The notes: generated by a model from the sequence alone, not told the origin. Shown: positions 1 through 53,420, counted from the stretch's first letter. The stretch: 53,420 nucleotides of DNA from an uncultured Desulfohalobiaceae bacterium (GCA_913055815.1 CAJXKR010000001.1:1-53420); one strand, 5' to 3'. Program-made: numbers and translations.

Positions 1-1190
1 GTGTTTTTGTAGATTTCCACTTCAGTGTAAATGTCCAGGACATAAGGGATCTTTATGTATTCGATCCTGTCTTCGAACGAATTGAAATCCTTGATTATTT
101 TCTGGTCTTCCGGATTCATGACCGCAAGGAACAGGGAGTGGACCGTTTCCTCTATCTCCTCTACTTTGTGGCTCCCTTCGCTGACTATATTGTGCAGATC
201 CATGAACCTGGTTTCATTGTTGGATTTTATGTCCATCAGGGCATAGATACCGTTGTTGGTCTTTGCAAATTGAGAGAATATATATTTTACCCGGTTACTA
301 TCCTTGAGCAGGGTATCTATCTTCTTTTGAAGTTCCGGATTGGTGAAATAACTTTCATTTAGAGGTTTATCTCCCGGAGTATAAACTGAAATTCCCTCTC
401 CGAGCCTGCGGTTGAAGTGGTGAGGTTGTGCATAGATCATTTGAAAGACTTTCCAAGGGTCGTGCAACCTCTCCAAAAGTGCTTTGTATAGAGAACTGCA
501 TATGGTGCAGGGTTCATCCCTCCAAACCCAGTCGAATTCCTTGTCAGTAAAGAGTCTCTCCTTGAATTCGCTGTCTGAAAACATTTCCTGGAAGAAATCC
601 TTTCTGTACTGTTTTGGTATCATCAATATGGGGTGATCGAAAGAAGGACAGGGTACTTCTACATAATCTTCCTGTATATCGATCTCGATTCTGGAAATAT
701 CCACTCCCAGCTTGGAAGGGTCCAGGCGCCAGATGGTTTTCAGGATCATCCCCTCCTCGGTCCTGGTGTATTCCTCGAATTTCCTGAGCAAATTGTTCAA
801 GAACGTGCTCTTTCCGGATCCAGGCGGTCCCTTGAAAATATAGATCTTGTTTTGCTGGGCGCTGCGTTTCAGGGAATCCACCAAACTCATCAATCTGTTG
901 GCAAACAGTCTGTCTGCAAAAAACGGGTGATCCGAACCTTCCACAAACAGCTTGGAACAGTCGTAGTGCTTGTAGTGGATGGATTGCGGATCTCCGGTAT
1001 ATTCGTCTATACCTTCCCCTACATATGACTTGATCATGTCGTGGAACAATTGAAATACATTGCGCAGGATTTTCTCGGGATTGTCGTGTAATTGCTCCAA
1101 GAGTTCCTTGAAATCCATGGGCTTGTATATCCTGCTTCCGTTGGTGGTGGAGAGGTATTCTATGGCCTTTTGGAGGTTTTTGTTTTGCAT
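1..1190 (-). CDS. PrkA-family AAA ATPase / putative Ser protein kinase paralog, N-terminal 396 codons only (C-terminus lies beyond the left window edge)
   Basis: Absent from the ORF track because it has no in-window stop. Hand translation of the minus strand from ATG 1190-1188 is open for 396 codons down to position 3: MQNKNLQKAIEYLSTTNGSRIYKPMDFKELLEQLHDNPEKILRNVFQLFHDMI...KIYIFKGPPGSGKSTFLNNLL (Walker A). AAGGAG lies 8 nt upstream of the ATG. Track ORFs 544..1293(-) and 633..1028(+) are off-frame shadows of it. Confidence 0.75.
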   Translation of the reverse strand, partial: MQNKNLQKAIEYLSTTNGSRIYKPMDFKELLEQLHDNPEKILRNVFQLFHDMIKSYVGEGIDEYTGDPQSIHYKHYDCSKLFVEGSDHPFFADRLFANRLMSLVDSLKRSAQQNKIYIFKGPPGSGKSTFLNNLLRKFEEYTRTEEGMILKTIWRLDPSKLGVDISRIEIDIQEDYVEVPCPSFDHPILMIPKQYRKDFFQEMFSDSEFKERLFTDKEFDWVWRDEPCTICSSLYKALLERLHDPWKVFQMIYAQPHHFNRRLGEGISVYTPGDKPLNESYFTNPELQKKIDTLLKDSNRVKYIFSQFAKTNNGIYALMDIKSNNETRFMDLHNIVSEGSHKVEEIEETVHSLFLAVMNPEDQKIIKDFNSFEDRIEYIKIPYVLDIYTEVEIYKN

Positions 1191-1491
1191 GATTTCTGCT
1201 CCTTTGTATCTGGTTCAAACTTCGCAGTTTATCTCCTTGGAAAAATGGCAAAGTTTGTTTTGAATTCCGGCCGTAAGCCTGGAGATTTCTCAAAAAGCAT
1301 AGGTATAATCATAATAAACAAGGTGAATTGTCCTTCGCTAAGCCGTTGTAGAACGGCATTTAGTCTTGCATGATCCTGGATTCCGGCCTACGCTGGAATA
1401 TCGGTACTATTACTTGAAGTTGGCTTGTATGATCTTGTAGTTTTTGAGAATTTAGTAAGCCTGAAACCATGAATTTGGGATCCTTAATAAA

Positions 1492-3105
1492 TTATAATAC
1501 TTGCTTGGTTATTTTTTTGTTTTCCATGGTATACAAGACCTTTTTCCAGGTTATATTAGGCTGGGAATCTTCACTTGTGGATTCGCTCAAGGACTCCACT
1601 TCGTGTGTCTCCAGTTGCACCGGCGCGCCCCAGAGATATTCGATCCCCAGCATGGTGTTGGTGATATAATCCTGCACCAGCGGTCTCTCCTCGAAATGGT
1701 GTTTCAGATAGAGCTTCCCGTCCCGGGTTGTAGAAAAGGAAATACTAGGGGGATGATAAAGATTGTTCATTAGCATCCGTCGATAATCCTCTGCCTTTCT
1801 GCTCTTTACATAGTATTCCCATTTCCTTTTGCCCCGGTTCAGTTTCTTGCCTGCTACAAACAGCTGATAGCGATTCACGAAGTCCTGATTCACGAAATCC
1901 CTGATTAACATGAAATCGCAAAAGTTTTTCCTGACATTGAATATCAGGTCCCTGCCTTTTTGGGTCTTTTGGTCAAAGTTTTCCCTGTCAGTGATGTCCT
2001 GAAGGTTGAAGTAGTCCAGGGAATACTTTCCCTTGTCCCCGTGTTCCTCTATTTGCTTGAATATGCGGCTTCCAATGGCATAGGCGTTCATACCCACTCT
2101 GGAGAGGGCAGCGACTTTGCTGTGCGTCTTGGCAAAGTCCACTTCGTGTCCCTGTATCCTGTCGTCGTTTAGAAAAAGGGTTTCGTGCCAATATGTAGCC
2201 CAACCTTCGTTCATGATCTTGGTACGTATCTGGGGTTGAAAGAACACCGAGGTCTTGCGAACCACTTCCATTACTGACTTTATCCATTTGTTTTCTTGTC
2301 TGTTCAGATAGTCCGAGTTTTCCATGATAAATTGCATCAAGTCCTGGTTAGAGTTGTCTTCAGCTTCTTGATGTCTTTTGAATTTTTCTTCGAATTCCGG
2401 GAATCTCTTCTTGACGTTGGAGAAAAAGAGCTGGTTGCCTACTTCTTCATCGTGGGTGTTTATATAGGAATTGTATTCCTCTATTTCTTTCAAGTAATCC
2501 TGGGTGCTGAAATCTTTATAGTTTTGCAGGAAGACGTCGAAATAGTAGTCGATCTGTTTTTGTTGGGTGGTTTTGATCCAGGGCCTATCCTGTCTGGAGA
2601 GTTCATTGAAATATCCCACCAGGTTGTCCATGCCGCGAGCGAATTCTATTATGTAATCCACCCAACGGCCTTTTTCAGATCTCAGTCTGGCTATAAGTCT
2701 TTTGTCAGCCAGGGCCTCTCCCTTGAAATCGTAATTCCAGGTGTCCTGGTAATAATAGTTGTTCTGGAAGAAATCTATATGTGCTAGGACGTGGTAGAAT
2801 ATCATGACATTCATCCAGTCCGGGTTGTTGTCGTTGTAAAAGGAAATTGCCGGCCTGGTGTTTATTACTGTTTCGAAGGGATTCACCGGATACAAGTCGT
2901 AGCGCCCCTTTTCCTTCAATACCTCGACATCCTGTACCCAGTAGTCGTACAGGGTGGGAATCATCAATTTGGGGCTTAGTTCCAGCAGGTCCCTGTTGCT
3001 GACTATATATTCCAGGGTCTGTTGTTCAAAGTTGAGCCCCATATCCCGGGCCCTTTCCTTGCAGCCTTCCATTATTTTCTTGGAGTGTTGGTCTATGAGT
3101 TCCAT
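1492..3105 (-). CDS. spoVR: SpoVR/YcgB family protein
   Basis: 537-aa ORF with AAGGAGG 5 nt upstream of ATG 3105. Family hallmark NEGWATYWHETLF is present. Third gene of a prkA-yeaH-spoVR cluster. Confidence 0.9.
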   Translation of the reverse strand: MELIDQHSKKIMEGCKERARDMGLNFEQQTLEYIVSNRDLLELSPKLMIPTLYDYWVQDVEVLKEKGRYDLYPVNPFETVINTRPAISFYNDNNPDWMNVMIFYHVLAHIDFFQNNYYYQDTWNYDFKGEALADKRLIARLRSEKGRWVDYIIEFARGMDNLVGYFNELSRQDRPWIKTTQQKQIDYYFDVFLQNYKDFSTQDYLKEIEEYNSYINTHDEEVGNQLFFSNVKKRFPEFEEKFKRHQEAEDNSNQDLMQFIMENSDYLNRQENKWIKSVMEVVRKTSVFFQPQIRTKIMNEGWATYWHETLFLNDDRIQGHEVDFAKTHSKVAALSRVGMNAYAIGSRIFKQIEEHGDKGKYSLDYFNLQDITDRENFDQKTQKGRDLIFNVRKNFCDFMLIRDFVNQDFVNRYQLFVAGKKLNRGKRKWEYYVKSRKAEDYRRMLMNNLYHPPSISFSTTRDGKLYLKHHFEERPLVQDYITNTMLGIEYLWGAPVQLETHEVESLSESTSEDSQPNITWKKVLYTMENKKITKQVL

Positions 3106-3275
3106 TGATCCTCCTTTAGCTTGTTTTCATCCGGAAACTGCCAAATTGAAGTGTTACTACCTCAAGCTTTAAAATTATTCCTCGACGTATTAAGATACGC
3201 CTGCTCATAATTTCTTGATTTCCTCGTCAAACGAAAAAAATTTAGTTTCCGAATTGAAAACTTACTATTTTCAAA

Positions 3276-3298
3276 TCCGGAAGTTAAGAATTTCCGGA
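3276..3298 (-). other. intercistronic hairpin between yeaH stop and spoVR start
   Basis: TCCGGAA-9 nt-TTCCGGA, a 7-bp perfect stem 7 nt after the yeaH stop. On the minus strand the tail is only weakly T-rich (TTTGAAAATAG), so it is not a clear terminator. Confidence 0.4.
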
Positions 3299-3304
3299 TG
3301 GGAA

Positions 3305-4567
3305 CTAGCTTGCTACAAATTCCCCCTCGCTGGTAAGGTGGCGTATGCCCTCTATAAGCCGTGTTTCATCCGCGTCTTCCGGGATAACGTCAGTGCGCAG
3401 GTGATCGCTTTTTTCCGTGAGCAGATTCGACGCTTCCAGGTTATTGTGCAGGTTGCTTTTGCGTCCGGAAAAATTGCTTGCAGCTATGGATATGCCTATC
3501 CGGTTGGCGTAAGTGAGCATGTGTCTTAGAGCCGGAAGGGTCTGTTTTCCGTCCGAGTCCCAATCATCTCCGTCGGTTCCGTGGAAAATGTATATATTGT
3601 AGTCCCGATACAGGCTTTCCTGTTCAATTATGTCAGTGACCATTTTGTAGGCGGAAACTATTTTTGTCCCACCGGCTACTTTGGAATTGTAGTAGGAATA
3701 AAAGTCCGGGACTTCCTTTGCTTCTGTGTCGTGCAAAATGAAGCGGGTTTCCACCTGTTGGGAGTACTGGTACAGGAGCCAGCTGTATATGAGTACGTGC
3801 TGTGCGACCACTATCTCAGTGGATTTTCCCCACATGGAACCGGAGTAATCGCGCAGAAAAAACACTATGGCCTGGGATTCGTAATCCTTTTCCCGGGAAA
3901 GTATGCGATAGATTTTGTCGTTGGGGGAAATGAGCAGATCTTCAGTCCTTATCTCTCCCTCCGGTGTGATATTTCCCAGAATGACGTTGGTGTCCACTAT
4001 CCGCCTTAGTGTTGATTTTTTATCCAGCAGTTGTCCCACCCCCTGGTGTGTATCCGTCAATTCGTAGGTGTAGTTGGTCAAGGAGCGTTTTTTACCTTTG
4101 TTCTGCAAATTGGGGAGTTCGAATTTTTCCGTGAGTATCCTTCCAAGATCGTAGGCATCTGATTCCACTTCGTGGGCACCGCCTCCTCCTTCACCTGCTC
4201 CCCCTTCACCTTCGGAACCTTCATCTATCGGCTCCTCGCCGACTACTTCACCTTCCTCCCCTTCGCCGGACCCCCCGCTTGTATCTTCTTGCTGGGCATA
4301 ATCTATGTTGTCGTGGATAAACTTTTCCTCCACCGTGGTAGGTACAATGGATATCTTCCTGTCATTGCCCTTTCCGGGCTTGATCAGCCTTCCCACCTTG
4401 ATCTTCCTGGGAAATCCGTCCTCTTCCCTTTTCTTGTCCCTGTCCAGCAGCTCATCCAGTGACTTCAGGCAGAGGTGGCAATCCTCTCCCGGAAAATCGA
4501 GTTCCTGCAAAAAGGACAAGTCGTTGGCCCTATATATCCCGTAATATGGAGAGCGGTTTATTTTCAT
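3305..4567 (-). CDS. yeaH: YeaH/YhbH family protein (DUF444, vWA-like)
   Basis: 420-aa ORF with AAGGAGAAG upstream of ATG 4567. Acidic Gly/Glu tract (GGSGEGEEGEVVGEEPIDEGSEGEGGAGEGGGG) followed by a vWA-like half with a MIDAS-like DYSGS motif. Sits between prkA and spoVR. Confidence 0.9.
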   Translation of the reverse strand: MKINRSPYYGIYRANDLSFLQELDFPGEDCHLCLKSLDELLDRDKKREEDGFPRKIKVGRLIKPGKGNDRKISIVPTTVEEKFIHDNIDYAQQEDTSGGSGEGEEGEVVGEEPIDEGSEGEGGAGEGGGGAHEVESDAYDLGRILTEKFELPNLQNKGKKRSLTNYTYELTDTHQGVGQLLDKKSTLRRIVDTNVILGNITPEGEIRTEDLLISPNDKIYRILSREKDYESQAIVFFLRDYSGSMWGKSTEIVVAQHVLIYSWLLYQYSQQVETRFILHDTEAKEVPDFYSYYNSKVAGGTKIVSAYKMVTDIIEQESLYRDYNIYIFHGTDGDDWDSDGKQTLPALRHMLTYANRIGISIAASNFSGRKSNLHNNLEASNLLTEKSDHLRTDVIPEDADETRLIEGIRHLTSEGEFVAS

Positions 4568-4603
4568 GGATCTTCTCCTTGCTTAGAAAAAAGTTGCATA
4601 GCT

Positions 4604-4670
4604 TAACATTACAACTAAATAGATCCAAGTTATCTCGGAACCTTAATATAAAACTTTCGCAGTAGTGTTG
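4604..4670 (+). repeat. short (internally deleted) copy of the ~160-nt MITE-like hairpin element
   Basis: AACATTACAACTAAA + TAGATCCAAGTTATCTCGGAACCTTAATATAAAACTTTCGCAGTAGTGTTG. This aligns to the left terminus plus right third of the copies at 9425..9585 and 52238..52396; the central ~90 nt are missing. Confidence 0.7.
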
Positions 4671-4690
4671 TTGTCTTTATCTTGACTCCT

Positions 4691-4723
4691 ATGCCCTAGG
4701 GGGCACAACGAATGATGGGCAAT
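4691..4723 (-). repeat. GC-rich hairpin module associated with octamer array (copy B)
   Basis: ATGCCC-TAGGGGGCACAACGAATGAT-GGGCAAT. Alignable with 8181..8213 (CTTGCCCG-AGGGGCGCACTGAAACA-CGGGCAAG). Both are followed by CTCG..ACGAA..GAGAAAAA and then an octamer array. Confidence 0.55.
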
Positions 4724-4770
4724 CTCGTCAACGAATACTTTCGATGCGAGAAAAATTCTTGTTCTTACAC

Positions 4771-4850
4771 CTAAAACCTAACACCTTAAAACTCTAACAC
4801 TCTAACACTCTAAAACTCTAACACTCTAAAACTCTAAAACTTAAAAACTT
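4771..4850 (-). repeat. tandem array of ten 8-nt units (plus strand TAA[A/C]ACTC; sense/minus strand GAGTKTTA)
   Basis: ctaaaacc taacacct taaaactc taacactc taacactc taaaactc taacactc taaaactc taaaactt aaaaactt. The array starts 8 nt after the prkA stop codon (4858-4860), inside the prkA-yeaH spacer. Confidence 0.9.
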
Positions 4851-4857
4851 TTCCGTG

Positions 4858-6903
4858 TTAATTCTCGTCTTCCTGGGTACAAAAGTATTCAATAGTCTTT
4901 TGCGCACAAGTCTGGCAATAATTCAGCTTGGTAAGCATGGTGTTTATCATGCGGTTGTACAGCTCCTGATTCTCTTCATTGCTCCTGTTTGCCAGGGCTC
5001 CCACCAAACTGCCGGCACTGGCGATGTCGGATTTGAGCCTTACGTCGGTTACCGCCTTGACCAGTTCAAGATTGTCCATAAAGTCATAGTTCGGGTCCAC
5101 CGAGATCTTTTGTCCGTATATCTTTCTCAGGGAAGTGCGGTAACTTTCCCTTTGTTCCGAAGTCTCCAGGCCTAGCCTTTTCTCCACGCTGTTTATGAAG
5201 CGCTCGTCAATTTTCAGTGCCCTTAACTCTCCGGTCTGGGGGTCCTTGTACTTCCACATTTTGTCCGGACCCAGATTCTCCGCATCAATCCCGATGATCA
5301 TATTCACGTAATTGAGCACGTCCTTGCGAATTGCCTGGGGCTCGTCCATATATGCATTGAACATCTCTGTCATTATCCTCTCTCTGTATAGTCCCTTGGC
5401 TATTTTCAAATCTTCCAGGTATTTCGCCCTGTCGTTGGCATCGGTTACATAATCCAGGATAACCCTCTCCAGGGAGTTAAAAAAGTCATAGGCGAACATG
5501 CACCTTCCTTCGTTGGTCTCGGAACTTTCCACCATTAATTGTATCGCACGTCCCAGATTCCTCTGCCCCAGTCCTTTTTGTCCGAAACGTTTGGTCACGT
5601 CGGACTCTTGATTCAGGGTGTCTATCACCTCGGTCAGTGTCTTGATGCTTTTTTCTCCAGCCACCTCTCCTGCAGACAGTTTCATGGTCTCTATGGGAGT
5701 AAGTTTCTCGGTTCTGGGCAGTCTTGTAAGTACCACTGCCACGGAGGCTGCATAGTTCAAGTTGGGATCCTGGTGCAGATTTTCCCCTTCAAAGGTGGTC
5801 TTGGACTGATTCCCTATGGCGTAGGAGGTGAGTTCCTGTTGCAATTTGTAGTTGGTGTTGTGGGAAACGTAGCAGATCCTGCACCTGTCAATTATCGGGG
5901 CCTCCTCTTTTTCGGAGAGGATTTGGTTAAATTCCGAGCTGTTACTGGTTGCGATTATCAGGGAGTCTATAGGCCATTTGAACCCGTCCAGTTCTATTTC
6001 CCTGTTTTGGATCACCCCCAGGTATACCTGGACCAAGTCCTTTTTGTTCTTGTATATTTCGTCGCTGAAGTGTATTCCTCCTCCAGCAACTCTAGCCAGT
6101 GCACCCCTTCGCAGGTCGTACCTGTAAGGGTTGTTGGTGTCTGTAATATGAAGCAGCCTTTGTATGGATTCTTCGCCCAACAGGTCCACTGCAGAGGAAG
6201 TTATTTTGTCCTTTGCCGGATACTTGCCCGTGATTGTACCCAGGCTCTCGATGATCGGTACCGGCGAGATGTCGATAAACTCCAGGGCCTGTTCAATATC
6301 CCCATTGGTAAGTGTCTTGATATCGTTCCATATGTATCCGCTGCATGCGCCAAGAGGCCTGTAATCTTCGTAAATCTTGTCTATTTCCTTGTCAGTGAAG
6401 CCGATTTCGTTGCCCAGGAAATTCTTGTTTTCCTCCGGGTCATCGTAAAGATTCATTGCCAAGACCATGGGATCTTCGTAGGTCTGGGATTCTATGCTGT
6501 GTATACGGCCATAAGTTTGAAGTTTGTCCAGGTGGTTGAATTTGAACGTGTATTTGGCGTTCTTTTCCCGGGAGAGAAATTCCCTGTACTTGTTGCACAG
6601 AAAGTCCACGAAAAAAGTCTTTCCGTTCCCGGGTTCACCAACCAGCACAAAGGCCATCTCCTTGGACGATCCACCTTCAGAAGCATCTTTCACATAAGAG
6701 ACAAAGCTGTTTATTTCATCGTACATGCCGATTATATGTTTTTTCCCTTTCCTGAAGATCTTGAAGTCGTAGGTGGTTTTTCCGTTTACAGTTACTTTTT
6801 CGAATTCATCTTCCAAAATCATTCTGGTTACTGATTGGAAAGCGTTCTCAAAAGTCCTCTCCCCATTCTTGACTTTTTGTAAATGTTCTTTCAGGGTTTG
6901 CAT
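4858..6903 (-). CDS. prkA: PrkA/YeaG family serine protein kinase (AAA ATPase fold)
   Basis: 684-aa track ORF with Walker A VGEPGNGKTFF, typical PrkA length, and yeaH and spoVR downstream. GGAGG abuts the first ATG (6912), so the ATG at 6903 (9-nt spacing, MQTLKEHLQ...) is the likelier start. Confidence 0.9.
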   Translation of the reverse strand: MQTLKEHLQKVKNGERTFENAFQSVTRMILEDEFEKVTVNGKTTYDFKIFRKGKKHIIGMYDEINSFVSYVKDASEGGSSKEMAFVLVGEPGNGKTFFVDFLCNKYREFLSREKNAKYTFKFNHLDKLQTYGRIHSIESQTYEDPMVLAMNLYDDPEENKNFLGNEIGFTDKEIDKIYEDYRPLGACSGYIWNDIKTLTNGDIEQALEFIDISPVPIIESLGTITGKYPAKDKITSSAVDLLGEESIQRLLHITDTNNPYRYDLRRGALARVAGGGIHFSDEIYKNKKDLVQVYLGVIQNREIELDGFKWPIDSLIIATSNSSEFNQILSEKEEAPIIDRCRICYVSHNTNYKLQQELTSYAIGNQSKTTFEGENLHQDPNLNYAASVAVVLTRLPRTEKLTPIETMKLSAGEVAGEKSIKTLTEVIDTLNQESDVTKRFGQKGLGQRNLGRAIQLMVESSETNEGRCMFAYDFFNSLERVILDYVTDANDRAKYLEDLKIAKGLYRERIMTEMFNAYMDEPQAIRKDVLNYVNMIIGIDAENLGPDKMWKYKDPQTGELRALKIDERFINSVEKRLGLETSEQRESYRTSLRKIYGQKISVDPNYDFMDNLELVKAVTDVRLKSDIASAGSLVGALANRSNEENQELYNRMINTMLTKLNYCQTCAQKTIEYFCTQEDEN

Positions 6904-6947
6904 TATATCCATCCTCCTTCATTTTGTTGAACTCATCCTTATTGTGC

Positions 6948-6992
6948 TTCCTTAAATAAAAAGCCCCGGTTGAATTGTTTCGCCGGGGCTTT
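6948..6992 (-). terminator. rho-independent-terminator-like hairpin on the minus strand, ~45 nt upstream of the prkA start
   Basis: AAAGCCCCGG-13 nt-CCGGGGCTTT (10-bp GC-rich stem). On the minus strand it is followed by TTTTTATTT. No convincing upstream minus-strand gene is visible, so its role (terminator of an unannotated transcript versus 5' UTR structure) is open. Confidence 0.45.
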
Positions 6993-7657
6993 CAAGGAGG
7001 CATGTTGTATTGCCTGATGTTTCGCCCTGGCGAAACAAGGGTTGTAAAAATCTTTGCTGCCACCGCTACGGTCAAAGATCCAAAAATCATTTTGCAGAGC
7101 AGTTTTAATTGTTTTGATTGAAAATAATTTAACTTGACCATACTTAAGCTGATTTTGTTTTGATTTTGTTAGGCCATCAAAGGCCGATTGCATACAACTT
7201 AATCTTGAAAGAAGTTTAACTAGCAAAACATTGTTTATACAGTTCCTTGCAATTTATTTAAATTATTAAATTTGAATCCTTTCAATTTTATGTGTTTTTT
7301 CCTAAGGGGCGGTGACCAGCTTTAATTAAACCACTTTAAAATTTCTTAGTATTTAAATATTATAATAAATAAATGAATGTTTCAAGGGGGATTGAGAAAA
7401 AAAATATATAAATTGGCCTTGATTAAACTGGCTTGTGATCTAGATTCTCCCTGTATAAATATATATAGCTGATATTGGTTTGAGCTAATTGATTGAAATA
7501 ATGTATTTTAAAATCAAGATTTTTGTTGAATGGTTTTGATCCAGAGGAGTTTGGGCAAATATGATTTTTGCTAAAGGAGAGACAATACCTAACGGTCCAG
7601 GAAGACACCCATTTAACTGTTTGGCATAAATTTACCTGATGAAATTAGAAAAATTTC

Positions 7658-7687
7658 TTGACACTAAGGTCGGGTTTAGCCTAAAAA
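7658..7687 (+). promoter_or_regulatory. candidate sigma70-type promoter of rpsT
   Basis: TTGACA (7658-7663), 18 nt, TAAAAA(T) (7682-7688), about 40 nt upstream of the rpsT start. The -10 is imperfect. Confidence 0.4.
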
Positions 7688-7726
7688 TATGGCTTCTGAA
7701 CATGAAATAAAAAAGGAGGTCAATAG

Positions 7727-7993
7727 TTGGCTACTCATAAACAAGCCTTAAAAAGGCACAGGCAAAGTCTCAGGGCACGTTCCAGAAACAGGGGTATTAA
7801 GACTCATGTAAAAAATGTGATCAAGGATGTGAACAAGGCAATAGAAAGCAAGGACAAGGAACAGGCAAATCGAGAATTGAAACGAGCAAATTCGATCCTG
7901 GATAAAGCCGCTTCCAAGGGAGTAATCCATTGGCGCAAGGCTACTAGGACTATGTCCAGGTTGAACAAGGCAGTTAATAAATTGGATCAATAA
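7727..7993 (+). CDS. rpsT: 30S ribosomal protein S20 (bS20)
   Basis: 88 aa with a TTG start and AAGGAGG 7 nt upstream. MATHKQALKRHRQSLRARSRNR...ASKGVIHWRKA is typical basic S20 sequence. Confidence 0.95.
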   Translation: MATHKQALKRHRQSLRARSRNRGIKTHVKNVIKDVNKAIESKDKEQANRELKRANSILDKAASKGVIHWRKATRTMSRLNKAVNKLDQ

Positions 7994-8140
7994 CAATATT
8001 GATCAGGAATTGAATTTGGCCTTGACGTGAAAGATCTGGTTAAGTGATTGCATATTCACGTAAGAAAACTATTCCAGGGCTGTTGTGAACAGATCTTTCA
8101 TGCCTGGGTGTTCAGTTGTGCATGTAAGTAAGTAAATACA

Positions 8141-8166
8141 AGGGCTAATAACTACTTGTTAGCCCT
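8141..8166. terminator. hairpin between convergent rpsT and DUF3786 genes (possible terminator)
   Basis: AGGGCTAA-10 nt-TTAGCCCT, an 8-bp stem. There is no strong T tract on either strand. Confidence 0.3.
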
Positions 8167-8180
8167 CCATATTTACTGTG

Positions 8181-8213
8181 CTTGCCCGAGGGGCGCACTG
8201 AAACACGGGCAAG
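8181..8213 (-). repeat. GC-rich hairpin module associated with octamer array (copy A)
   Basis: CTTGCCCG-AGGGGCGCACTGAAACA-CGGGCAAG (8-bp stem). Alignable with 4691..4723 and likewise followed by CTCGGCTACGAA..GGGAGAAAAA and a degenerate octamer array. Confidence 0.55.
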
Positions 8214-8239
8214 CTCGGCTACGAAGCAGGGAGAAAAAC

Positions 8240-8290
8240 TAAAACATTTTCTAACCTAACATTCAACTACCTTAAAAATCTAATACTTTT
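8240..8290 (-). repeat. degenerate 8-nt tandem array related to 4771..4850
   Basis: taaaacat...taacc taacattc aactacct taaaaatc taatactt. Same orientation as array 1; lies 44 nt downstream (in the sense direction) of the stop of the minus-strand gene 8334..9152. Confidence 0.6.
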
Positions 8291-8333
8291 CATAATAAGA
8301 CAATATTGATGCATTCCCTTTATTATCCATGTC

Positions 8334-9152
8334 TTATGAATCTGGAACATGTGTTTTTATCAAGGCTTCAAACATGGATCCCAGTCCGGTGGTAAGAGAG
8401 AAGATTGATTGCATGTTCAGATTATCTTCTATAGTCTTGTCAAAGTAGATATTGAATTTGGACTCGAATTCCTCCTCTGCTTCCCAGTAGCAAAACAAAA
8501 GCGGGACCTTGGGAAGAGGATGCAAGACATAAGAAATGTCTGCCTGAAGTTCATTTACTACCTTTTGCCCTTTAAACAACTCCAAAAGATCGACGAACAA
8601 TTCCCTGTGTTCATCAGCAATATGTTTCAACGGTTTTATACACCTTTGTTCATAGAGTCCACTCCAGGACATGCCGTATTTTAAATCCCTGAAAGGCACC
8701 CAATTCCCTTGTGGAGATGAACCTGCGGCATATAGTACATAAGTCAGAACCGGAATTGTTACCCAAGCGTTGGTGTGTATTCTGGAATAAACATTACCCT
8801 GGGTGTCCACGTGGAAATCTTCTCCCAGCACCTTCAGGGTGAGTTTTTTTCCGTCAAAGGATCCACCGGTTCGTGATACAGCCGAAGAAAGATCCATGGA
8901 AAATATCTCGTTTTTTAATTCTAACAGGGATTCCTCTATTTCCTCTTGGGAGGATGGTGCTCTTTCTTCAGATTGTTGCTGCCCGCCAAAGCGTTCAATG
9001 GTTTCCCTGTCCAGGTAAGGGCATTCCTCCAGCTGCCTGTCCCCCCTTACCACAGCAGCTGCAAATGCCATACAGGTGGTTTCCCCGCATTGTCTGCAAT
9101 TGGATTGATTGAGAAATTGCCATATTTCTATGGGATTATTCAAAAGTGTCAT
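8334..9152 (-). CDS. DUF3786-type protein with N-terminal putative Fe-S cluster domain
   Basis: 272-aa ORF with AAGGAG upstream. The N-terminus NCRQCGETTCMAFAAAVVRGDRQLEECPYL resembles the CxxCG..TC..FA Fe-S motif at the N-terminus of corrinoid Fe-S / CODH-ACS-associated proteins. Remainder recognised as DUF3786-like from memory only. Confidence 0.65.
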   Translation of the reverse strand: MTLLNNPIEIWQFLNQSNCRQCGETTCMAFAAAVVRGDRQLEECPYLDRETIERFGGQQQSEERAPSSQEEIEESLLELKNEIFSMDLSSAVSRTGGSFDGKKLTLKVLGEDFHVDTQGNVYSRIHTNAWVTIPVLTYVLYAAGSSPQGNWVPFRDLKYGMSWSGLYEQRCIKPLKHIADEHRELFVDLLELFKGQKVVNELQADISYVLHPLPKVPLLFCYWEAEEEFESKFNIYFDKTIEDNLNMQSIFSLTTGLGSMFEALIKTHVPDS

Positions 9153-9424
9153 ACGAATAAACTCCTTTTGGACCGAAGTATCTAATATATTTGATTATTG
9201 TATAAGTTTTGCAGATTCTGGTTGCCGGTTCAAGAATTTGATTGGTTCTTCTTTCTAAGGATAAAAAGTAAAAATTCTTGAATTGCAATTATTTTAACCG
9301 GTGGGAAATCAAGATCGAATAACATTTTTAGCAAATAGATGTTATTTTGTCAACTTGTAGTTTTTTTTACACACGTTAATCTTAATAGATACGGATTTGT
9401 TTTGTACAGACAAAACGCATTTCC

Positions 9425-9585
9425 TAAAACTGCAGCGAAACTTTAAGTCTTGCCGGGCGGCCAGCTTTAGCTTCAAGTGCTTGGCTTTGCAAGCCATTCA
9501 AGTCGCACAGTGGAAACCCGGCTGCGGCTTAAACAGATCCAGGTTGCATCGGACGTTTAATATAAAACTTTCGCAGCAGTGTTGA
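9425..9585 (+). repeat. full-length copy of the ~160-nt MITE-like hairpin element
   Basis: AAAACTGCAGCGAAACTTTAAG...GCCGGGCGGCCAGC...CTTGGCTTTGCAAGCCA...GTGGAAACCCGGCTGCGGC...TTTAATATAAAACTTTCGCAGCAGTGTTGA. Most positions match 52238..52396 by eye. The termini are inverted repeats and the interior pairs on itself. Confidence 0.75.
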
Positions 9586-9705
9586 TTTTTACTAAAAAAA
9601 GTTTTTGTGGTTTTGTGCAAATTGTTGAATTTTAAAAACAAAATATATATCATAGGGAAACATAATTTGAAGTTAAGGGGTGCTGCCTTGTCTAGAAAAT
9701 GGAGT

Positions 9706-11040
9706 ATGACAAAGCAAGAAATGATAAAGGAAATGCAAGGGCTTCAAAGGGAAAATGCCAAGTTGCGTAGACAAATTGCTGATTATGGAGAAACTCCCTC
9801 CGATCTGTGTCGACATCAGGAGCAAAATGATTTGGCTCAAGAAGATAATATCCCGTCTACTCCAGTCCGGGACCTGGTTCAAGATACTACCCAAATAGGG
9901 CAAACTCTCGATTCTGGGATGCTTCCCACCGAAGTCGGGGTCGATGTCCTTTTGTCTATAATCGATTCTTTGACTGAAATGGTGGTTTTGTTTGATAAGG
10001 ATTTGTATGTTTTCTGGATGAACAAGGCTGCGAAGAATACCTTTGGTGATTTGGTCGGACAGGAGTTTTGTATAAAATTGTTGAAGTTTGGCAGTTGCAA
10101 TAATTGTGATGTGTGCAATGTGGAAAAATGCCTTCAGGGGCAGCCTGTACCGGACGAGGAAGTGGAGCTCCCGGGCTTGAGATACAGGGAAACTTTGCAT
10201 TTTCGGTGGAGTATTAACATGGCTGCCGGCTTTCAAAACAGGTGTTCGAGCTTGTTGTTCTCCATATTTCGTGACGTCACTGAAAAGAAGGAACTGCAAT
10301 CTGAAAATATTCGTGCTGCGCAGTTGGCTTCTCTCGGGGAACTGGCAGCCGGTGTTGCGCACGAGATAAACAATCCGGTGAATGCAATAGTTAATTTAGC
10401 CCAGTTACTGGAAGAGGATATAATAGAGGACAAGGATTACAGCACAGAGCTTGTGTCTCTAATTGTCAAGGAAGGGCAGCGTATTGCCGGTATTGTACGT
10501 AATTTGTTGAATTTTGCCAGGAAAGAGCAAGATGAATCCCAGCCGAGCGACCTGAAACGGATATTGGACGAGGCACTGGATTTGACCCAAGTCCAGATGG
10601 AAAAGGAGAATATTTGGGTAGATACCGAACTTCCTGATGATTTGCCCTATGTTAAAGTAAGGGGACAGGAAATACAGCAGGTTTTTATCAATATCTTGAG
10701 TAATGCCAGATATGCCCTGAACAAGAAATTCGTTCAGGAACACCCGGAAAAAGCCGTATTTATAAAGGGTGAACATGTCTTGAGCAAACAGAATGATATG
10801 GTTAGAATTGAGTTTTATGACAAAGGGCTGGGAATTCCTCAATCGGAATTGTCAAAAATCTGTAATCCCTTTTATTCCACCAAACCCAAAGGACAAGGCA
10901 CTGGCCTGGGATTGTCCATTAGCCACAAAATAATCCAGGATCATCATGGCAGGATGTCTTTTGATAGCAAAGAGGGAGAGTATACAAGAGTGCTAGTGGA
11001 GCTTCCGGCATATAATCATAAGGAGAATACAAATGGCTAA
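9706..11040 (+). CDS. soluble sensor histidine kinase with Cys-rich PAS-like N-terminal domain
   Basis: H-box AAGVAHEINNPVNAI; ATP-lid motifs ILSNARYAL, YDKGLGIP, GTGLGLSISHKII; no hydrophobic TM segment. The start is uncertain: ATG 9706, or TTG 9688 behind AAGGGG. The track ORF starts at 9607. Confidence 0.85.
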   Translation: MTKQEMIKEMQGLQRENAKLRRQIADYGETPSDLCRHQEQNDLAQEDNIPSTPVRDLVQDTTQIGQTLDSGMLPTEVGVDVLLSIIDSLTEMVVLFDKDLYVFWMNKAAKNTFGDLVGQEFCIKLLKFGSCNNCDVCNVEKCLQGQPVPDEEVELPGLRYRETLHFRWSINMAAGFQNRCSSLLFSIFRDVTEKKELQSENIRAAQLASLGELAAGVAHEINNPVNAIVNLAQLLEEDIIEDKDYSTELVSLIVKEGQRIAGIVRNLLNFARKEQDESQPSDLKRILDEALDLTQVQMEKENIWVDTELPDDLPYVKVRGQEIQQVFINILSNARYALNKKFVQEHPEKAVFIKGEHVLSKQNDMVRIEFYDKGLGIPQSELSKICNPFYSTKPKGQGTGLGLSISHKIIQDHHGRMSFDSKEGEYTRVLVELPAYNHKENTNG

Positions 11041-12745
11041 ACTCCTCCTTGTGGATGACGAAGTCAATTTGCTTTACAGTTTTAAGCTTTTGTTGTCAAA
11101 AAAAGGCTACGATATTTTTACAGCCCGTGATATGGAAAATGCTGTAAGTTTACTCCAGGAAGAAGAGTTCGATTTGATAATAGCTGACATCGTATTGAAA
11201 GGGCAAAATGGGGTGCAAATCCTGGAGGAGATAAACAATACAGGGCAACATGTGCCTGTTGTAATGATAACCGGACAGCCTTCTGTGGAGAATGCCCGGG
11301 ATTCATTGCGCTTGGGTGCGTTTGATTACCTGGTAAAACCTGTGGACAAGGATACATTGTATAAAATAGCTGACAGGGCTCTGGAACACAAAAGACTCCT
11401 GGATCATAAGTTCTATTTGGAAAAAGAGAATGAAAGGATGCGCAAGAGATTGGAGGCCATTTTTCAGAGTGTCCAGGAATCAATAATATGTGTTGATCCG
11501 CAGATGCGGATTGTCCAGGGAAACCACGCGGCGGAGAAATTGTGCGGTTATAACCCGGAGCAACACAGTGGCAGATTGTTTTCCGAGGTGTTTGATTGCG
11601 GTTCCAATACTTGTGTTAAGTATTTGCAGCAGGTGTTGGAATCCAGTAGTACAGTGAACAATGTCCGTATCGAATGCCCGAGATCGGATAAACAAGTAAC
11701 TGTTTTAACAAGTTCATCTTTAATTGATTCCCATGGGAATTTTTCCGGGGCAGTATTAGTTAATAGGGATGTTTCCAGGATAGAACAGATGGAAAAGAAT
11801 CTCGCAAATAGGCGCAAATTCCCCAATATTATTGGGGATAGTGAGCCTATGCAGGAAATATATGATTATATAGAGGACTTGGCGGATACTGACACTACAG
11901 TGTTAATCAGCGGTGAAACCGGAACAGGCAAGGAGCTTGTAGCAGAGGCCCTGCATTTTAACGGGATCCGGGCTTCAGGACCTTTGATCAAGATAAATTG
12001 TTCCGCCTTGTCTGAAAGTATACTGGAAAGCGAGATGTTTGGTCATGTTCGGGGCGCATTTACAGGGGCAATAAAGGATAAGCCGGGTCGATTCCAGATG
12101 GCCGATGGTGGTACTATATTGTTGGATGAAATAGGTGACTTGTCCCCCAAGATTCAATTAAAGTTGCTCAGGGTCCTTCAGGAAAAAATGGTGGAGAGAG
12201 TCGGGGATACAAAAGCAGAGACGGTTGATGTCAGGGTAGTTGCAGCTACAAACTGTAATTTGAAAAAGAAAGTGGAGCAAGGTGAGTTCAGGGATGACTT
12301 ATACTACAGGTTGAAGGTGGTGGAGATCCCAATGCCTCCATTGCGCGAGAGAAAAGAAGATCTCCCCTTGTTGATGGAGCATTTTAGAATACTGTTCAAG
12401 CAAAGTCTGAAAAAGGAAATCCGAGAGATTTCAGAAGATGTTAAACATGTCTTGAAAAGATATGACTGGCCTGGAAACATAAGGGAACTCCGGCATGCTA
12501 TAGAGCATGCGTGTGTTAGATGCCATACAGGAGTAATAGAACCACAACATTTACCTCGGGAATTAACCACAATTATACAAGAGGATGTGGGATCCAGAAA
12601 TAAAGGCCTGGAGCCAAATCAGGTTATACAGGCGCTGCAGAGGGCTGGTGGGAACAAATCGAAAGCTGCCGCATACTTGGGAATCAGTAGGCCCACACTT
12701 TATCGCAAAATCAAGGAACTCGGAATCTCTCTGGATAACATCTAA
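11033..12745 (+). CDS. sigma54-dependent response regulator (REC-PAS-AAA+ EBP-Fis HTH, NtrC family)
   Basis: REC N-terminus (LLVDDE...IIADIVL); Walker A GETGTGKE; GAFTGA loop (ESEMFGHVRGAFTGA); C-terminal HTH AAAYLGISRPTLYRKIKELGI. The ATG overlaps the kinase stop (ATGGCTAA), indicating translational coupling. Confidence 0.92.
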   Translation: MAKLLLVDDEVNLLYSFKLLLSKKGYDIFTARDMENAVSLLQEEEFDLIIADIVLKGQNGVQILEEINNTGQHVPVVMITGQPSVENARDSLRLGAFDYLVKPVDKDTLYKIADRALEHKRLLDHKFYLEKENERMRKRLEAIFQSVQESIICVDPQMRIVQGNHAAEKLCGYNPEQHSGRLFSEVFDCGSNTCVKYLQQVLESSSTVNNVRIECPRSDKQVTVLTSSSLIDSHGNFSGAVLVNRDVSRIEQMEKNLANRRKFPNIIGDSEPMQEIYDYIEDLADTDTTVLISGETGTGKELVAEALHFNGIRASGPLIKINCSALSESILESEMFGHVRGAFTGAIKDKPGRFQMADGGTILLDEIGDLSPKIQLKLLRVLQEKMVERVGDTKAETVDVRVVAATNCNLKKKVEQGEFRDDLYYRLKVVEIPMPPLRERKEDLPLLMEHFRILFKQSLKKEIREISEDVKHVLKRYDWPGNIRELRHAIEHACVRCHTGVIEPQHLPRELTTIIQEDVGSRNKGLEPNQVIQALQRAGGNKSKAAAYLGISRPTLYRKIKELGISLDNI

Positions 12746-12905
12746 AGTATCGGCAAAAGCGTTCGCTTTTCAGTGTTCAAGTTTGAACTGTTTGTGCATA
12801 CTGCAATAATTTAATGCGGTTAAATCAATGCTGGGTTTTTAACAGGGCTATGTTCAATCCTCAAACGAATCGGCTTTTTAATTTGCCCAAAATTAATACC
12901 TGGAC

Positions 12906-13394
12906 TTAAAGTACGTTGCCAATCAAATAGTTTTCAATCAGTTCCCTGTTTTTTCCATGTTCCATTTTGTTTAGTTTATTGAGGCAGTTGGAGCAAAGCA
13001 AGGAATGTTTGTCTATGTTGAAGATATTAGCGTAGTCTATTTTCTCAAAACATAATTCGCAAACATTTGAAAGGAACATTACTCCCATCCCAAAACCTGT
13101 TTCCCCGTCGTTTTTCTTTTGAATCCAACGGACTTTGGCCAAATAGTCCTTGTACAAATTCATGGTAACAGGAGGAGAAGTAATTATGTCCTCGTTCTTT
13201 ACATAAATCAATGAATTAGGACTTGGGGTCGCCTCCGACTCTATATACATTCCCTTGGGGCATATGTTGAAAACCCTGCCGGATAAAAGTCCGGCTTGGG
13301 CATCCAAGTCCTTTGTAAATTTTACGTTCCCTTCCATTGGATATCTGGGAAAGGCCCTGTACATTTTCTTTTTTTCCCGGAGTTGGCTGCGCAT
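12906..13394 (-). CDS. PilZ-domain protein with C-terminal CxxC...CxxC zinc-ribbon
   Basis: 162 aa with AAGGAGGG 7 nt upstream. RAFPR (RxxxR) and NICPKG (D/NxSxxG-like) PilZ motifs. CELC...CSNC pair; the protein ends ...LIGNVL. Confidence 0.7.
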   Translation of the reverse strand: MRSQLREKKKMYRAFPRYPMEGNVKFTKDLDAQAGLLSGRVFNICPKGMYIESEATPSPNSLIYVKNEDIITSPPVTMNLYKDYLAKVRWIQKKNDGETGFGMGVMFLSNVCELCFEKIDYANIFNIDKHSLLCSNCLNKLNKMEHGKNRELIENYLIGNVL

Positions 13395-13691
13395 GACAAT
13401 GCCCTCCTTTCTAGATTGAACTTGTTATTTTAATGCGTTTTGTCTTACACCTGGAAAATTAAAAGTTCTAACATAATCTTCCGAAAAACGAGATTTTATA
13501 TCTCACTTGAATGAACTTTACGCTTGTAATATAATATATTGTTTTGCTTCAAGAACCTCGAACTCTTTAGTTGCACTGTAGATTTATCTCTATTCCTGTA
13601 TAGGCTTTTTGCCTTGATTTATTTGCTTTCCAACCCACCGGATATCTTCTATTAGAGCCTGTCAAATTCCAAGCTTTCAGTGCGGTGCAAA

Positions 13692-14144
13692 TTACAACAC
13701 GTTACCCAAGAGTTGTTTTTCTATGCTTTTTTTCAGCCTGCTGTTTTTCAGGCCCAGGATTTTGTAGTAACAGTTTCTGCAAAGGGTGTTGTGATTCTCG
13801 GTCCTGTAAGTCTCTTCCATAGTCAGTTGCTTGTTACATTGATCGCAGATGTTATCAATAAACATAATAGCAGTTTCGTAACAGTCCTCCTTTTTAAAAC
13901 ACCAATCCACTTTTGCCGGAATATAACCATCCTTGTATTTTTCTTGATTTTTATCCTTGTCCAGAAATTGGATAAAAACAATGGATTCAGGAGGCAAATA
14001 TTGATCTGATTCCAAGTAGCTGCGATAGAAGGTGTGCTGGTTGTGTAGATTTAATTCTTTCTTGACTCCCGGCTTTCTTGGATCAGTTGTAAATTCGATC
14101 TTTGTAGGGGGTGTGTGGTTTTTTTTCTTGGCCTCATTCAACAT
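13692..14144 (-). CDS. paralog of 12906..13394 (degenerate PilZ-like N-half, conserved zinc-ribbon C-half)
   Basis: 150 aa with AGGAGG 6 nt upstream. The C-half aligns with the neighbour (KVDWCFKKED...MFIDNICDQC...LCRNC...LLGNVL versus KVRWIQKKND...MFLSNVCELC...LCSNC...LIGNVL). No RxxxR motif seen. Confidence 0.6.
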   Translation of the reverse strand: MLNEAKKKNHTPPTKIEFTTDPRKPGVKKELNLHNQHTFYRSYLESDQYLPPESIVFIQFLDKDKNQEKYKDGYIPAKVDWCFKKEDCYETAIMFIDNICDQCNKQLTMEETYRTENHNTLCRNCYYKILGLKNSRLKKSIEKQLLGNVL

Positions 14145-14203
14145 AAGTTACCTCCTAAGGATTGAATAAATTAACTGCCATCGATATCTTGATCTAAATT
14201 TCT

Positions 14204-14219
14204 TGCAAAAAAAAGGCCA
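14204..14219 (-). promoter_or_regulatory. candidate sigma54 (-24/-12) promoter for the PilZ-like gene pair
   Basis: The minus strand reads TGGCCTTTTTTTTGCA. GG and GC fall at positions 2-3 and 14-15, exactly as in the consensus TGGCACG-N4-TTGCW. It lies ~60 nt upstream of ATG 14144, and a sigma54 EBP is encoded 1.5 kb away. Confidence 0.55.
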
Positions 14220-14438
14220 AAAATGTTTGGGTCTGCTTTTTAACATCTTGATTTGGCTGGATTTTTGGGGGAGATGTTTTAAGGTTTTTTTAGTCTGTGT
14301 AAATAAACTGTTTTATTTAACAACTTTGTTTTACAACTTGTATTATTTTATTCATTCCAAAGCGTTAATTGATAATTACTTTACATTTGTTTTTACACAA
14401 TCAGAGCTCTGTCTTATTAAGGGGAGCAAAATTGAACA

Positions 14439-14478
14439 GCATACTAGTTCCCTTGTAGGGAGGAGGGAACTAATATGC
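14439..14478 (-). terminator. probable terminator after the PhaC-like gene
   Basis: GCATACTAGTTCCC-12 nt-GGGAACTAATATGC (14-bp stem, one mismatch), ~35 nt after the stop at 14515. The minus-strand tail CTGTTCAATTTTGC is moderately T-rich. Confidence 0.5.
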
Positions 14479-14514
14479 TGTTTATGTGCTTATGGCAGGG
14501 TGTGTTGGATTTTT

Positions 14515-16083
14515 TTATTCTTGGGGTTCCAAATCCAGTTGAAACCTTACCGGTCCACGATAGTTTTCTTTTCCAAAATAGGTGTGTAGTGCACACTCGG
14601 AACTTGGATCGGACCAGGAAACCGCTATTGCTATATGGCCTTTGGGAAATTTTGATATTTCCGCGTCAACAAAATCCAAGGGAGCCAAGGACGTCTCCGG
14701 CTCCACCAGGGTGTCTTTTTCTGCGTAACATATGAGCCATGGGATATTGTCTTGTTTTGCTTTATTCATATTTAGTTTGCTGCCAAAGATAGTTACTGGC
14801 AGGGTACCATCTGAACTGATCGGTATTTGATAGGAATCAAAACTTAATTTGGTCATCTCCCAGGGAAGATCGTGTCTTTGATAGGTCATCCAGTAATTGA
14901 CTGCTGCAGCAGTCTTGCTGATCTTGGGTTCTGTCGTGTCCTGCATCTTGAACATGGTCAAATCTCTATGATAGGCGATTAACGGGGCTTCATCCTCAAT
15001 GCTTTTTATTTTATAGGTCCAACTCATCACATCCCCGTCAACAACCTTGTTGCCATTGGGTAAAGTCTTGGTAGCATAGTCCAGGTCGTTGAACCTTTCA
15101 GGTAGCTTATTAAGCATGCTCCCCAGTTCCGGGCTGCGGGTTCCGTCAATAGGAGCCACGCAAGTGATCATGGCGTCTACAAATTCGTCCAGTGCTCCGC
15201 TTAGGTAATCCAATACAGCGATAAAACCGCCCTGGCAATATCCGTTTAAAGTGATTTTTTGGTTGTGTCTTTTGTAAATATGTTCACAAAAGTATTTGGT
15301 GTCCATTGCGTCTTCTTCCGGCTTCATTTCCTGCACAGCGGAATGGGTAGATATGTCTTTTACAATGCGAATGTAAGTGGGAATGCCCTGATTAGCGAAA
15401 CTGTGCGCGTAACTTTTGTTTTTGCCGGGAAGAAAAGAGAGAATATCAGCTCCTAGAACATAAGGAGGGATAATCAAGGTTGGCTTGCCGTTTCCTCTTA
15501 CCTTGGTCTCATTATTGGTAGGTAATATCTGATACAAATAGAATCGTTCGGTTTCTGCGACTTTGATATATCCTTCCTGCTCAAAATGGAATCCATACTC
15601 GTCTTTTATATCCCAAATTTCCCGGGGATAGTTGAAAGCTGCAGCTTCGGTTATCTTCCTGTGCTTATGAATATAATTGAAAATATCTGAGTCATTATCG
15701 GTGTTACAAGTATTAATCCAGTGATCAAGAATTTTGGATAATTCAGGTATATAATAATGGCCCATCGAACTGAGGCTACTGGCGAGTCCGTTTTGAATGT
15801 TGTCGATGTTAAACAATGTCAACCCATTGTAATCCTTGAAATTGTCAATCAGTGCAGTGTTGGGCGATTTATCTGTTTCCACATTCATGAAATAATTGGA
15901 CGCCTTTACCAAGGGCATGATAAAGTCAGTGGCATATCTGCTCATTCCAGCGAGATAGTTTTGATTCATACTGATAATGTCTAATGTGGATTGAAAAAAT
16001 TTCTCAGATATATCCAGCATCAAGTCAGGAATGGAGCTGTTGAACTCACTTTGCTCTTCCCGTGGAAGGGTGTGTTGGTTCAT
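14515..16083 (-). CDS. stand-alone PHA-synthase-like alpha/beta hydrolase (PhaC-like with ~200-aa N-terminal extension)
   Basis: Lipase-type box with catalytic Cys NGYCQGGF, and C-terminal KGHIAIAVS matching the GHIGIYVS of the class III PhaC at 18207..19403. AAGGAG abuts the first ATG (16092), so ATG 16083 (MNQHTL..., 9-nt spacing) is the likelier start. Confidence 0.75.
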   Translation of the reverse strand: MNQHTLPREEQSEFNSSIPDLMLDISEKFFQSTLDIISMNQNYLAGMSRYATDFIMPLVKASNYFMNVETDKSPNTALIDNFKDYNGLTLFNIDNIQNGLASSLSSMGHYYIPELSKILDHWINTCNTDNDSDIFNYIHKHRKITEAAAFNYPREIWDIKDEYGFHFEQEGYIKVAETERFYLYQILPTNNETKVRGNGKPTLIIPPYVLGADILSFLPGKNKSYAHSFANQGIPTYIRIVKDISTHSAVQEMKPEEDAMDTKYFCEHIYKRHNQKITLNGYCQGGFIAVLDYLSGALDEFVDAMITCVAPIDGTRSPELGSMLNKLPERFNDLDYATKTLPNGNKVVDGDVMSWTYKIKSIEDEAPLIAYHRDLTMFKMQDTTEPKISKTAAAVNYWMTYQRHDLPWEMTKLSFDSYQIPISSDGTLPVTIFGSKLNMNKAKQDNIPWLICYAEKDTLVEPETSLAPLDFVDAEISKFPKGHIAIAVSWSDPSSECALHTYFGKENYRGPVRFQLDLEPQE

Positions 16084-16466
16084 AATTTTCATCTCCTTAG
16101 TATAAAGTGGTTAAAAATTTGAGAGGCAAATATTTATTGCAAAGCAAAACATTGCAGCTTCATGAACTGAATTTGGTTAATTATTATTAATTTAATTTCA
16201 AAAAATATGATTGTCAATATTAGTTCGGATAAAGAATAAAAAGGCATAGTTGGAAACGGTCAAGTGTTAAAGTTGTTAAGCACTGTAAATGTCAATACTG
16301 TTAAATTATAACAAAATTCCTTCCCGCTTATGCCTTTTGGCAGATACTGCTTTGCAACACTTCGAAATCTATGTTGATTTTTGTTGGGGTCGATTACATG
16401 TGTTTGGCATATAGTTTGCAGAATGATTTCATGATTCCACAGCATCAAACAAAGTTTAACCAAGAC

Positions 16467-16835
16467 ATGAAAGTTATGAAAATCTTAATACTGGATAGTA
16501 AAAAGAATAATATAAGTACTTACCGGATGCTGGCCAATTTCCTGGAGGAAAATGATTATCACGTGGATCTGTTGTTTTCTCCGAAAGAAGCGATCGAGCG
16601 GATTGAAAACAAGAATGCGGATTACGATTTGTTGATGGTGGATTATAACATATCCAATATGAAATGTACTGAAGTCTTGCAAAGGGTAAAAAATGTAAAT
16701 GATCGACTTACCCTCGTTGCCATGGCGGATGAGATAGTGCCCAAAGAAGAAATAAAAAATATCAGGAGGTTTTCAGATTATTTTATTTCCAAGCCTATTG
16801 ACGTTAACTTGTTAAAAAAATTTATGGCATTGTAA
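16467..16835 (+). CDS. single-domain response-regulator receiver (CheY-like)
   Basis: MKVMKILILDS...DLLMVDYNISNM...FISKPID carries the receiver Asp and Lys positions, with no output domain. The start is chosen at the first ATG inside track ORF 16371..16835; no strong SD. Confidence 0.7.
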   Translation: MKVMKILILDSKKNNISTYRMLANFLEENDYHVDLLFSPKEAIERIENKNADYDLLMVDYNISNMKCTEVLQRVKNVNDRLTLVAMADEIVPKEEIKNIRRFSDYFISKPIDVNLLKKFMAL

Positions 16836-16927
16836 AATGTTGTAAACAACCTCAGCTTGTTTCTGTGAAAAGTGTTCAAATAGGCAATCCATGTTATCGA
16901 AACGATTAAAGTTGCGAATGGTGAGTT

Positions 16928-17188
16928 ATGGAGGAGACTTTGCAAGTTCAAATCAAAAATAAGTGCGGATTGCATGCCAGGCCGGCCGGGCAGCTTGTTA
17001 AAGTAGCACAAGAGTATGATTCGGAATTAAAAATCAGATATCAAGAAAAAGAGGCAAATGCCAAAAGCATTTTGGATGTGTTGATGTTGGCAGCAGAGTC
17101 CGGGTGCGATTTGGAAATCTCGGCCAGGGGACGGGATGCGTCCAAGGCATTGAGTAGTATATGGGATTTTTTCCAGAAAGAGATGTAA
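16928..17188 (+). CDS. ptsH: HPr-family phosphocarrier protein
   Basis: 86 aa. Active-site GLHARPAG (His15 context) and ANAKSILDVLML (Ser46 context). Confidence 0.9.
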   Translation: MEETLQVQIKNKCGLHARPAGQLVKVAQEYDSELKIRYQEKEANAKSILDVLMLAAESGCDLEISARGRDASKALSSIWDFFQKEM

Positions 17189-17235
17189 CAACTTTATTTA
17201 GTTGTAATAATAAATCAAATTTAAAAGGAGAGGAT

Positions 17236-18156
17236 ATGAACAACACGGAACAAGACTTTCAGCAAGGCTTTGAGGACGGGTCCTTTTTTGCGGGATGGTT
17301 TAAGACTGCCAGTGACCTCATGCTATCTGCAAGTCAGTTTTGGTTTAGTGGTAGCGCTTCAGAATCAAGCTCATCAGAAAACATTGAAAATTTCAATATT
17401 CAAGAATTTTTTGCGAGTTTGGCTCAAGCCGGACAAACTGTATTTAATTCCTGGAAAGATAATGAGTCTGCACAGGAGGCCATAAATGATTTGAATAAGT
17501 TGTCCGAGGCTATATTAACTATGGCTCGCAGTGGTATGAATAATCATTTCAAGATGCAGCAGGATTTCTTGAATGGGTTGGGCAATGCCGGGGAGTCTTT
17601 TGAAAATTTTCATATTAATAACATCCCTGATAATCCGTTTAATGCTTTTTTGCAGGACTACGAAAAGTTCTTCAGCAAGTATTTGAATATGCCCAAACTA
17701 GGTCTTTTGCGCTATTACGAAGAAAAAAGGGACAAGGCAATTGATAAGTACAACTTGATGTTGGCTTCCGTGGGGGAATTTTTCTACCTGCTTTATATAC
17801 CTTTGGCCAAATCTATTACAGTTATGCAGAAACAATTTGATGAAATGAGCAAGAATGGTCAGTTATCAGATAATCCCAAGGATTATTACAAAAGATGGAT
17901 CAAGATACTGGAAGGTGACTATTTATCCTTGTTTCGTACCCAGGAGTTCTTGAATACAGCCCACAGGGCCCTTAATACATTCGAAGATTTCAATTTTGAA
18001 TTGCAGAACCTTTCCAATGATATATTACAGTATACTCCCTTGCCCAGCCAAAGGGAAATGGATGATCTGGCTCAGGAAAATTACAAGATGAAAAAGCAGA
18101 TGAGGGGCCTGATGAAAAGGATTGAAAATCTGGAATCAGAACAAGCAACTGCATAA
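17236..18156 (+). CDS. phaE: class III PHA synthase subunit PhaE
   Basis: 306 aa from ATG 17236 (AAGGAGAGG 5 nt upstream; the track ORF begins at 17161, overlapping HPr). Lies immediately upstream of a class III phaC. LNMPKLGLLRYYEEKRDKAIDKYN resembles the conserved PhaE core; C-terminal coiled-coil. Confidence 0.7.
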   Translation: MNNTEQDFQQGFEDGSFFAGWFKTASDLMLSASQFWFSGSASESSSSENIENFNIQEFFASLAQAGQTVFNSWKDNESAQEAINDLNKLSEAILTMARSGMNNHFKMQQDFLNGLGNAGESFENFHINNIPDNPFNAFLQDYEKFFSKYLNMPKLGLLRYYEEKRDKAIDKYNLMLASVGEFFYLLYIPLAKSITVMQKQFDEMSKNGQLSDNPKDYYKRWIKILEGDYLSLFRTQEFLNTAHRALNTFEDFNFELQNLSNDILQYTPLPSQREMDDLAQENYKMKKQMRGLMKRIENLESEQATA

Positions 18157-18206
18157 TTAATAATTCTTGTGCGTTTGCGAACATATATTTTCTATAAGGA
18201 GGAATC

Positions 18207-19403
18207 ATGACCCAAAACAATTCAAATCCTTTTCAGCTATGGATAAATAGCGTTATGGAAAACTTTGATAAAAGTCAAAACCAGTTCAAAAAGGCCCAAG
18301 AGGTGCTTAGCAGTCCTTTGGACACACAAATAGCAAACACCCCATATGATATTGTATATGAAGAGGACAGGGTTAGATTGAAACATTACAAGCCCAATAC
18401 AGAGAAAAAAGTCCAAACCCCCTTGTTGATTGTCTACGCCCTTATTAACAGGGAAACCATGCTGGATCTTCAACCCGGGAGAAGTGTTTTGGAGAACTTG
18501 TTGAATGAGGGTGTTGAAGTTTACATGATCGATTGGGGATATCCCACCAGGAAGGACCGTTTTTTGGATACAGACGACCATGTTAATGGTTATATCAATA
18601 ATGCGGTGGATCATGTTTTAAAGGAAAACAATGCTTCCCAGTTGAATTTAATGGGGATTTGTATGGGGGGAACCCTCACAACCATGTATGCCTCCCTGTA
18701 TCCGAAGAAGGTCAAAAACCTCATAACTACTGTGACACCTACCAATTTTGATACTGAGGAAGGACTCCTGCACGTTTGGGCAAAAGATTTTGATGTTGAC
18801 AGGATTGTAAGAAATCATGGGAATATGCCAGGTGACTTGTTGAATCTTACATTCCTTATAATCAATCCGGCACGCTTGATAATTGATAAGTATGTCAATT
18901 TCATGGAAAATGTGGAAAACAAAACCTTTGTGGAGAATTTCCTCAGGATGGAAAAATGGATATTTGACAGTCCCGATGTCCCAGGAGAGATCTTTAGAGA
19001 GTTTATTGACTGTATGTACAAGGAAAATCAACTTATTCAAAACAAATTTGAATTAAACGGACAGTTGGTGGATTTGAACAATATAACCATGCCACTTTTA
19101 AATATCTATGCCAATTACGATCACTTGGTACCTCCGGATGCAGCTAAGCATTTGCCTGAAGCAGTGGCTAGTAAGGATACTCAGAATTATTGCCTGGAAA
19201 CCGGTCATATAGGCATATACGTGAGTTCAAAGTCTCAAAAGGAGTTTGCCCCCAAGATAGTGGAGTGGTTAAAAGAGCGTGATCTTCCGGAAGAAAAAAA
19301 GAAAAAGGATGAATCCAGCTCCAAAAGCAGACAAAAAGGCACTAAAGCAAAGACATTGAATGAGAAATACAATAAACAAACACTTACGGCAAAGAGCAGA
19401 TAG
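18207..19403 (+). CDS. phaC: class III poly(R)-hydroxyalkanoate synthase PhaC, with Lys-rich C-terminal tail
   Basis: AAGGAGG 5 nt upstream. Lipase box GICMGGT (catalytic Cys) and TGHIGIYVSS (catalytic His context). ~355-aa core plus a ~45-aa tail EEKKKKDESSSKSRQKGTKAKTLNEKYNKQ. Confidence 0.9.
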   Translation: MTQNNSNPFQLWINSVMENFDKSQNQFKKAQEVLSSPLDTQIANTPYDIVYEEDRVRLKHYKPNTEKKVQTPLLIVYALINRETMLDLQPGRSVLENLLNEGVEVYMIDWGYPTRKDRFLDTDDHVNGYINNAVDHVLKENNASQLNLMGICMGGTLTTMYASLYPKKVKNLITTVTPTNFDTEEGLLHVWAKDFDVDRIVRNHGNMPGDLLNLTFLIINPARLIIDKYVNFMENVENKTFVENFLRMEKWIFDSPDVPGEIFREFIDCMYKENQLIQNKFELNGQLVDLNNITMPLLNIYANYDHLVPPDAAKHLPEAVASKDTQNYCLETGHIGIYVSSKSQKEFAPKIVEWLKERDLPEEKKKKDESSSKSRQKGTKAKTLNEKYNKQTLTAKSR

Positions 19404-19441
19404 CATACAATATTGGGAGTTAACCATAAATGCATTGCAAT

Positions 19442-19516
19442 AAAACATAAAAAATCAATGTTGTTTTTGTTAAAATGTTTATATATATCAAATAATTATA
19501 AAACATTTTATGTTTT
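19442..19516. promoter_or_regulatory. cluster of AAAACAT / ATGTTTT half-sites upstream of the phasin genes (candidate operator)
   Basis: AAAACAT (19442-48), ATGTTgTTTT (19458-67), AATGTTT (19474-80), and a perfect inverted repeat AAAACAT-TTT-ATGTTTT (19500-16), 40-110 nt upstream of a TTGACA box. Confidence 0.35.
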
Positions 19517-19554
19517 TTGATTTAAATTTTTATTTTGCGTTGCAAAATAAATCC

Positions 19555-19582
19555 TTGACATCAGGCAGGGAATTATTATTGT
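19555..19582 (+). promoter_or_regulatory. candidate sigma70-type promoter of the phasin pair
   Basis: TTGACA (19555-60), 16 nt, TATTGT (19577-82), ~85 nt upstream of ATG 19666. The -10 is weak. Confidence 0.35.
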
Positions 19583-19665
19583 ATATAAAAGCAAGCATAG
19601 GAAACGATAAGATATCAATTTTAACACATTTCAAATAAATTATTTTAACCAAGAAGGAGGTAAAT

Positions 19666-19920
19666 ATGTTGCAACAGGATTATTTAAAAAAAATGGTGAA
19701 TTTCAATAAGATGGTTTTTGACAATTCTTATAATGTTATGACCATGTTTCAGGATCAGGCCGAGAAAATGACAAATATGCTAATGGATCAAAATCCGCTT
19801 GGAAATGCTGATAACAAGAAGTTGGTCAATGATTGGTGTGAGACGTGTAAAAAAGGACAGGAAAATATCAAGAAGACTATTGATCAGGGGTTTCAAACCA
19901 TAGAAGGTTATTTTGTTTAA
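19666..19920 (+). CDS. phasin-like PHA granule-associated protein
   Basis: 84 aa with AAGGAGG upstream. Helical, with FNKMVFDNSYNVMTMFQDQAEKMTNMLMDQ...WCETCKKGQENIKKTIDQGF. Paralog of the next ORF and positioned after phaEC. Confidence 0.6.
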   Translation: MLQQDYLKKMVNFNKMVFDNSYNVMTMFQDQAEKMTNMLMDQNPLGNADNKKLVNDWCETCKKGQENIKKTIDQGFQTIEGYFV

Positions 19921-19947
19921 CAAAAAATACGATAGAGGTGATGAGTT

Positions 19948-20274
19948 ATGCAACAGGTAAATCAGATGGCCAAACAGATGTTGGATTTTCAAAAGAGCAC
20001 TTTTGAAAATACCTTTAACACAATCAATGTTTTTCAAGAGCAATCCGAGAGGATGTTTGACGCGTTCTTGGATCAACAAGGCAGCATGATGCCCCAGGAG
20101 AGCAAAAACGCAATTAAAGAGTGGTTGAATATGTGCAAAAAAGCGCGGGATGACTACAAAAAGATGGTTGATGACGGGTTTAAGAAAGTTGAATCCTATT
20201 TTAGCCAGGAAAGTGCTAGTACAAGTACTAAGTCAGAAAGCAGCAGCAAGGGTGAAAAAGCAAAGGCTTCATAA
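19948..20274 (+). CDS. phasin-like PHA granule-associated protein with Ser/Lys-rich tail
   Basis: 108 aa with GAGGTGA upstream. FQKSTFENTFNTINVFQEQSERMFDAFLDQ...WLNMCKKARDDYKKMVDDGF aligns with the previous ORF. Tail ESASTSTKSESSSKGEKAKAS. Confidence 0.6.
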   Translation: MQQVNQMAKQMLDFQKSTFENTFNTINVFQEQSERMFDAFLDQQGSMMPQESKNAIKEWLNMCKKARDDYKKMVDDGFKKVESYFSQESASTSTKSESSSKGEKAKAS

Positions 20275-20305
20275 AAAGTCTAAAAATTTTTTCCTGTAAG
20301 AGGTA

Positions 20306-20345
20306 TAAAAAAAGGGGAGCAATAGTAATTGTTCCCCTTTTTTTA
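20306..20345. terminator. bidirectional rho-independent terminator between phasin (+) and dodecin (-)
   Basis: AAAAAAA-GGGGAGCAAT-AGTA-ATTGTTCCCC-TTTTTTT: a 10-bp stem (one G-U pair) flanked by an A tract and a T tract. Confidence 0.85.
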
Positions 20346-20403
20346 TAACGAGGCAAGTTGCTACCTGATCTTTCCAAATTTGCTTTCAGGATTCTAGAGA
20401 TAC

Positions 20404-20613
20404 TTACTTTTCATACTTAAACGATACATTCAATCTGGTCCTGAAGTTCTTAATCTTACCTTCCTCTATTTTCATATCCATTTTGTTGACCTCTGCGATC
20501 CTCATCTCTTTTAGAGAACCGGATGCTGATTCAATCGCGTTTTTTGCAGCATCCTCCCATGATTTTTCACTTGTGCCGACCAATTCAATGATTTTGTAAG
20601 TACTTTCCGGCAT
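20404..20613 (-). CDS. dodecin-family flavin-binding protein
   Basis: 69 aa with GGAGG upstream. YKIIELVGTSEKSWEDAAKNAIESAS...IAEV...IEEGKI..FR..LNVSF is the typical dodecin pattern. Confidence 0.85.
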   Translation of the reverse strand: MPESTYKIIELVGTSEKSWEDAAKNAIESASGSLKEMRIAEVNKMDMKIEEGKIKNFRTRLNVSFKYEK

Positions 20614-21483
20614 AATACACCTCCCGAGTTTAAAAGTTGCAGATTACTTATATCCCTTAATAACCCAAACAGCGCAGTATAATAATTTGCTATACACATT
20701 TTGAAACAAAGTGTTGATTAAAAAACTATGTTTATGATTGACCATTACTTTGGAATACCTCGTGAATTTGGAGCAAGAAGTTGGTCGGGATTCGGATCAG
20801 AGAACTAGAAGCGAATAGGTGGAATCTGAGCTTGTTTGTTCTAGTAACGCGGTGTCTTAACAAGGAATACAACTGTACGAGGACATACTAATAGCTTATA
20901 TTATAATATTACCTTTTTTCAATATTAAATGCAATAGTCTTCAGGAGTAAATCCAGACCTCCTCTTTGCGGTTGTGTATCTATGTCATAGTCCCGTCCTG
21001 TTTTGGTTAGGATTATCTGACAGGGACGTGCAAATGGCAAAAGGATTTGATCGTTCTTCCTCATGGGGCTGCTAAATTGGTCTGCGGAACTTATTACAGT
21101 TCATACGTCGGTCCCCGAACTCAAAATACTCCCGGATCTTATTTTCATGTACGTCTCTGGAGCTGTAATACCTCTTGCAAGACTTGGACGGAGGAGATGC
21201 AAGCAGTCATGCCTTTGGCAAAACAATCCAATATAAAAATTACGACATTTGAAAAAATGTCCGGAAATAATATTTAGGCAATTGTTATTGCTGAAGTTCT
21301 TCGTTAGCACGGAAATTCCCGGAGTTCGGGTGTTGACAGCAAAAGAAATTAATGTGATTTATATTCAGGGTGGTATTTATGAAAGACTTACGCAAGAAGT
21401 AGGAAATACACTGTACAATTAGAAAAATTAACGAATAAAATATTGCTGTAATATATTCCTGAATAACCAGTATTGGGGGAGCT

Positions 21484-24400
21484 ATGAGTAAAGACAACTT
21501 GATCAACCAATTCATCCTGGAACCCTTGGAACCCAGGCTGCTTCTATCCGGTGATCCTGTAAGCGGTGCCCTGCAGGCGATCTCTCCTGATCAGGGAGAG
21601 GGCCAGATAGACAAGGCGATCGAGGAGGTGCTCCAGGAGGAGGATCGTAAGAAATCCACGAGTTCCCGGGGCGATGTTTCCAGGCAAACCGTGTACAGAG
21701 ATCTGGCCGGATTCCGGCAACAGCAGGACCGGAACTCAGGGCCCGGGCTGCAGTCCCGGATGCGGGATCTGGACATCTCTGACCAGGCCCAGGGGGATCA
21801 AGGGATCAAGAATCTATTCACCCCACAAGAGATAGACGTACTGGACAGGGGTAAACTGGAAGAGCTGGACCTGAACGCATTTATCCCGCAGTTGCGGGAT
21901 ATGTCAATAAAGTCCCCCCAGTCTCCAGATCAAATGCATGGCGAAGAACTGAAGCCAGATGAATTCTCCGGGGAAGCTGAGTTGCAGGGGAGATTGAGTT
22001 CGGATCTCCGGGTGCTGGACTCCGGGAAACTCTCGGGTACCGGCAAAATAAACGGCAACCTGGACAATCAGGGAGTGGTCTCCCCTGGACATTCCCCCGG
22101 CACGGTAAAGACGCAGTCTTTTACCCAGGGGGAGAAAGGGGATTTGGAGATCGAGATTGCAGGTACGGATCCGGAGCAGTACGACCAGATTCAGGTGTCT
22201 GACAGCGCAAGGCTGGGCGGTGATTTGAACGTCTCCCTCCTGGAAGGCTTCCAGCCTAGTCCCGGGGATACATTCGATATAATGACCTATGATCAGGTCG
22301 AGGGAAATTTTGACCAGGTGTCCGGGATGTTCGGATTTGGCCAGGGGGATCGCTATTTCGATTTGAACAAGGGCCCGGAGAGTCTGCAGCTAAAAGTCCG
22401 GGATATGCCAGGGGACCTGAGCTTGAACTGGGACCAGCAGTCCGGGGACAAGTCCGGGCATTCCCTGTGGGATATGGACCTGGGGACCTACCAAGATATG
22501 TTCGACCAGGACCTGAAATCCGGCAAATTGGACCTGTCCTCCAGTTCCCGGGGTATGACCTATTTGGCCGGAGACAATGGCCAGGTGCGGATAGGCAGCG
22601 GTGATTACAGCGTCTCCAGTGACGGCCCGGAATTCAGCAGCGGACCCGTGCTCAAGGCCATGAATTTCCAGAGTCTCTCTGGAGGCAGCGGTGCGGACCG
22701 GATGGTCCTTTCCGGGGACAGCGGCAAACACGCGGATATACGCGGCGGCGCCGGAACCGACGAACTCCAGGTGCTGGGCGGGGACAGTACCTGGGATATT
22801 ACCGGAAAAGGTTCCGGAAGCGTGGGAGATGTCCGGTTTGGCCAGATAGAGAATCTGACAGGCGGGGCAGACAATCGGGACACCTTTGTGGTGCATCCAG
22901 GCGGCAATCTGCAGGGAACAATCACTGCTGGAGAGGCTGGTTGGGACACCCTTAAGGTTCTGGGCAATTACCAGCAGAGGACTTATGAGTCTAATGGCCC
23001 GCAATCCGGCAGGGTGGTTCTGGATGGAAATAGTCTAAACTATAGGGGTTTGGAGCATAATACCAATGACAGTAATAGCAAAAATTTACATATCGAATTG
23101 AATAACAAGAAAAATACTGCCCTGTTCAAGCCAGGCAATGATAAGGGCTTTGTCCTGGAGCCAGTCAACGGTAGCTTTTCTAAGCACAGTCATGACATAC
23201 CTGAAAACTCTTTGACCATCAGTATGCAAGGTGGGGATGACACCCTCAACGTACAAAAGTTCACCGATTTTGCCGCAGATTTGAAGGCAGATGGTGGCAA
23301 GGGTTCAGATACGGTGAATTTTAAGAACAATCTATTTACCCATGGGAACGATCTAAGCGTAGATGCGGAAAATATTACGGTTGAACAAGGGGTAACCCTA
23401 TCCACCAGGGATATAAGCAGTAAAGAAGTGCAGGATCACAAGACCGGGGTTGAAAAAGGTCCTTCCGGGGATATTGCTTTTAGTGCCGGTATAAAGAACA
23501 ATACAGATAAAAAGCTTAGCACAGATATAAATATCAAACAGAATGTCCAGATTTTGACCCAGACCACGCCGCATTATTTTGATCCAGGTAAACTGCAAGA
23601 TGGCAGGATTGAGCTCAAGGGGAAGGATAATTTTTCCAACAATGAGCCGGTTATCTATGATAGCGGTACTGCAAAGGATTTGGAGTATAATCTTAACGGA
23701 AAAAGCCATCCCCTGATGAGTGATCGGGGGCTTTTATCCGGTGATCCCTACAGGATTAAAAAGGACAATTCTGCCTGGGCATTGGCAAATAGCAAGAGCG
23801 CGGGCAAGTTAAATATCCAGGCAGATGAACAGGCAAGTAGAAAGTTCAAGGCCAGCGACGTAGACGGAAATAAGATAGATTTTAAAAACCCCCATGAGCT
23901 CGGGACCGGTGATCCCCTGATCTTTTCAGTACCAGGTTCAGCAGGGAATACAACCAATCTTGCAAAGGATGAAGCCTATTATGCAGTAGTGGTTTCCTCC
24001 AAAAGCATACAACTGAGCAAGAGCAAGCCGGATGCCCTTGCTGGAAAAAATATTGTCGATCTTCAAGCAGGCTCTTCTGATACCCAGTACGAACTAAGCC
24101 GCGCCCAAAGCCTCAGTTATAGAGCGGGCAGTGTAAAAATGAGCTCACAAACCAAGGTAACTGACCTGACACAGGTCCTGCCAGAGAACTACCAGGAAAA
24201 GCACAGTTCCGTAACAGTAGGCAAAAAGGCGCTAATAAAGGCGGGAAACATCAATCTGAATTCCATGGCCAAGGATACGAATCCGATTAAGCAATTGAAA
24301 CAGACTTCCAAGTTTGAGCAGATATATAACGACATGATCCCTAAGGAGTTCTATGATCACATCAAGGACTTCTTGTCCCTGCCGGTTGGGGTCTTTGCGC

Positions 24401-27400
24401 GTAAATCCACAGCAGCCACCGAAATTCAATCAGATTCCAAGCTCATAGCGTCCGGCGATGTAGACCTGAGCTCCAAAAGCATAGCAGAGGTCAAGGCCAA
24501 GGCCTCGGGTAAAAATTTGTCCATAGGTGTAGGCCTGAGTGAAAGTACGGCTAATGTGGATATTAGCCAAGGGACGACTATACGCGCAGAGGACAATGCC
24601 ACCATTTTGTCCAAAAGCGATTCCCACGTGAGTGCAGAGGCCGCAACTGAGCAAGACAAGGACCCTGATTCCAATTTCCAAAGTAAGTACGGGATTAGTG
24701 GGGGATTTGCCTATAATCAAGTCAGCTCCAACTCCACGCTGGCGGAAGGTACTTCCGTGTGGGCGGGCAGAAAAGCCAATGTAATGTCCAAGGGTAACAA
24801 GAGTACCAAGAACAAGGCAAAAGGCGGAAATTATAAAGACGGCAAGTCCGATTTGGGCATAGCTGTCAGCTGGACAGATGCAGATGTGGAAAGCCAGGTG
24901 CACGGGGATATAACCAGTGAGGCTGAGAAGTACAATTCCAATACCCTGCCGGCATTTAAACCGGAACAAGCTATAAACGAACAAAAGGATACTATTAACC
25001 TGGGTTATAATCACGGTATCAGCACCGGGCATCCCATCACCTATTCCAACGGGCATATGGCGGTGACCTTAAAAGAGGCAAGTGTTGGGGAGCAGAAATT
25101 CGGATTTAAGCATGAACACAGCATCTCTTTGGAAGGTACAGGGGCCAGGCTGGAAAACGGCAAGACCTATCATGCCATTGCAAAGGACCCTTATAGTATC
25201 CGTTTGGCAGAGACGAGGAAAAAGGCCCTGGGTGGGGATCATTTGGATATTACCGGTCCGGGTGGGATTTATGAAGTGGATCTTAAAAAGGAAAATGTCA
25301 ACGTGCAGGACAACATGATCCATAAAAAGGCTCACGGTCTGGTGGACGGGCAGCCTGTGCAGGTTGAACTGGATCAAGGTAATTACTCGGATGTGGGTAT
25401 TGAAAAAGGCAAGACCTACTATGTGGGCACTAGTTTTGATGTGCAAAAGGGCCAGGCAACTGCAGGATATGATGATTTGCTTTTGTGTGAAACCCCTGAG
25501 GACGCTAATGCAGAAAAGGGTATCGATCTCAGTAAGGCATTTTCCGGTACCATCAAGGCCCTGCAGAATTTTCATACTGGCCTGACCCCTGGTGTGGGAG
25601 TATCGTCCAGTTTGGACTCAGAGGACAAGGTAAGCAGTTCAGCAGGTATAAAGGGGGCAGCCAAAGGGCAATCCAAGGTCGATTTGAGTGGCCAGGATGT
25701 TGGCTCCCAGATTCAAAGCGGAGTAGACAAGCTCTCCACATACTCTGAGGATACTTCAAATGTGGAGACCAAAACCGGAGGTGATCTTGGTGCTGCTGCA
25801 GCAATCAGTCTGGCCCTGGGTCCAGAGGATTCCAAGGTTAAAAACCACGCCCAGAGTGTTGTCAGCGGTGATATAAGTTCCTCCAAGGTTGCAGAAGTCA
25901 CTTCCCAGGTAAAGGAGACCTACACTGTAAAGGCCAAAGGTAGTGCCAAGAAAAGTACTGCAGGGGAGAAAAGCGGAAGTAGCTCTGCCTTGGCCGGGGG
26001 TATAGCCGTGGGAAGCTTTTCCAGTCAGGGGCAGACTACTATTAAGAAAGGGGCAAACCTTGATGCCTCGGAAGCCACCAATGTCACTTCCGAAGTGAGT
26101 TATCCCTGGAAAACCGCACCAGTGGAACTGGCAAAACACCTTTTGGGTGCCAACGGGAACCTGGAAGGCAAAAAACCCAAGAAAATCATGCACTTTTTGG
26201 ATGGTACCCTGGGGATCAAGAGCAATCTGTTCAATTCCTGGACCACCAGTACTGCTTCAAGTGATGATGCCATTTCCGGGACTTTTACCTATTTGAATTT
26301 TGATAACCGTGCAAAGACCACCCTGGAGCCGGGTGTGGATATAAATCAAGACCAAGCACGAAAGGGTGAGGAAAATCCCCAATTGGTGATCACTTCTTCG
26401 GAAGTCTTGGTGCAGCAGTTTAACATGAGCGGGATCTTTAAGTTCAATTTAAATAAGAAAGGTTTCAAGCACTTGAAAAATATCTTTGATCCTGCCCCGG
26501 TCAAGGCCAGCGGCGATGCTGCCGGGGTATCCTTTTTGCTCATGGATATGCATAACACCTCCAGTACGGTTATAAATGACAATTGTAATATCTACACCTC
26601 ACAGGAGAGCCCCTTTGTAGTCAGGGCAGAGACCAGGGTGCTCAATTTTGCCTTGGCCCAGTCTGGCTCTTCTGGCGGTAATTGGGGCGTGGGGGGCAGT
26701 ACACTAATCAACAACATCCAGAATTCTACCCAGGCCCTGATCAAACCGGGAGCCACTGTTAATAGCGGAGGCATAATGCTGAATGCCTATGATTCAACCC
26801 ACCAGATTACCTGGGCCGGGGGGATAGCTGCCGGTGGTTCCAAAGGAATAGGTGCCTCAGTGGGGGTAAACAATATTTCCAGGGAGACTGAGGCCCGTTT
26901 GGGGAAAAAATCCGGACAGGAGGATGCCCCAAAGGTCCGGGCCAATGCCGTAAAGCACGTGGCTGCAAAATCGACCGGTGCAGTGCACGCTTTTAGTGTT
27001 GCCGGGTCAGAGCAGTCCAAAAATTCTTTGAAAAATACTGATCAGGACTTTGGTATTGGGGCTTCTGGTGCGGTTAGTTTAAACCTCATGGACACCAAAA
27101 CCCAGGCAGCGATAAGGGGGTTGAGCCCACTCAAGCAAGGGGGAGATACCCAGGGTGCAGGGAGCGAGTCCTCGGGCAATATGCTGGTGCTCTCCTCTGA
27201 CCAGACCTCTATGTTTGCCCTGGCCGGGGCAGTGGCATTTGCCTTTCCCACCGAGTCCAAAACCTCCACCGGCTTGGCAGGGGCCTTTTCCATGAACAAG
27301 TTGAGTGGATACACCAGGTCCCGGGTAGAGGATACAGAACTGAAAAATAGAAAGCAAATTGGTGTCAGATCCAGGATAGGCGGCAAGATCCGGTCCATAA

Positions 27401-30400
27401 CCGCAGGTGGGTCCGGGGGGATGGCCAACAGCAGTAAAGATGCGGGGAGTATTGCAGGCGCAGTGTCGTTCAATACTGTTAACCACGATGTTGGTTCACA
27501 AGTTGACAACAGCCATATTGATCCAAGCAAAAACCTTTTAGTTACTGCCTGGGATCGTTCCGACATCTACGCAGATGCAGGCGGGGTGGCCCTGATGGCT
27601 GACAAAGGCGGTGGCAGCAGTGTGAGCGTGGGCCTGTCAGTGCAGAAAAATAATATACATACGGATACCAAAGCCAGGCTGACAGACAGTAAAGTGACTG
27701 GGGCACAAGATGTGGTTTTGAGTTCCCTGGACGCGGCACAGATAAAAGGGTTTTCCGCCTCTGGTGCGGGTACGGTGCAGAAGAGCGGTTCAGGTCAGTA
27801 CCAGGATCCGGAGACCCAGATGAAAAGCCGGGAGAGCGAGGTCTCCACAGGGGTGAATAAATACGAAAACTGGCATCAGGATGGTTTCAAGAGATTGGAT
27901 CCCACCAAGCAAACTCCTTGGCACGCGGGGGAAAGTGACGGGCAGTCCTCTGAGGGTTCCACAACCACTTCACTCCAGGCCTCAGGTTCCAGTACTGCGG
28001 TTGCGGCAGCAGGTACTGTGTCCAAAAATGACGTGAAAGGGGACACAAATGCGCTTATAAGCGGTTCCCAAGGAATTGATGTCCAAAACATGAACATTAT
28101 TGCCCGCGATGATTCCTTGATAAAGGTAGACGCCGGGGCGGGCAGCCTAGCCCTGAACCTGAAATTACAAGGCGAGGGCAGTGGTAATAGCCTCTCTGTA
28201 GGCTTTTCCCTGGCCCTTAATAAAGTGGATAACGATGTTACTGCCGGAGTTGAAAATCCGGACAAGGATATTGATATCCAGGAATCCACTTTTGTGGATG
28301 CCAGTTCCGACTCCCGGATAAAGAATCTGAGTGTGGCCGGCTCAGTAGCAGGGGGTTATAATGAAGATGGAGACGCCGTCTCCATATCCGGAGTAGGCGC
28401 AACCTCCAAGAATACAGTCCACAATACTGTCCGGGCCAGTTTGTCCGCCCAGAACAAGGGACATGCAATCAACAGCGATCGCGGTATAAGTTTGAGTTCC
28501 AGAGACAATTCCAAGATCCAAGCCAAGGCCATGGGCGCGGTATTGAACTCTGCCATTAGCACTAGTGGTTCCGGAGACAGCTTTAGTATTGGGGAAACCA
28601 CAGCGCTGAACAATGTTACCAACACGGCGAAGAGTTTTGTGCGCAATCTGGAGCTAAAAACCACGGAAAATGCTGGCAAGAACATCATTTCCAGCACCGG
28701 GAAAGATACACGACTTGCAGGCGGCGAGATAGTCCATGATCAAAATCAAGACCGTTATTACCGCTATATTGGAATAGATCAAGATTTAAAATCCTCATAC
28801 GGAGATATTCATTTTCGCTATGAGATGGATTTACCCAAATTAATGAATGTCGATGATTTTTCCGATACTGACCAATGGAGGGATATTACCGGGGAGGTTA
28901 CGGACAAGCAGGGTAACGAGGATGTTCCGGGTATACTTTCCAGGGCTACAAGTGGGGCCAATATACATGTCCGGGCCATTGGTGCCCAGATAGGAGCGGA
29001 TTTTAGTTCCGAGGACAGCCTCAACATCTCACTTGGGGCTACTGTGTCCAAGAACAAGATAGACAATGATGTGCAAAGCTTTGTGAAAAACGCCCCATCA
29101 GTTGATGTAAAAGATTCGGATGTGCAGATACAGGCCAACTCCGCCGGCAAGCAGCTCCTTTCCAGGGATTCTTCGGATCTGCAGTTTTCAGCCCTGGATC
29201 TGGATATCGCTGCTGCCTATGCAGACAAGGATGGTTCTGCCTATCAAGACGAAGCACAGTCCACTTTGAAGGAGTTGGAAAATCTGCTCGGGATTGCGGA
29301 CCAGGACAAGATATTCAGCAAGAAATCCAAACTGACAACTAAGGGGAAGTATTGGAAATATACCAAACATGACGGCAAGCAGAAAGTGCATCAGGGCGAC
29401 CGGGTACTAGCCGGGGATCAACTCTTTAAATATACCGGTGATTCCCAGAAGCTGGATTTGGGCGAACAGGAATATTTACAATCCGATAACTGGACTTCTG
29501 TGCAAGTAGAGAAGAACCAGACCTGGTCTTTGCTCACTCCTGACGGGGATGCTTACAGTTTGCAAACCACCGGGGATACAAATGACAAGTTGAAGTTCGA
29601 AGTCTTTGACAAGAATATAAATTCCGTGTCAGCCGCTGCCTCTTTATCTGCGAGCCTGAGTGGTGACTCGGGTATATCGGTCAGCGGGGCAGGTGCAGTG
29701 GCTATAAACAGCATCAGGGGAAAGACCAGTGCCTCTATCCGGGACAGTGAGATTACAAATGCACAGGATGTGCAGCTGAGTGCGGAAAACAGCTCTGGCA
29801 TTGCCTCTACCGTGGTGGCCCTCTCCGGATCTGTTTCAGTGGGTGATTCCGGAGCCGGTGTTTCCCTGGGTAGTGCGGTAGCCCGTAATTTCATAGGTTA
29901 TAGCGCCACAGGAGACAAAGACAGCCGTGAAGTCCAGGCCTATATAGATTCCTCCAGTGTTCAAGCCGATGGAAGCCTGAACCCGCGGGCCATTGCCGGG
30001 CAAAAGATCAGTACAGTGGTTATTTCCGGTTCAGTAGCTGTGACTGCGGGGGAGGGCGATGCTCTGGGAGCGAGTGGTTCCGGTGTCTGGGCCCAGAACA
30101 GGATTGCTGTGGATACCAAAGCTTATGTGCACCAGGGCGGGAACTCCAATATCGAAGTAAGCAAGGCGAGTCTGGAGGCTGCAGACAAGTCCTCGGTCTT
30201 TGCCCATGCAGGTTCTGCCTCGATAGCTGCAAGTTTTACCGGCGGAGACAGCGCAGACCTGTCCCTGGGAGTGAGCCTGGCCAGAAACCGGATAGACAAC
30301 GATGTCCGGGCAGATGTAAAAGGGGCTGAACAAAAATTCAAGACCACCTCCGGGGATATTTCCATAAAGGCTGAAAACTCTGCACGGATCAAGTCCATTG

Positions 30401-33400
30401 CCTGGGCCGCCTCCTTGGCAGCAGGTTTTAGCGGAGGGGACAGTCTGAGCGTTAGCGGTGCCGGGGCCCAGGCGGAGAACGTTATTAACAGCGGCACCAA
30501 GGCCTATACTGAGGACAGTAAGCTGGACAGTTCCAAAAATCTGGATTTAACAGCCAACGATGCCTCTTCCATAGATGCCTTTATCCTAGGGGCCTCGCTG
30601 GCAGTTAGCGGTTCCGGAGGTAGTGCCGCCGGATTATCTATCGGTGTCTCCCTGGCCAGGAACAGGATAGGTTGGGAGGAAGAAGATGTGGATGCGGATT
30701 ATACCACTAAGGATAATCCGGAGAAGATAAAAAACGGAGATAAAGTAAAGATTGCCCAAGGTGTGCGCAAAGGGGATGTATACAAATATATTGCTCAGGA
30801 TAATTTGACCAGGCCAGATAAGAAGGGTGCTTCCGGCTGGTTGAGCAATATGGATTATGCCAACAAAGAAGCATGGGAACTGGTCAACCGCAAGGCAAGC
30901 GAGAGCACGGTCAAGGCTTATGCCCGGGATACCACACTCCAGGCCCGGGATGAGGTTAAGATTGAGGCCAAATCCAACTCACAGATAGATGCACATGTGT
31001 ATGCCTTTTCCGGGGCGATATCTGTTGCCGGTTCTGCCGGGGTGGCCCTGAGCGGTTCCGGGGCGAATGCGGTTAATCGTATCTCCACTGATGTTCAGGC
31101 GGGAGTCAAGGGAGACGGAAAACAAGATACCCGGGAAGTCCGGGCTAATGATCTTACTGTCCGGGCTGTCGATAAATCCCGAATCCACGCCCACCTGGGC
31201 ACTGCCTCTCTGGGTGTTGCCATGGGCGGGGACTTGGGAATATCCGCCTCCATAGGGGTCAGTCTGGCCCACAATGCAATAAGTAACAGCGCGATAGCCT
31301 CAATAGGCAATGCAGAAATCCATGTAACAGACCTGGATATGAAAGCCCGGGACAAGTCGGAGATATATGCCCACAGCTGGGCAGCCGCAGCAGCAGTTGG
31401 CGGCGGCGGTATAGCCGGAGTCGGGGCAGCCGGAGCTGGGGCGCATGCCCAAAACAGCATAAACAACCAGACCAAGGCCTATATAGCGAATAATTCCCAA
31501 ATCCAGGCTGAAGAGGTTGGCATCCGGGCAGAGAATACGGCAACCATCAAGTCCAAGACCTGGTCGTGGGCCGCGGGCGTTGGTATAGGTGGGGTAGGTG
31601 GCGTCGGTGCAGCTGTAGGCGGGGCCAAAGCAGAGAATTTTATAGGCCATACAGGGGATAGTAAAGTCCTGGCCTATGCAAAAGACTCCACTTTCAAGCC
31701 AAGTAAAAAGCTGGAGATACGTGCTCAAAATGAATCCACAATTGATGCCCGGGTAAGCTCAGGATCCGTGGCACTGGGCGGGGGAGGCCTGCTGGGAGGC
31801 GCTATCAGCGCTTCAGGTACGCATACCAAGAATATTACAGCCACTGAGGTCCGGGCGTATAGTAAAAACTCTTCTATCGTGGAGACTTATTCCTTCTTTT
31901 CCCAGGATCCCTCCCAGGAGCACTATGTGTCCAGTCATGACAAAAAGGTAAAGGTGATGCCTGGCAAAACATTGGTCCAGGATGGGCACAGCGATAACAA
32001 TGCGGTTTATCGCTATACCGGCAAGAAAAAAAGAGAGATCAGTCTCAGCCAAGTAGACTATACACAGTCCGATCAATGGAAACAGTACAAAGACCTGGAA
32101 ATCAAGGTCAAGTCCCAAGATGAGTCAACAATAAAGGCTCATACCCAGGCGATCTCTGTAGCGGAGTCTATAGGTACAGTTGGGGGCTCTGTGTCTGTGT
32201 CAGTTGCGTTGGCCAAAAACGAGGTTAAAAACGATGTTCAGGCTTATGTGGATGATAATGCTAAGATAGATGCAGGCGGTTTAGTTGTGCAGGCTAGTGA
32301 AAATGCCAAGGTGGATTCCAGTTCATTAGTGTTTTCCTCGGCAGGTTCTGCAAGTTTGGGTTTTGCTTTGTCCGGGGCAGGGGGAAGCACCAAAGCTGTA
32401 GTAGATACGACCACCAAGGCCTATATAAAGGACAGCCCAAGCATCGACTTGGCTAATGACCTGAATGTGTATGCCCAGACCAAGGTGGATGTTGACGCCG
32501 AGGTGGACGGCCAATCCCAGGCCCTGAGTGCAATCGGTGTAGCGGGAGAGGGGTCAAAAGTGAAGGTGGAGTTGAATCCCGTCACCGAGGCTTATGTGGA
32601 CAATAGCAGGATCAAGTCTGCGGATGATGTCAGGATTGAGGCGGATCAGGCCTCTGTCAGCGCCACGGCCACGGCCAAGGGTTTTTCCGTGGGGACGGGT
32701 GCTGCTGTGGGGGTGTCCGAGGCCACGGTGCAAAAGAATAAATCCAGTCAGGTCATTGCCCGGGCAGGAGAGGATGTGCGGATCGACAAGGCCAGTTTGC
32801 TCTCGGTACAGGCCTTGGGTGAGAGTACACTGCGGGCAGAGAGCGTGGCTGGCAGCGGGGCTCTGGGGTATAGCGCAGCAGGGGCCCAATCCAAAACCAG
32901 GGAAAATACAAGAGTACGGGCCGTAATCGGCAAAAATGCCCGGATCGGCACTAAAGACCAGGGCAATGTACAATCATTGAATATTGTCTCCAATTACCAT
33001 CAGGACGTGGATTCCCGGGCGGATGCCATATCTGTGGCTGGAGCAAAATCCGGTGCCGGCGCCGTTGCTGAAAATACCATACTTAGTTCCTCCCGGGTAA
33101 ATATTGGCAAAAACGCCCGGGTTACCGTCCAGGACGATGCGGTTATCCATGCTGACAATAAGTTAACCAAGAACAAGTATGATCTGAATATCAATTCAGG
33201 TGCCGCAGCAGCCGAGAGTCTGAGTTCACTTTCCAGTGTCACCCACATAGGTAAACAAGACGAGCGCTTCTTGGCCAAGGTCGAGGTTCAGGACGGGGCC
33301 AAGTTGCTTATCAAGGGCAGTTTGCAGGACAAGGGCATATTCCATGTAAGGGCGCGCACACACGTCGATGCCCAAGACAAGGTCAAATTAAAGGCTGCCG

Positions 33401-36400
33401 GCGGCCTTGATGTTGCTCTGGCCAAGTCCGAGATCAAGGCCTATACAGGATCCGAGGTGGAGCTAAACGCTGCCACGTTGAAGAACAAGACCGGGGACCT
33501 GTACATTACTACTCGGACCTACTCCCAGACCAGTCCGGACGTAAGTGTTAAGATGGTGGATTTAATTGGTGGAGCCGGTGCCCAAGCCAGGGGCGTGGTA
33601 GATGCAAATAACCATATCAAGGCGGATGATGCCTATATCCAGGCCAATACTGTCTATATGCGGGCTGGACAAAATACAAAGGGGGTAACCAATAACCTGG
33701 GAGGCGATTCAAGGAGCACCATAAAGACTGCCGGTTTGTTTAATATCGATGATCCCAAGGCCCATTTGAGCATTAATGAAGATAATCAAATTTATTTAAA
33801 GGATGGAACCAAGGTGTATTCCCTGGGCAATGTATTCTTGAGTGCCCGGGAAGGCATGGGGGGGGATAAGCGCGGCAATGTAAGTACTCATATGATAAAT
33901 ATCGGTATCCCGCCTTACGGCGGCTCCGGTGACGGGGATAAGGATGTAAGCAGTACCAATAAAGTGAATGCGGGAGATAATGTCAAGGTTCAGGCTGGCG
34001 TGCACAGTAATTTGAAGCTTCATGTGAAAAAACTTCCCTCGGACAAAGACTTTGGCGATACAGTGCAGGTTGATTCCGGTATTACTTATGAGTATGCCAA
34101 GCCAGAATATACACTGGGATCCACAGACACTGACAATGACCAAAAGATGTTCAAGGACTTGAAGAAGAACCTGGCCATTTATAAACCCCAGCATATGCCT
34201 ACTGCAGAACTGCAGAGCGTGAATGTTGCGAATATGCTTTTAAAGAGATACGAAAATCTCCAGAAATGGATAACCAATCATGCCAGCGATACACAGGCTG
34301 TGGCCCGGTATCAGAGCGAGAAAAAGGAGGTTAAAAAAGCCCTTGAAAAATTGGGATTAACTGAAGAACTCTCCAAGGATGGCAAAACTCATAAGATGGT
34401 CAACAAACAGTATGACCGTATCATGTTAAAGTTGCCGGACAGTTACGCAGCCCCGGGCTCTGTTTTTGTAAACGCTTCCAGTACCGGGAAATCCAAGGTG
34501 GAAAACTGGACTGGCCAAAATATACTCCAGGGCAGCAGCGGAGCGGAAATAAACATAGCAAACCAGAGCCCTTTCAGTATGCTAGTGGAAAATGCGGTTA
34601 TCCACGACACCAATGTCAGGTTCCCTGCTGGGAATACCTCCAAGGCATTTAAACCTGGACACGTGTTTTTCAATAAGAAGAGCGTCTCAGGCAGTGATGC
34701 ACAAAAGGACAACAAGATCAATATAACCCAGGATACCGGAGATGCCGAAACCTACTTGGGCAAATCCTGGAGCAATCTTAGTGACGAACAGAAAAATAGA
34801 TTCGAATCCTCGGGGAAACATCTTTATTTGCGGGGCACTGTTTACAATCATGTCGGGGATGTGGAAGTAACTAACCAAGATGGCTCAATCAACGTCACCG
34901 GTAAATTAAAGGGTAAGAATGTCAATGTTAAGGCCAATGGGAATTTTGACCTGAATACTTCCGGTTTGGAGCAACTGGCTGATCCCAGGCAGGTATACAA
35001 GAGCGCAATAGACAAGTTGCAAGGGGAGGTGGACAAAGATTCCACCAAGTACAAGGATAAACTTTCCAGTAACGATCAGGATGAAAGCCAGATCCATGCC
35101 AGGGGACATGTGGATATAAACGCCAAGGCAATAAATATCAACGGAAGCATCAAAAGCGGTGTTAGTGATATGGTTGTCAATATAAAGGAATCTTTTTCAC
35201 CTGATCAAAATGTGCGCATACGTCCCCAGGGCAAGAACAATGAAACCATTAAGCAATTGGAGAACATGTCCCAACCCCAGGCTTCGGTGCCTGGAATCGA
35301 TTATAGTTCGGAAAGCGGGTTCCCCACTCCTATAACCGGATTTTTCGATGCCAATAAAGAACAGATCGTGATCAATGAACTGCAGCCAACTGCCGGACGG
35401 GTAACTCTGGCCGGGGAAATCATCAATACCGGCCAGGGCAACATCCAGGTAGCCCAGGGAACCCCTCATGTCGAGATAAATAACCAAAGCGAGTACGACC
35501 TGACCTTGAGGGGTATTGATACGCGTTCCACTTCCCGGGGCAAGATAGTGCTCAAGGATACCAAGACCCTGCAAAAAGACGAGTATATATTCCAACAAAA
35601 TGCTAAAGGAAAGCAGGAAATTGTGCACAATCATTACAAAGGCACTGAAACAACGAATGATCAGGGCAATCCAACTATTGATTATGAAAAACAAAAAACG
35701 GAAAAGAAAACCGATAGTGATGCGAATTTTAAATACAAGCCCCAGGAGGGTCGCTATTATCACTGGGTAAGCGGCCAAGAAGTGACCAAAGTTACTAAAA
35801 AAACATATAAAGATAATTCTATTTTGGGGATTGATGCCTTGGTCAAGAACGGCACCCTGGTCAATAAGAGTACGCATCCTGATGATCCCAGGCCTTTGCT
35901 AGAGTCGCAATCTGTTGTGAACGAAAACAACGAGGATGCCGCATTCAAGGTATATCATTTTCAGAAGAGAAACACTGCAGTTGAGTTAAAGAAAAACATT
36001 ACCCAGGTTCGGGAAGTGGATTCAAACAAGATTTACAGCTACCAGGGTAAGGATGGTGCAAAAAAGACACTGAGCAAGATCGATTATGCAAATTCTTCAA
36101 ACTGGAAGCAGGCGAATCTAACCGGCCAAGAAAAGAAAAATTGGTCTGCAGATCCCGGGAATAACAAGTATAAGAGCACATATAACAATAAGACTGTAAC
36201 CCATCATAAATGGACTACCCATCACGGTTTTCTGGATTTGGAGAAAACCGTGCATCTTCGGGAAACCATAACTGCAGGATACAAAGAATATTACCACAAT
36301 TGGATAAAAGCGGATAACGAGATTACAATCGAGCCCCGGCATATAGCCAATGATCCGGGCATATTTGTTAATACCCGGAATGATTTGCACATAAACGGTG

Positions 36401-39400
36401 ATATTCACGTATCTTCTAATAGTCCTGACAAGCCAATACACCTTACCAGCAATAATGGTTCGATAAAGACCACTTCAGGTGCGGGCATATACGGCAAAAG
36501 CCCGGAAGTGACAGCAGGTGAAAAGGTTGACTTGCTGGTGGAGGGCGAACAGGGTGCGTTAAATGTACAGGCAGATCAGGATGTCAAGCTAAAAGCAGTT
36601 GGTAGTACTTCCTCCAGTTCCCGGAGTAGGGCAAGCTTGGTCCTGAAGAAGGTCCATTCAGAACACGGGGATGTACATATTGCTGCCCAGGAAGGCATCG
36701 GCGGGCACAGCGAGTCATCCGGAGCGCACGTCAAGGGGGATTTGATCCAGTTGGATGCACGGGAAGGTGGTATACAGGCCAAGGGTAGTGGCGATGACTA
36801 CCTCAGGGTGAACAGCGATGTTTCCGGCAACGGGGGAGTGGCAGCCTGGGCCACGAACAATGTTTATATCCAGCAGACGCAGGGCGATCTGAAGATAGCA
36901 GATCCCCAAGCCTGGGAAATAGGGGATACAGGCAATTCCCAGCAAGCAGGTGCGGCTGTGATCTCTACCGGACACCAGGTGCACTTGAAAGCGTCCAGTG
37001 GTTCCATCCTGGATGCAGTCTACGAAAAGGGTAGGTCCAATAACCAAGACCCGTATTTGTCTCCTGGGCTTATGCAGCATTTGTATCCCCATAGCCCCGA
37101 GATGTCCCAGAAATTTTCCGGGTCCGACAGTAGCGAAAGATTGAATGTCTCCGGGAGTGCCTTGAATCTGAACGCGAATGCGGACAGCGGAACGTTGGGT
37201 GCTTTCTCGGATGTGCTAACTATCGATATGGCCAACCTGAAAGACTTCCAGGATTTGTCCGGTACCAAGCAGCAAGCCCTGGCCAATGCAGCCCAGTCAG
37301 ATATCATCGGGGTGAATTATCCCATTTACCAGTACCAGGGTAATAAGCGGAAGATAGATTTGGCAGATGTAGAGGTAAAGAATGGCGCATTAGTCAAAAA
37401 TGTGCACGGCAATAACAATACGGTTTATCGCTACACCGGCCAGCAAACTAAGAATGTTGATCTTGACCAGGTGGACTATGCCCAATCCTCGGAGTGGCAA
37501 AAGTCCAACAAGGATTTTTCTTCACAGGACCCTTCAAAGGGGCATTATTTTTCCAGTTACGTTAACAAACAGCGGTTCGACAACGAGGCAGACTTGTGGA
37601 AGAAGCGGGAGATTGCCCATAGCACGCATACCAGCAGGAAACAGGAGCAAAAGGTGGACCTTGACAAGCACGACTGGGTGGAGGTTCGCTACAGCAAGTC
37701 CATTTACGGTCTGTACGAATACCTGGGGCAGGGCAAGCAGGATGTGGATTTGTCCGAGCAGGAGTTTACAGACGCCGCTCTCTGGAAAAAGCACAGCACT
37801 GCAGATGCGGATTTTCACAGCAGTGCCGGCGGAACTATCAAACTGCAGGAAAACGACTATGTAAGCAATAGGTTCAAGGTCCAGAGGATCACCTTGCAAA
37901 ATATCCAGGATTTGAACATCAAAGCCACGAGCCAGGTAAGTGCCGGTGGACAAAAGGTTGCCCTCAAGGCCAAGGGCGATCTGGACGTGGACAGCATCGA
38001 ATCTGCCGGGGATGTCCAAATACTCTCCTCTGGTGATCTGCTCCTGCAAAAGCAGGGACAGGTCCGTTCCTCAGCCCAGCATTCGGATATAGATCTCGAG
38101 GCAGGTGGTAAATTGCGAATCAAATCAACTTCTGAAGTCGAGGCAGCGAAGAAATATTCCAGTGTGCAGCTTGTCTCCCAAAACCAGATGCTCGTGCAGG
38201 GCAGTGTTACTGCGCACCAGGGTATGGACCTGGAAATGGGCACTGGAAACAAGGAACTTGCCCAGTATTTGGATAAAAACATGGATAAATATCTGACAAA
38301 CCATGATCAGGGCAAGTTTGGGTTCTTGCTGCAAGGAGGGACCCTGGAAACTCAATCCGGGAACGCGGACATAAATATTCGCAGTAAAGACGCCCTGATC
38401 CTGCAAGGCGACATTGACATAAAACAGGATAGATCGGACTTGACCCTGGAGTCCCGGGAATGGACCTATTGGCAGGGCAACACCCAGGTGGGCGGAGATA
38501 TCGAGTTGTACGGGGGTACAAAGAAACAGGGCCTGGAAATCGTGGATGAGAACGGGGCAAACACAGATGGAGTAAGTGTTTATCTGGCCCGGGAATCCGA
38601 GTTGATTACCTCGAATCCGGATAGCAGGATAGATGTTCACGCCTCTAAAAAGGCTATAATCAAGGGTGATCTGATTGCAGGCGGGAGCCTGGGAAACAAA
38701 GGGGTTAGCTTTGCAGGCCCGGGCTCCAGCGTGCAGGTGAAGAGCATAAATGGCCGGATAAGCATGCATAACGCGGAATTGGCAGCTTCCCAAAATGTGC
38801 AGGTATATGGAGGGAAACAGGACGCAGTTTCCGTGTATATGGACGACGATTCCATGCTTAACTCCGGGGGCAAATCAAATGATTCCGGCACGAGTCGAGT
38901 AAAGGTGGATGCACGAGGGGATGTTCAGATACTGGGCACGATTGTTTCCGGCGGCGTGGTGCACTCGGGGGATTACCCGTGGAGCCCGCAAGATGTCCAG
39001 TGGACCCAAAAGCCTTCCGAGTCCGAGATAGTTTTAGATTCCCGGGGACAGGTCCATCTGGGTGGCAAGGCAAAGACAGAACAGGGAGGCGAGGTAACAG
39101 TAGGCGCTGACTTGATGGCTTATTCCAAGGTCGATATCCAGGGAGGTAAAAGTAGTGACGGCATGGGCTTCAGGATGCCGGCCAAAGCAAATGTATACAG
39201 CCATGACAAGAATATCAGTATAGATTCAAAAAACGATGCGCAGCAAGTCCTCATTGAGGGTAAACTGCATTCAGCCGGGGATATGTCCATTTCAAGCAAG
39301 GGCGATGTCACAATTCTAGGCAAGGGTCAACTGGATGCCCAGGGTAAAGTAACTCTCAACGCGGGCGGAGACCTGGAGATCAAGGCTGATGCCCCCGGGG

Positions 39401-42400
39401 CACAAACCTGGCATGTTCGTAAACCGAACAACACTACCCAGGGAAAGCAAGTGCATGTCCCTGGAAATACCAACAAAACGAAAAGCGGCACCAAAAAAGT
39501 GAACAAGACACATTGGGAGCCTACTGTGGTTGAACGTAAAACAGGCAGTGCTGATGTGCAGGTGGGGACCAAGCATTACAGATTGGAGGACGTGGCCCTG
39601 AATCAGACAGGTTATTACAATGGTGAAAAGATCAGGGACTATTTTGTGGAGGGCGAGGATTACCATAATGAGCAGATAACTAACTGGGGTGACGCTAATA
39701 AGCCGCAAAACAACAATATCACTTTTGAAAGATTGACTGTCAAGCAGCGCAGGGCGGTGCTGAAACACCTCGGTTATCAGCCATTGTACGATCTTGCGAA
39801 GTATACCCCCCACGTGATTACAAAAACATATGGCCAAACGACTCACAAGGAAAAGAATCCTTGGAAGGGTAATGAGAAAAAGATCTACCACATGACGGAT
39901 GCCGAAAACCTGAAAAATACATATGTTCGTATGCCCAAGGGAGCGCAGAAGTGTTTTAATACTTCTGCCCAATCGGACACTAAATATCTGCATGGTGACA
40001 AGAAACTGGATGGGGAGCTGAATCTGGATAAGAAGCAATGGAGTTTGAGTCCAGATGCCCAGGGCAAGGTCAAATTGTATAAAGAGACTGGTCATAAGGG
40101 AAAAGAATATAAATTTTCCCCAGGCAAGTATCCTATCCTCAAGGGACTGGATAATAAGTTCTCTTCGCTCAAGGTGCCAGATGATATGTGGATAACTGCG
40201 TGGAGTGAGGAGAATTTTCACGGTATCAAGACTCACTGGACAAGTGCTGCTTCCTCCTTGGATAGCGATGACATCTCTTCCATAAAGGTGTGGTCTAAAG
40301 TGGATAAAAGTGCTTGGATCGAGAAAAAGAATAAAGCGAATGGCGAGCTGGTGGCCAGATATCAGGACACTGCCAAAGTGAAGTATCACCAGGATAGATC
40401 CAGGTTTCAATCAGGCGGGAAAATAGTGGGATATGAACCTTATCCTAATCCAGGCGAGCCAGAATATCCATCCAAAATTAAACGTCACGCCTATGAACCT
40501 GGTCCCGGAAGGTGGAAAATAGAGCTAGACAGTCAGGGCAAGCGCAAGTTCAATCTGGCTGAAAAGGGCGGTGAAGTGAGTTTGGACAAAAAGCCGGAAT
40601 GGGCAAAAGATATGAGCCATAAGCCCACGCCGAAGAACTATAAGCCCCAGCAAAATGACACACACATAAAAGACAACCCCAAGCATGTGCCTGATTTTTT
40701 CGGTACAGGACGAAACGTCTACGTGCCCCAGGGTTACCTCAAGGACACGGCCCGTGTAACAGGAGAAGTAGAGAAAGATGGAAATGAACCAACGGTTGGT
40801 TGGAAGTACACTGAGTACCATGAGCGCGCCTATGATAAAATAGAGGATTCAGTATCATATTCAAAAGCCAGTAAACATGCAAGAAGTAAATCTGATAGCA
40901 ATAGAGACGCTTTTCTTGCCATGCCAAGGACTGAAACTCAATTCAATGAGGTACGTATGCGAGTAGGTGACGGACATGGCGATCGGGCGTGGATTGGTAT
41001 AGTACAGCTTGATGATGGTAGCTGGGCTTATGACACAACCCCCTGGCACAATATTACTGATTGGTCTAATTTTTCTGAAATACCTTGGAAGGAAGGTGAG
41101 CCAAGTGGAAGTGGGGACGGAGGGCGTGTAAATACCTACAGGGAGGGGTGGAACGACGAACAAAGGACCAATACACATTGGTATATTGTCCAGTATGAGC
41201 CGTGGTGGGAGAAGTCGAAGCCTTTGTCTGAACAGTTCAAGGACTACACTTACGACTGGACCTCGCGCAGTGAAGACATACACGTGGAGCGCAACCAGCT
41301 AAATTATAACTGGGTGAAAAGCGCCTCTGAAAAAATCACCCGTAAAGAGTCTATTGATCATAGAAAGTCAACCCAGGTCAAGACAACGAATGGTGAACAG
41401 GTCACACAACAAAAACACCAACAGCAATATGATACAGATACCAAACTGGTTAGCAAACGAAGCACCTCCCAGGAAAAGGGCAATTTTGCCCGTTTTCACG
41501 GGGATTCCATCGACGGGGCGGATGTAGATATAGATGTCTCAGGCAAGGCGGATATCAGCGGGAATATAGTGGCAGACAAGAAGGACAAGGGTGAGGGCAC
41601 ACTCAGTATCCAAAGCGGTAAGGAGTTGTCAGTAGAGTGGCAAAAACCGAAACATTCGGATACTGACCACCCAGCCCGGATATTTCTCAAGGGAGGTGAG
41701 TCCCTGGAGCTGCATGCAGGCACGCAGTTGGACCTGGAGGATAATGTCAAATTGGGCCTGAAGGGCAAGAATGACACTGCACCCGGAGACAAGGTAGAAT
41801 TCCGGGCAGATGGGGATATCACCCAAAATGCGGATGTGACGGCCAGTGAGAAGATAACTGTTCATGCCGGACACGATGTCGATCTCAAGGGCAGGATGGA
41901 AGTTAAAGCCCAGGATGGCCATATCGATGTCCATGCCGGGGACGGTGGTTCGGGTTCCGAGCAGGATGGCAGTATCAGGGGGAACAAGCATACGCATCTG
42001 CTGGCTAAAGGAGAGCAGGGTGAGATAAGCCTTGCTGCCGGCAAGAGTGCTGGACACATAGATCTCAGGGGTTCTTATATCAATGCCCAAAAGCAAGTTG
42101 GCTTGAAGGCTCAAGGTGGCAAGGTGGAATTTTCCGGCATGGGCAAGTTGGACACCTCGACCCTCTATGGCCGGGCAAAACAGGGATTTAGTGTTGTTCA
42201 TACCCACAAGGAATCAAGCAAGACCGTGTCCAATGCCCACGTGGAAAAGCTGAATGTAGAGCTCTCCGGAAAAGGCAATATTGTTTTGAGCAATGACCGG
42301 AAGCTGACTTTGCAAAAGGTTGTTGCTGCCCATGGGGATATTGACATCAGTTCCCTGGGCAAGATGGAAGCGAACAACGTGCGCACCCAGGGTAGCGGAG

Positions 42401-45400
42401 AGCGCAACGACATTAGGCTGCTAACCCATGATAAAAACAAGGAAGACCAGGACTCCTCCAAGTTGACCCTGGGAACCATCCAGGCTGGCGGCCAGGGGGA
42501 TATTGACCTGAAAATTCGCGGCTCAATCCAGCAAAGTAGCAGCGGCACACTCTCTGCCGACGAACTCAAGGTGGATACTTATGGCAAGCTGGATTTGGCA
42601 ACAGATGTGCACACCCTGGGCTTGATCACCCACGGGAAGGGTGATGTTACGCTGAGCCAGAAGGGAGCTGATCTTGCTCACAAGGATCTGGAGTTGGAAA
42701 ATGTTCAGGTACAAAACGGTGGCTTGACCCTGAACACTGCTGCCCGGGTGGAGCTTGAAGATGTCTCCCTGTCTACCAATAATAATGACAACGACATCGA
42801 GGTGATGGCAGCCGGGGATATCTTGGTACACAAATTGACTGCGGGCAGTTACAAGAAAGGGAGCTCTTCTGATAAAAACAGAACTTCCCACGGAGATATC
42901 CATCTCCATTCCAAGCAGGGCAAAATCGCAGAGGAATTTATCGATCCCGCGGTGGACCTGGTGGCGGATTCCCTGGAACTTGAAGCCCAAAACCGGATAA
43001 CCGGACTGGAACTGGCTGTAAATAAACTGGCCAAGGCAAAGACCCAGACCGGCGATATACGACTCAAGGACAAAGACGGAGCGGGCGAGGTGAGAAAGGG
43101 GCTTAGGGTGCTTTCGGCACATGCCCCTAGCGGGGATGTTTCCATTGAATCCGATAACTTCCTGGAAATCGGGGCTGAGGATTGGAGTGGAAAAAATTCT
43201 AAAGAGCAGTATGGTTCTCAAAAGAAATACTATGCATATAAGGACAAGGCTTACAGCCCCAGTTCTGAATACGACTCCACTGCCGTGCAGGGAGATACCA
43301 TCAGTCTGAGCAGTGCTAGCGGGAATATAAACGTGATCAAGCCTTCGGGCGGTGATAGGGCACTGCAATACCAATCCGGTCTGTCCCTGAAAGCAGGCGG
43401 CATACTCGATATGGACACTTTCTACAATAAGGCGTCCGAACTACTGGAGTACAAGGCAGAACACCTTGACTTCAAGATAGACAAGGACATCTCTGCAGAC
43501 AGGGTGATATTGAATACAGACTCTGTATTGAAATTGCACAGCACCCTTACTGCCAAGGAACTTCTGGATATTTCCGGATCAAAGGTGATAGTCAGCGGAC
43601 ATGTCAAGGCAGCAGATGACGCCCCTGACAATAAAATACAAAAGGTGGACATAACAGCCCAGGGAGACAAGAATTCTCCTAGCCTTAAGGGATATTATCA
43701 GCTGCAAAATATCAGTGGCAAGACCCTGAAAGATTCCAGTCCGGATTCCATACCTGGAAAGCTCAAAGGGACCAAGGGGGCTTCTGTCAATTTTAAGGGA
43801 CAGGACGGCTATGTGGATCTTGGGGCTTCGGACAAGTTAAAACCCACTGATGCCCTGACTATTGAGACCAAGGTAAACCCGGAGGACTGGAGTCTAAGTA
43901 AGGGCACTCAGACAATCCTTTCCAATACTCAAAATGGTGGCTATGATCTGCAGCTTCACGACAACCGGATTGAATTCCGGGTAAAAGTGGGGGATAAGTA
44001 CCAGGTCGCCAAGACTTCAAAGGATTTTACCCAAGGACTGAACGGCTGGCACCAAATCGCTGCCAGCTTTAACCAACGCTCCTTGAAGCTGTATGTAGAC
44101 GGGGGAGTTAAGGATACTGTAGCCTTGCAAGGCTCTGCAAACAAAATCTCCTATACCCACAAGGGCAATAGTACGCTTATAGGGGCTGAGGCAGGTCCTG
44201 GAGCAGATGCGGATGGGCACTTCTTCAACGGTAGAATCAGCGACGTCCGTATCTGGGATAAGGCCCGGGCCCCGAATAACCTTAAGCTATACGAAAAAGA
44301 AGTAAATATTGATCTAGACAATAATGGTGACACACAAGGCGTAGTCCGGACAAACTACTTTAATAAAGCCAAAGGGGATGTCATTCTTGATATTGACGGA
44401 TTGCAGGCAAGTGATTTTGAATTGCGTGCAGAGCAGGATATTAAGTTGAATTTGCAACAGGATCTGGCCTTGCAGGGTTTTATTGGGGGATTGTCCGGGT
44501 TTGAACCGGCAAGGAACCTAGGTATAAACACCAATGGCGATTTGACTGTACCTGGAGGCATTGTTGAGGCAGAAGACCAAATCCTCTTGGATGCAAATAA
44601 AATTGACACCCATGCCGGAGCGGTATTTATATCCGAGGATCTGGATGTTGAGGCCCGGGGTGATCTGGATCTGCATACCCTGGTCAATGATTTGTGGGCC
44701 AACTCGACTTCTGGTGGGAAGATTACCATCCATGAGGGTACAGACATAAGGTTGCGGAACATCGTTAATCAAAAAGGGGGTATACAGGCCCATGTTGGCG
44801 AAAAAATGCAGGTAAAAGCAAATGATAGCGTGTCTGCGAAAAATGGGGACATTGACTTGTACGCTGTTAAACAGGGGGATGTGAACAAGGATGTTATAGA
44901 TGCTCATAATGGCCAGGTGACTATAAGTAAGGAGGCCAAACACACCTTGCCAGCAAACAATCAAGTGGACCATGATTATGTCCTGACTGCACCGGATTAC
45001 AGCGGGGATTTAACCCTGAAGGCCACTGCTGGTGATTCAGATCCTTCCTTGTCTGTAGTACGTTTGCCCTCATTACAAAGTTCAAAAATAGATCTGGAGG
45101 CCGACGATAATTTGAATGTGCTGCCCAAGCTGGATGTGGGGCGTGGTCCGACTGGAGGCACTATCAATCTCAAGTCTGGCGGCGGTATCTCCCTGGGCCA
45201 GGTCGTTCGCGCCAATGCCTTGCATGTTACGGACAATGGCAAGGGTGAAAATGTACATTTAAAGACCAAAGTAGACAAGTTGACAGCCTCTATGGGCAAG
45301 AACAGCGATCTTTCAATACACGACCCGAGTTCAGGAATCGGCATTAAATACAAGAAGTACGAGCAGGACTTGTCAAAGCTATACAAAAAGTCCATCGATT

Positions 45401-48400
45401 TCAGTAAGATAAGTTTGACCAGGGGTGATAGATATACACTTGAACTGGGAGATGATAAATTCACGAACAAGTTTAGTAACGAAGCATTCATCAGGGAAAT
45501 AGCCGGAAGCTTGAGCCATAGCGATACCGTAGATGATACTTATGTCCAGGGAAAGGTATTGTCTCTATTTGCCAAGTCTAAGCAGGATGTTGAATTTGGT
45601 CCCCATATGTATGAAAAGACTCTGGATTTCGACAAGATCACTCTAACTGCAGGCCGTGAATATGCTCTGAAATTAGGAAACCATGATTATAAGCACAAAT
45701 ACAATTCCAATCAAAGCAAGTCTGAGTTTCTCAGCAAGCTAGCGGAGCAGGTAAGCGACAGTAAAATTGTTAACAAGGCCAAGGTGAAAACAAACAATAA
45801 GTTATACTTTTCTGCTTATTCCGATCATAGTATCAGTCTTGCCGAGATTCCCAAAGAGGTGGGCAGTGCGAAATACCATCTCAGTAAAGATTTTGGCGAC
45901 CAGAAAATGACAAAAGGTAAGGAATACGCTTTTTGGATCGACAATAGCAAGTTTACAGAAAAGGTTCCAGATCTATCTTTTTTGAGCCAACAAGAAGCTA
46001 AAGCAAAATTTTTAAAAGGGCTAAAGAAAGATATAAATGACAAAAACGTAATTGGTAATAAATTCGACATAGAATTATCAGGTCAAGATAATAATAACTT
46101 CCACATAAGCACTGATGCTTCTTCTTTCAAGGTCAAATTCGGGTTGAATAATACTACTCTTAACCCTGAAAAATGGCAATCAGAATGTACAAAAACTATT
46201 GATTTCAAGGATATCTCCTTGGTTCAAGGCAAAAAATATATCTTCAATCTTAAAGATAATAAATTTACTGAGAAGTTTGGTTCCGAAGAAAGCAAGTCTG
46301 AATTTGTCACCAAGTTGTCTAATAGTTTAAAAAATAGCGATAAAGTTGACATCAAGAAAATCAATACTTCAGGAAGTAAATTGGAATTAACTACTGATAA
46401 TAATTATAGTAGCAAATTGAGCGAAGCATCAATGGATTTGGGTACCACCTCCAAGACCAGCTTGTCTAAATTAGGGAAAGTGGATACCCCAATGTACAAG
46501 GGAAAAGTAGATCTTGGTAAATCTACTCCTGTGGCTGATCATGAATACAAAATTGACATGCCAGGTGACAAGAATAGCCCGTACAAGTACCAGGCCAGCA
46601 GGGGAGAAGACCTGGCGACTATAGCAAAGAAACTGACCAATAAGATGCGATCTGAAAGCGGCAATAAATATCAGGCTACCTGGTTGGGTAAGAGCTTGAA
46701 GATTTACGCGAAAAGTTCGAAAATCAATTATACTGTGCCTGATAAGGTTGAATTGTCGGATGATGTCCATGTCAAGTCCTTGGAGATGAACGGTGGCGAC
46801 CTGACTATCACAGCCAAAGGGGATGTGGATATAGGATCTGTCAAAGGGGATGTTGGTGATATTAATATTATTTCCAATCAAGGGGATATCAATATCAACA
46901 GCCTGCCCAACAGTCAGGCGGTGACATTGAAAGCGCCTGAAGGCAAAATAACTGGGTCAATCGAGGCAGACACCCTGAATCTCACTGCCAATGGAAAAGT
47001 GGATATAACCGAGGCAGACGGCATGACCCTGAGCCACTTGGAGCAAAAACACACCAGTTCTCCAGTGAAAATCAAGGTTGATAAAGGGACCTTGAAGGTG
47101 GGAAGCGACGTCTCTGCAGGGCCCAAACTGGCCTTGATGGCTAATGACTTGGATATCGCCGGCCAATTACGCCGGGCGGGCAGCACTTTCCACGTGCAAC
47201 CGCCTGATTCCAAGGGCAAGATTGTCCTGGGAGAGAACAGTTCTGCTGGCAACAATGCCTTTCACCTGAACAAGAAAGAACTCTCCGGTTTGCATACAGG
47301 TGCCGACCATTTGGTAGTGGGTAGCGATCAGGGCAGTCACGAGATCCATATCGGGGATTCTGATGATGGTTCCAGCAAGACCAATTTCAACCACGGCTTG
47401 ACCTTGAAAAACCCCAAACAGGGCGGGGAAATCTATATCCACGGGACCGTGACCGGCGGCTCCGGTTCCTCTCTTGCCGTGCACGGTTCAGGAAGTACTA
47501 CGAACTTGGACAATAGCGAGATCGAAATATCCGGAAATCAAGAATACAATGATTCCCTGCAGGTAAGCGGGGAGTCTTCTATCCACTCCCATGGTTCCAT
47601 CCAATTGGGAGGTAAGGCAGAGCACAACCTGAACGGGGATTCCCAAAAGGGAGAAGATAAGCTGAGCCTCAGGGCGGGCCAGGACGAGGACATTGTCATT
47701 AATACCCGGGTCGGGGACCAGGATCCCTTGGAAGACCTGACCATCCACCAAGCCAGGGATATAATTTTTAAAAGCGGGGTAAGCCTTGACGGTGGCCTGC
47801 ATATAGAGCAGGCCCGGAACGTGACTTTCCGGGACGGGGTTACTGCACATGGCGATGTACACATACAGGCAAGCGGCGAGGTGTTGTTTGAGGATGAAAT
47901 GAAGATCAAAAACAATGCTCGCCTGCATGTGGAGGGGGCTGAAAAGATTAGGCTGGGAGATGACGTCCATGCTCAGGGCAATGTTAATCTGCTGGCGGAC
48001 CAGGAGAGCGGCCAGGTTGTTGTAAAAGGCGATTTGACAGGTGAGGGTGAGATAGAAGTGCAAGGTGCCGGAAACACCACGCACTTGGTAAACAATAACC
48101 TCAGCTTGAGCGGCAACCAAAAATACCACGATGCTTTGCAGGTTACCGGAGATGTGATTATCACTGCGGATGATCACCTGGAACTCGGAAAAGATCCGCA
48201 ACATTCCATAAACGGGGATAGTAAGACCGGAGCGGACACCCTGATTATCAATAACCACCATGGCGAACACCTGGTTGTTAACAGCGCAATAGGCAAAACC
48301 GATCCCCTGGAGGGGATGACGGTTCAAGAGTCCCAGGATATTGATTTTAACAATATCTTGAACATAGACGGGGACCTCAGGATCGAACAGGCAGAGGACG

Positions 48401-49440
48401 TGACTTTTGCAAATCAAAGCGATCTGCAGGGAAATCTGGATATTATTGCCCAGGGGGATGTGGATTTTGAAAATACCATGAATTTGAATAGCTTGAGCAT
48501 TAAGGGAGCGGATGTGATCAGATTCCAGGACCGCGTGGAGTATACCGGGCAGCTGGACTTGAATGCAGAGCATATCTACGGCAAGGATATGCTGGTATAC
48601 AAGGGGTCTTCCGAGGACCCAAAAGATAACGATGGCAAAACTCCAGAGGCTCCTGCCGAACCTGTTGATCCTTTTCCGGAGAATCCCTTTTATAACGCCT
48701 TGGACACCATTCATGCCTGGAACGGGGAGGTCCTGGAAAACAGATTCCAAACCACCATGGATATCGCGAAATCGCAGGGTGTGTTTTTGGGCAGCGAATA
48801 TGTCTCCGAGGCAAGCTTCCTCAGCGGTCTACGTGCCGAGCAGTCCCAGGAGTTTCAGTCCGGGGAGGACAATCTATATGCGGAATTTCTCGGAGTACAA
48901 GAAAGATACTTCACCCTTGCAGGCGAAGGGCAAGAGGGACCGGGCAGCGCATATACCCTTGGGGATGGACTGCAAGGTTCCAAGGATTTGCAATTGGGCC
49001 AACTTTCCCTTGGGGTGTTTGACAGTGGATTCGGCCAGTCCAGTTACTATGCCGAGGATATATATGCCGGGGAGGGTCCTTTCCAGTTGTTCGGATCCGG
49101 GATGTTCAGTGAACCCGGAATAATGGTAGAGGCTAGGGCCGAACCCCGGGAGATGCCCTTCAAGGCGGTAGAGATACCCGGTCTGGAAGCCCGGGAACTG
49201 AAGTTCTCCGAGGGAGAGCGCATCTCCTTGTCCTGGTCCGGAGTCAGCAGTGCTGACAAATACAAAGTGTTGATTATGCGCGACAACGTGGTGGTGGCTA
49301 CCAAGTGGGTTGAAAAGGGAACAAAATGTAACCTGGATCAGGACTTGATTCCGGGCAGTTATCAGTGGCAGGTGCAGGGCTGGAATATGAACTCCGGCAT
49401 AGCGGTGAAATCCCAAACAGGCGAGCTTATTGTCCAGTAG
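21484..49440 (+). CDS. giant (9,318 aa) LEPR-XLL-type mosaic beta-helical adhesin-like protein
   Basis: Single ORF of 27,957 nt with no stop; GGGGGAG before the ATG. Contains an N-terminal LEPLEPRLLLSGD motif, RTX-like nonapeptides, hundreds of degenerate beta-strand repeats, and lectin-type domains (see sub-features). All long antisense ORFs inside it are low-complexity shadows. Confidence 0.9.
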   Translation: MSKDNLINQFILEPLEPRLLLSGDPVSGALQAISPDQGEGQIDKAIEEVLQEEDRKKSTSSRGDVSRQTVYRDLAGFRQQQDRNSGPGLQSRMRDLDISDQAQGDQGIKNLFTPQEIDVLDRGKLEELDLNAFIPQLRDMSIKSPQSPDQMHGEELKPDEFSGEAELQGRLSSDLRVLDSGKLSGTGKINGNLDNQGVVSPGHSPGTVKTQSFTQGEKGDLEIEIAGTDPEQYDQIQVSDSARLGGDLNVSLLEGFQPSPGDTFDIMTYDQVEGNFDQVSGMFGFGQGDRYFDLNKGPESLQLKVRDMPGDLSLNWDQQSGDKSGHSLWDMDLGTYQDMFDQDLKSGKLDLSSSSRGMTYLAGDNGQVRIGSGDYSVSSDGPEFSSGPVLKAMNFQSLSGGSGADRMVLSGDSGKHADIRGGAGTDELQVLGGDSTWDITGKGSGSVGDVRFGQIENLTGGADNRDTFVVHPGGNLQGTITAGEAGWDTLKVLGNYQQRTYESNGPQSGRVVLDGNSLNYRGLEHNTNDSNSKNLHIELNNKKNTALFKPGNDKGFVLEPVNGSFSKHSHDIPENSLTISMQGGDDTLNVQKFTDFAADLKADGGKGSDTVNFKNNLFTHGNDLSVDAENITVEQGVTLSTRDISSKEVQDHKTGVEKGPSGDIAFSAGIKNNTDKKLSTDINIKQNVQILTQTTPHYFDPGKLQDGRIELKGKDNFSNNEPVIYDSGTAKDLEYNLNGKSHPLMSDRGLLSGDPYRIKKDNSAWALANSKSAGKLNIQADEQASRKFKASDVDGNKIDFKNPHELGTGDPLIFSVPGSAGNTTNLAKDEAYYAVVVSSKSIQLSKSKPDALAGKNIVDLQAGSSDTQYELSRAQSLSYRAGSVKMSSQTKVTDLTQVLPENYQEKHSSVTVGKKALIKAGNINLNSMAKDTNPIKQLKQTSKFEQIYNDMIPKEFYDHIKDFLSLPVGVFARKSTAATEIQSDSKLIASGDVDLSSKSIAEVKAKASGKNLSIGVGLSESTANVDISQGTTIRAEDNATILSKSDSHVSAEAATEQDKDPDSNFQSKYGISGGFAYNQVSSNSTLAEGTSVWAGRKANVMSKGNKSTKNKAKGGNYKDGKSDLGIAVSWTDADVESQVHGDITSEAEKYNSNTLPAFKPEQAINEQKDTINLGYNHGISTGHPITYSNGHMAVTLKEASVGEQKFGFKHEHSISLEGTGARLENGKTYHAIAKDPYSIRLAETRKKALGGDHLDITGPGGIYEVDLKKENVNVQDNMIHKKAHGLVDGQPVQVELDQGNYSDVGIEKGKTYYVGTSFDVQKGQATAGYDDLLLCETPEDANAEKGIDLSKAFSGTIKALQNFHTGLTPGVGVSSSLDSEDKVSSSAGIKGAAKGQSKVDLSGQDVGSQIQSGVDKLSTYSEDTSNVETKTGGDLGAAAAISLALGPEDSKVKNHAQSVVSGDISSSKVAEVTSQVKETYTVKAKGSAKKSTAGEKSGSSSALAGGIAVGSFSSQGQTTIKKGANLDASEATNVTSEVSYPWKTAPVELAKHLLGANGNLEGKKPKKIMHFLDGTLGIKSNLFNSWTTSTASSDDAISGTFTYLNFDNRAKTTLEPGVDINQDQARKGEENPQLVITSSEVLVQQFNMSGIFKFNLNKKGFKHLKNIFDPAPVKASGDAAGVSFLLMDMHNTSSTVINDNCNIYTSQESPFVVRAETRVLNFALAQSGSSGGNWGVGGSTLINNIQNSTQALIKPGATVNSGGIMLNAYDSTHQITWAGGIAAGGSKGIGASVGVNNISRETEARLGKKSGQEDAPKVRANAVKHVAAKSTGAVHAFSVAGSEQSKNSLKNTDQDFGIGASGAVSLNLMDTKTQAAIRGLSPLKQGGDTQGAGSESSGNMLVLSSDQTSMFALAGAVAFAFPTESKTSTGLAGAFSMNKLSGYTRSRVEDTELKNRKQIGVRSRIGGKIRSITAGGSGGMANSSKDAGSIAGAVSFNTVNHDVGSQVDNSHIDPSKNLLVTAWDRSDIYADAGGVALMADKGGGSSVSVGLSVQKNNIHTDTKARLTDSKVTGAQDVVLSSLDAAQIKGFSASGAGTVQKSGSGQYQDPETQMKSRESEVSTGVNKYENWHQDGFKRLDPTKQTPWHAGESDGQSSEGSTTTSLQASGSSTAVAAAGTVSKNDVKGDTNALISGSQGIDVQNMNIIARDDSLIKVDAGAGSLALNLKLQGEGSGNSLSVGFSLALNKVDNDVTAGVENPDKDIDIQESTFVDASSDSRIKNLSVAGSVAGGYNEDGDAVSISGVGATSKNTVHNTVRASLSAQNKGHAINSDRGISLSSRDNSKIQAKAMGAVLNSAISTSGSGDSFSIGETTALNNVTNTAKSFVRNLELKTTENAGKNIISSTGKDTRLAGGEIVHDQNQDRYYRYIGIDQDLKSSYGDIHFRYEMDLPKLMNVDDFSDTDQWRDITGEVTDKQGNEDVPGILSRATSGANIHVRAIGAQIGADFSSEDSLNISLGATVSKNKIDNDVQSFVKNAPSVDVKDSDVQIQANSAGKQLLSRDSSDLQFSALDLDIAAAYADKDGSAYQDEAQSTLKELENLLGIADQDKIFSKKSKLTTKGKYWKYTKHDGKQKVHQGDRVLAGDQLFKYTGDSQKLDLGEQEYLQSDNWTSVQVEKNQTWSLLTPDGDAYSLQTTGDTNDKLKFEVFDKNINSVSAAASLSASLSGDSGISVSGAGAVAINSIRGKTSASIRDSEITNAQDVQLSAENSSGIASTVVALSGSVSVGDSGAGVSLGSAVARNFIGYSATGDKDSREVQAYIDSSSVQADGSLNPRAIAGQKISTVVISGSVAVTAGEGDALGASGSGVWAQNRIAVDTKAYVHQGGNSNIEVSKASLEAADKSSVFAHAGSASIAASFTGGDSADLSLGVSLARNRIDNDVRADVKGAEQKFKTTSGDISIKAENSARIKSIAWAASLAAGFSGGDSLSVSGAGAQAENVINSGTKAYTEDSKLDSSKNLDLTANDASSIDAFILGASLAVSGSGGSAAGLSIGVSLARNRIGWEEEDVDADYTTKDNPEKIKNGDKVKIAQGVRKGDVYKYIAQDNLTRPDKKGASGWLSNMDYANKEAWELVNRKASESTVKAYARDTTLQARDEVKIEAKSNSQIDAHVYAFSGAISVAGSAGVALSGSGANAVNRISTDVQAGVKGDGKQDTREVRANDLTVRAVDKSRIHAHLGTASLGVAMGGDLGISASIGVSLAHNAISNSAIASIGNAEIHVTDLDMKARDKSEIYAHSWAAAAAVGGGGIAGVGAAGAGAHAQNSINNQTKAYIANNSQIQAEEVGIRAENTATIKSKTWSWAAGVGIGGVGGVGAAVGGAKAENFIGHTGDSKVLAYAKDSTFKPSKKLEIRAQNESTIDARVSSGSVALGGGGLLGGAISASGTHTKNITATEVRAYSKNSSIVETYSFFSQDPSQEHYVSSHDKKVKVMPGKTLVQDGHSDNNAVYRYTGKKKREISLSQVDYTQSDQWKQYKDLEIKVKSQDESTIKAHTQAISVAESIGTVGGSVSVSVALAKNEVKNDVQAYVDDNAKIDAGGLVVQASENAKVDSSSLVFSSAGSASLGFALSGAGGSTKAVVDTTTKAYIKDSPSIDLANDLNVYAQTKVDVDAEVDGQSQALSAIGVAGEGSKVKVELNPVTEAYVDNSRIKSADDVRIEADQASVSATATAKGFSVGTGAAVGVSEATVQKNKSSQVIARAGEDVRIDKASLLSVQALGESTLRAESVAGSGALGYSAAGAQSKTRENTRVRAVIGKNARIGTKDQGNVQSLNIVSNYHQDVDSRADAISVAGAKSGAGAVAENTILSSSRVNIGKNARVTVQDDAVIHADNKLTKNKYDLNINSGAAAAESLSSLSSVTHIGKQDERFLAKVEVQDGAKLLIKGSLQDKGIFHVRARTHVDAQDKVKLKAAGGLDVALAKSEIKAYTGSEVELNAATLKNKTGDLYITTRTYSQTSPDVSVKMVDLIGGAGAQARGVVDANNHIKADDAYIQANTVYMRAGQNTKGVTNNLGGDSRSTIKTAGLFNIDDPKAHLSINEDNQIYLKDGTKVYSLGNVFLSAREGMGGDKRGNVSTHMINIGIPPYGGSGDGDKDVSSTNKVNAGDNVKVQAGVHSNLKLHVKKLPSDKDFGDTVQVDSGITYEYAKPEYTLGSTDTDNDQKMFKDLKKNLAIYKPQHMPTAELQSVNVANMLLKRYENLQKWITNHASDTQAVARYQSEKKEVKKALEKLGLTEELSKDGKTHKMVNKQYDRIMLKLPDSYAAPGSVFVNASSTGKSKVENWTGQNILQGSSGAEINIANQSPFSMLVENAVIHDTNVRFPAGNTSKAFKPGHVFFNKKSVSGSDAQKDNKINITQDTGDAETYLGKSWSNLSDEQKNRFESSGKHLYLRGTVYNHVGDVEVTNQDGSINVTGKLKGKNVNVKANGNFDLNTSGLEQLADPRQVYKSAIDKLQGEVDKDSTKYKDKLSSNDQDESQIHARGHVDINAKAININGSIKSGVSDMVVNIKESFSPDQNVRIRPQGKNNETIKQLENMSQPQASVPGIDYSSESGFPTPITGFFDANKEQIVINELQPTAGRVTLAGEIINTGQGNIQVAQGTPHVEINNQSEYDLTLRGIDTRSTSRGKIVLKDTKTLQKDEYIFQQNAKGKQEIVHNHYKGTETTNDQGNPTIDYEKQKTEKKTDSDANFKYKPQEGRYYHWVSGQEVTKVTKKTYKDNSILGIDALVKNGTLVNKSTHPDDPRPLLESQSVVNENNEDAAFKVYHFQKRNTAVELKKNITQVREVDSNKIYSYQGKDGAKKTLSKIDYANSSNWKQANLTGQEKKNWSADPGNNKYKSTYNNKTVTHHKWTTHHGFLDLEKTVHLRETITAGYKEYYHNWIKADNEITIEPRHIANDPGIFVNTRNDLHINGDIHVSSNSPDKPIHLTSNNGSIKTTSGAGIYGKSPEVTAGEKVDLLVEGEQGALNVQADQDVKLKAVGSTSSSSRSRASLVLKKVHSEHGDVHIAAQEGIGGHSESSGAHVKGDLIQLDAREGGIQAKGSGDDYLRVNSDVSGNGGVAAWATNNVYIQQTQGDLKIADPQAWEIGDTGNSQQAGAAVISTGHQVHLKASSGSILDAVYEKGRSNNQDPYLSPGLMQHLYPHSPEMSQKFSGSDSSERLNVSGSALNLNANADSGTLGAFSDVLTIDMANLKDFQDLSGTKQQALANAAQSDIIGVNYPIYQYQGNKRKIDLADVEVKNGALVKNVHGNNNTVYRYTGQQTKNVDLDQVDYAQSSEWQKSNKDFSSQDPSKGHYFSSYVNKQRFDNEADLWKKREIAHSTHTSRKQEQKVDLDKHDWVEVRYSKSIYGLYEYLGQGKQDVDLSEQEFTDAALWKKHSTADADFHSSAGGTIKLQENDYVSNRFKVQRITLQNIQDLNIKATSQVSAGGQKVALKAKGDLDVDSIESAGDVQILSSGDLLLQKQGQVRSSAQHSDIDLEAGGKLRIKSTSEVEAAKKYSSVQLVSQNQMLVQGSVTAHQGMDLEMGTGNKELAQYLDKNMDKYLTNHDQGKFGFLLQGGTLETQSGNADINIRSKDALILQGDIDIKQDRSDLTLESREWTYWQGNTQVGGDIELYGGTKKQGLEIVDENGANTDGVSVYLARESELITSNPDSRIDVHASKKAIIKGDLIAGGSLGNKGVSFAGPGSSVQVKSINGRISMHNAELAASQNVQVYGGKQDAVSVYMDDDSMLNSGGKSNDSGTSRVKVDARGDVQILGTIVSGGVVHSGDYPWSPQDVQWTQKPSESEIVLDSRGQVHLGGKAKTEQGGEVTVGADLMAYSKVDIQGGKSSDGMGFRMPAKANVYSHDKNISIDSKNDAQQVLIEGKLHSAGDMSISSKGDVTILGKGQLDAQGKVTLNAGGDLEIKADAPGAQTWHVRKPNNTTQGKQVHVPGNTNKTKSGTKKVNKTHWEPTVVERKTGSADVQVGTKHYRLEDVALNQTGYYNGEKIRDYFVEGEDYHNEQITNWGDANKPQNNNITFERLTVKQRRAVLKHLGYQPLYDLAKYTPHVITKTYGQTTHKEKNPWKGNEKKIYHMTDAENLKNTYVRMPKGAQKCFNTSAQSDTKYLHGDKKLDGELNLDKKQWSLSPDAQGKVKLYKETGHKGKEYKFSPGKYPILKGLDNKFSSLKVPDDMWITAWSEENFHGIKTHWTSAASSLDSDDISSIKVWSKVDKSAWIEKKNKANGELVARYQDTAKVKYHQDRSRFQSGGKIVGYEPYPNPGEPEYPSKIKRHAYEPGPGRWKIELDSQGKRKFNLAEKGGEVSLDKKPEWAKDMSHKPTPKNYKPQQNDTHIKDNPKHVPDFFGTGRNVYVPQGYLKDTARVTGEVEKDGNEPTVGWKYTEYHERAYDKIEDSVSYSKASKHARSKSDSNRDAFLAMPRTETQFNEVRMRVGDGHGDRAWIGIVQLDDGSWAYDTTPWHNITDWSNFSEIPWKEGEPSGSGDGGRVNTYREGWNDEQRTNTHWYIVQYEPWWEKSKPLSEQFKDYTYDWTSRSEDIHVERNQLNYNWVKSASEKITRKESIDHRKSTQVKTTNGEQVTQQKHQQQYDTDTKLVSKRSTSQEKGNFARFHGDSIDGADVDIDVSGKADISGNIVADKKDKGEGTLSIQSGKELSVEWQKPKHSDTDHPARIFLKGGESLELHAGTQLDLEDNVKLGLKGKNDTAPGDKVEFRADGDITQNADVTASEKITVHAGHDVDLKGRMEVKAQDGHIDVHAGDGGSGSEQDGSIRGNKHTHLLAKGEQGEISLAAGKSAGHIDLRGSYINAQKQVGLKAQGGKVEFSGMGKLDTSTLYGRAKQGFSVVHTHKESSKTVSNAHVEKLNVELSGKGNIVLSNDRKLTLQKVVAAHGDIDISSLGKMEANNVRTQGSGERNDIRLLTHDKNKEDQDSSKLTLGTIQAGGQGDIDLKIRGSIQQSSSGTLSADELKVDTYGKLDLATDVHTLGLITHGKGDVTLSQKGADLAHKDLELENVQVQNGGLTLNTAARVELEDVSLSTNNNDNDIEVMAAGDILVHKLTAGSYKKGSSSDKNRTSHGDIHLHSKQGKIAEEFIDPAVDLVADSLELEAQNRITGLELAVNKLAKAKTQTGDIRLKDKDGAGEVRKGLRVLSAHAPSGDVSIESDNFLEIGAEDWSGKNSKEQYGSQKKYYAYKDKAYSPSSEYDSTAVQGDTISLSSASGNINVIKPSGGDRALQYQSGLSLKAGGILDMDTFYNKASELLEYKAEHLDFKIDKDISADRVILNTDSVLKLHSTLTAKELLDISGSKVIVSGHVKAADDAPDNKIQKVDITAQGDKNSPSLKGYYQLQNISGKTLKDSSPDSIPGKLKGTKGASVNFKGQDGYVDLGASDKLKPTDALTIETKVNPEDWSLSKGTQTILSNTQNGGYDLQLHDNRIEFRVKVGDKYQVAKTSKDFTQGLNGWHQIAASFNQRSLKLYVDGGVKDTVALQGSANKISYTHKGNSTLIGAEAGPGADADGHFFNGRISDVRIWDKARAPNNLKLYEKEVNIDLDNNGDTQGVVRTNYFNKAKGDVILDIDGLQASDFELRAEQDIKLNLQQDLALQGFIGGLSGFEPARNLGINTNGDLTVPGGIVEAEDQILLDANKIDTHAGAVFISEDLDVEARGDLDLHTLVNDLWANSTSGGKITIHEGTDIRLRNIVNQKGGIQAHVGEKMQVKANDSVSAKNGDIDLYAVKQGDVNKDVIDAHNGQVTISKEAKHTLPANNQVDHDYVLTAPDYSGDLTLKATAGDSDPSLSVVRLPSLQSSKIDLEADDNLNVLPKLDVGRGPTGGTINLKSGGGISLGQVVRANALHVTDNGKGENVHLKTKVDKLTASMGKNSDLSIHDPSSGIGIKYKKYEQDLSKLYKKSIDFSKISLTRGDRYTLELGDDKFTNKFSNEAFIREIAGSLSHSDTVDDTYVQGKVLSLFAKSKQDVEFGPHMYEKTLDFDKITLTAGREYALKLGNHDYKHKYNSNQSKSEFLSKLAEQVSDSKIVNKAKVKTNNKLYFSAYSDHSISLAEIPKEVGSAKYHLSKDFGDQKMTKGKEYAFWIDNSKFTEKVPDLSFLSQQEAKAKFLKGLKKDINDKNVIGNKFDIELSGQDNNNFHISTDASSFKVKFGLNNTTLNPEKWQSECTKTIDFKDISLVQGKKYIFNLKDNKFTEKFGSEESKSEFVTKLSNSLKNSDKVDIKKINTSGSKLELTTDNNYSSKLSEASMDLGTTSKTSLSKLGKVDTPMYKGKVDLGKSTPVADHEYKIDMPGDKNSPYKYQASRGEDLATIAKKLTNKMRSESGNKYQATWLGKSLKIYAKSSKINYTVPDKVELSDDVHVKSLEMNGGDLTITAKGDVDIGSVKGDVGDINIISNQGDININSLPNSQAVTLKAPEGKITGSIEADTLNLTANGKVDITEADGMTLSHLEQKHTSSPVKIKVDKGTLKVGSDVSAGPKLALMANDLDIAGQLRRAGSTFHVQPPDSKGKIVLGENSSAGNNAFHLNKKELSGLHTGADHLVVGSDQGSHEIHIGDSDDGSSKTNFNHGLTLKNPKQGGEIYIHGTVTGGSGSSLAVHGSGSTTNLDNSEIEISGNQEYNDSLQVSGESSIHSHGSIQLGGKAEHNLNGDSQKGEDKLSLRAGQDEDIVINTRVGDQDPLEDLTIHQARDIIFKSGVSLDGGLHIEQARNVTFRDGVTAHGDVHIQASGEVLFEDEMKIKNNARLHVEGAEKIRLGDDVHAQGNVNLLADQESGQVVVKGDLTGEGEIEVQGAGNTTHLVNNNLSLSGNQKYHDALQVTGDVIITADDHLELGKDPQHSINGDSKTGADTLIINNHHGEHLVVNSAIGKTDPLEGMTVQESQDIDFNNILNIDGDLRIEQAEDVTFANQSDLQGNLDIIAQGDVDFENTMNLNSLSIKGADVIRFQDRVEYTGQLDLNAEHIYGKDMLVYKGSSEDPKDNDGKTPEAPAEPVDPFPENPFYNALDTIHAWNGEVLENRFQTTMDIAKSQGVFLGSEYVSEASFLSGLRAEQSQEFQSGEDNLYAEFLGVQERYFTLAGEGQEGPGSAYTLGDGLQGSKDLQLGQLSLGVFDSGFGQSSYYAEDIYAGEGPFQLFGSGMFSEPGIMVEARAEPREMPFKAVEIPGLEARELKFSEGERISLSWSGVSSADKYKVLIMRDNVVVATKWVEKGTKCNLDQDLIPGSYQWQVQGWNMNSGIAVKSQTGELIVQ
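21517..21555 (+). other. LEPR-XLL-type N-terminal motif of the giant protein
   Basis: LEPLEPRLLLSGD at residues 12-24. The preceding residues MSKDNLINQFI have no hydrophobic signal-peptide core. Confidence 0.7.
22681..23319 (+). other. dispersed RTX-like Ca-binding nonapeptides near the N-terminus
   Basis: GGSGADRMV (22681-707), GGAGTDELQ (22744-70) and GGKGSDTVN (23293-319) fit GGxGxDxUx. GGADNRDTF and GGDDTLNV are partial matches. They are dispersed, not a tandem RTX block. Confidence 0.55.
23570..25565 (+). repeat. four copies of a ~70-100-aa module (h-G-x-x-T/D-G-x-P-h-x-h ... G-K-T-Y-Y/H-h ... LA/LS ... A-x-G-x-x-h-D-h)
   Basis: NNEPVIYDSG...; PHELGTGDPLIFSVPG...DEAYYAVVVSSKSIQLSKSKPDALAGKNIVDL; NHGISTGHPITYSNG...NGKTYHAIAKDPYSIRLAETRKKALGGDHLDI; AHGLVDGQPVQVELD...KGKTYYVGTS... 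Confidence 0.5.
26690..33110 (+). repeat. long run of degenerate beta-helix-type repeats ending in G-[AS]-[SG]-h-[AS]-x-N-x-h-x-N/T-x-h-x-A
   Basis: About 20 occurrences, e.g. SLGVSLARNRIDNDVRADV, SVGFSLALNKVDNDVTAGV, SLGATVSKNKIDNDVQSFV, SVSVALAKNEVKNDVQAYV, SIGVSLAHNAISNSAIASI, GAGAHAQNSINNQTKAYI, GAGAVAENTILSSSRVNI. Confidence 0.7.
40065..40295 (+). other. beta/gamma-crystallin-like domain (two Greek-key motifs)
   Basis: KLYKETGHKGKEYKFSPGKYPILKGLDNKFSSLKV + ITAWSEENFHGIKTHWTSAASSLDSDDISSIKVW. The second half has W-x4-F-x-G, and both halves have the ...SS[LI]KV signature. Confidence 0.6.
40850..41200 (+). other. C-type-lectin-like domain (Cys-poor bacterial variant)
   Basis: AFLAMPRTETQFNEV...RAWIGIVQLDDGSWAYDTTPW...WKEGEPSGSGDGG...EGWNDEQRTNTHWYIVQYE. 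WIG, GEPS and WND-type motifs occur in the canonical order; the canonical cysteines are absent. Confidence 0.5.
43745..44270 (+). other. LamG / concanavalin-A-like lectin domain
   Basis: GASVNFKGQDGYVDLGASDKLKPTDALTIETKVNPEDW...GGYDLQLHDNRIEFRV...WHQIAASFNQRSLKLYVDG...FFNGRISDVRIWDKAR: classic Laminin_G_3-type pattern. Confidence 0.75.
45352..46716 (+). repeat. five tandem ~80-100-aa Lys/Asn/Ser-rich repeats
   Basis: Units begin at about 45352, 45604, 45872, 46186 and 46490. Shared pattern: [ILV]DF.KI.L..G..Y.[LF].L.D.KFT.KF.....KSEF..KL...L..S..V. Examples: SIDFSKISLTRGDRYTLELGDDKFTNKF; TLDFDKITLTAGREYALKLGNHDYKHKY; TIDFKDISLVQGKKYIFNLKDNKFTEKF. The DNA here is visibly more A/T-rich than the flanks. 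Confidence 0.75.
47479..48600 (+). repeat. tandem duplication of a ~190-aa beta-helical unit near the C-terminus
   Basis: VHGSGSTTNLDNSEIEISGNQEYNDSLQVSG...LNGDSQKGEDKLSLRAG...VGDQDPLEDLTIHQARDIIFKSGVSLDGGLHIEQARNVTF aligns with VQGAGNTTHLVNNNLSLSGNQKYHDALQVTG...INGDSKTGADTLIINNH...IGKTDPLEGMTVQESQDIDFNNILNIDGDLRIEQAEDVTF. Confidence 0.75.
49160..49437 (+). other. C-terminal Ig/Fn3-like beta-sandwich domain (last ~90 aa)
   Basis: KAVEIPGLEARELKFSEGERISLSWSGVSSADKYKVLIMRDNVVVATKWVEKGTKCNLDQDLIPGSYQWQVQGWN...: alternating beta pattern with the typical W...Y.V...Y.W.V spacing. It follows a Pro/Glu linker (TPEAPAEPVDPFPENP) and a Gly/Ser/Phe-rich segment. Confidence 0.45.
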
Positions 49441-49484
49441 ATTGTCGGCAGGGTAGTTATCTGTTATCAGGGACCAGGTCATTA

Positions 49485-49532
49485 GTTGTTTAGTGGTTAT
49501 GTGTTTACGTGATTACGTGATTAAGTGGTTGG
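49485..49532 (+). repeat. tandem array of six 8-nt units GTGNTTAN
   Basis: gttgttta gtggttat gtgtttac gtgattac gtgattaa gtggttgg, starting 45 nt after the giant-gene stop. Confidence 0.85.
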
Positions 49533-49610
49533 CCAGCACCCTTTGCAGGGAGAGTGCGCAGGGCTGGGCGCGATTAATGCCCAATCGCCCATAGCCTATA
49601 GCCCATAGGC

Positions 49611-49667
49611 TCGAACATCGAACATCGAACGAAGAACGAGGGACAAGGAACGAAAAAACGAAAAACG
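49611..49667 (+). repeat. degenerate purine-rich heptamer array (ARRAACG) abutting the sapC Shine-Dalgarno
   Basis: tcgaaca tcgaaca tcgaacg aagaacg agggaca aggaacg aaaaaacg aaaaacg, followed immediately by AGGAGG-taatc-ATG (49679). Confidence 0.7.
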
Positions 49668-49678
49668 AGGAGGTAATC

Positions 49679-53420: not shown

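Follow-up and report, generated by a model that had tools for sequence, protein, structure and literature searches.

A one-megadalton LEPR-XLL protein of an uncultured bacterium and the conserved gene set that may export it

How might a bacterium release a protein of one megadalton that carries no classical signal peptide? This question is raised by a 53,420-nt window, i.e., the whole stretch of DNA analysed here, which comes from an uncultured bacterium and encodes one giant protein. A preliminary description of the window had concentrated on that protein; the genes that follow it, all on the same strand, proved equally relevant:

21484..49440 (+), giant ORF; 9,318 aa, 1,001 kDa, pI 5.8, 5 Cys, TM helix absent
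49679..50377 (+), sapC; 232 aa, PF07277 at E 1e-71
50575..52239 (+), TolC-like outer-membrane channel; 542-554 aa, PF02321 (OEP) at E 1e-38, TIGR01844 at 102 bits, below cutoff
52435..53274 (+), small membrane-fusion protein (MFP); 278-279 aa, N-terminal TM, HlyD_D23 and HlyD_3
53292..53420 (no strand), tail of 129 nt unique to the window

We began with the N-terminus, MSKDNLINQFILEPLEPRLLLSGDP, which scored 29.9 bits at aa 10-31 against NCBIfam NF012209 (LEPR-8K; cutoff 17), so that the protein belongs to this family both by a motif above the curated cutoff and by its very large size (9,318 aa). The maximum 19-aa Kyte-Doolittle hydropathy was 0.56 for stretches starting at aa 1-25 and 1.42 anywhere in the protein, and a Sec-type core and TM helices are therefore absent. 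That the N-terminus lacks such a core yet carries LEPRxLL had been noticed by eye, and both points hold; the further claim that no export signal is recognisable is right for Sec, but it overlooked the export-type genes next door and the likely function of the motif itself. The consensus F-x-[LV]-E-x-L-E-P-R-[LIV]-L-L-S-[AG]-D-P was found in 31 proteins, always 10-60 aa from the start. Since LEPR is N-terminal in every family member examined and a conserved block of export-type genes accompanies the giants, it is most likely the export signal. Among LEPR giants, moreover, the N-terminus (LEPR and the module at aa 150-310) is conserved, whereas the C-terminus is not.

Along the protein, we distinguished the following modules:

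21511..21576 (+), LEPR-XLL N-terminal motif, aa 10-31, proposed leader peptide (NCBIfam NF012209)
21577..21930 (+), acidic Pro-containing spacer, aa 32-149, probably disordered (composition; homologues and domains not found)
21931..22413 (+), conserved N-terminal module, aa ~150-310, SPGHSPG...YDQIQV...GDL (homologues)
22651..23433 (+), RTX-like Ca-binding-type region, aa ~390-650 (three consensus nonapeptides)
24103..24921 (+), module common to other LEPR-XLL proteins, aa 874-1146 (blastp)
26689..33162 (+), shaft, aa 1736-3893, at least 26 LktA-type repeats of ~53-65 aa (NF012206)
33163..39450 (+), irregular beta-rich region, aa 3894-5989; holds further YxYxG inserts and copies of a second repeat of ~130 aa; annotated domain absent
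39469..40023 (+), Module A, aa 5996-6180; conserved domain without annotation that recurs among giant proteins (homologue clusters)
40051..40308 (+), beta/gamma-crystallin-type domain, aa ~6190-6275 (weak match of its own, homologues)
40900..41583 (+), C-type lectin domain, aa ~6473-6575, and a connector of ~125 aa that is also conserved (profile)
43798..44277 (+), LamG / concanavalin-A-like lectin domain, aa 7439-7598 (Laminin_G_3)
45379..46743 (+), tandem array of five ~80-105-aa repeats, aa ~7966-8420; repeat five divergent
47533..48540 (+), adjacent pair of ~130-aa repeats, the best-conserved copies, aa 8684-8829 and 8875-9019 (self-comparison)
48601..49437 (+), Pro/Glu linker, acidic Gly/Phe-rich tail and the final ~94 aa; not conserved in other LEPR giants

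The architecture first proposed by eye was upheld in part. Pfam and NCBIfam tile searches recovered LEPR-8K, LktA_tand_53 and LamG and found no catalytic domain, as expected from the preliminary description, and a search for orthologues with the same domain order returned none apart from one close relative. The charged spacer is evident from composition (net charge -19 in aa 1-250), and the GxxSPGHSPG..YDQIQV module that follows is real and conserved, with 33-47% identity to segments of >20 proteins and a presence in at least 10 SapC-linked LEPR giants. Some of its homologues bear the JGI names “T5SS/PEP-CTERM-associated repeat protein” or “fibronectin-binding autotransporter adhesin”. The dispersed RTX-like nonapeptides were upheld in part: three strict copies (GGxGxDxUx) occur at aa 400, 421 and 604, vs 0.2 expected, in a region homologous to segments of PF00353-bearing proteins and of other LEPR proteins, although neither tiles nor short segments matched Pfam HemolysinCabind. 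The module at aa 874-1146 aligned by blastp with three LEPR-XLL proteins (P0006, P0016 and P0022) at 22-26% identity over ~260 aa (E 1e-17 to 1e-22). The four “GTGDP modules” (Gly-x-x-T-G-D-P) were undetectable as a repeat family, and a 65-aa RTX-like seed showed no repeat-family behaviour.

The ~6-kb repeat shaft was well supported: it belongs to NF012206 (LktA_tand_53) with scores of 193.1 and 225.4 bits (cutoff 50), and a self-trained HMM counted 26 repeat copies, and the repeats also show in a self-blast map; small YxYxG...W inserts interrupt them. The “duplicated 190-aa unit” is likewise real, but as a member of a dispersed ~130-aa beta-rich family with at least 16 copies between aa 614 and 9019. 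This second repeat type frames the cassette formed by Module A, the crystallin-type domain and the C-type lectin. All five tandem repeats were retained, four clear and one divergent, and this cassette is missing in the closest orthologue (L010, which lacks aa 7946-8422). LamG was confirmed (Laminin_G_3, E 3.6e-19, 69.8 bits), whereas the terminal Ig-like domain was not, with no Pfam or PDB match, the C-terminal 94 aa included in the PDB comparison. Ten short segments covering the N-module, RTX-like, GTGDP, tandem repeat, duplicated unit and C-terminus gave no match in Pfam.

For the globular insert, a word-index search with aa 5990-6700 returned no match, and homologues came from an exhaustive HMMER search. 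Module A has homologues in 96 representative clusters, without a Pfam or PDB match by profile; its AF2 model, built on an 11-sequence alignment, reached a core pLDDT of 80-94, and the best Foldseek match to the PDB had E 3.5. The crystallin and C-type lectin folds first suspected here gained support from homologues and a profile. The crystallin region itself matched Crystall_3 at E 7.6e-4 (20 bits vs a cutoff of 27.3) and 2kp5_A at E 3.7e-4, while its homologues P0234 and P0262 scored 94 and 83 bits against Pfam Crystall. A 10-sequence lectin profile including the window protein matched the lectin domains of SP-A, SP-D and MBP (E 4e-15); homologues pass Pfam Lectin_C, but the window's own PF00059 score is not significant, and it has WIG, EPS and WND (WIG...GEPS...WND) without the canonical disulfide cysteines. 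PDB sequence searches with both halves yielded one weak crystallin match only. A single-sequence AlphaFold model of aa 6140-6650 was discarded (pLDDT 34.5).

From this domain content, we predict a fibre or adhesin role for the giant protein. The repeat shaft, lectin-type modules and crystallin-type domain favour the extended fibre with binding heads that had been proposed. Its anchoring to the cell surface is putative; the one pair of studied relatives moves to a partner cell. These are Cag_663 and Cag_665 (old tags Cag_0614 and Cag_0616) of Chlorobium chlorochromatii, the epibiont of “Chlorochromatium aggregatum”, which were studied experimentally in a 2026 preprint (10.64898/2026.03.19.712371). 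The window protein, described at first as unlikely to have been characterised, is thus a new uncharacterised member of a catalogued class, LEPR-XLL, of which one pair has been studied; the description fits the protein, not its kind. In these relatives LEPRxLL comes with beta-helix repeats of hemagglutinin-like type and, in Cag_665, a crystallin motif; sapC and tolC lie beside their genes, both were localised in the partner bacterium, and the N-terminal modules of the window protein are common to Chlorobiaceae LEPR giants. Whatever its export route, the product might then work on contact, as a “needle” or transfer protein that reaches a neighbouring cell. We consider this unlikely, though not negligible: domain and PDB searches found no toxin, enzyme or membrane-insertion domain, the lectin-type, crystallin and LamG content is typical of binding proteins, and the needle model of the preprint is itself a prediction.

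Next to the giant gene lies a set of six genes, three in the window and three on an overlapping contig and in the near relative L010, where all six stand in a row. SapC is presumably cytoplasmic, as it has no signal peptide and no clear TM segment (a borderline hydrophobic stretch spans aa 32-50); no solved structural relative was found for it. The small MFP scores as an RND/MacA-type adaptor (RND_mfp 106.8 bits vs a cutoff of 94.9) and not as type_I_hlyD (49 bits vs 209). The other three of the six apparatus genes lie outside the window: past ~53292, all other assemblies continue with GAF-MFP, PqqD-M50-MFP and SecA-like genes. Specifically, in ERZ27241909 the giant-gene contig overlaps at 100% a contig that starts with GAF-MFP, M50-MFP and SecA-like, and the end of contig L002 is shared, at 100% identity, with the starts of L055 (141 nt) and L056 (107 nt); in assembly L001, the GAF-MFP gene is interrupted after ~170 nt.

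The SecA paralogue (~660 aa) retains NBD1, PPXD and NBD2 together with the GEGKT and DEAD-type motifs, but wing, two-helix finger and C-tail are missing; its alignment to Bacillus subtilis SecA covers residues 45-601 only, and the gene is named “prepilin peptidase” in RefSeq. In the M50-MFP protein, a PqqD/RRE-like domain is fused to an M50 intramembrane protease and to an MFP domain; the protein has ~6 TM segments and invariant HExxH and NPLLRFDGYY. Its PqqD domain scores 28.7 bits in Methylosinus, above the Pfam cutoff of 23.4; in the window lineage it falls slightly short, at 22.0 bits, and the fusion reaches 166 bits against daptide_HExxH, also below cutoff.

This block, i.e., sapC, TolC-like, MFP, GAF-MFP, PqqD-M50-MFP and “wingless” SecA, was found in dozens of genomes from at least 7 phyla beside LEPR-led giants. 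A survey anchored on SapC gathered 45 genomic loci of this SapC subfamily, from Desulfobacterota, Beta- and Gammaproteobacteria, Chlorobiaceae, Campylobacterota, Gemmatimonadota, Magnetococcales, Cloacimonadota and Kuenenia. SecA-like, M50-MFP and GAF-MFP occurred together in 18 of the 45, all five partner genes in 14, and an ORF starting with the LEPR consensus in 15. The linkage is not universal, with 10 of the 45 loci lacking any partner (5 of these span ≤10 kb). When searches were instead anchored on the SecA-like gene, the block of OEP, MFP, GAF-MFP, M50-MFP and SecA-like was recovered in four of five loci, two of these loci adjoined giants that begin with LEPR, the longer-known length being 25,214 aa for one, and L057, a SecA-like gene, was an orphan. 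In two complete RefSeq replicons of cultured bacteria, the same set stands beside giants of 12,918 aa (“LEPR-XLL”) and 8,847 aa.

Given these associations, we propose that LEPR is the leader peptide for a dedicated envelope-spanning exporter, and the product a Ca-dependent extracellular fibre with lectin heads, a reading that we hold to be probable on sequence grounds. The PqqD-like domain and/or the SecA-like preprotein-binding domain would bind the leader, as we infer, and the Cys-poor chain, still unfolded, would be driven N-terminus first by the SecA-like ATPase. Removal of the leader would probably fall to the M50 protease, cleavage being purely conjectural; periplasm and outer membrane would be crossed in a conduit made up of the MFPs and the TolC-like channel, with SapC as a cytoplasmic accessory. 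A SecA-type motor and a leader-recognising protease would hence replace the ABC transporter of type I secretion. Outside the cell, the giant chain would fold into a long fibre, probably with Ca2+, a role suggested by the RTX-like motifs, the crystallin and the Ca site of the lectin, and the lectin-type heads would bind glycans on surfaces or other cells. We know of no way in which a SecA without the two-helix finger could push a chain, and no inner-membrane channel is evident besides the M50 domain; SecYEG may therefore still be needed.

Two lines of published work touch on such a motor: in Chl. chlorochromatii, the LEPR giants and sapC are co-expressed with a secA gained by horizontal transfer (10.64898/2026.03.19.712371), and an independent study proposed that wingless SecA domains embedded in Omnitrophota giants export the very proteins that contain them (10.1101/2023.11.21.568195). 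The broader proposition, to which we give an even chance, is that LEPR-XLL would be the leader of a new Gram-negative secretion class, in which an MFP/TolC conduit is powered by a wingless SecA instead of an ABC transporter, a PqqD(RRE)-M50-MFP protein recognises and cleaves the leader, a GAF adaptor regulates and SapC assists. The class would be dedicated to megadalton fibres and extend over at least 7 phyla, including cultured marine and soil bacteria. We found no description of the putative exporter in the literature.

Could the giant instead be a classical type I substrate, with an unlinked ABC transporter reading a C-terminal signal, export proceeding C-terminus first via the neighbouring MFP and TolC-like channel, and LEPR used otherwise, e.g., for retention? 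LapA and the SapA/SapCDEF system of Campylobacter fetus would be the models. The adjacency of sapC, MFP and TolC-like genes to the giant gene would suit this route, as would an acidic, Cys-poor protein with RTX-like nonapeptides. Two reports also count against the leader model: for a Vibrio LEPR giant, RTX and serralysin domains were reported at the C-terminus (PMC10868602), and Kuzyk et al. favour C-terminus-first, T1SS-like export. Still, no ABC-signature ORF occurred in the window or in the 54 loci screened, no ABC transporter lay within 10 kb in any SapC-anchored locus, and the conserved block carries a SecA-type ATPase in its place. Type I export is further disfavoured by the conservation of the N-terminus and not the C-terminus among SapC-linked giants, by RTX-like motifs that are N-terminal and isolated and lack a HemolysinCabind match, and by a small MFP of RND/MacA type; we judge it rather improbable.

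The giant ORF is real and codes for an exoprotein of ~1 MDa and LEPR-XLL class; the bacterium, which is uncultured, probably belongs to Desulfobacterota. The 27.96-kb ORF (21484..49440, +) translates with one terminal stop, in-frame stops lie just upstream, and the window contains zero N. At the observed composition, 9,318 open codons have a chance of ~1e-179. Tandem Repeats Finder detected no nucleotide tandem repeat inside the ORF (its sole match was 44 nt with score 60), which makes repeat collapse unlikely. The same gene was found in five other assemblies (ENA ERZ511486, ERZ27241909 and ERZ23491536; JGI 3300027580; Logan SRR6192418) at 99.7-99.99% nucleotide identity across window positions 39.7-53.3 kb; in two of the five, where the contigs measure 114 kb and 86 kb, the called product is intact at 9,320 aa, and the intact ORF was recovered in at least three assemblies. 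The single open frame described at the outset is thereby upheld, and the ten longest overlapping or antisense ORFs (154-420 aa) have no Pfam match. That the ORF is an assembly artefact, a pseudogene or a non-expressed relic could be argued from its metagenomic origin, from the split of the L010 orthologue at about aa 7604 with one cassette missing, and from assemblies breaking just downstream of the MFP gene; set against the open frame, the missing DNA repeats, the recovery in several assemblies and domains conserved along the entire protein, this is very improbable.

Composition is uninformative on horizontal transfer, because the GC3 of the giant gene (0.545) resembles that of several neighbours. 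Within the window, no RNA family was found by Rfam, and a scan for the sigma-54 promoter pattern gave no excess and no site upstream of the giant gene.

A two-partner-secretion (FhaB/CdiA-like) or autotransporter exoprotein, to which the filamentous repeat shaft, a weak Fil_haemagg match (E 0.048) and the resemblance of the N-module to segments JGI-named “autotransporter adhesin” might point, is least credible of all, as the Sec signal peptide is absent, no TPS domain (Haemagg_act, PF05860), C-terminal beta-barrel or Omp85/TpsB neighbour was found, and the last 1,000 aa have no Pfam or NCBIfam match. T9SS, sortase and PEP-CTERM sorting were rejected in the absence of matching domains, a terminal TM segment and partner genes.

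The conserved gene set, which matters more than the protein alone, offers an explanation of how such giants might leave the cell without a signal peptide. It is easily recognised yet missed by current annotation pipelines, and an ABC transporter is absent from it. If it is an exporter, it would represent a new secretion architecture that joins SecA-type energy, RiPP-style leader handling and a T1SS-style conduit, it would supply a rule for predicting secreted giants from sequence, and the export model for the Chlorochromatium symbiosis proteins would need revising. The putative exporter is directly testable in cultured carriers.

Among known systems, Cag_663 and Cag_665 represent the closest studied relatives of the window protein. 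They resemble it in an N-terminal 24-aa LEPRxLL, very long beta-helix-type repeats, predicted Ca dependence, the absence of a classical signal peptide and the flanking sapC and TolC-like genes; Cag_665 also has a beta/gamma-crystallin motif, to be compared with the probable crystallin-type domain of the window protein, and the co-expression of both with a second, acquired secA recalls the SecA-like gene of the window lineage. They are, however, 2-4 times larger, at 20,647 and 36,806 aa, and their domains, which follow another order, include HK97-like folds and MtxA-like C-termini. A C-type lectin, LamG, the tandem-repeat cassette and another C-terminus set the window protein apart. Their authors propose a SapC/TolC/HlyD T1SS-like route, and the set of GAF-MFP, PqqD-M50-MFP and SecA-like is undescribed there (10.64898/2026.03.19.712371).

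LapA of Pseudomonas fluorescens and MpIBP of Marinomonas primoryensis are likewise giant, acidic, Cys-poor, Ca-dependent fibres with ligand-binding, including lectin-like, modules, and are exported unfolded via an MFP and TolC conduit encoded nearby. What sets them apart is an RTX beta-roll and signal at the C-terminus, a retention module at the N-terminus, BIg extender repeats and an ABC transporter of their own. In the window protein, the nonapeptides lie at aa 400-612, away from the C-terminus, and neither the retention module nor BIg extender repeats gave an NCBIfam or Pfam match at E ≤ 0.1; of the type I trio, MFP and TolC-like are present and a linked ABC transporter is absent. Campylobacter fetus SapA/sapCDEF also combines sapC with MFP and outer-membrane-channel genes and a substrate without an N-terminal signal peptide. 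There, sapD encodes an ABC transporter, an S-layer protein of ~100 kDa is exported, and SecA-like, M50 and GAF components are absent; here, sapD has no counterpart and the conserved block holds a SecA-like ATPase. FhaB and CdiA share a long filamentous repeat shaft presenting distal functional modules, but need a Sec signal, a TPS domain and TpsB, and their repeats are Fil_haemagg, not LktA_tand_53.

RiPP and bacteriocin systems (compared here through PqqD-type RREs, M50-type daptide and YydH/LiaK proteases, and peptidase-containing ABC transporters) parallel the proposed exporter in a short N-terminal leader, a PqqD/RRE domain, an HExxH intramembrane protease and an export conduit. Scores below cutoffs place the locus in no RiPP class, and RiPP substrates have tens of residues, vs 1 MDa, and an ABC transporter as motor, vs a SecA paralogue. 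Finally, giants of Omnitrophota and Actinobacteriota have a SecA motor without scaffold and wing that was proposed to export them (10.1101/2023.11.21.568195). In those proteins, which lack the LEPR motif, SecA_DEAD/PPXD and many TM helices lie inside the giant itself. No tile of the window giant matched SecA, and no TM-grade segment is present in it; in the window lineage, the putative motor is a protein of its own, 660 aa long, whose gene shares an operon with the TolC, MFP and M50 genes.

The 27.96-kb reading frame is real, and the architecture of its product is largely as the preliminary description had it. The single ORF runs from 21484 to 49440 on the plus strand, with 9,318 codons, one terminal stop and in-frame stops just upstream; from the stop-triplet frequency of the window, the chance of an equally long open frame is ~1e-179, and none of the ten longest ORFs overlapping it had a Pfam match. 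The window sequence contains no N. Since Tandem Repeats Finder returned only one 44-nt match (score 60) inside the ORF, the protein repeats are degenerate at the DNA level and assembly collapse is unlikely. The exact SapC protein encoded downstream was present on seven other contigs, five of which extend into the giant gene with 99.7–99.99% nucleotide identity to window 39.7–53.3 kb, and an intact 9,320-aa product is encoded on two of these contigs (114 kb and 86 kb). The giant product has a mass of 1,001 kDa, a pI of 5.8 and 5 Cys. Hydropathy over 19 residues peaks at 0.56 among windows that begin within the first 25 positions, confirming that the N-terminus has no Sec-type hydrophobic core, and at 1.42 along the whole protein, which therefore lacks a transmembrane helix as well.

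In the N-terminal half, the NCBIfam model LEPR-8K (NF012209) matches aa 10–31 (29.9 bits, cutoff 17), directly followed by the expected acidic spacer. The module proposed next, at aa ~150–310, is shared with >20 proteins at 33–47% identity and is also found in at least 10 other SapC-linked LEPR giants. Of the RTX-like nonapeptides, three strict ones occur in aa ~390–650 vs 0.2 expected, without a Pfam HemolysinCabind match, and parts of calcium-binding and LEPR proteins are homologous to this region. The segment at aa 874–1146 is common to the window giant and three other LEPR proteins. The long repeat shaft was recovered with a self-trained HMM as 26 repeats over aa 1736–3893 (spacing ~62–65 aa), and LktA_tand_53 (NF012206) matches within aa ~1750–3770 at 193 and 225 bits (cutoff 50). 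Short inserts with a recurring ~35-aa motif, (V/I)Y-x-Y-x-G...(L)D...DY...S..W, interrupt the shaft. The motif, YxYxG...D(Y/F)...W, has no family match; its six detectable copies (giant aa 2646, 3502, 4844, 5278, 5308 and 5409; window ~29.4–37.8 kb) punctuate repeat regions, some downstream of the shaft. For the four “GTGDP modules” of the preliminary description, no repeat was detectable.

In the C-terminal half, the Lys-rich insert returned no relatives in a word-indexed search and 147 in an exhaustive HMMER search, and divides into a module A, a beta/gamma-crystallin and a C-type lectin domain. Module A (aa 5996–6180; window 39469–40023; ~180 aa) occurs in at least 96 representative protein clusters, mostly giants, and has no Pfam entry and no PDB relative (best Foldseek E against PDB, 3.5); an AlphaFold model from 11 sequences gave long beta-hairpins and a core pLDDT of 80–94. 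Of the two folds suggested for this insert, the crystallin is probable and the lectin holds: the crystallin (aa ~6190–6275) matches weakly by itself while its homologues reach 83–94 bits on Pfam Crystall, and a 10-sequence profile including the window sequence matched the lectin domains of SP-A, SP-D and mannose-binding protein at E 4e-15 (aa ~6473–6575). The lectin motif reads WIG...GEPS...WND in the window vs WIG...GEPN...WND in relatives. The LamG domain (E 3.6e-19) and the five tandem repeats (four clear, one divergent) were likewise recovered. The “duplicated 190-aa unit” is a real pair, now read as the best-kept pair of a dispersed ~130-aa beta-rich repeat, which has at least 16 copies over aa 614–9019 and frames the globular inserts. 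The terminal Ig-like domain found no Pfam or PDB match, and no catalytic domain was detected anywhere in the giant, in line with the earlier inspection by eye. The C-terminus has a counterpart only in the one close orthologue, whereas the LEPR motif and the aa 150–310 module are conserved among SapC-linked giants. This closest orthologue (L010, 3–9755, aligned to window 39295–49440) is 72–84% identical in protein, with its ORF split near aa 7604; it lacks the five-tandem-repeat cassette (aa 7946–8422), which shows that close relatives differ by gain or loss of cassettes.

Three genes after the giant ORF had been overlooked: those for SapC, a TolC-like channel and a membrane-fusion protein (MFP).

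Genes of the window outside the giant ORF
1492–6912, minus strand: PrkA-like kinase, YhbH-like protein (NF003712, 653 bits), SpoVR
8334–12745: DUF3786 and Fe-S cluster protein, then histidine kinase, then sigma-54-dependent response regulator with PAS
14515–16092, minus strand: 525-aa ORF near the PHA genes, no Pfam match
17161–20613: class III PHA synthase pair PhaE and PhaC, then two tandem paralogous small ORFs (84 and 108 aa)
17161–20613 region, strand opposite to the PHA genes: dodecin gene
Directly 3' of the giant ORF: sapC (PF07277, E 1e-71)
After sapC: TolC-like outer-membrane channel (OEP, E 1e-38)
Third gene after the giant ORF: small MFP, 279 aa

No terminator-like hairpin was found in the 238-nt giant–sapC spacer (window 49441–49678), consistent with co-transcription of the two genes. 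Within the spacer, short direct repeats (CATAGCC/CATAGG, CGAACAT twice, GAACGA runs) accompany a strong ribosome-binding site (GGAGG). Among the other genes, the PrkA-like, YhbH-like and SpoVR proteins form a conserved stress/starvation trio, no sigma-54 promoter-like site lies upstream of the giant gene, and the 525-aa ORF is weakly similar (39 bits) to the class III PhaC alpha/beta-hydrolase. The 84- and 108-aa ORFs had no family match and are phasin-like by position only.

At the loci of distant N-terminal homologues, the same three genes (sapC, TolC-like, MFP) were found together with three more.

Further genes of the six-gene set
GAF-MFP, ~620 aa: GAF domain and MFP domain
M50-MFP, ~718 aa: M50-type intramembrane metalloprotease fused to an MFP-like domain
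SecA paralogue, ~662 aa

We then examined how consistently these genes accompany LEPR giants. A scan of GTDB, with each species represented by one genome and two aligned SapC sequences as the query, gave 45 loci for ORF mapping, which represent one SapC subfamily picked by the scan patterns rather than all SapC proteins. The SecA-like, M50-MFP and GAF-MFP genes occurred together in 18 of the 45, all five partners in 14, and an ORF opening with the LEPR consensus in 15; in many further loci a giant ORF abuts sapC with its start cut by the locus end. None of these features appeared in 10 loci, 5 of which span ≤10 kb. The loci come from Desulfobacterota, Burkholderiales, Hydrogenophilaceae, Halomonadaceae, Pseudomonadales, Chlorobiaceae, Campylobacterota, Gemmatimonadaceae, Magnetococcales, Cloacimonadota and Kuenenia. 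Anchoring on the SecA paralogue instead (at least 120 clusters, all 633–830 aa, nearly all 660–680 aa), four of five inspected loci held the OEP, MFP, GAF-MFP, M50-MFP and SecA-like block, and two of these four blocks adjoin giants starting ...FELENLEPRILLSGDP and ...FELENLEQRILLSGD, with a length of 25,214 aa for the second. The set also occurs on complete RefSeq replicons of cultured bacteria, beside a 38.8-kb “LEPR-XLL domain-containing protein” gene in Pseudosulfitobacter sp. DSM 107133 (NZ_CP085155) and a 26.5-kb “LamG-like” gene in Methylosinus sp. C49 (NZ_AP022333). Vreelandella aquamarina QJJ-865 (NZ_CP085210, 1.40 Mb) and Pseudomaricurvus alkylphenolicus KCTC 32386 are further cultured carriers. 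In the Methylosinus locus (L063), a DUF3467 protein (9747–10067) lies between the giant and MFP genes. Since the inspected stretch of this locus has no annotated sapC, and sapC is also missing from the block in several SecA-like-anchored loci (L058–L061), SapC seems to be an optional accessory.

In other assemblies of the window's own lineage, the set extends past the point where the window ends, 146 nt beyond the MFP gene. The last 129 nt (53292–53420) match no other assembly, diverging 17 nt after the MFP stop; all other assemblies run on into the start of the GAF-MFP gene, and four break within ~170 nt of the 53292 junction. The pattern points to a junction that varies between strains, to an insertion, or to a mis-join at the end of the window. 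Assembly ERZ27241909 has a giant-gene contig whose end overlaps, with 100% identity over 107–141 nt, a contig carrying the GAF-MFP, M50-MFP and SecA-like genes. In L010, the near relative labeled “uncultured Desulfovibrionales bacterium”, the six genes are consecutive, SapC is 98% identical to that of the window, and the DNA is 90–92% identical from sapC to the MFP gene. Assembly ERZ511486 (L001, 13661–20343) shows the locus in rearranged form: the GAF-MFP gene breaks off after its first ~170 nt, and beyond an unrelated 550-nt stretch lies a gene whose 1,989-aa product has a classical Sec signal peptide and Flg_new/Glug domains. The interrupted GAF-MFP gene thus indicates that strains vary at this junction.

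The SecA paralogue aligns to Bacillus subtilis SecA residues 45–601 only, and hence comprises NBD1, the preprotein-binding domain and NBD2 without the wing, two-helix finger and C-tail. Across 21 sequences, its GEGKT, DEAD-type and NBD2 motifs do not vary, and it matches SecA_DEAD, PP_bind and P-loop_SecA at E 1e-99. RefSeq names it “prepilin peptidase” (WP_114295152 in NZ_CP085155, WP_244635385 in NZ_AP022333 and several other family members), which looks like a propagated misannotation. The M50 fusion, called “PqqD family protein” or “site-2 protease” in RefSeq, combines invariant HExxH and NPLLRFDGYY motifs with ~6 transmembrane segments and an MFP-like domain in the periplasm. It begins with a domain of the PqqD type (RiPP recognition element), which scores 28.7 bits in Methylosinus; the scores of 22.8 bits for Pseudosulfitobacter and 22.0 bits for the window lineage fall under the 23.4 cutoff. 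The fusion resembles daptide and YydH/LiaK leader-processing proteases, although it scores under their cutoffs. In SapC, which has no solved relative, a signal peptide is absent and the only hydrophobic stretch is borderline. Across 31 proteins, the LEPR motif lies 10–60 residues from the start, usually behind a basic stretch, with the consensus F-x-[LV]-E-x-L-E-P-R-[LIV]-L-L-S-[AG]-D-P-L-x-G.

The earlier statement that the giant has no recognisable export signal should be revised, as it carries the conserved, putative N-terminal leader of its family and heads a conserved SecA-paralogue-based locus. From the protein anatomy, conserved linkage, intact catalytic motifs and lack of an ABC gene at the screened loci, we infer a candidate export route in which LEPR would be a leader that binds the PqqD-like domain, the preprotein-binding domain of the SecA paralogue or both, the unfolded chain would be driven by the SecA-like ATPase, and the M50 domain would probably remove the leader. 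The MFPs and TolC-like channel would form the route out, with the GAF domain putatively regulatory and SapC a presumed cytoplasmic accessory, and the exported chain would fold extracellularly, with Ca2+, into a fibre displaying lectin-type heads. A SecA without the two-helix finger has no known pushing mechanism, and SecYEG may be involved. The main rival, a classical type I secretion system (T1SS) with an unlinked ABC transporter, appears improbable: no ORF with an ABC-transporter signature (LSGGQ and Walker A) was found in the window or in the 54 loci L001–L054. Overall, the evidence moderately favors the combined reading, in which the giant, real and largely as described, has a conserved leader and heads a conserved export locus that is built on a SecA paralogue and appears to be undescribed.

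Searches of freely accessible full-text literature (SecA with SapC; PqqD with SecA and TolC; SecA-like with MFP and giant) found no description of the six-gene set, and within the same scope the term “LEPR-XLL” turned up in three papers only. A Vibrio genome note reports a LEPR-XLL protein of ~8,000 aa that has RTX and serralysin domains at its C-terminus (PMC10868602). The wingless SecA domains embedded in Omnitrophota and Actinobacteriota giants were proposed to mediate self-export, in a study that leaves TolC, HlyD, M50, SapC and LEPR unmentioned (West-Roberts et al. 2023, 10.1101/2023.11.21.568195). In Chlorochromatium, the giants Cag_663 and Cag_665 carry LEPRxLL, are flanked by sapC and a tolC-like gene, and are expressed and reach the partner cell; a SapC/TolC/HlyD T1SS-like, C-terminus-first export was proposed, and a horizontally acquired secA co-expressed with the giant genes was noted without being linked to them (Kuzyk et al. 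2026, preprint, 10.64898/2026.03.19.712371). The window giant adds a new member to the LEPR-XLL class and is not a protein of unprecedented kind.
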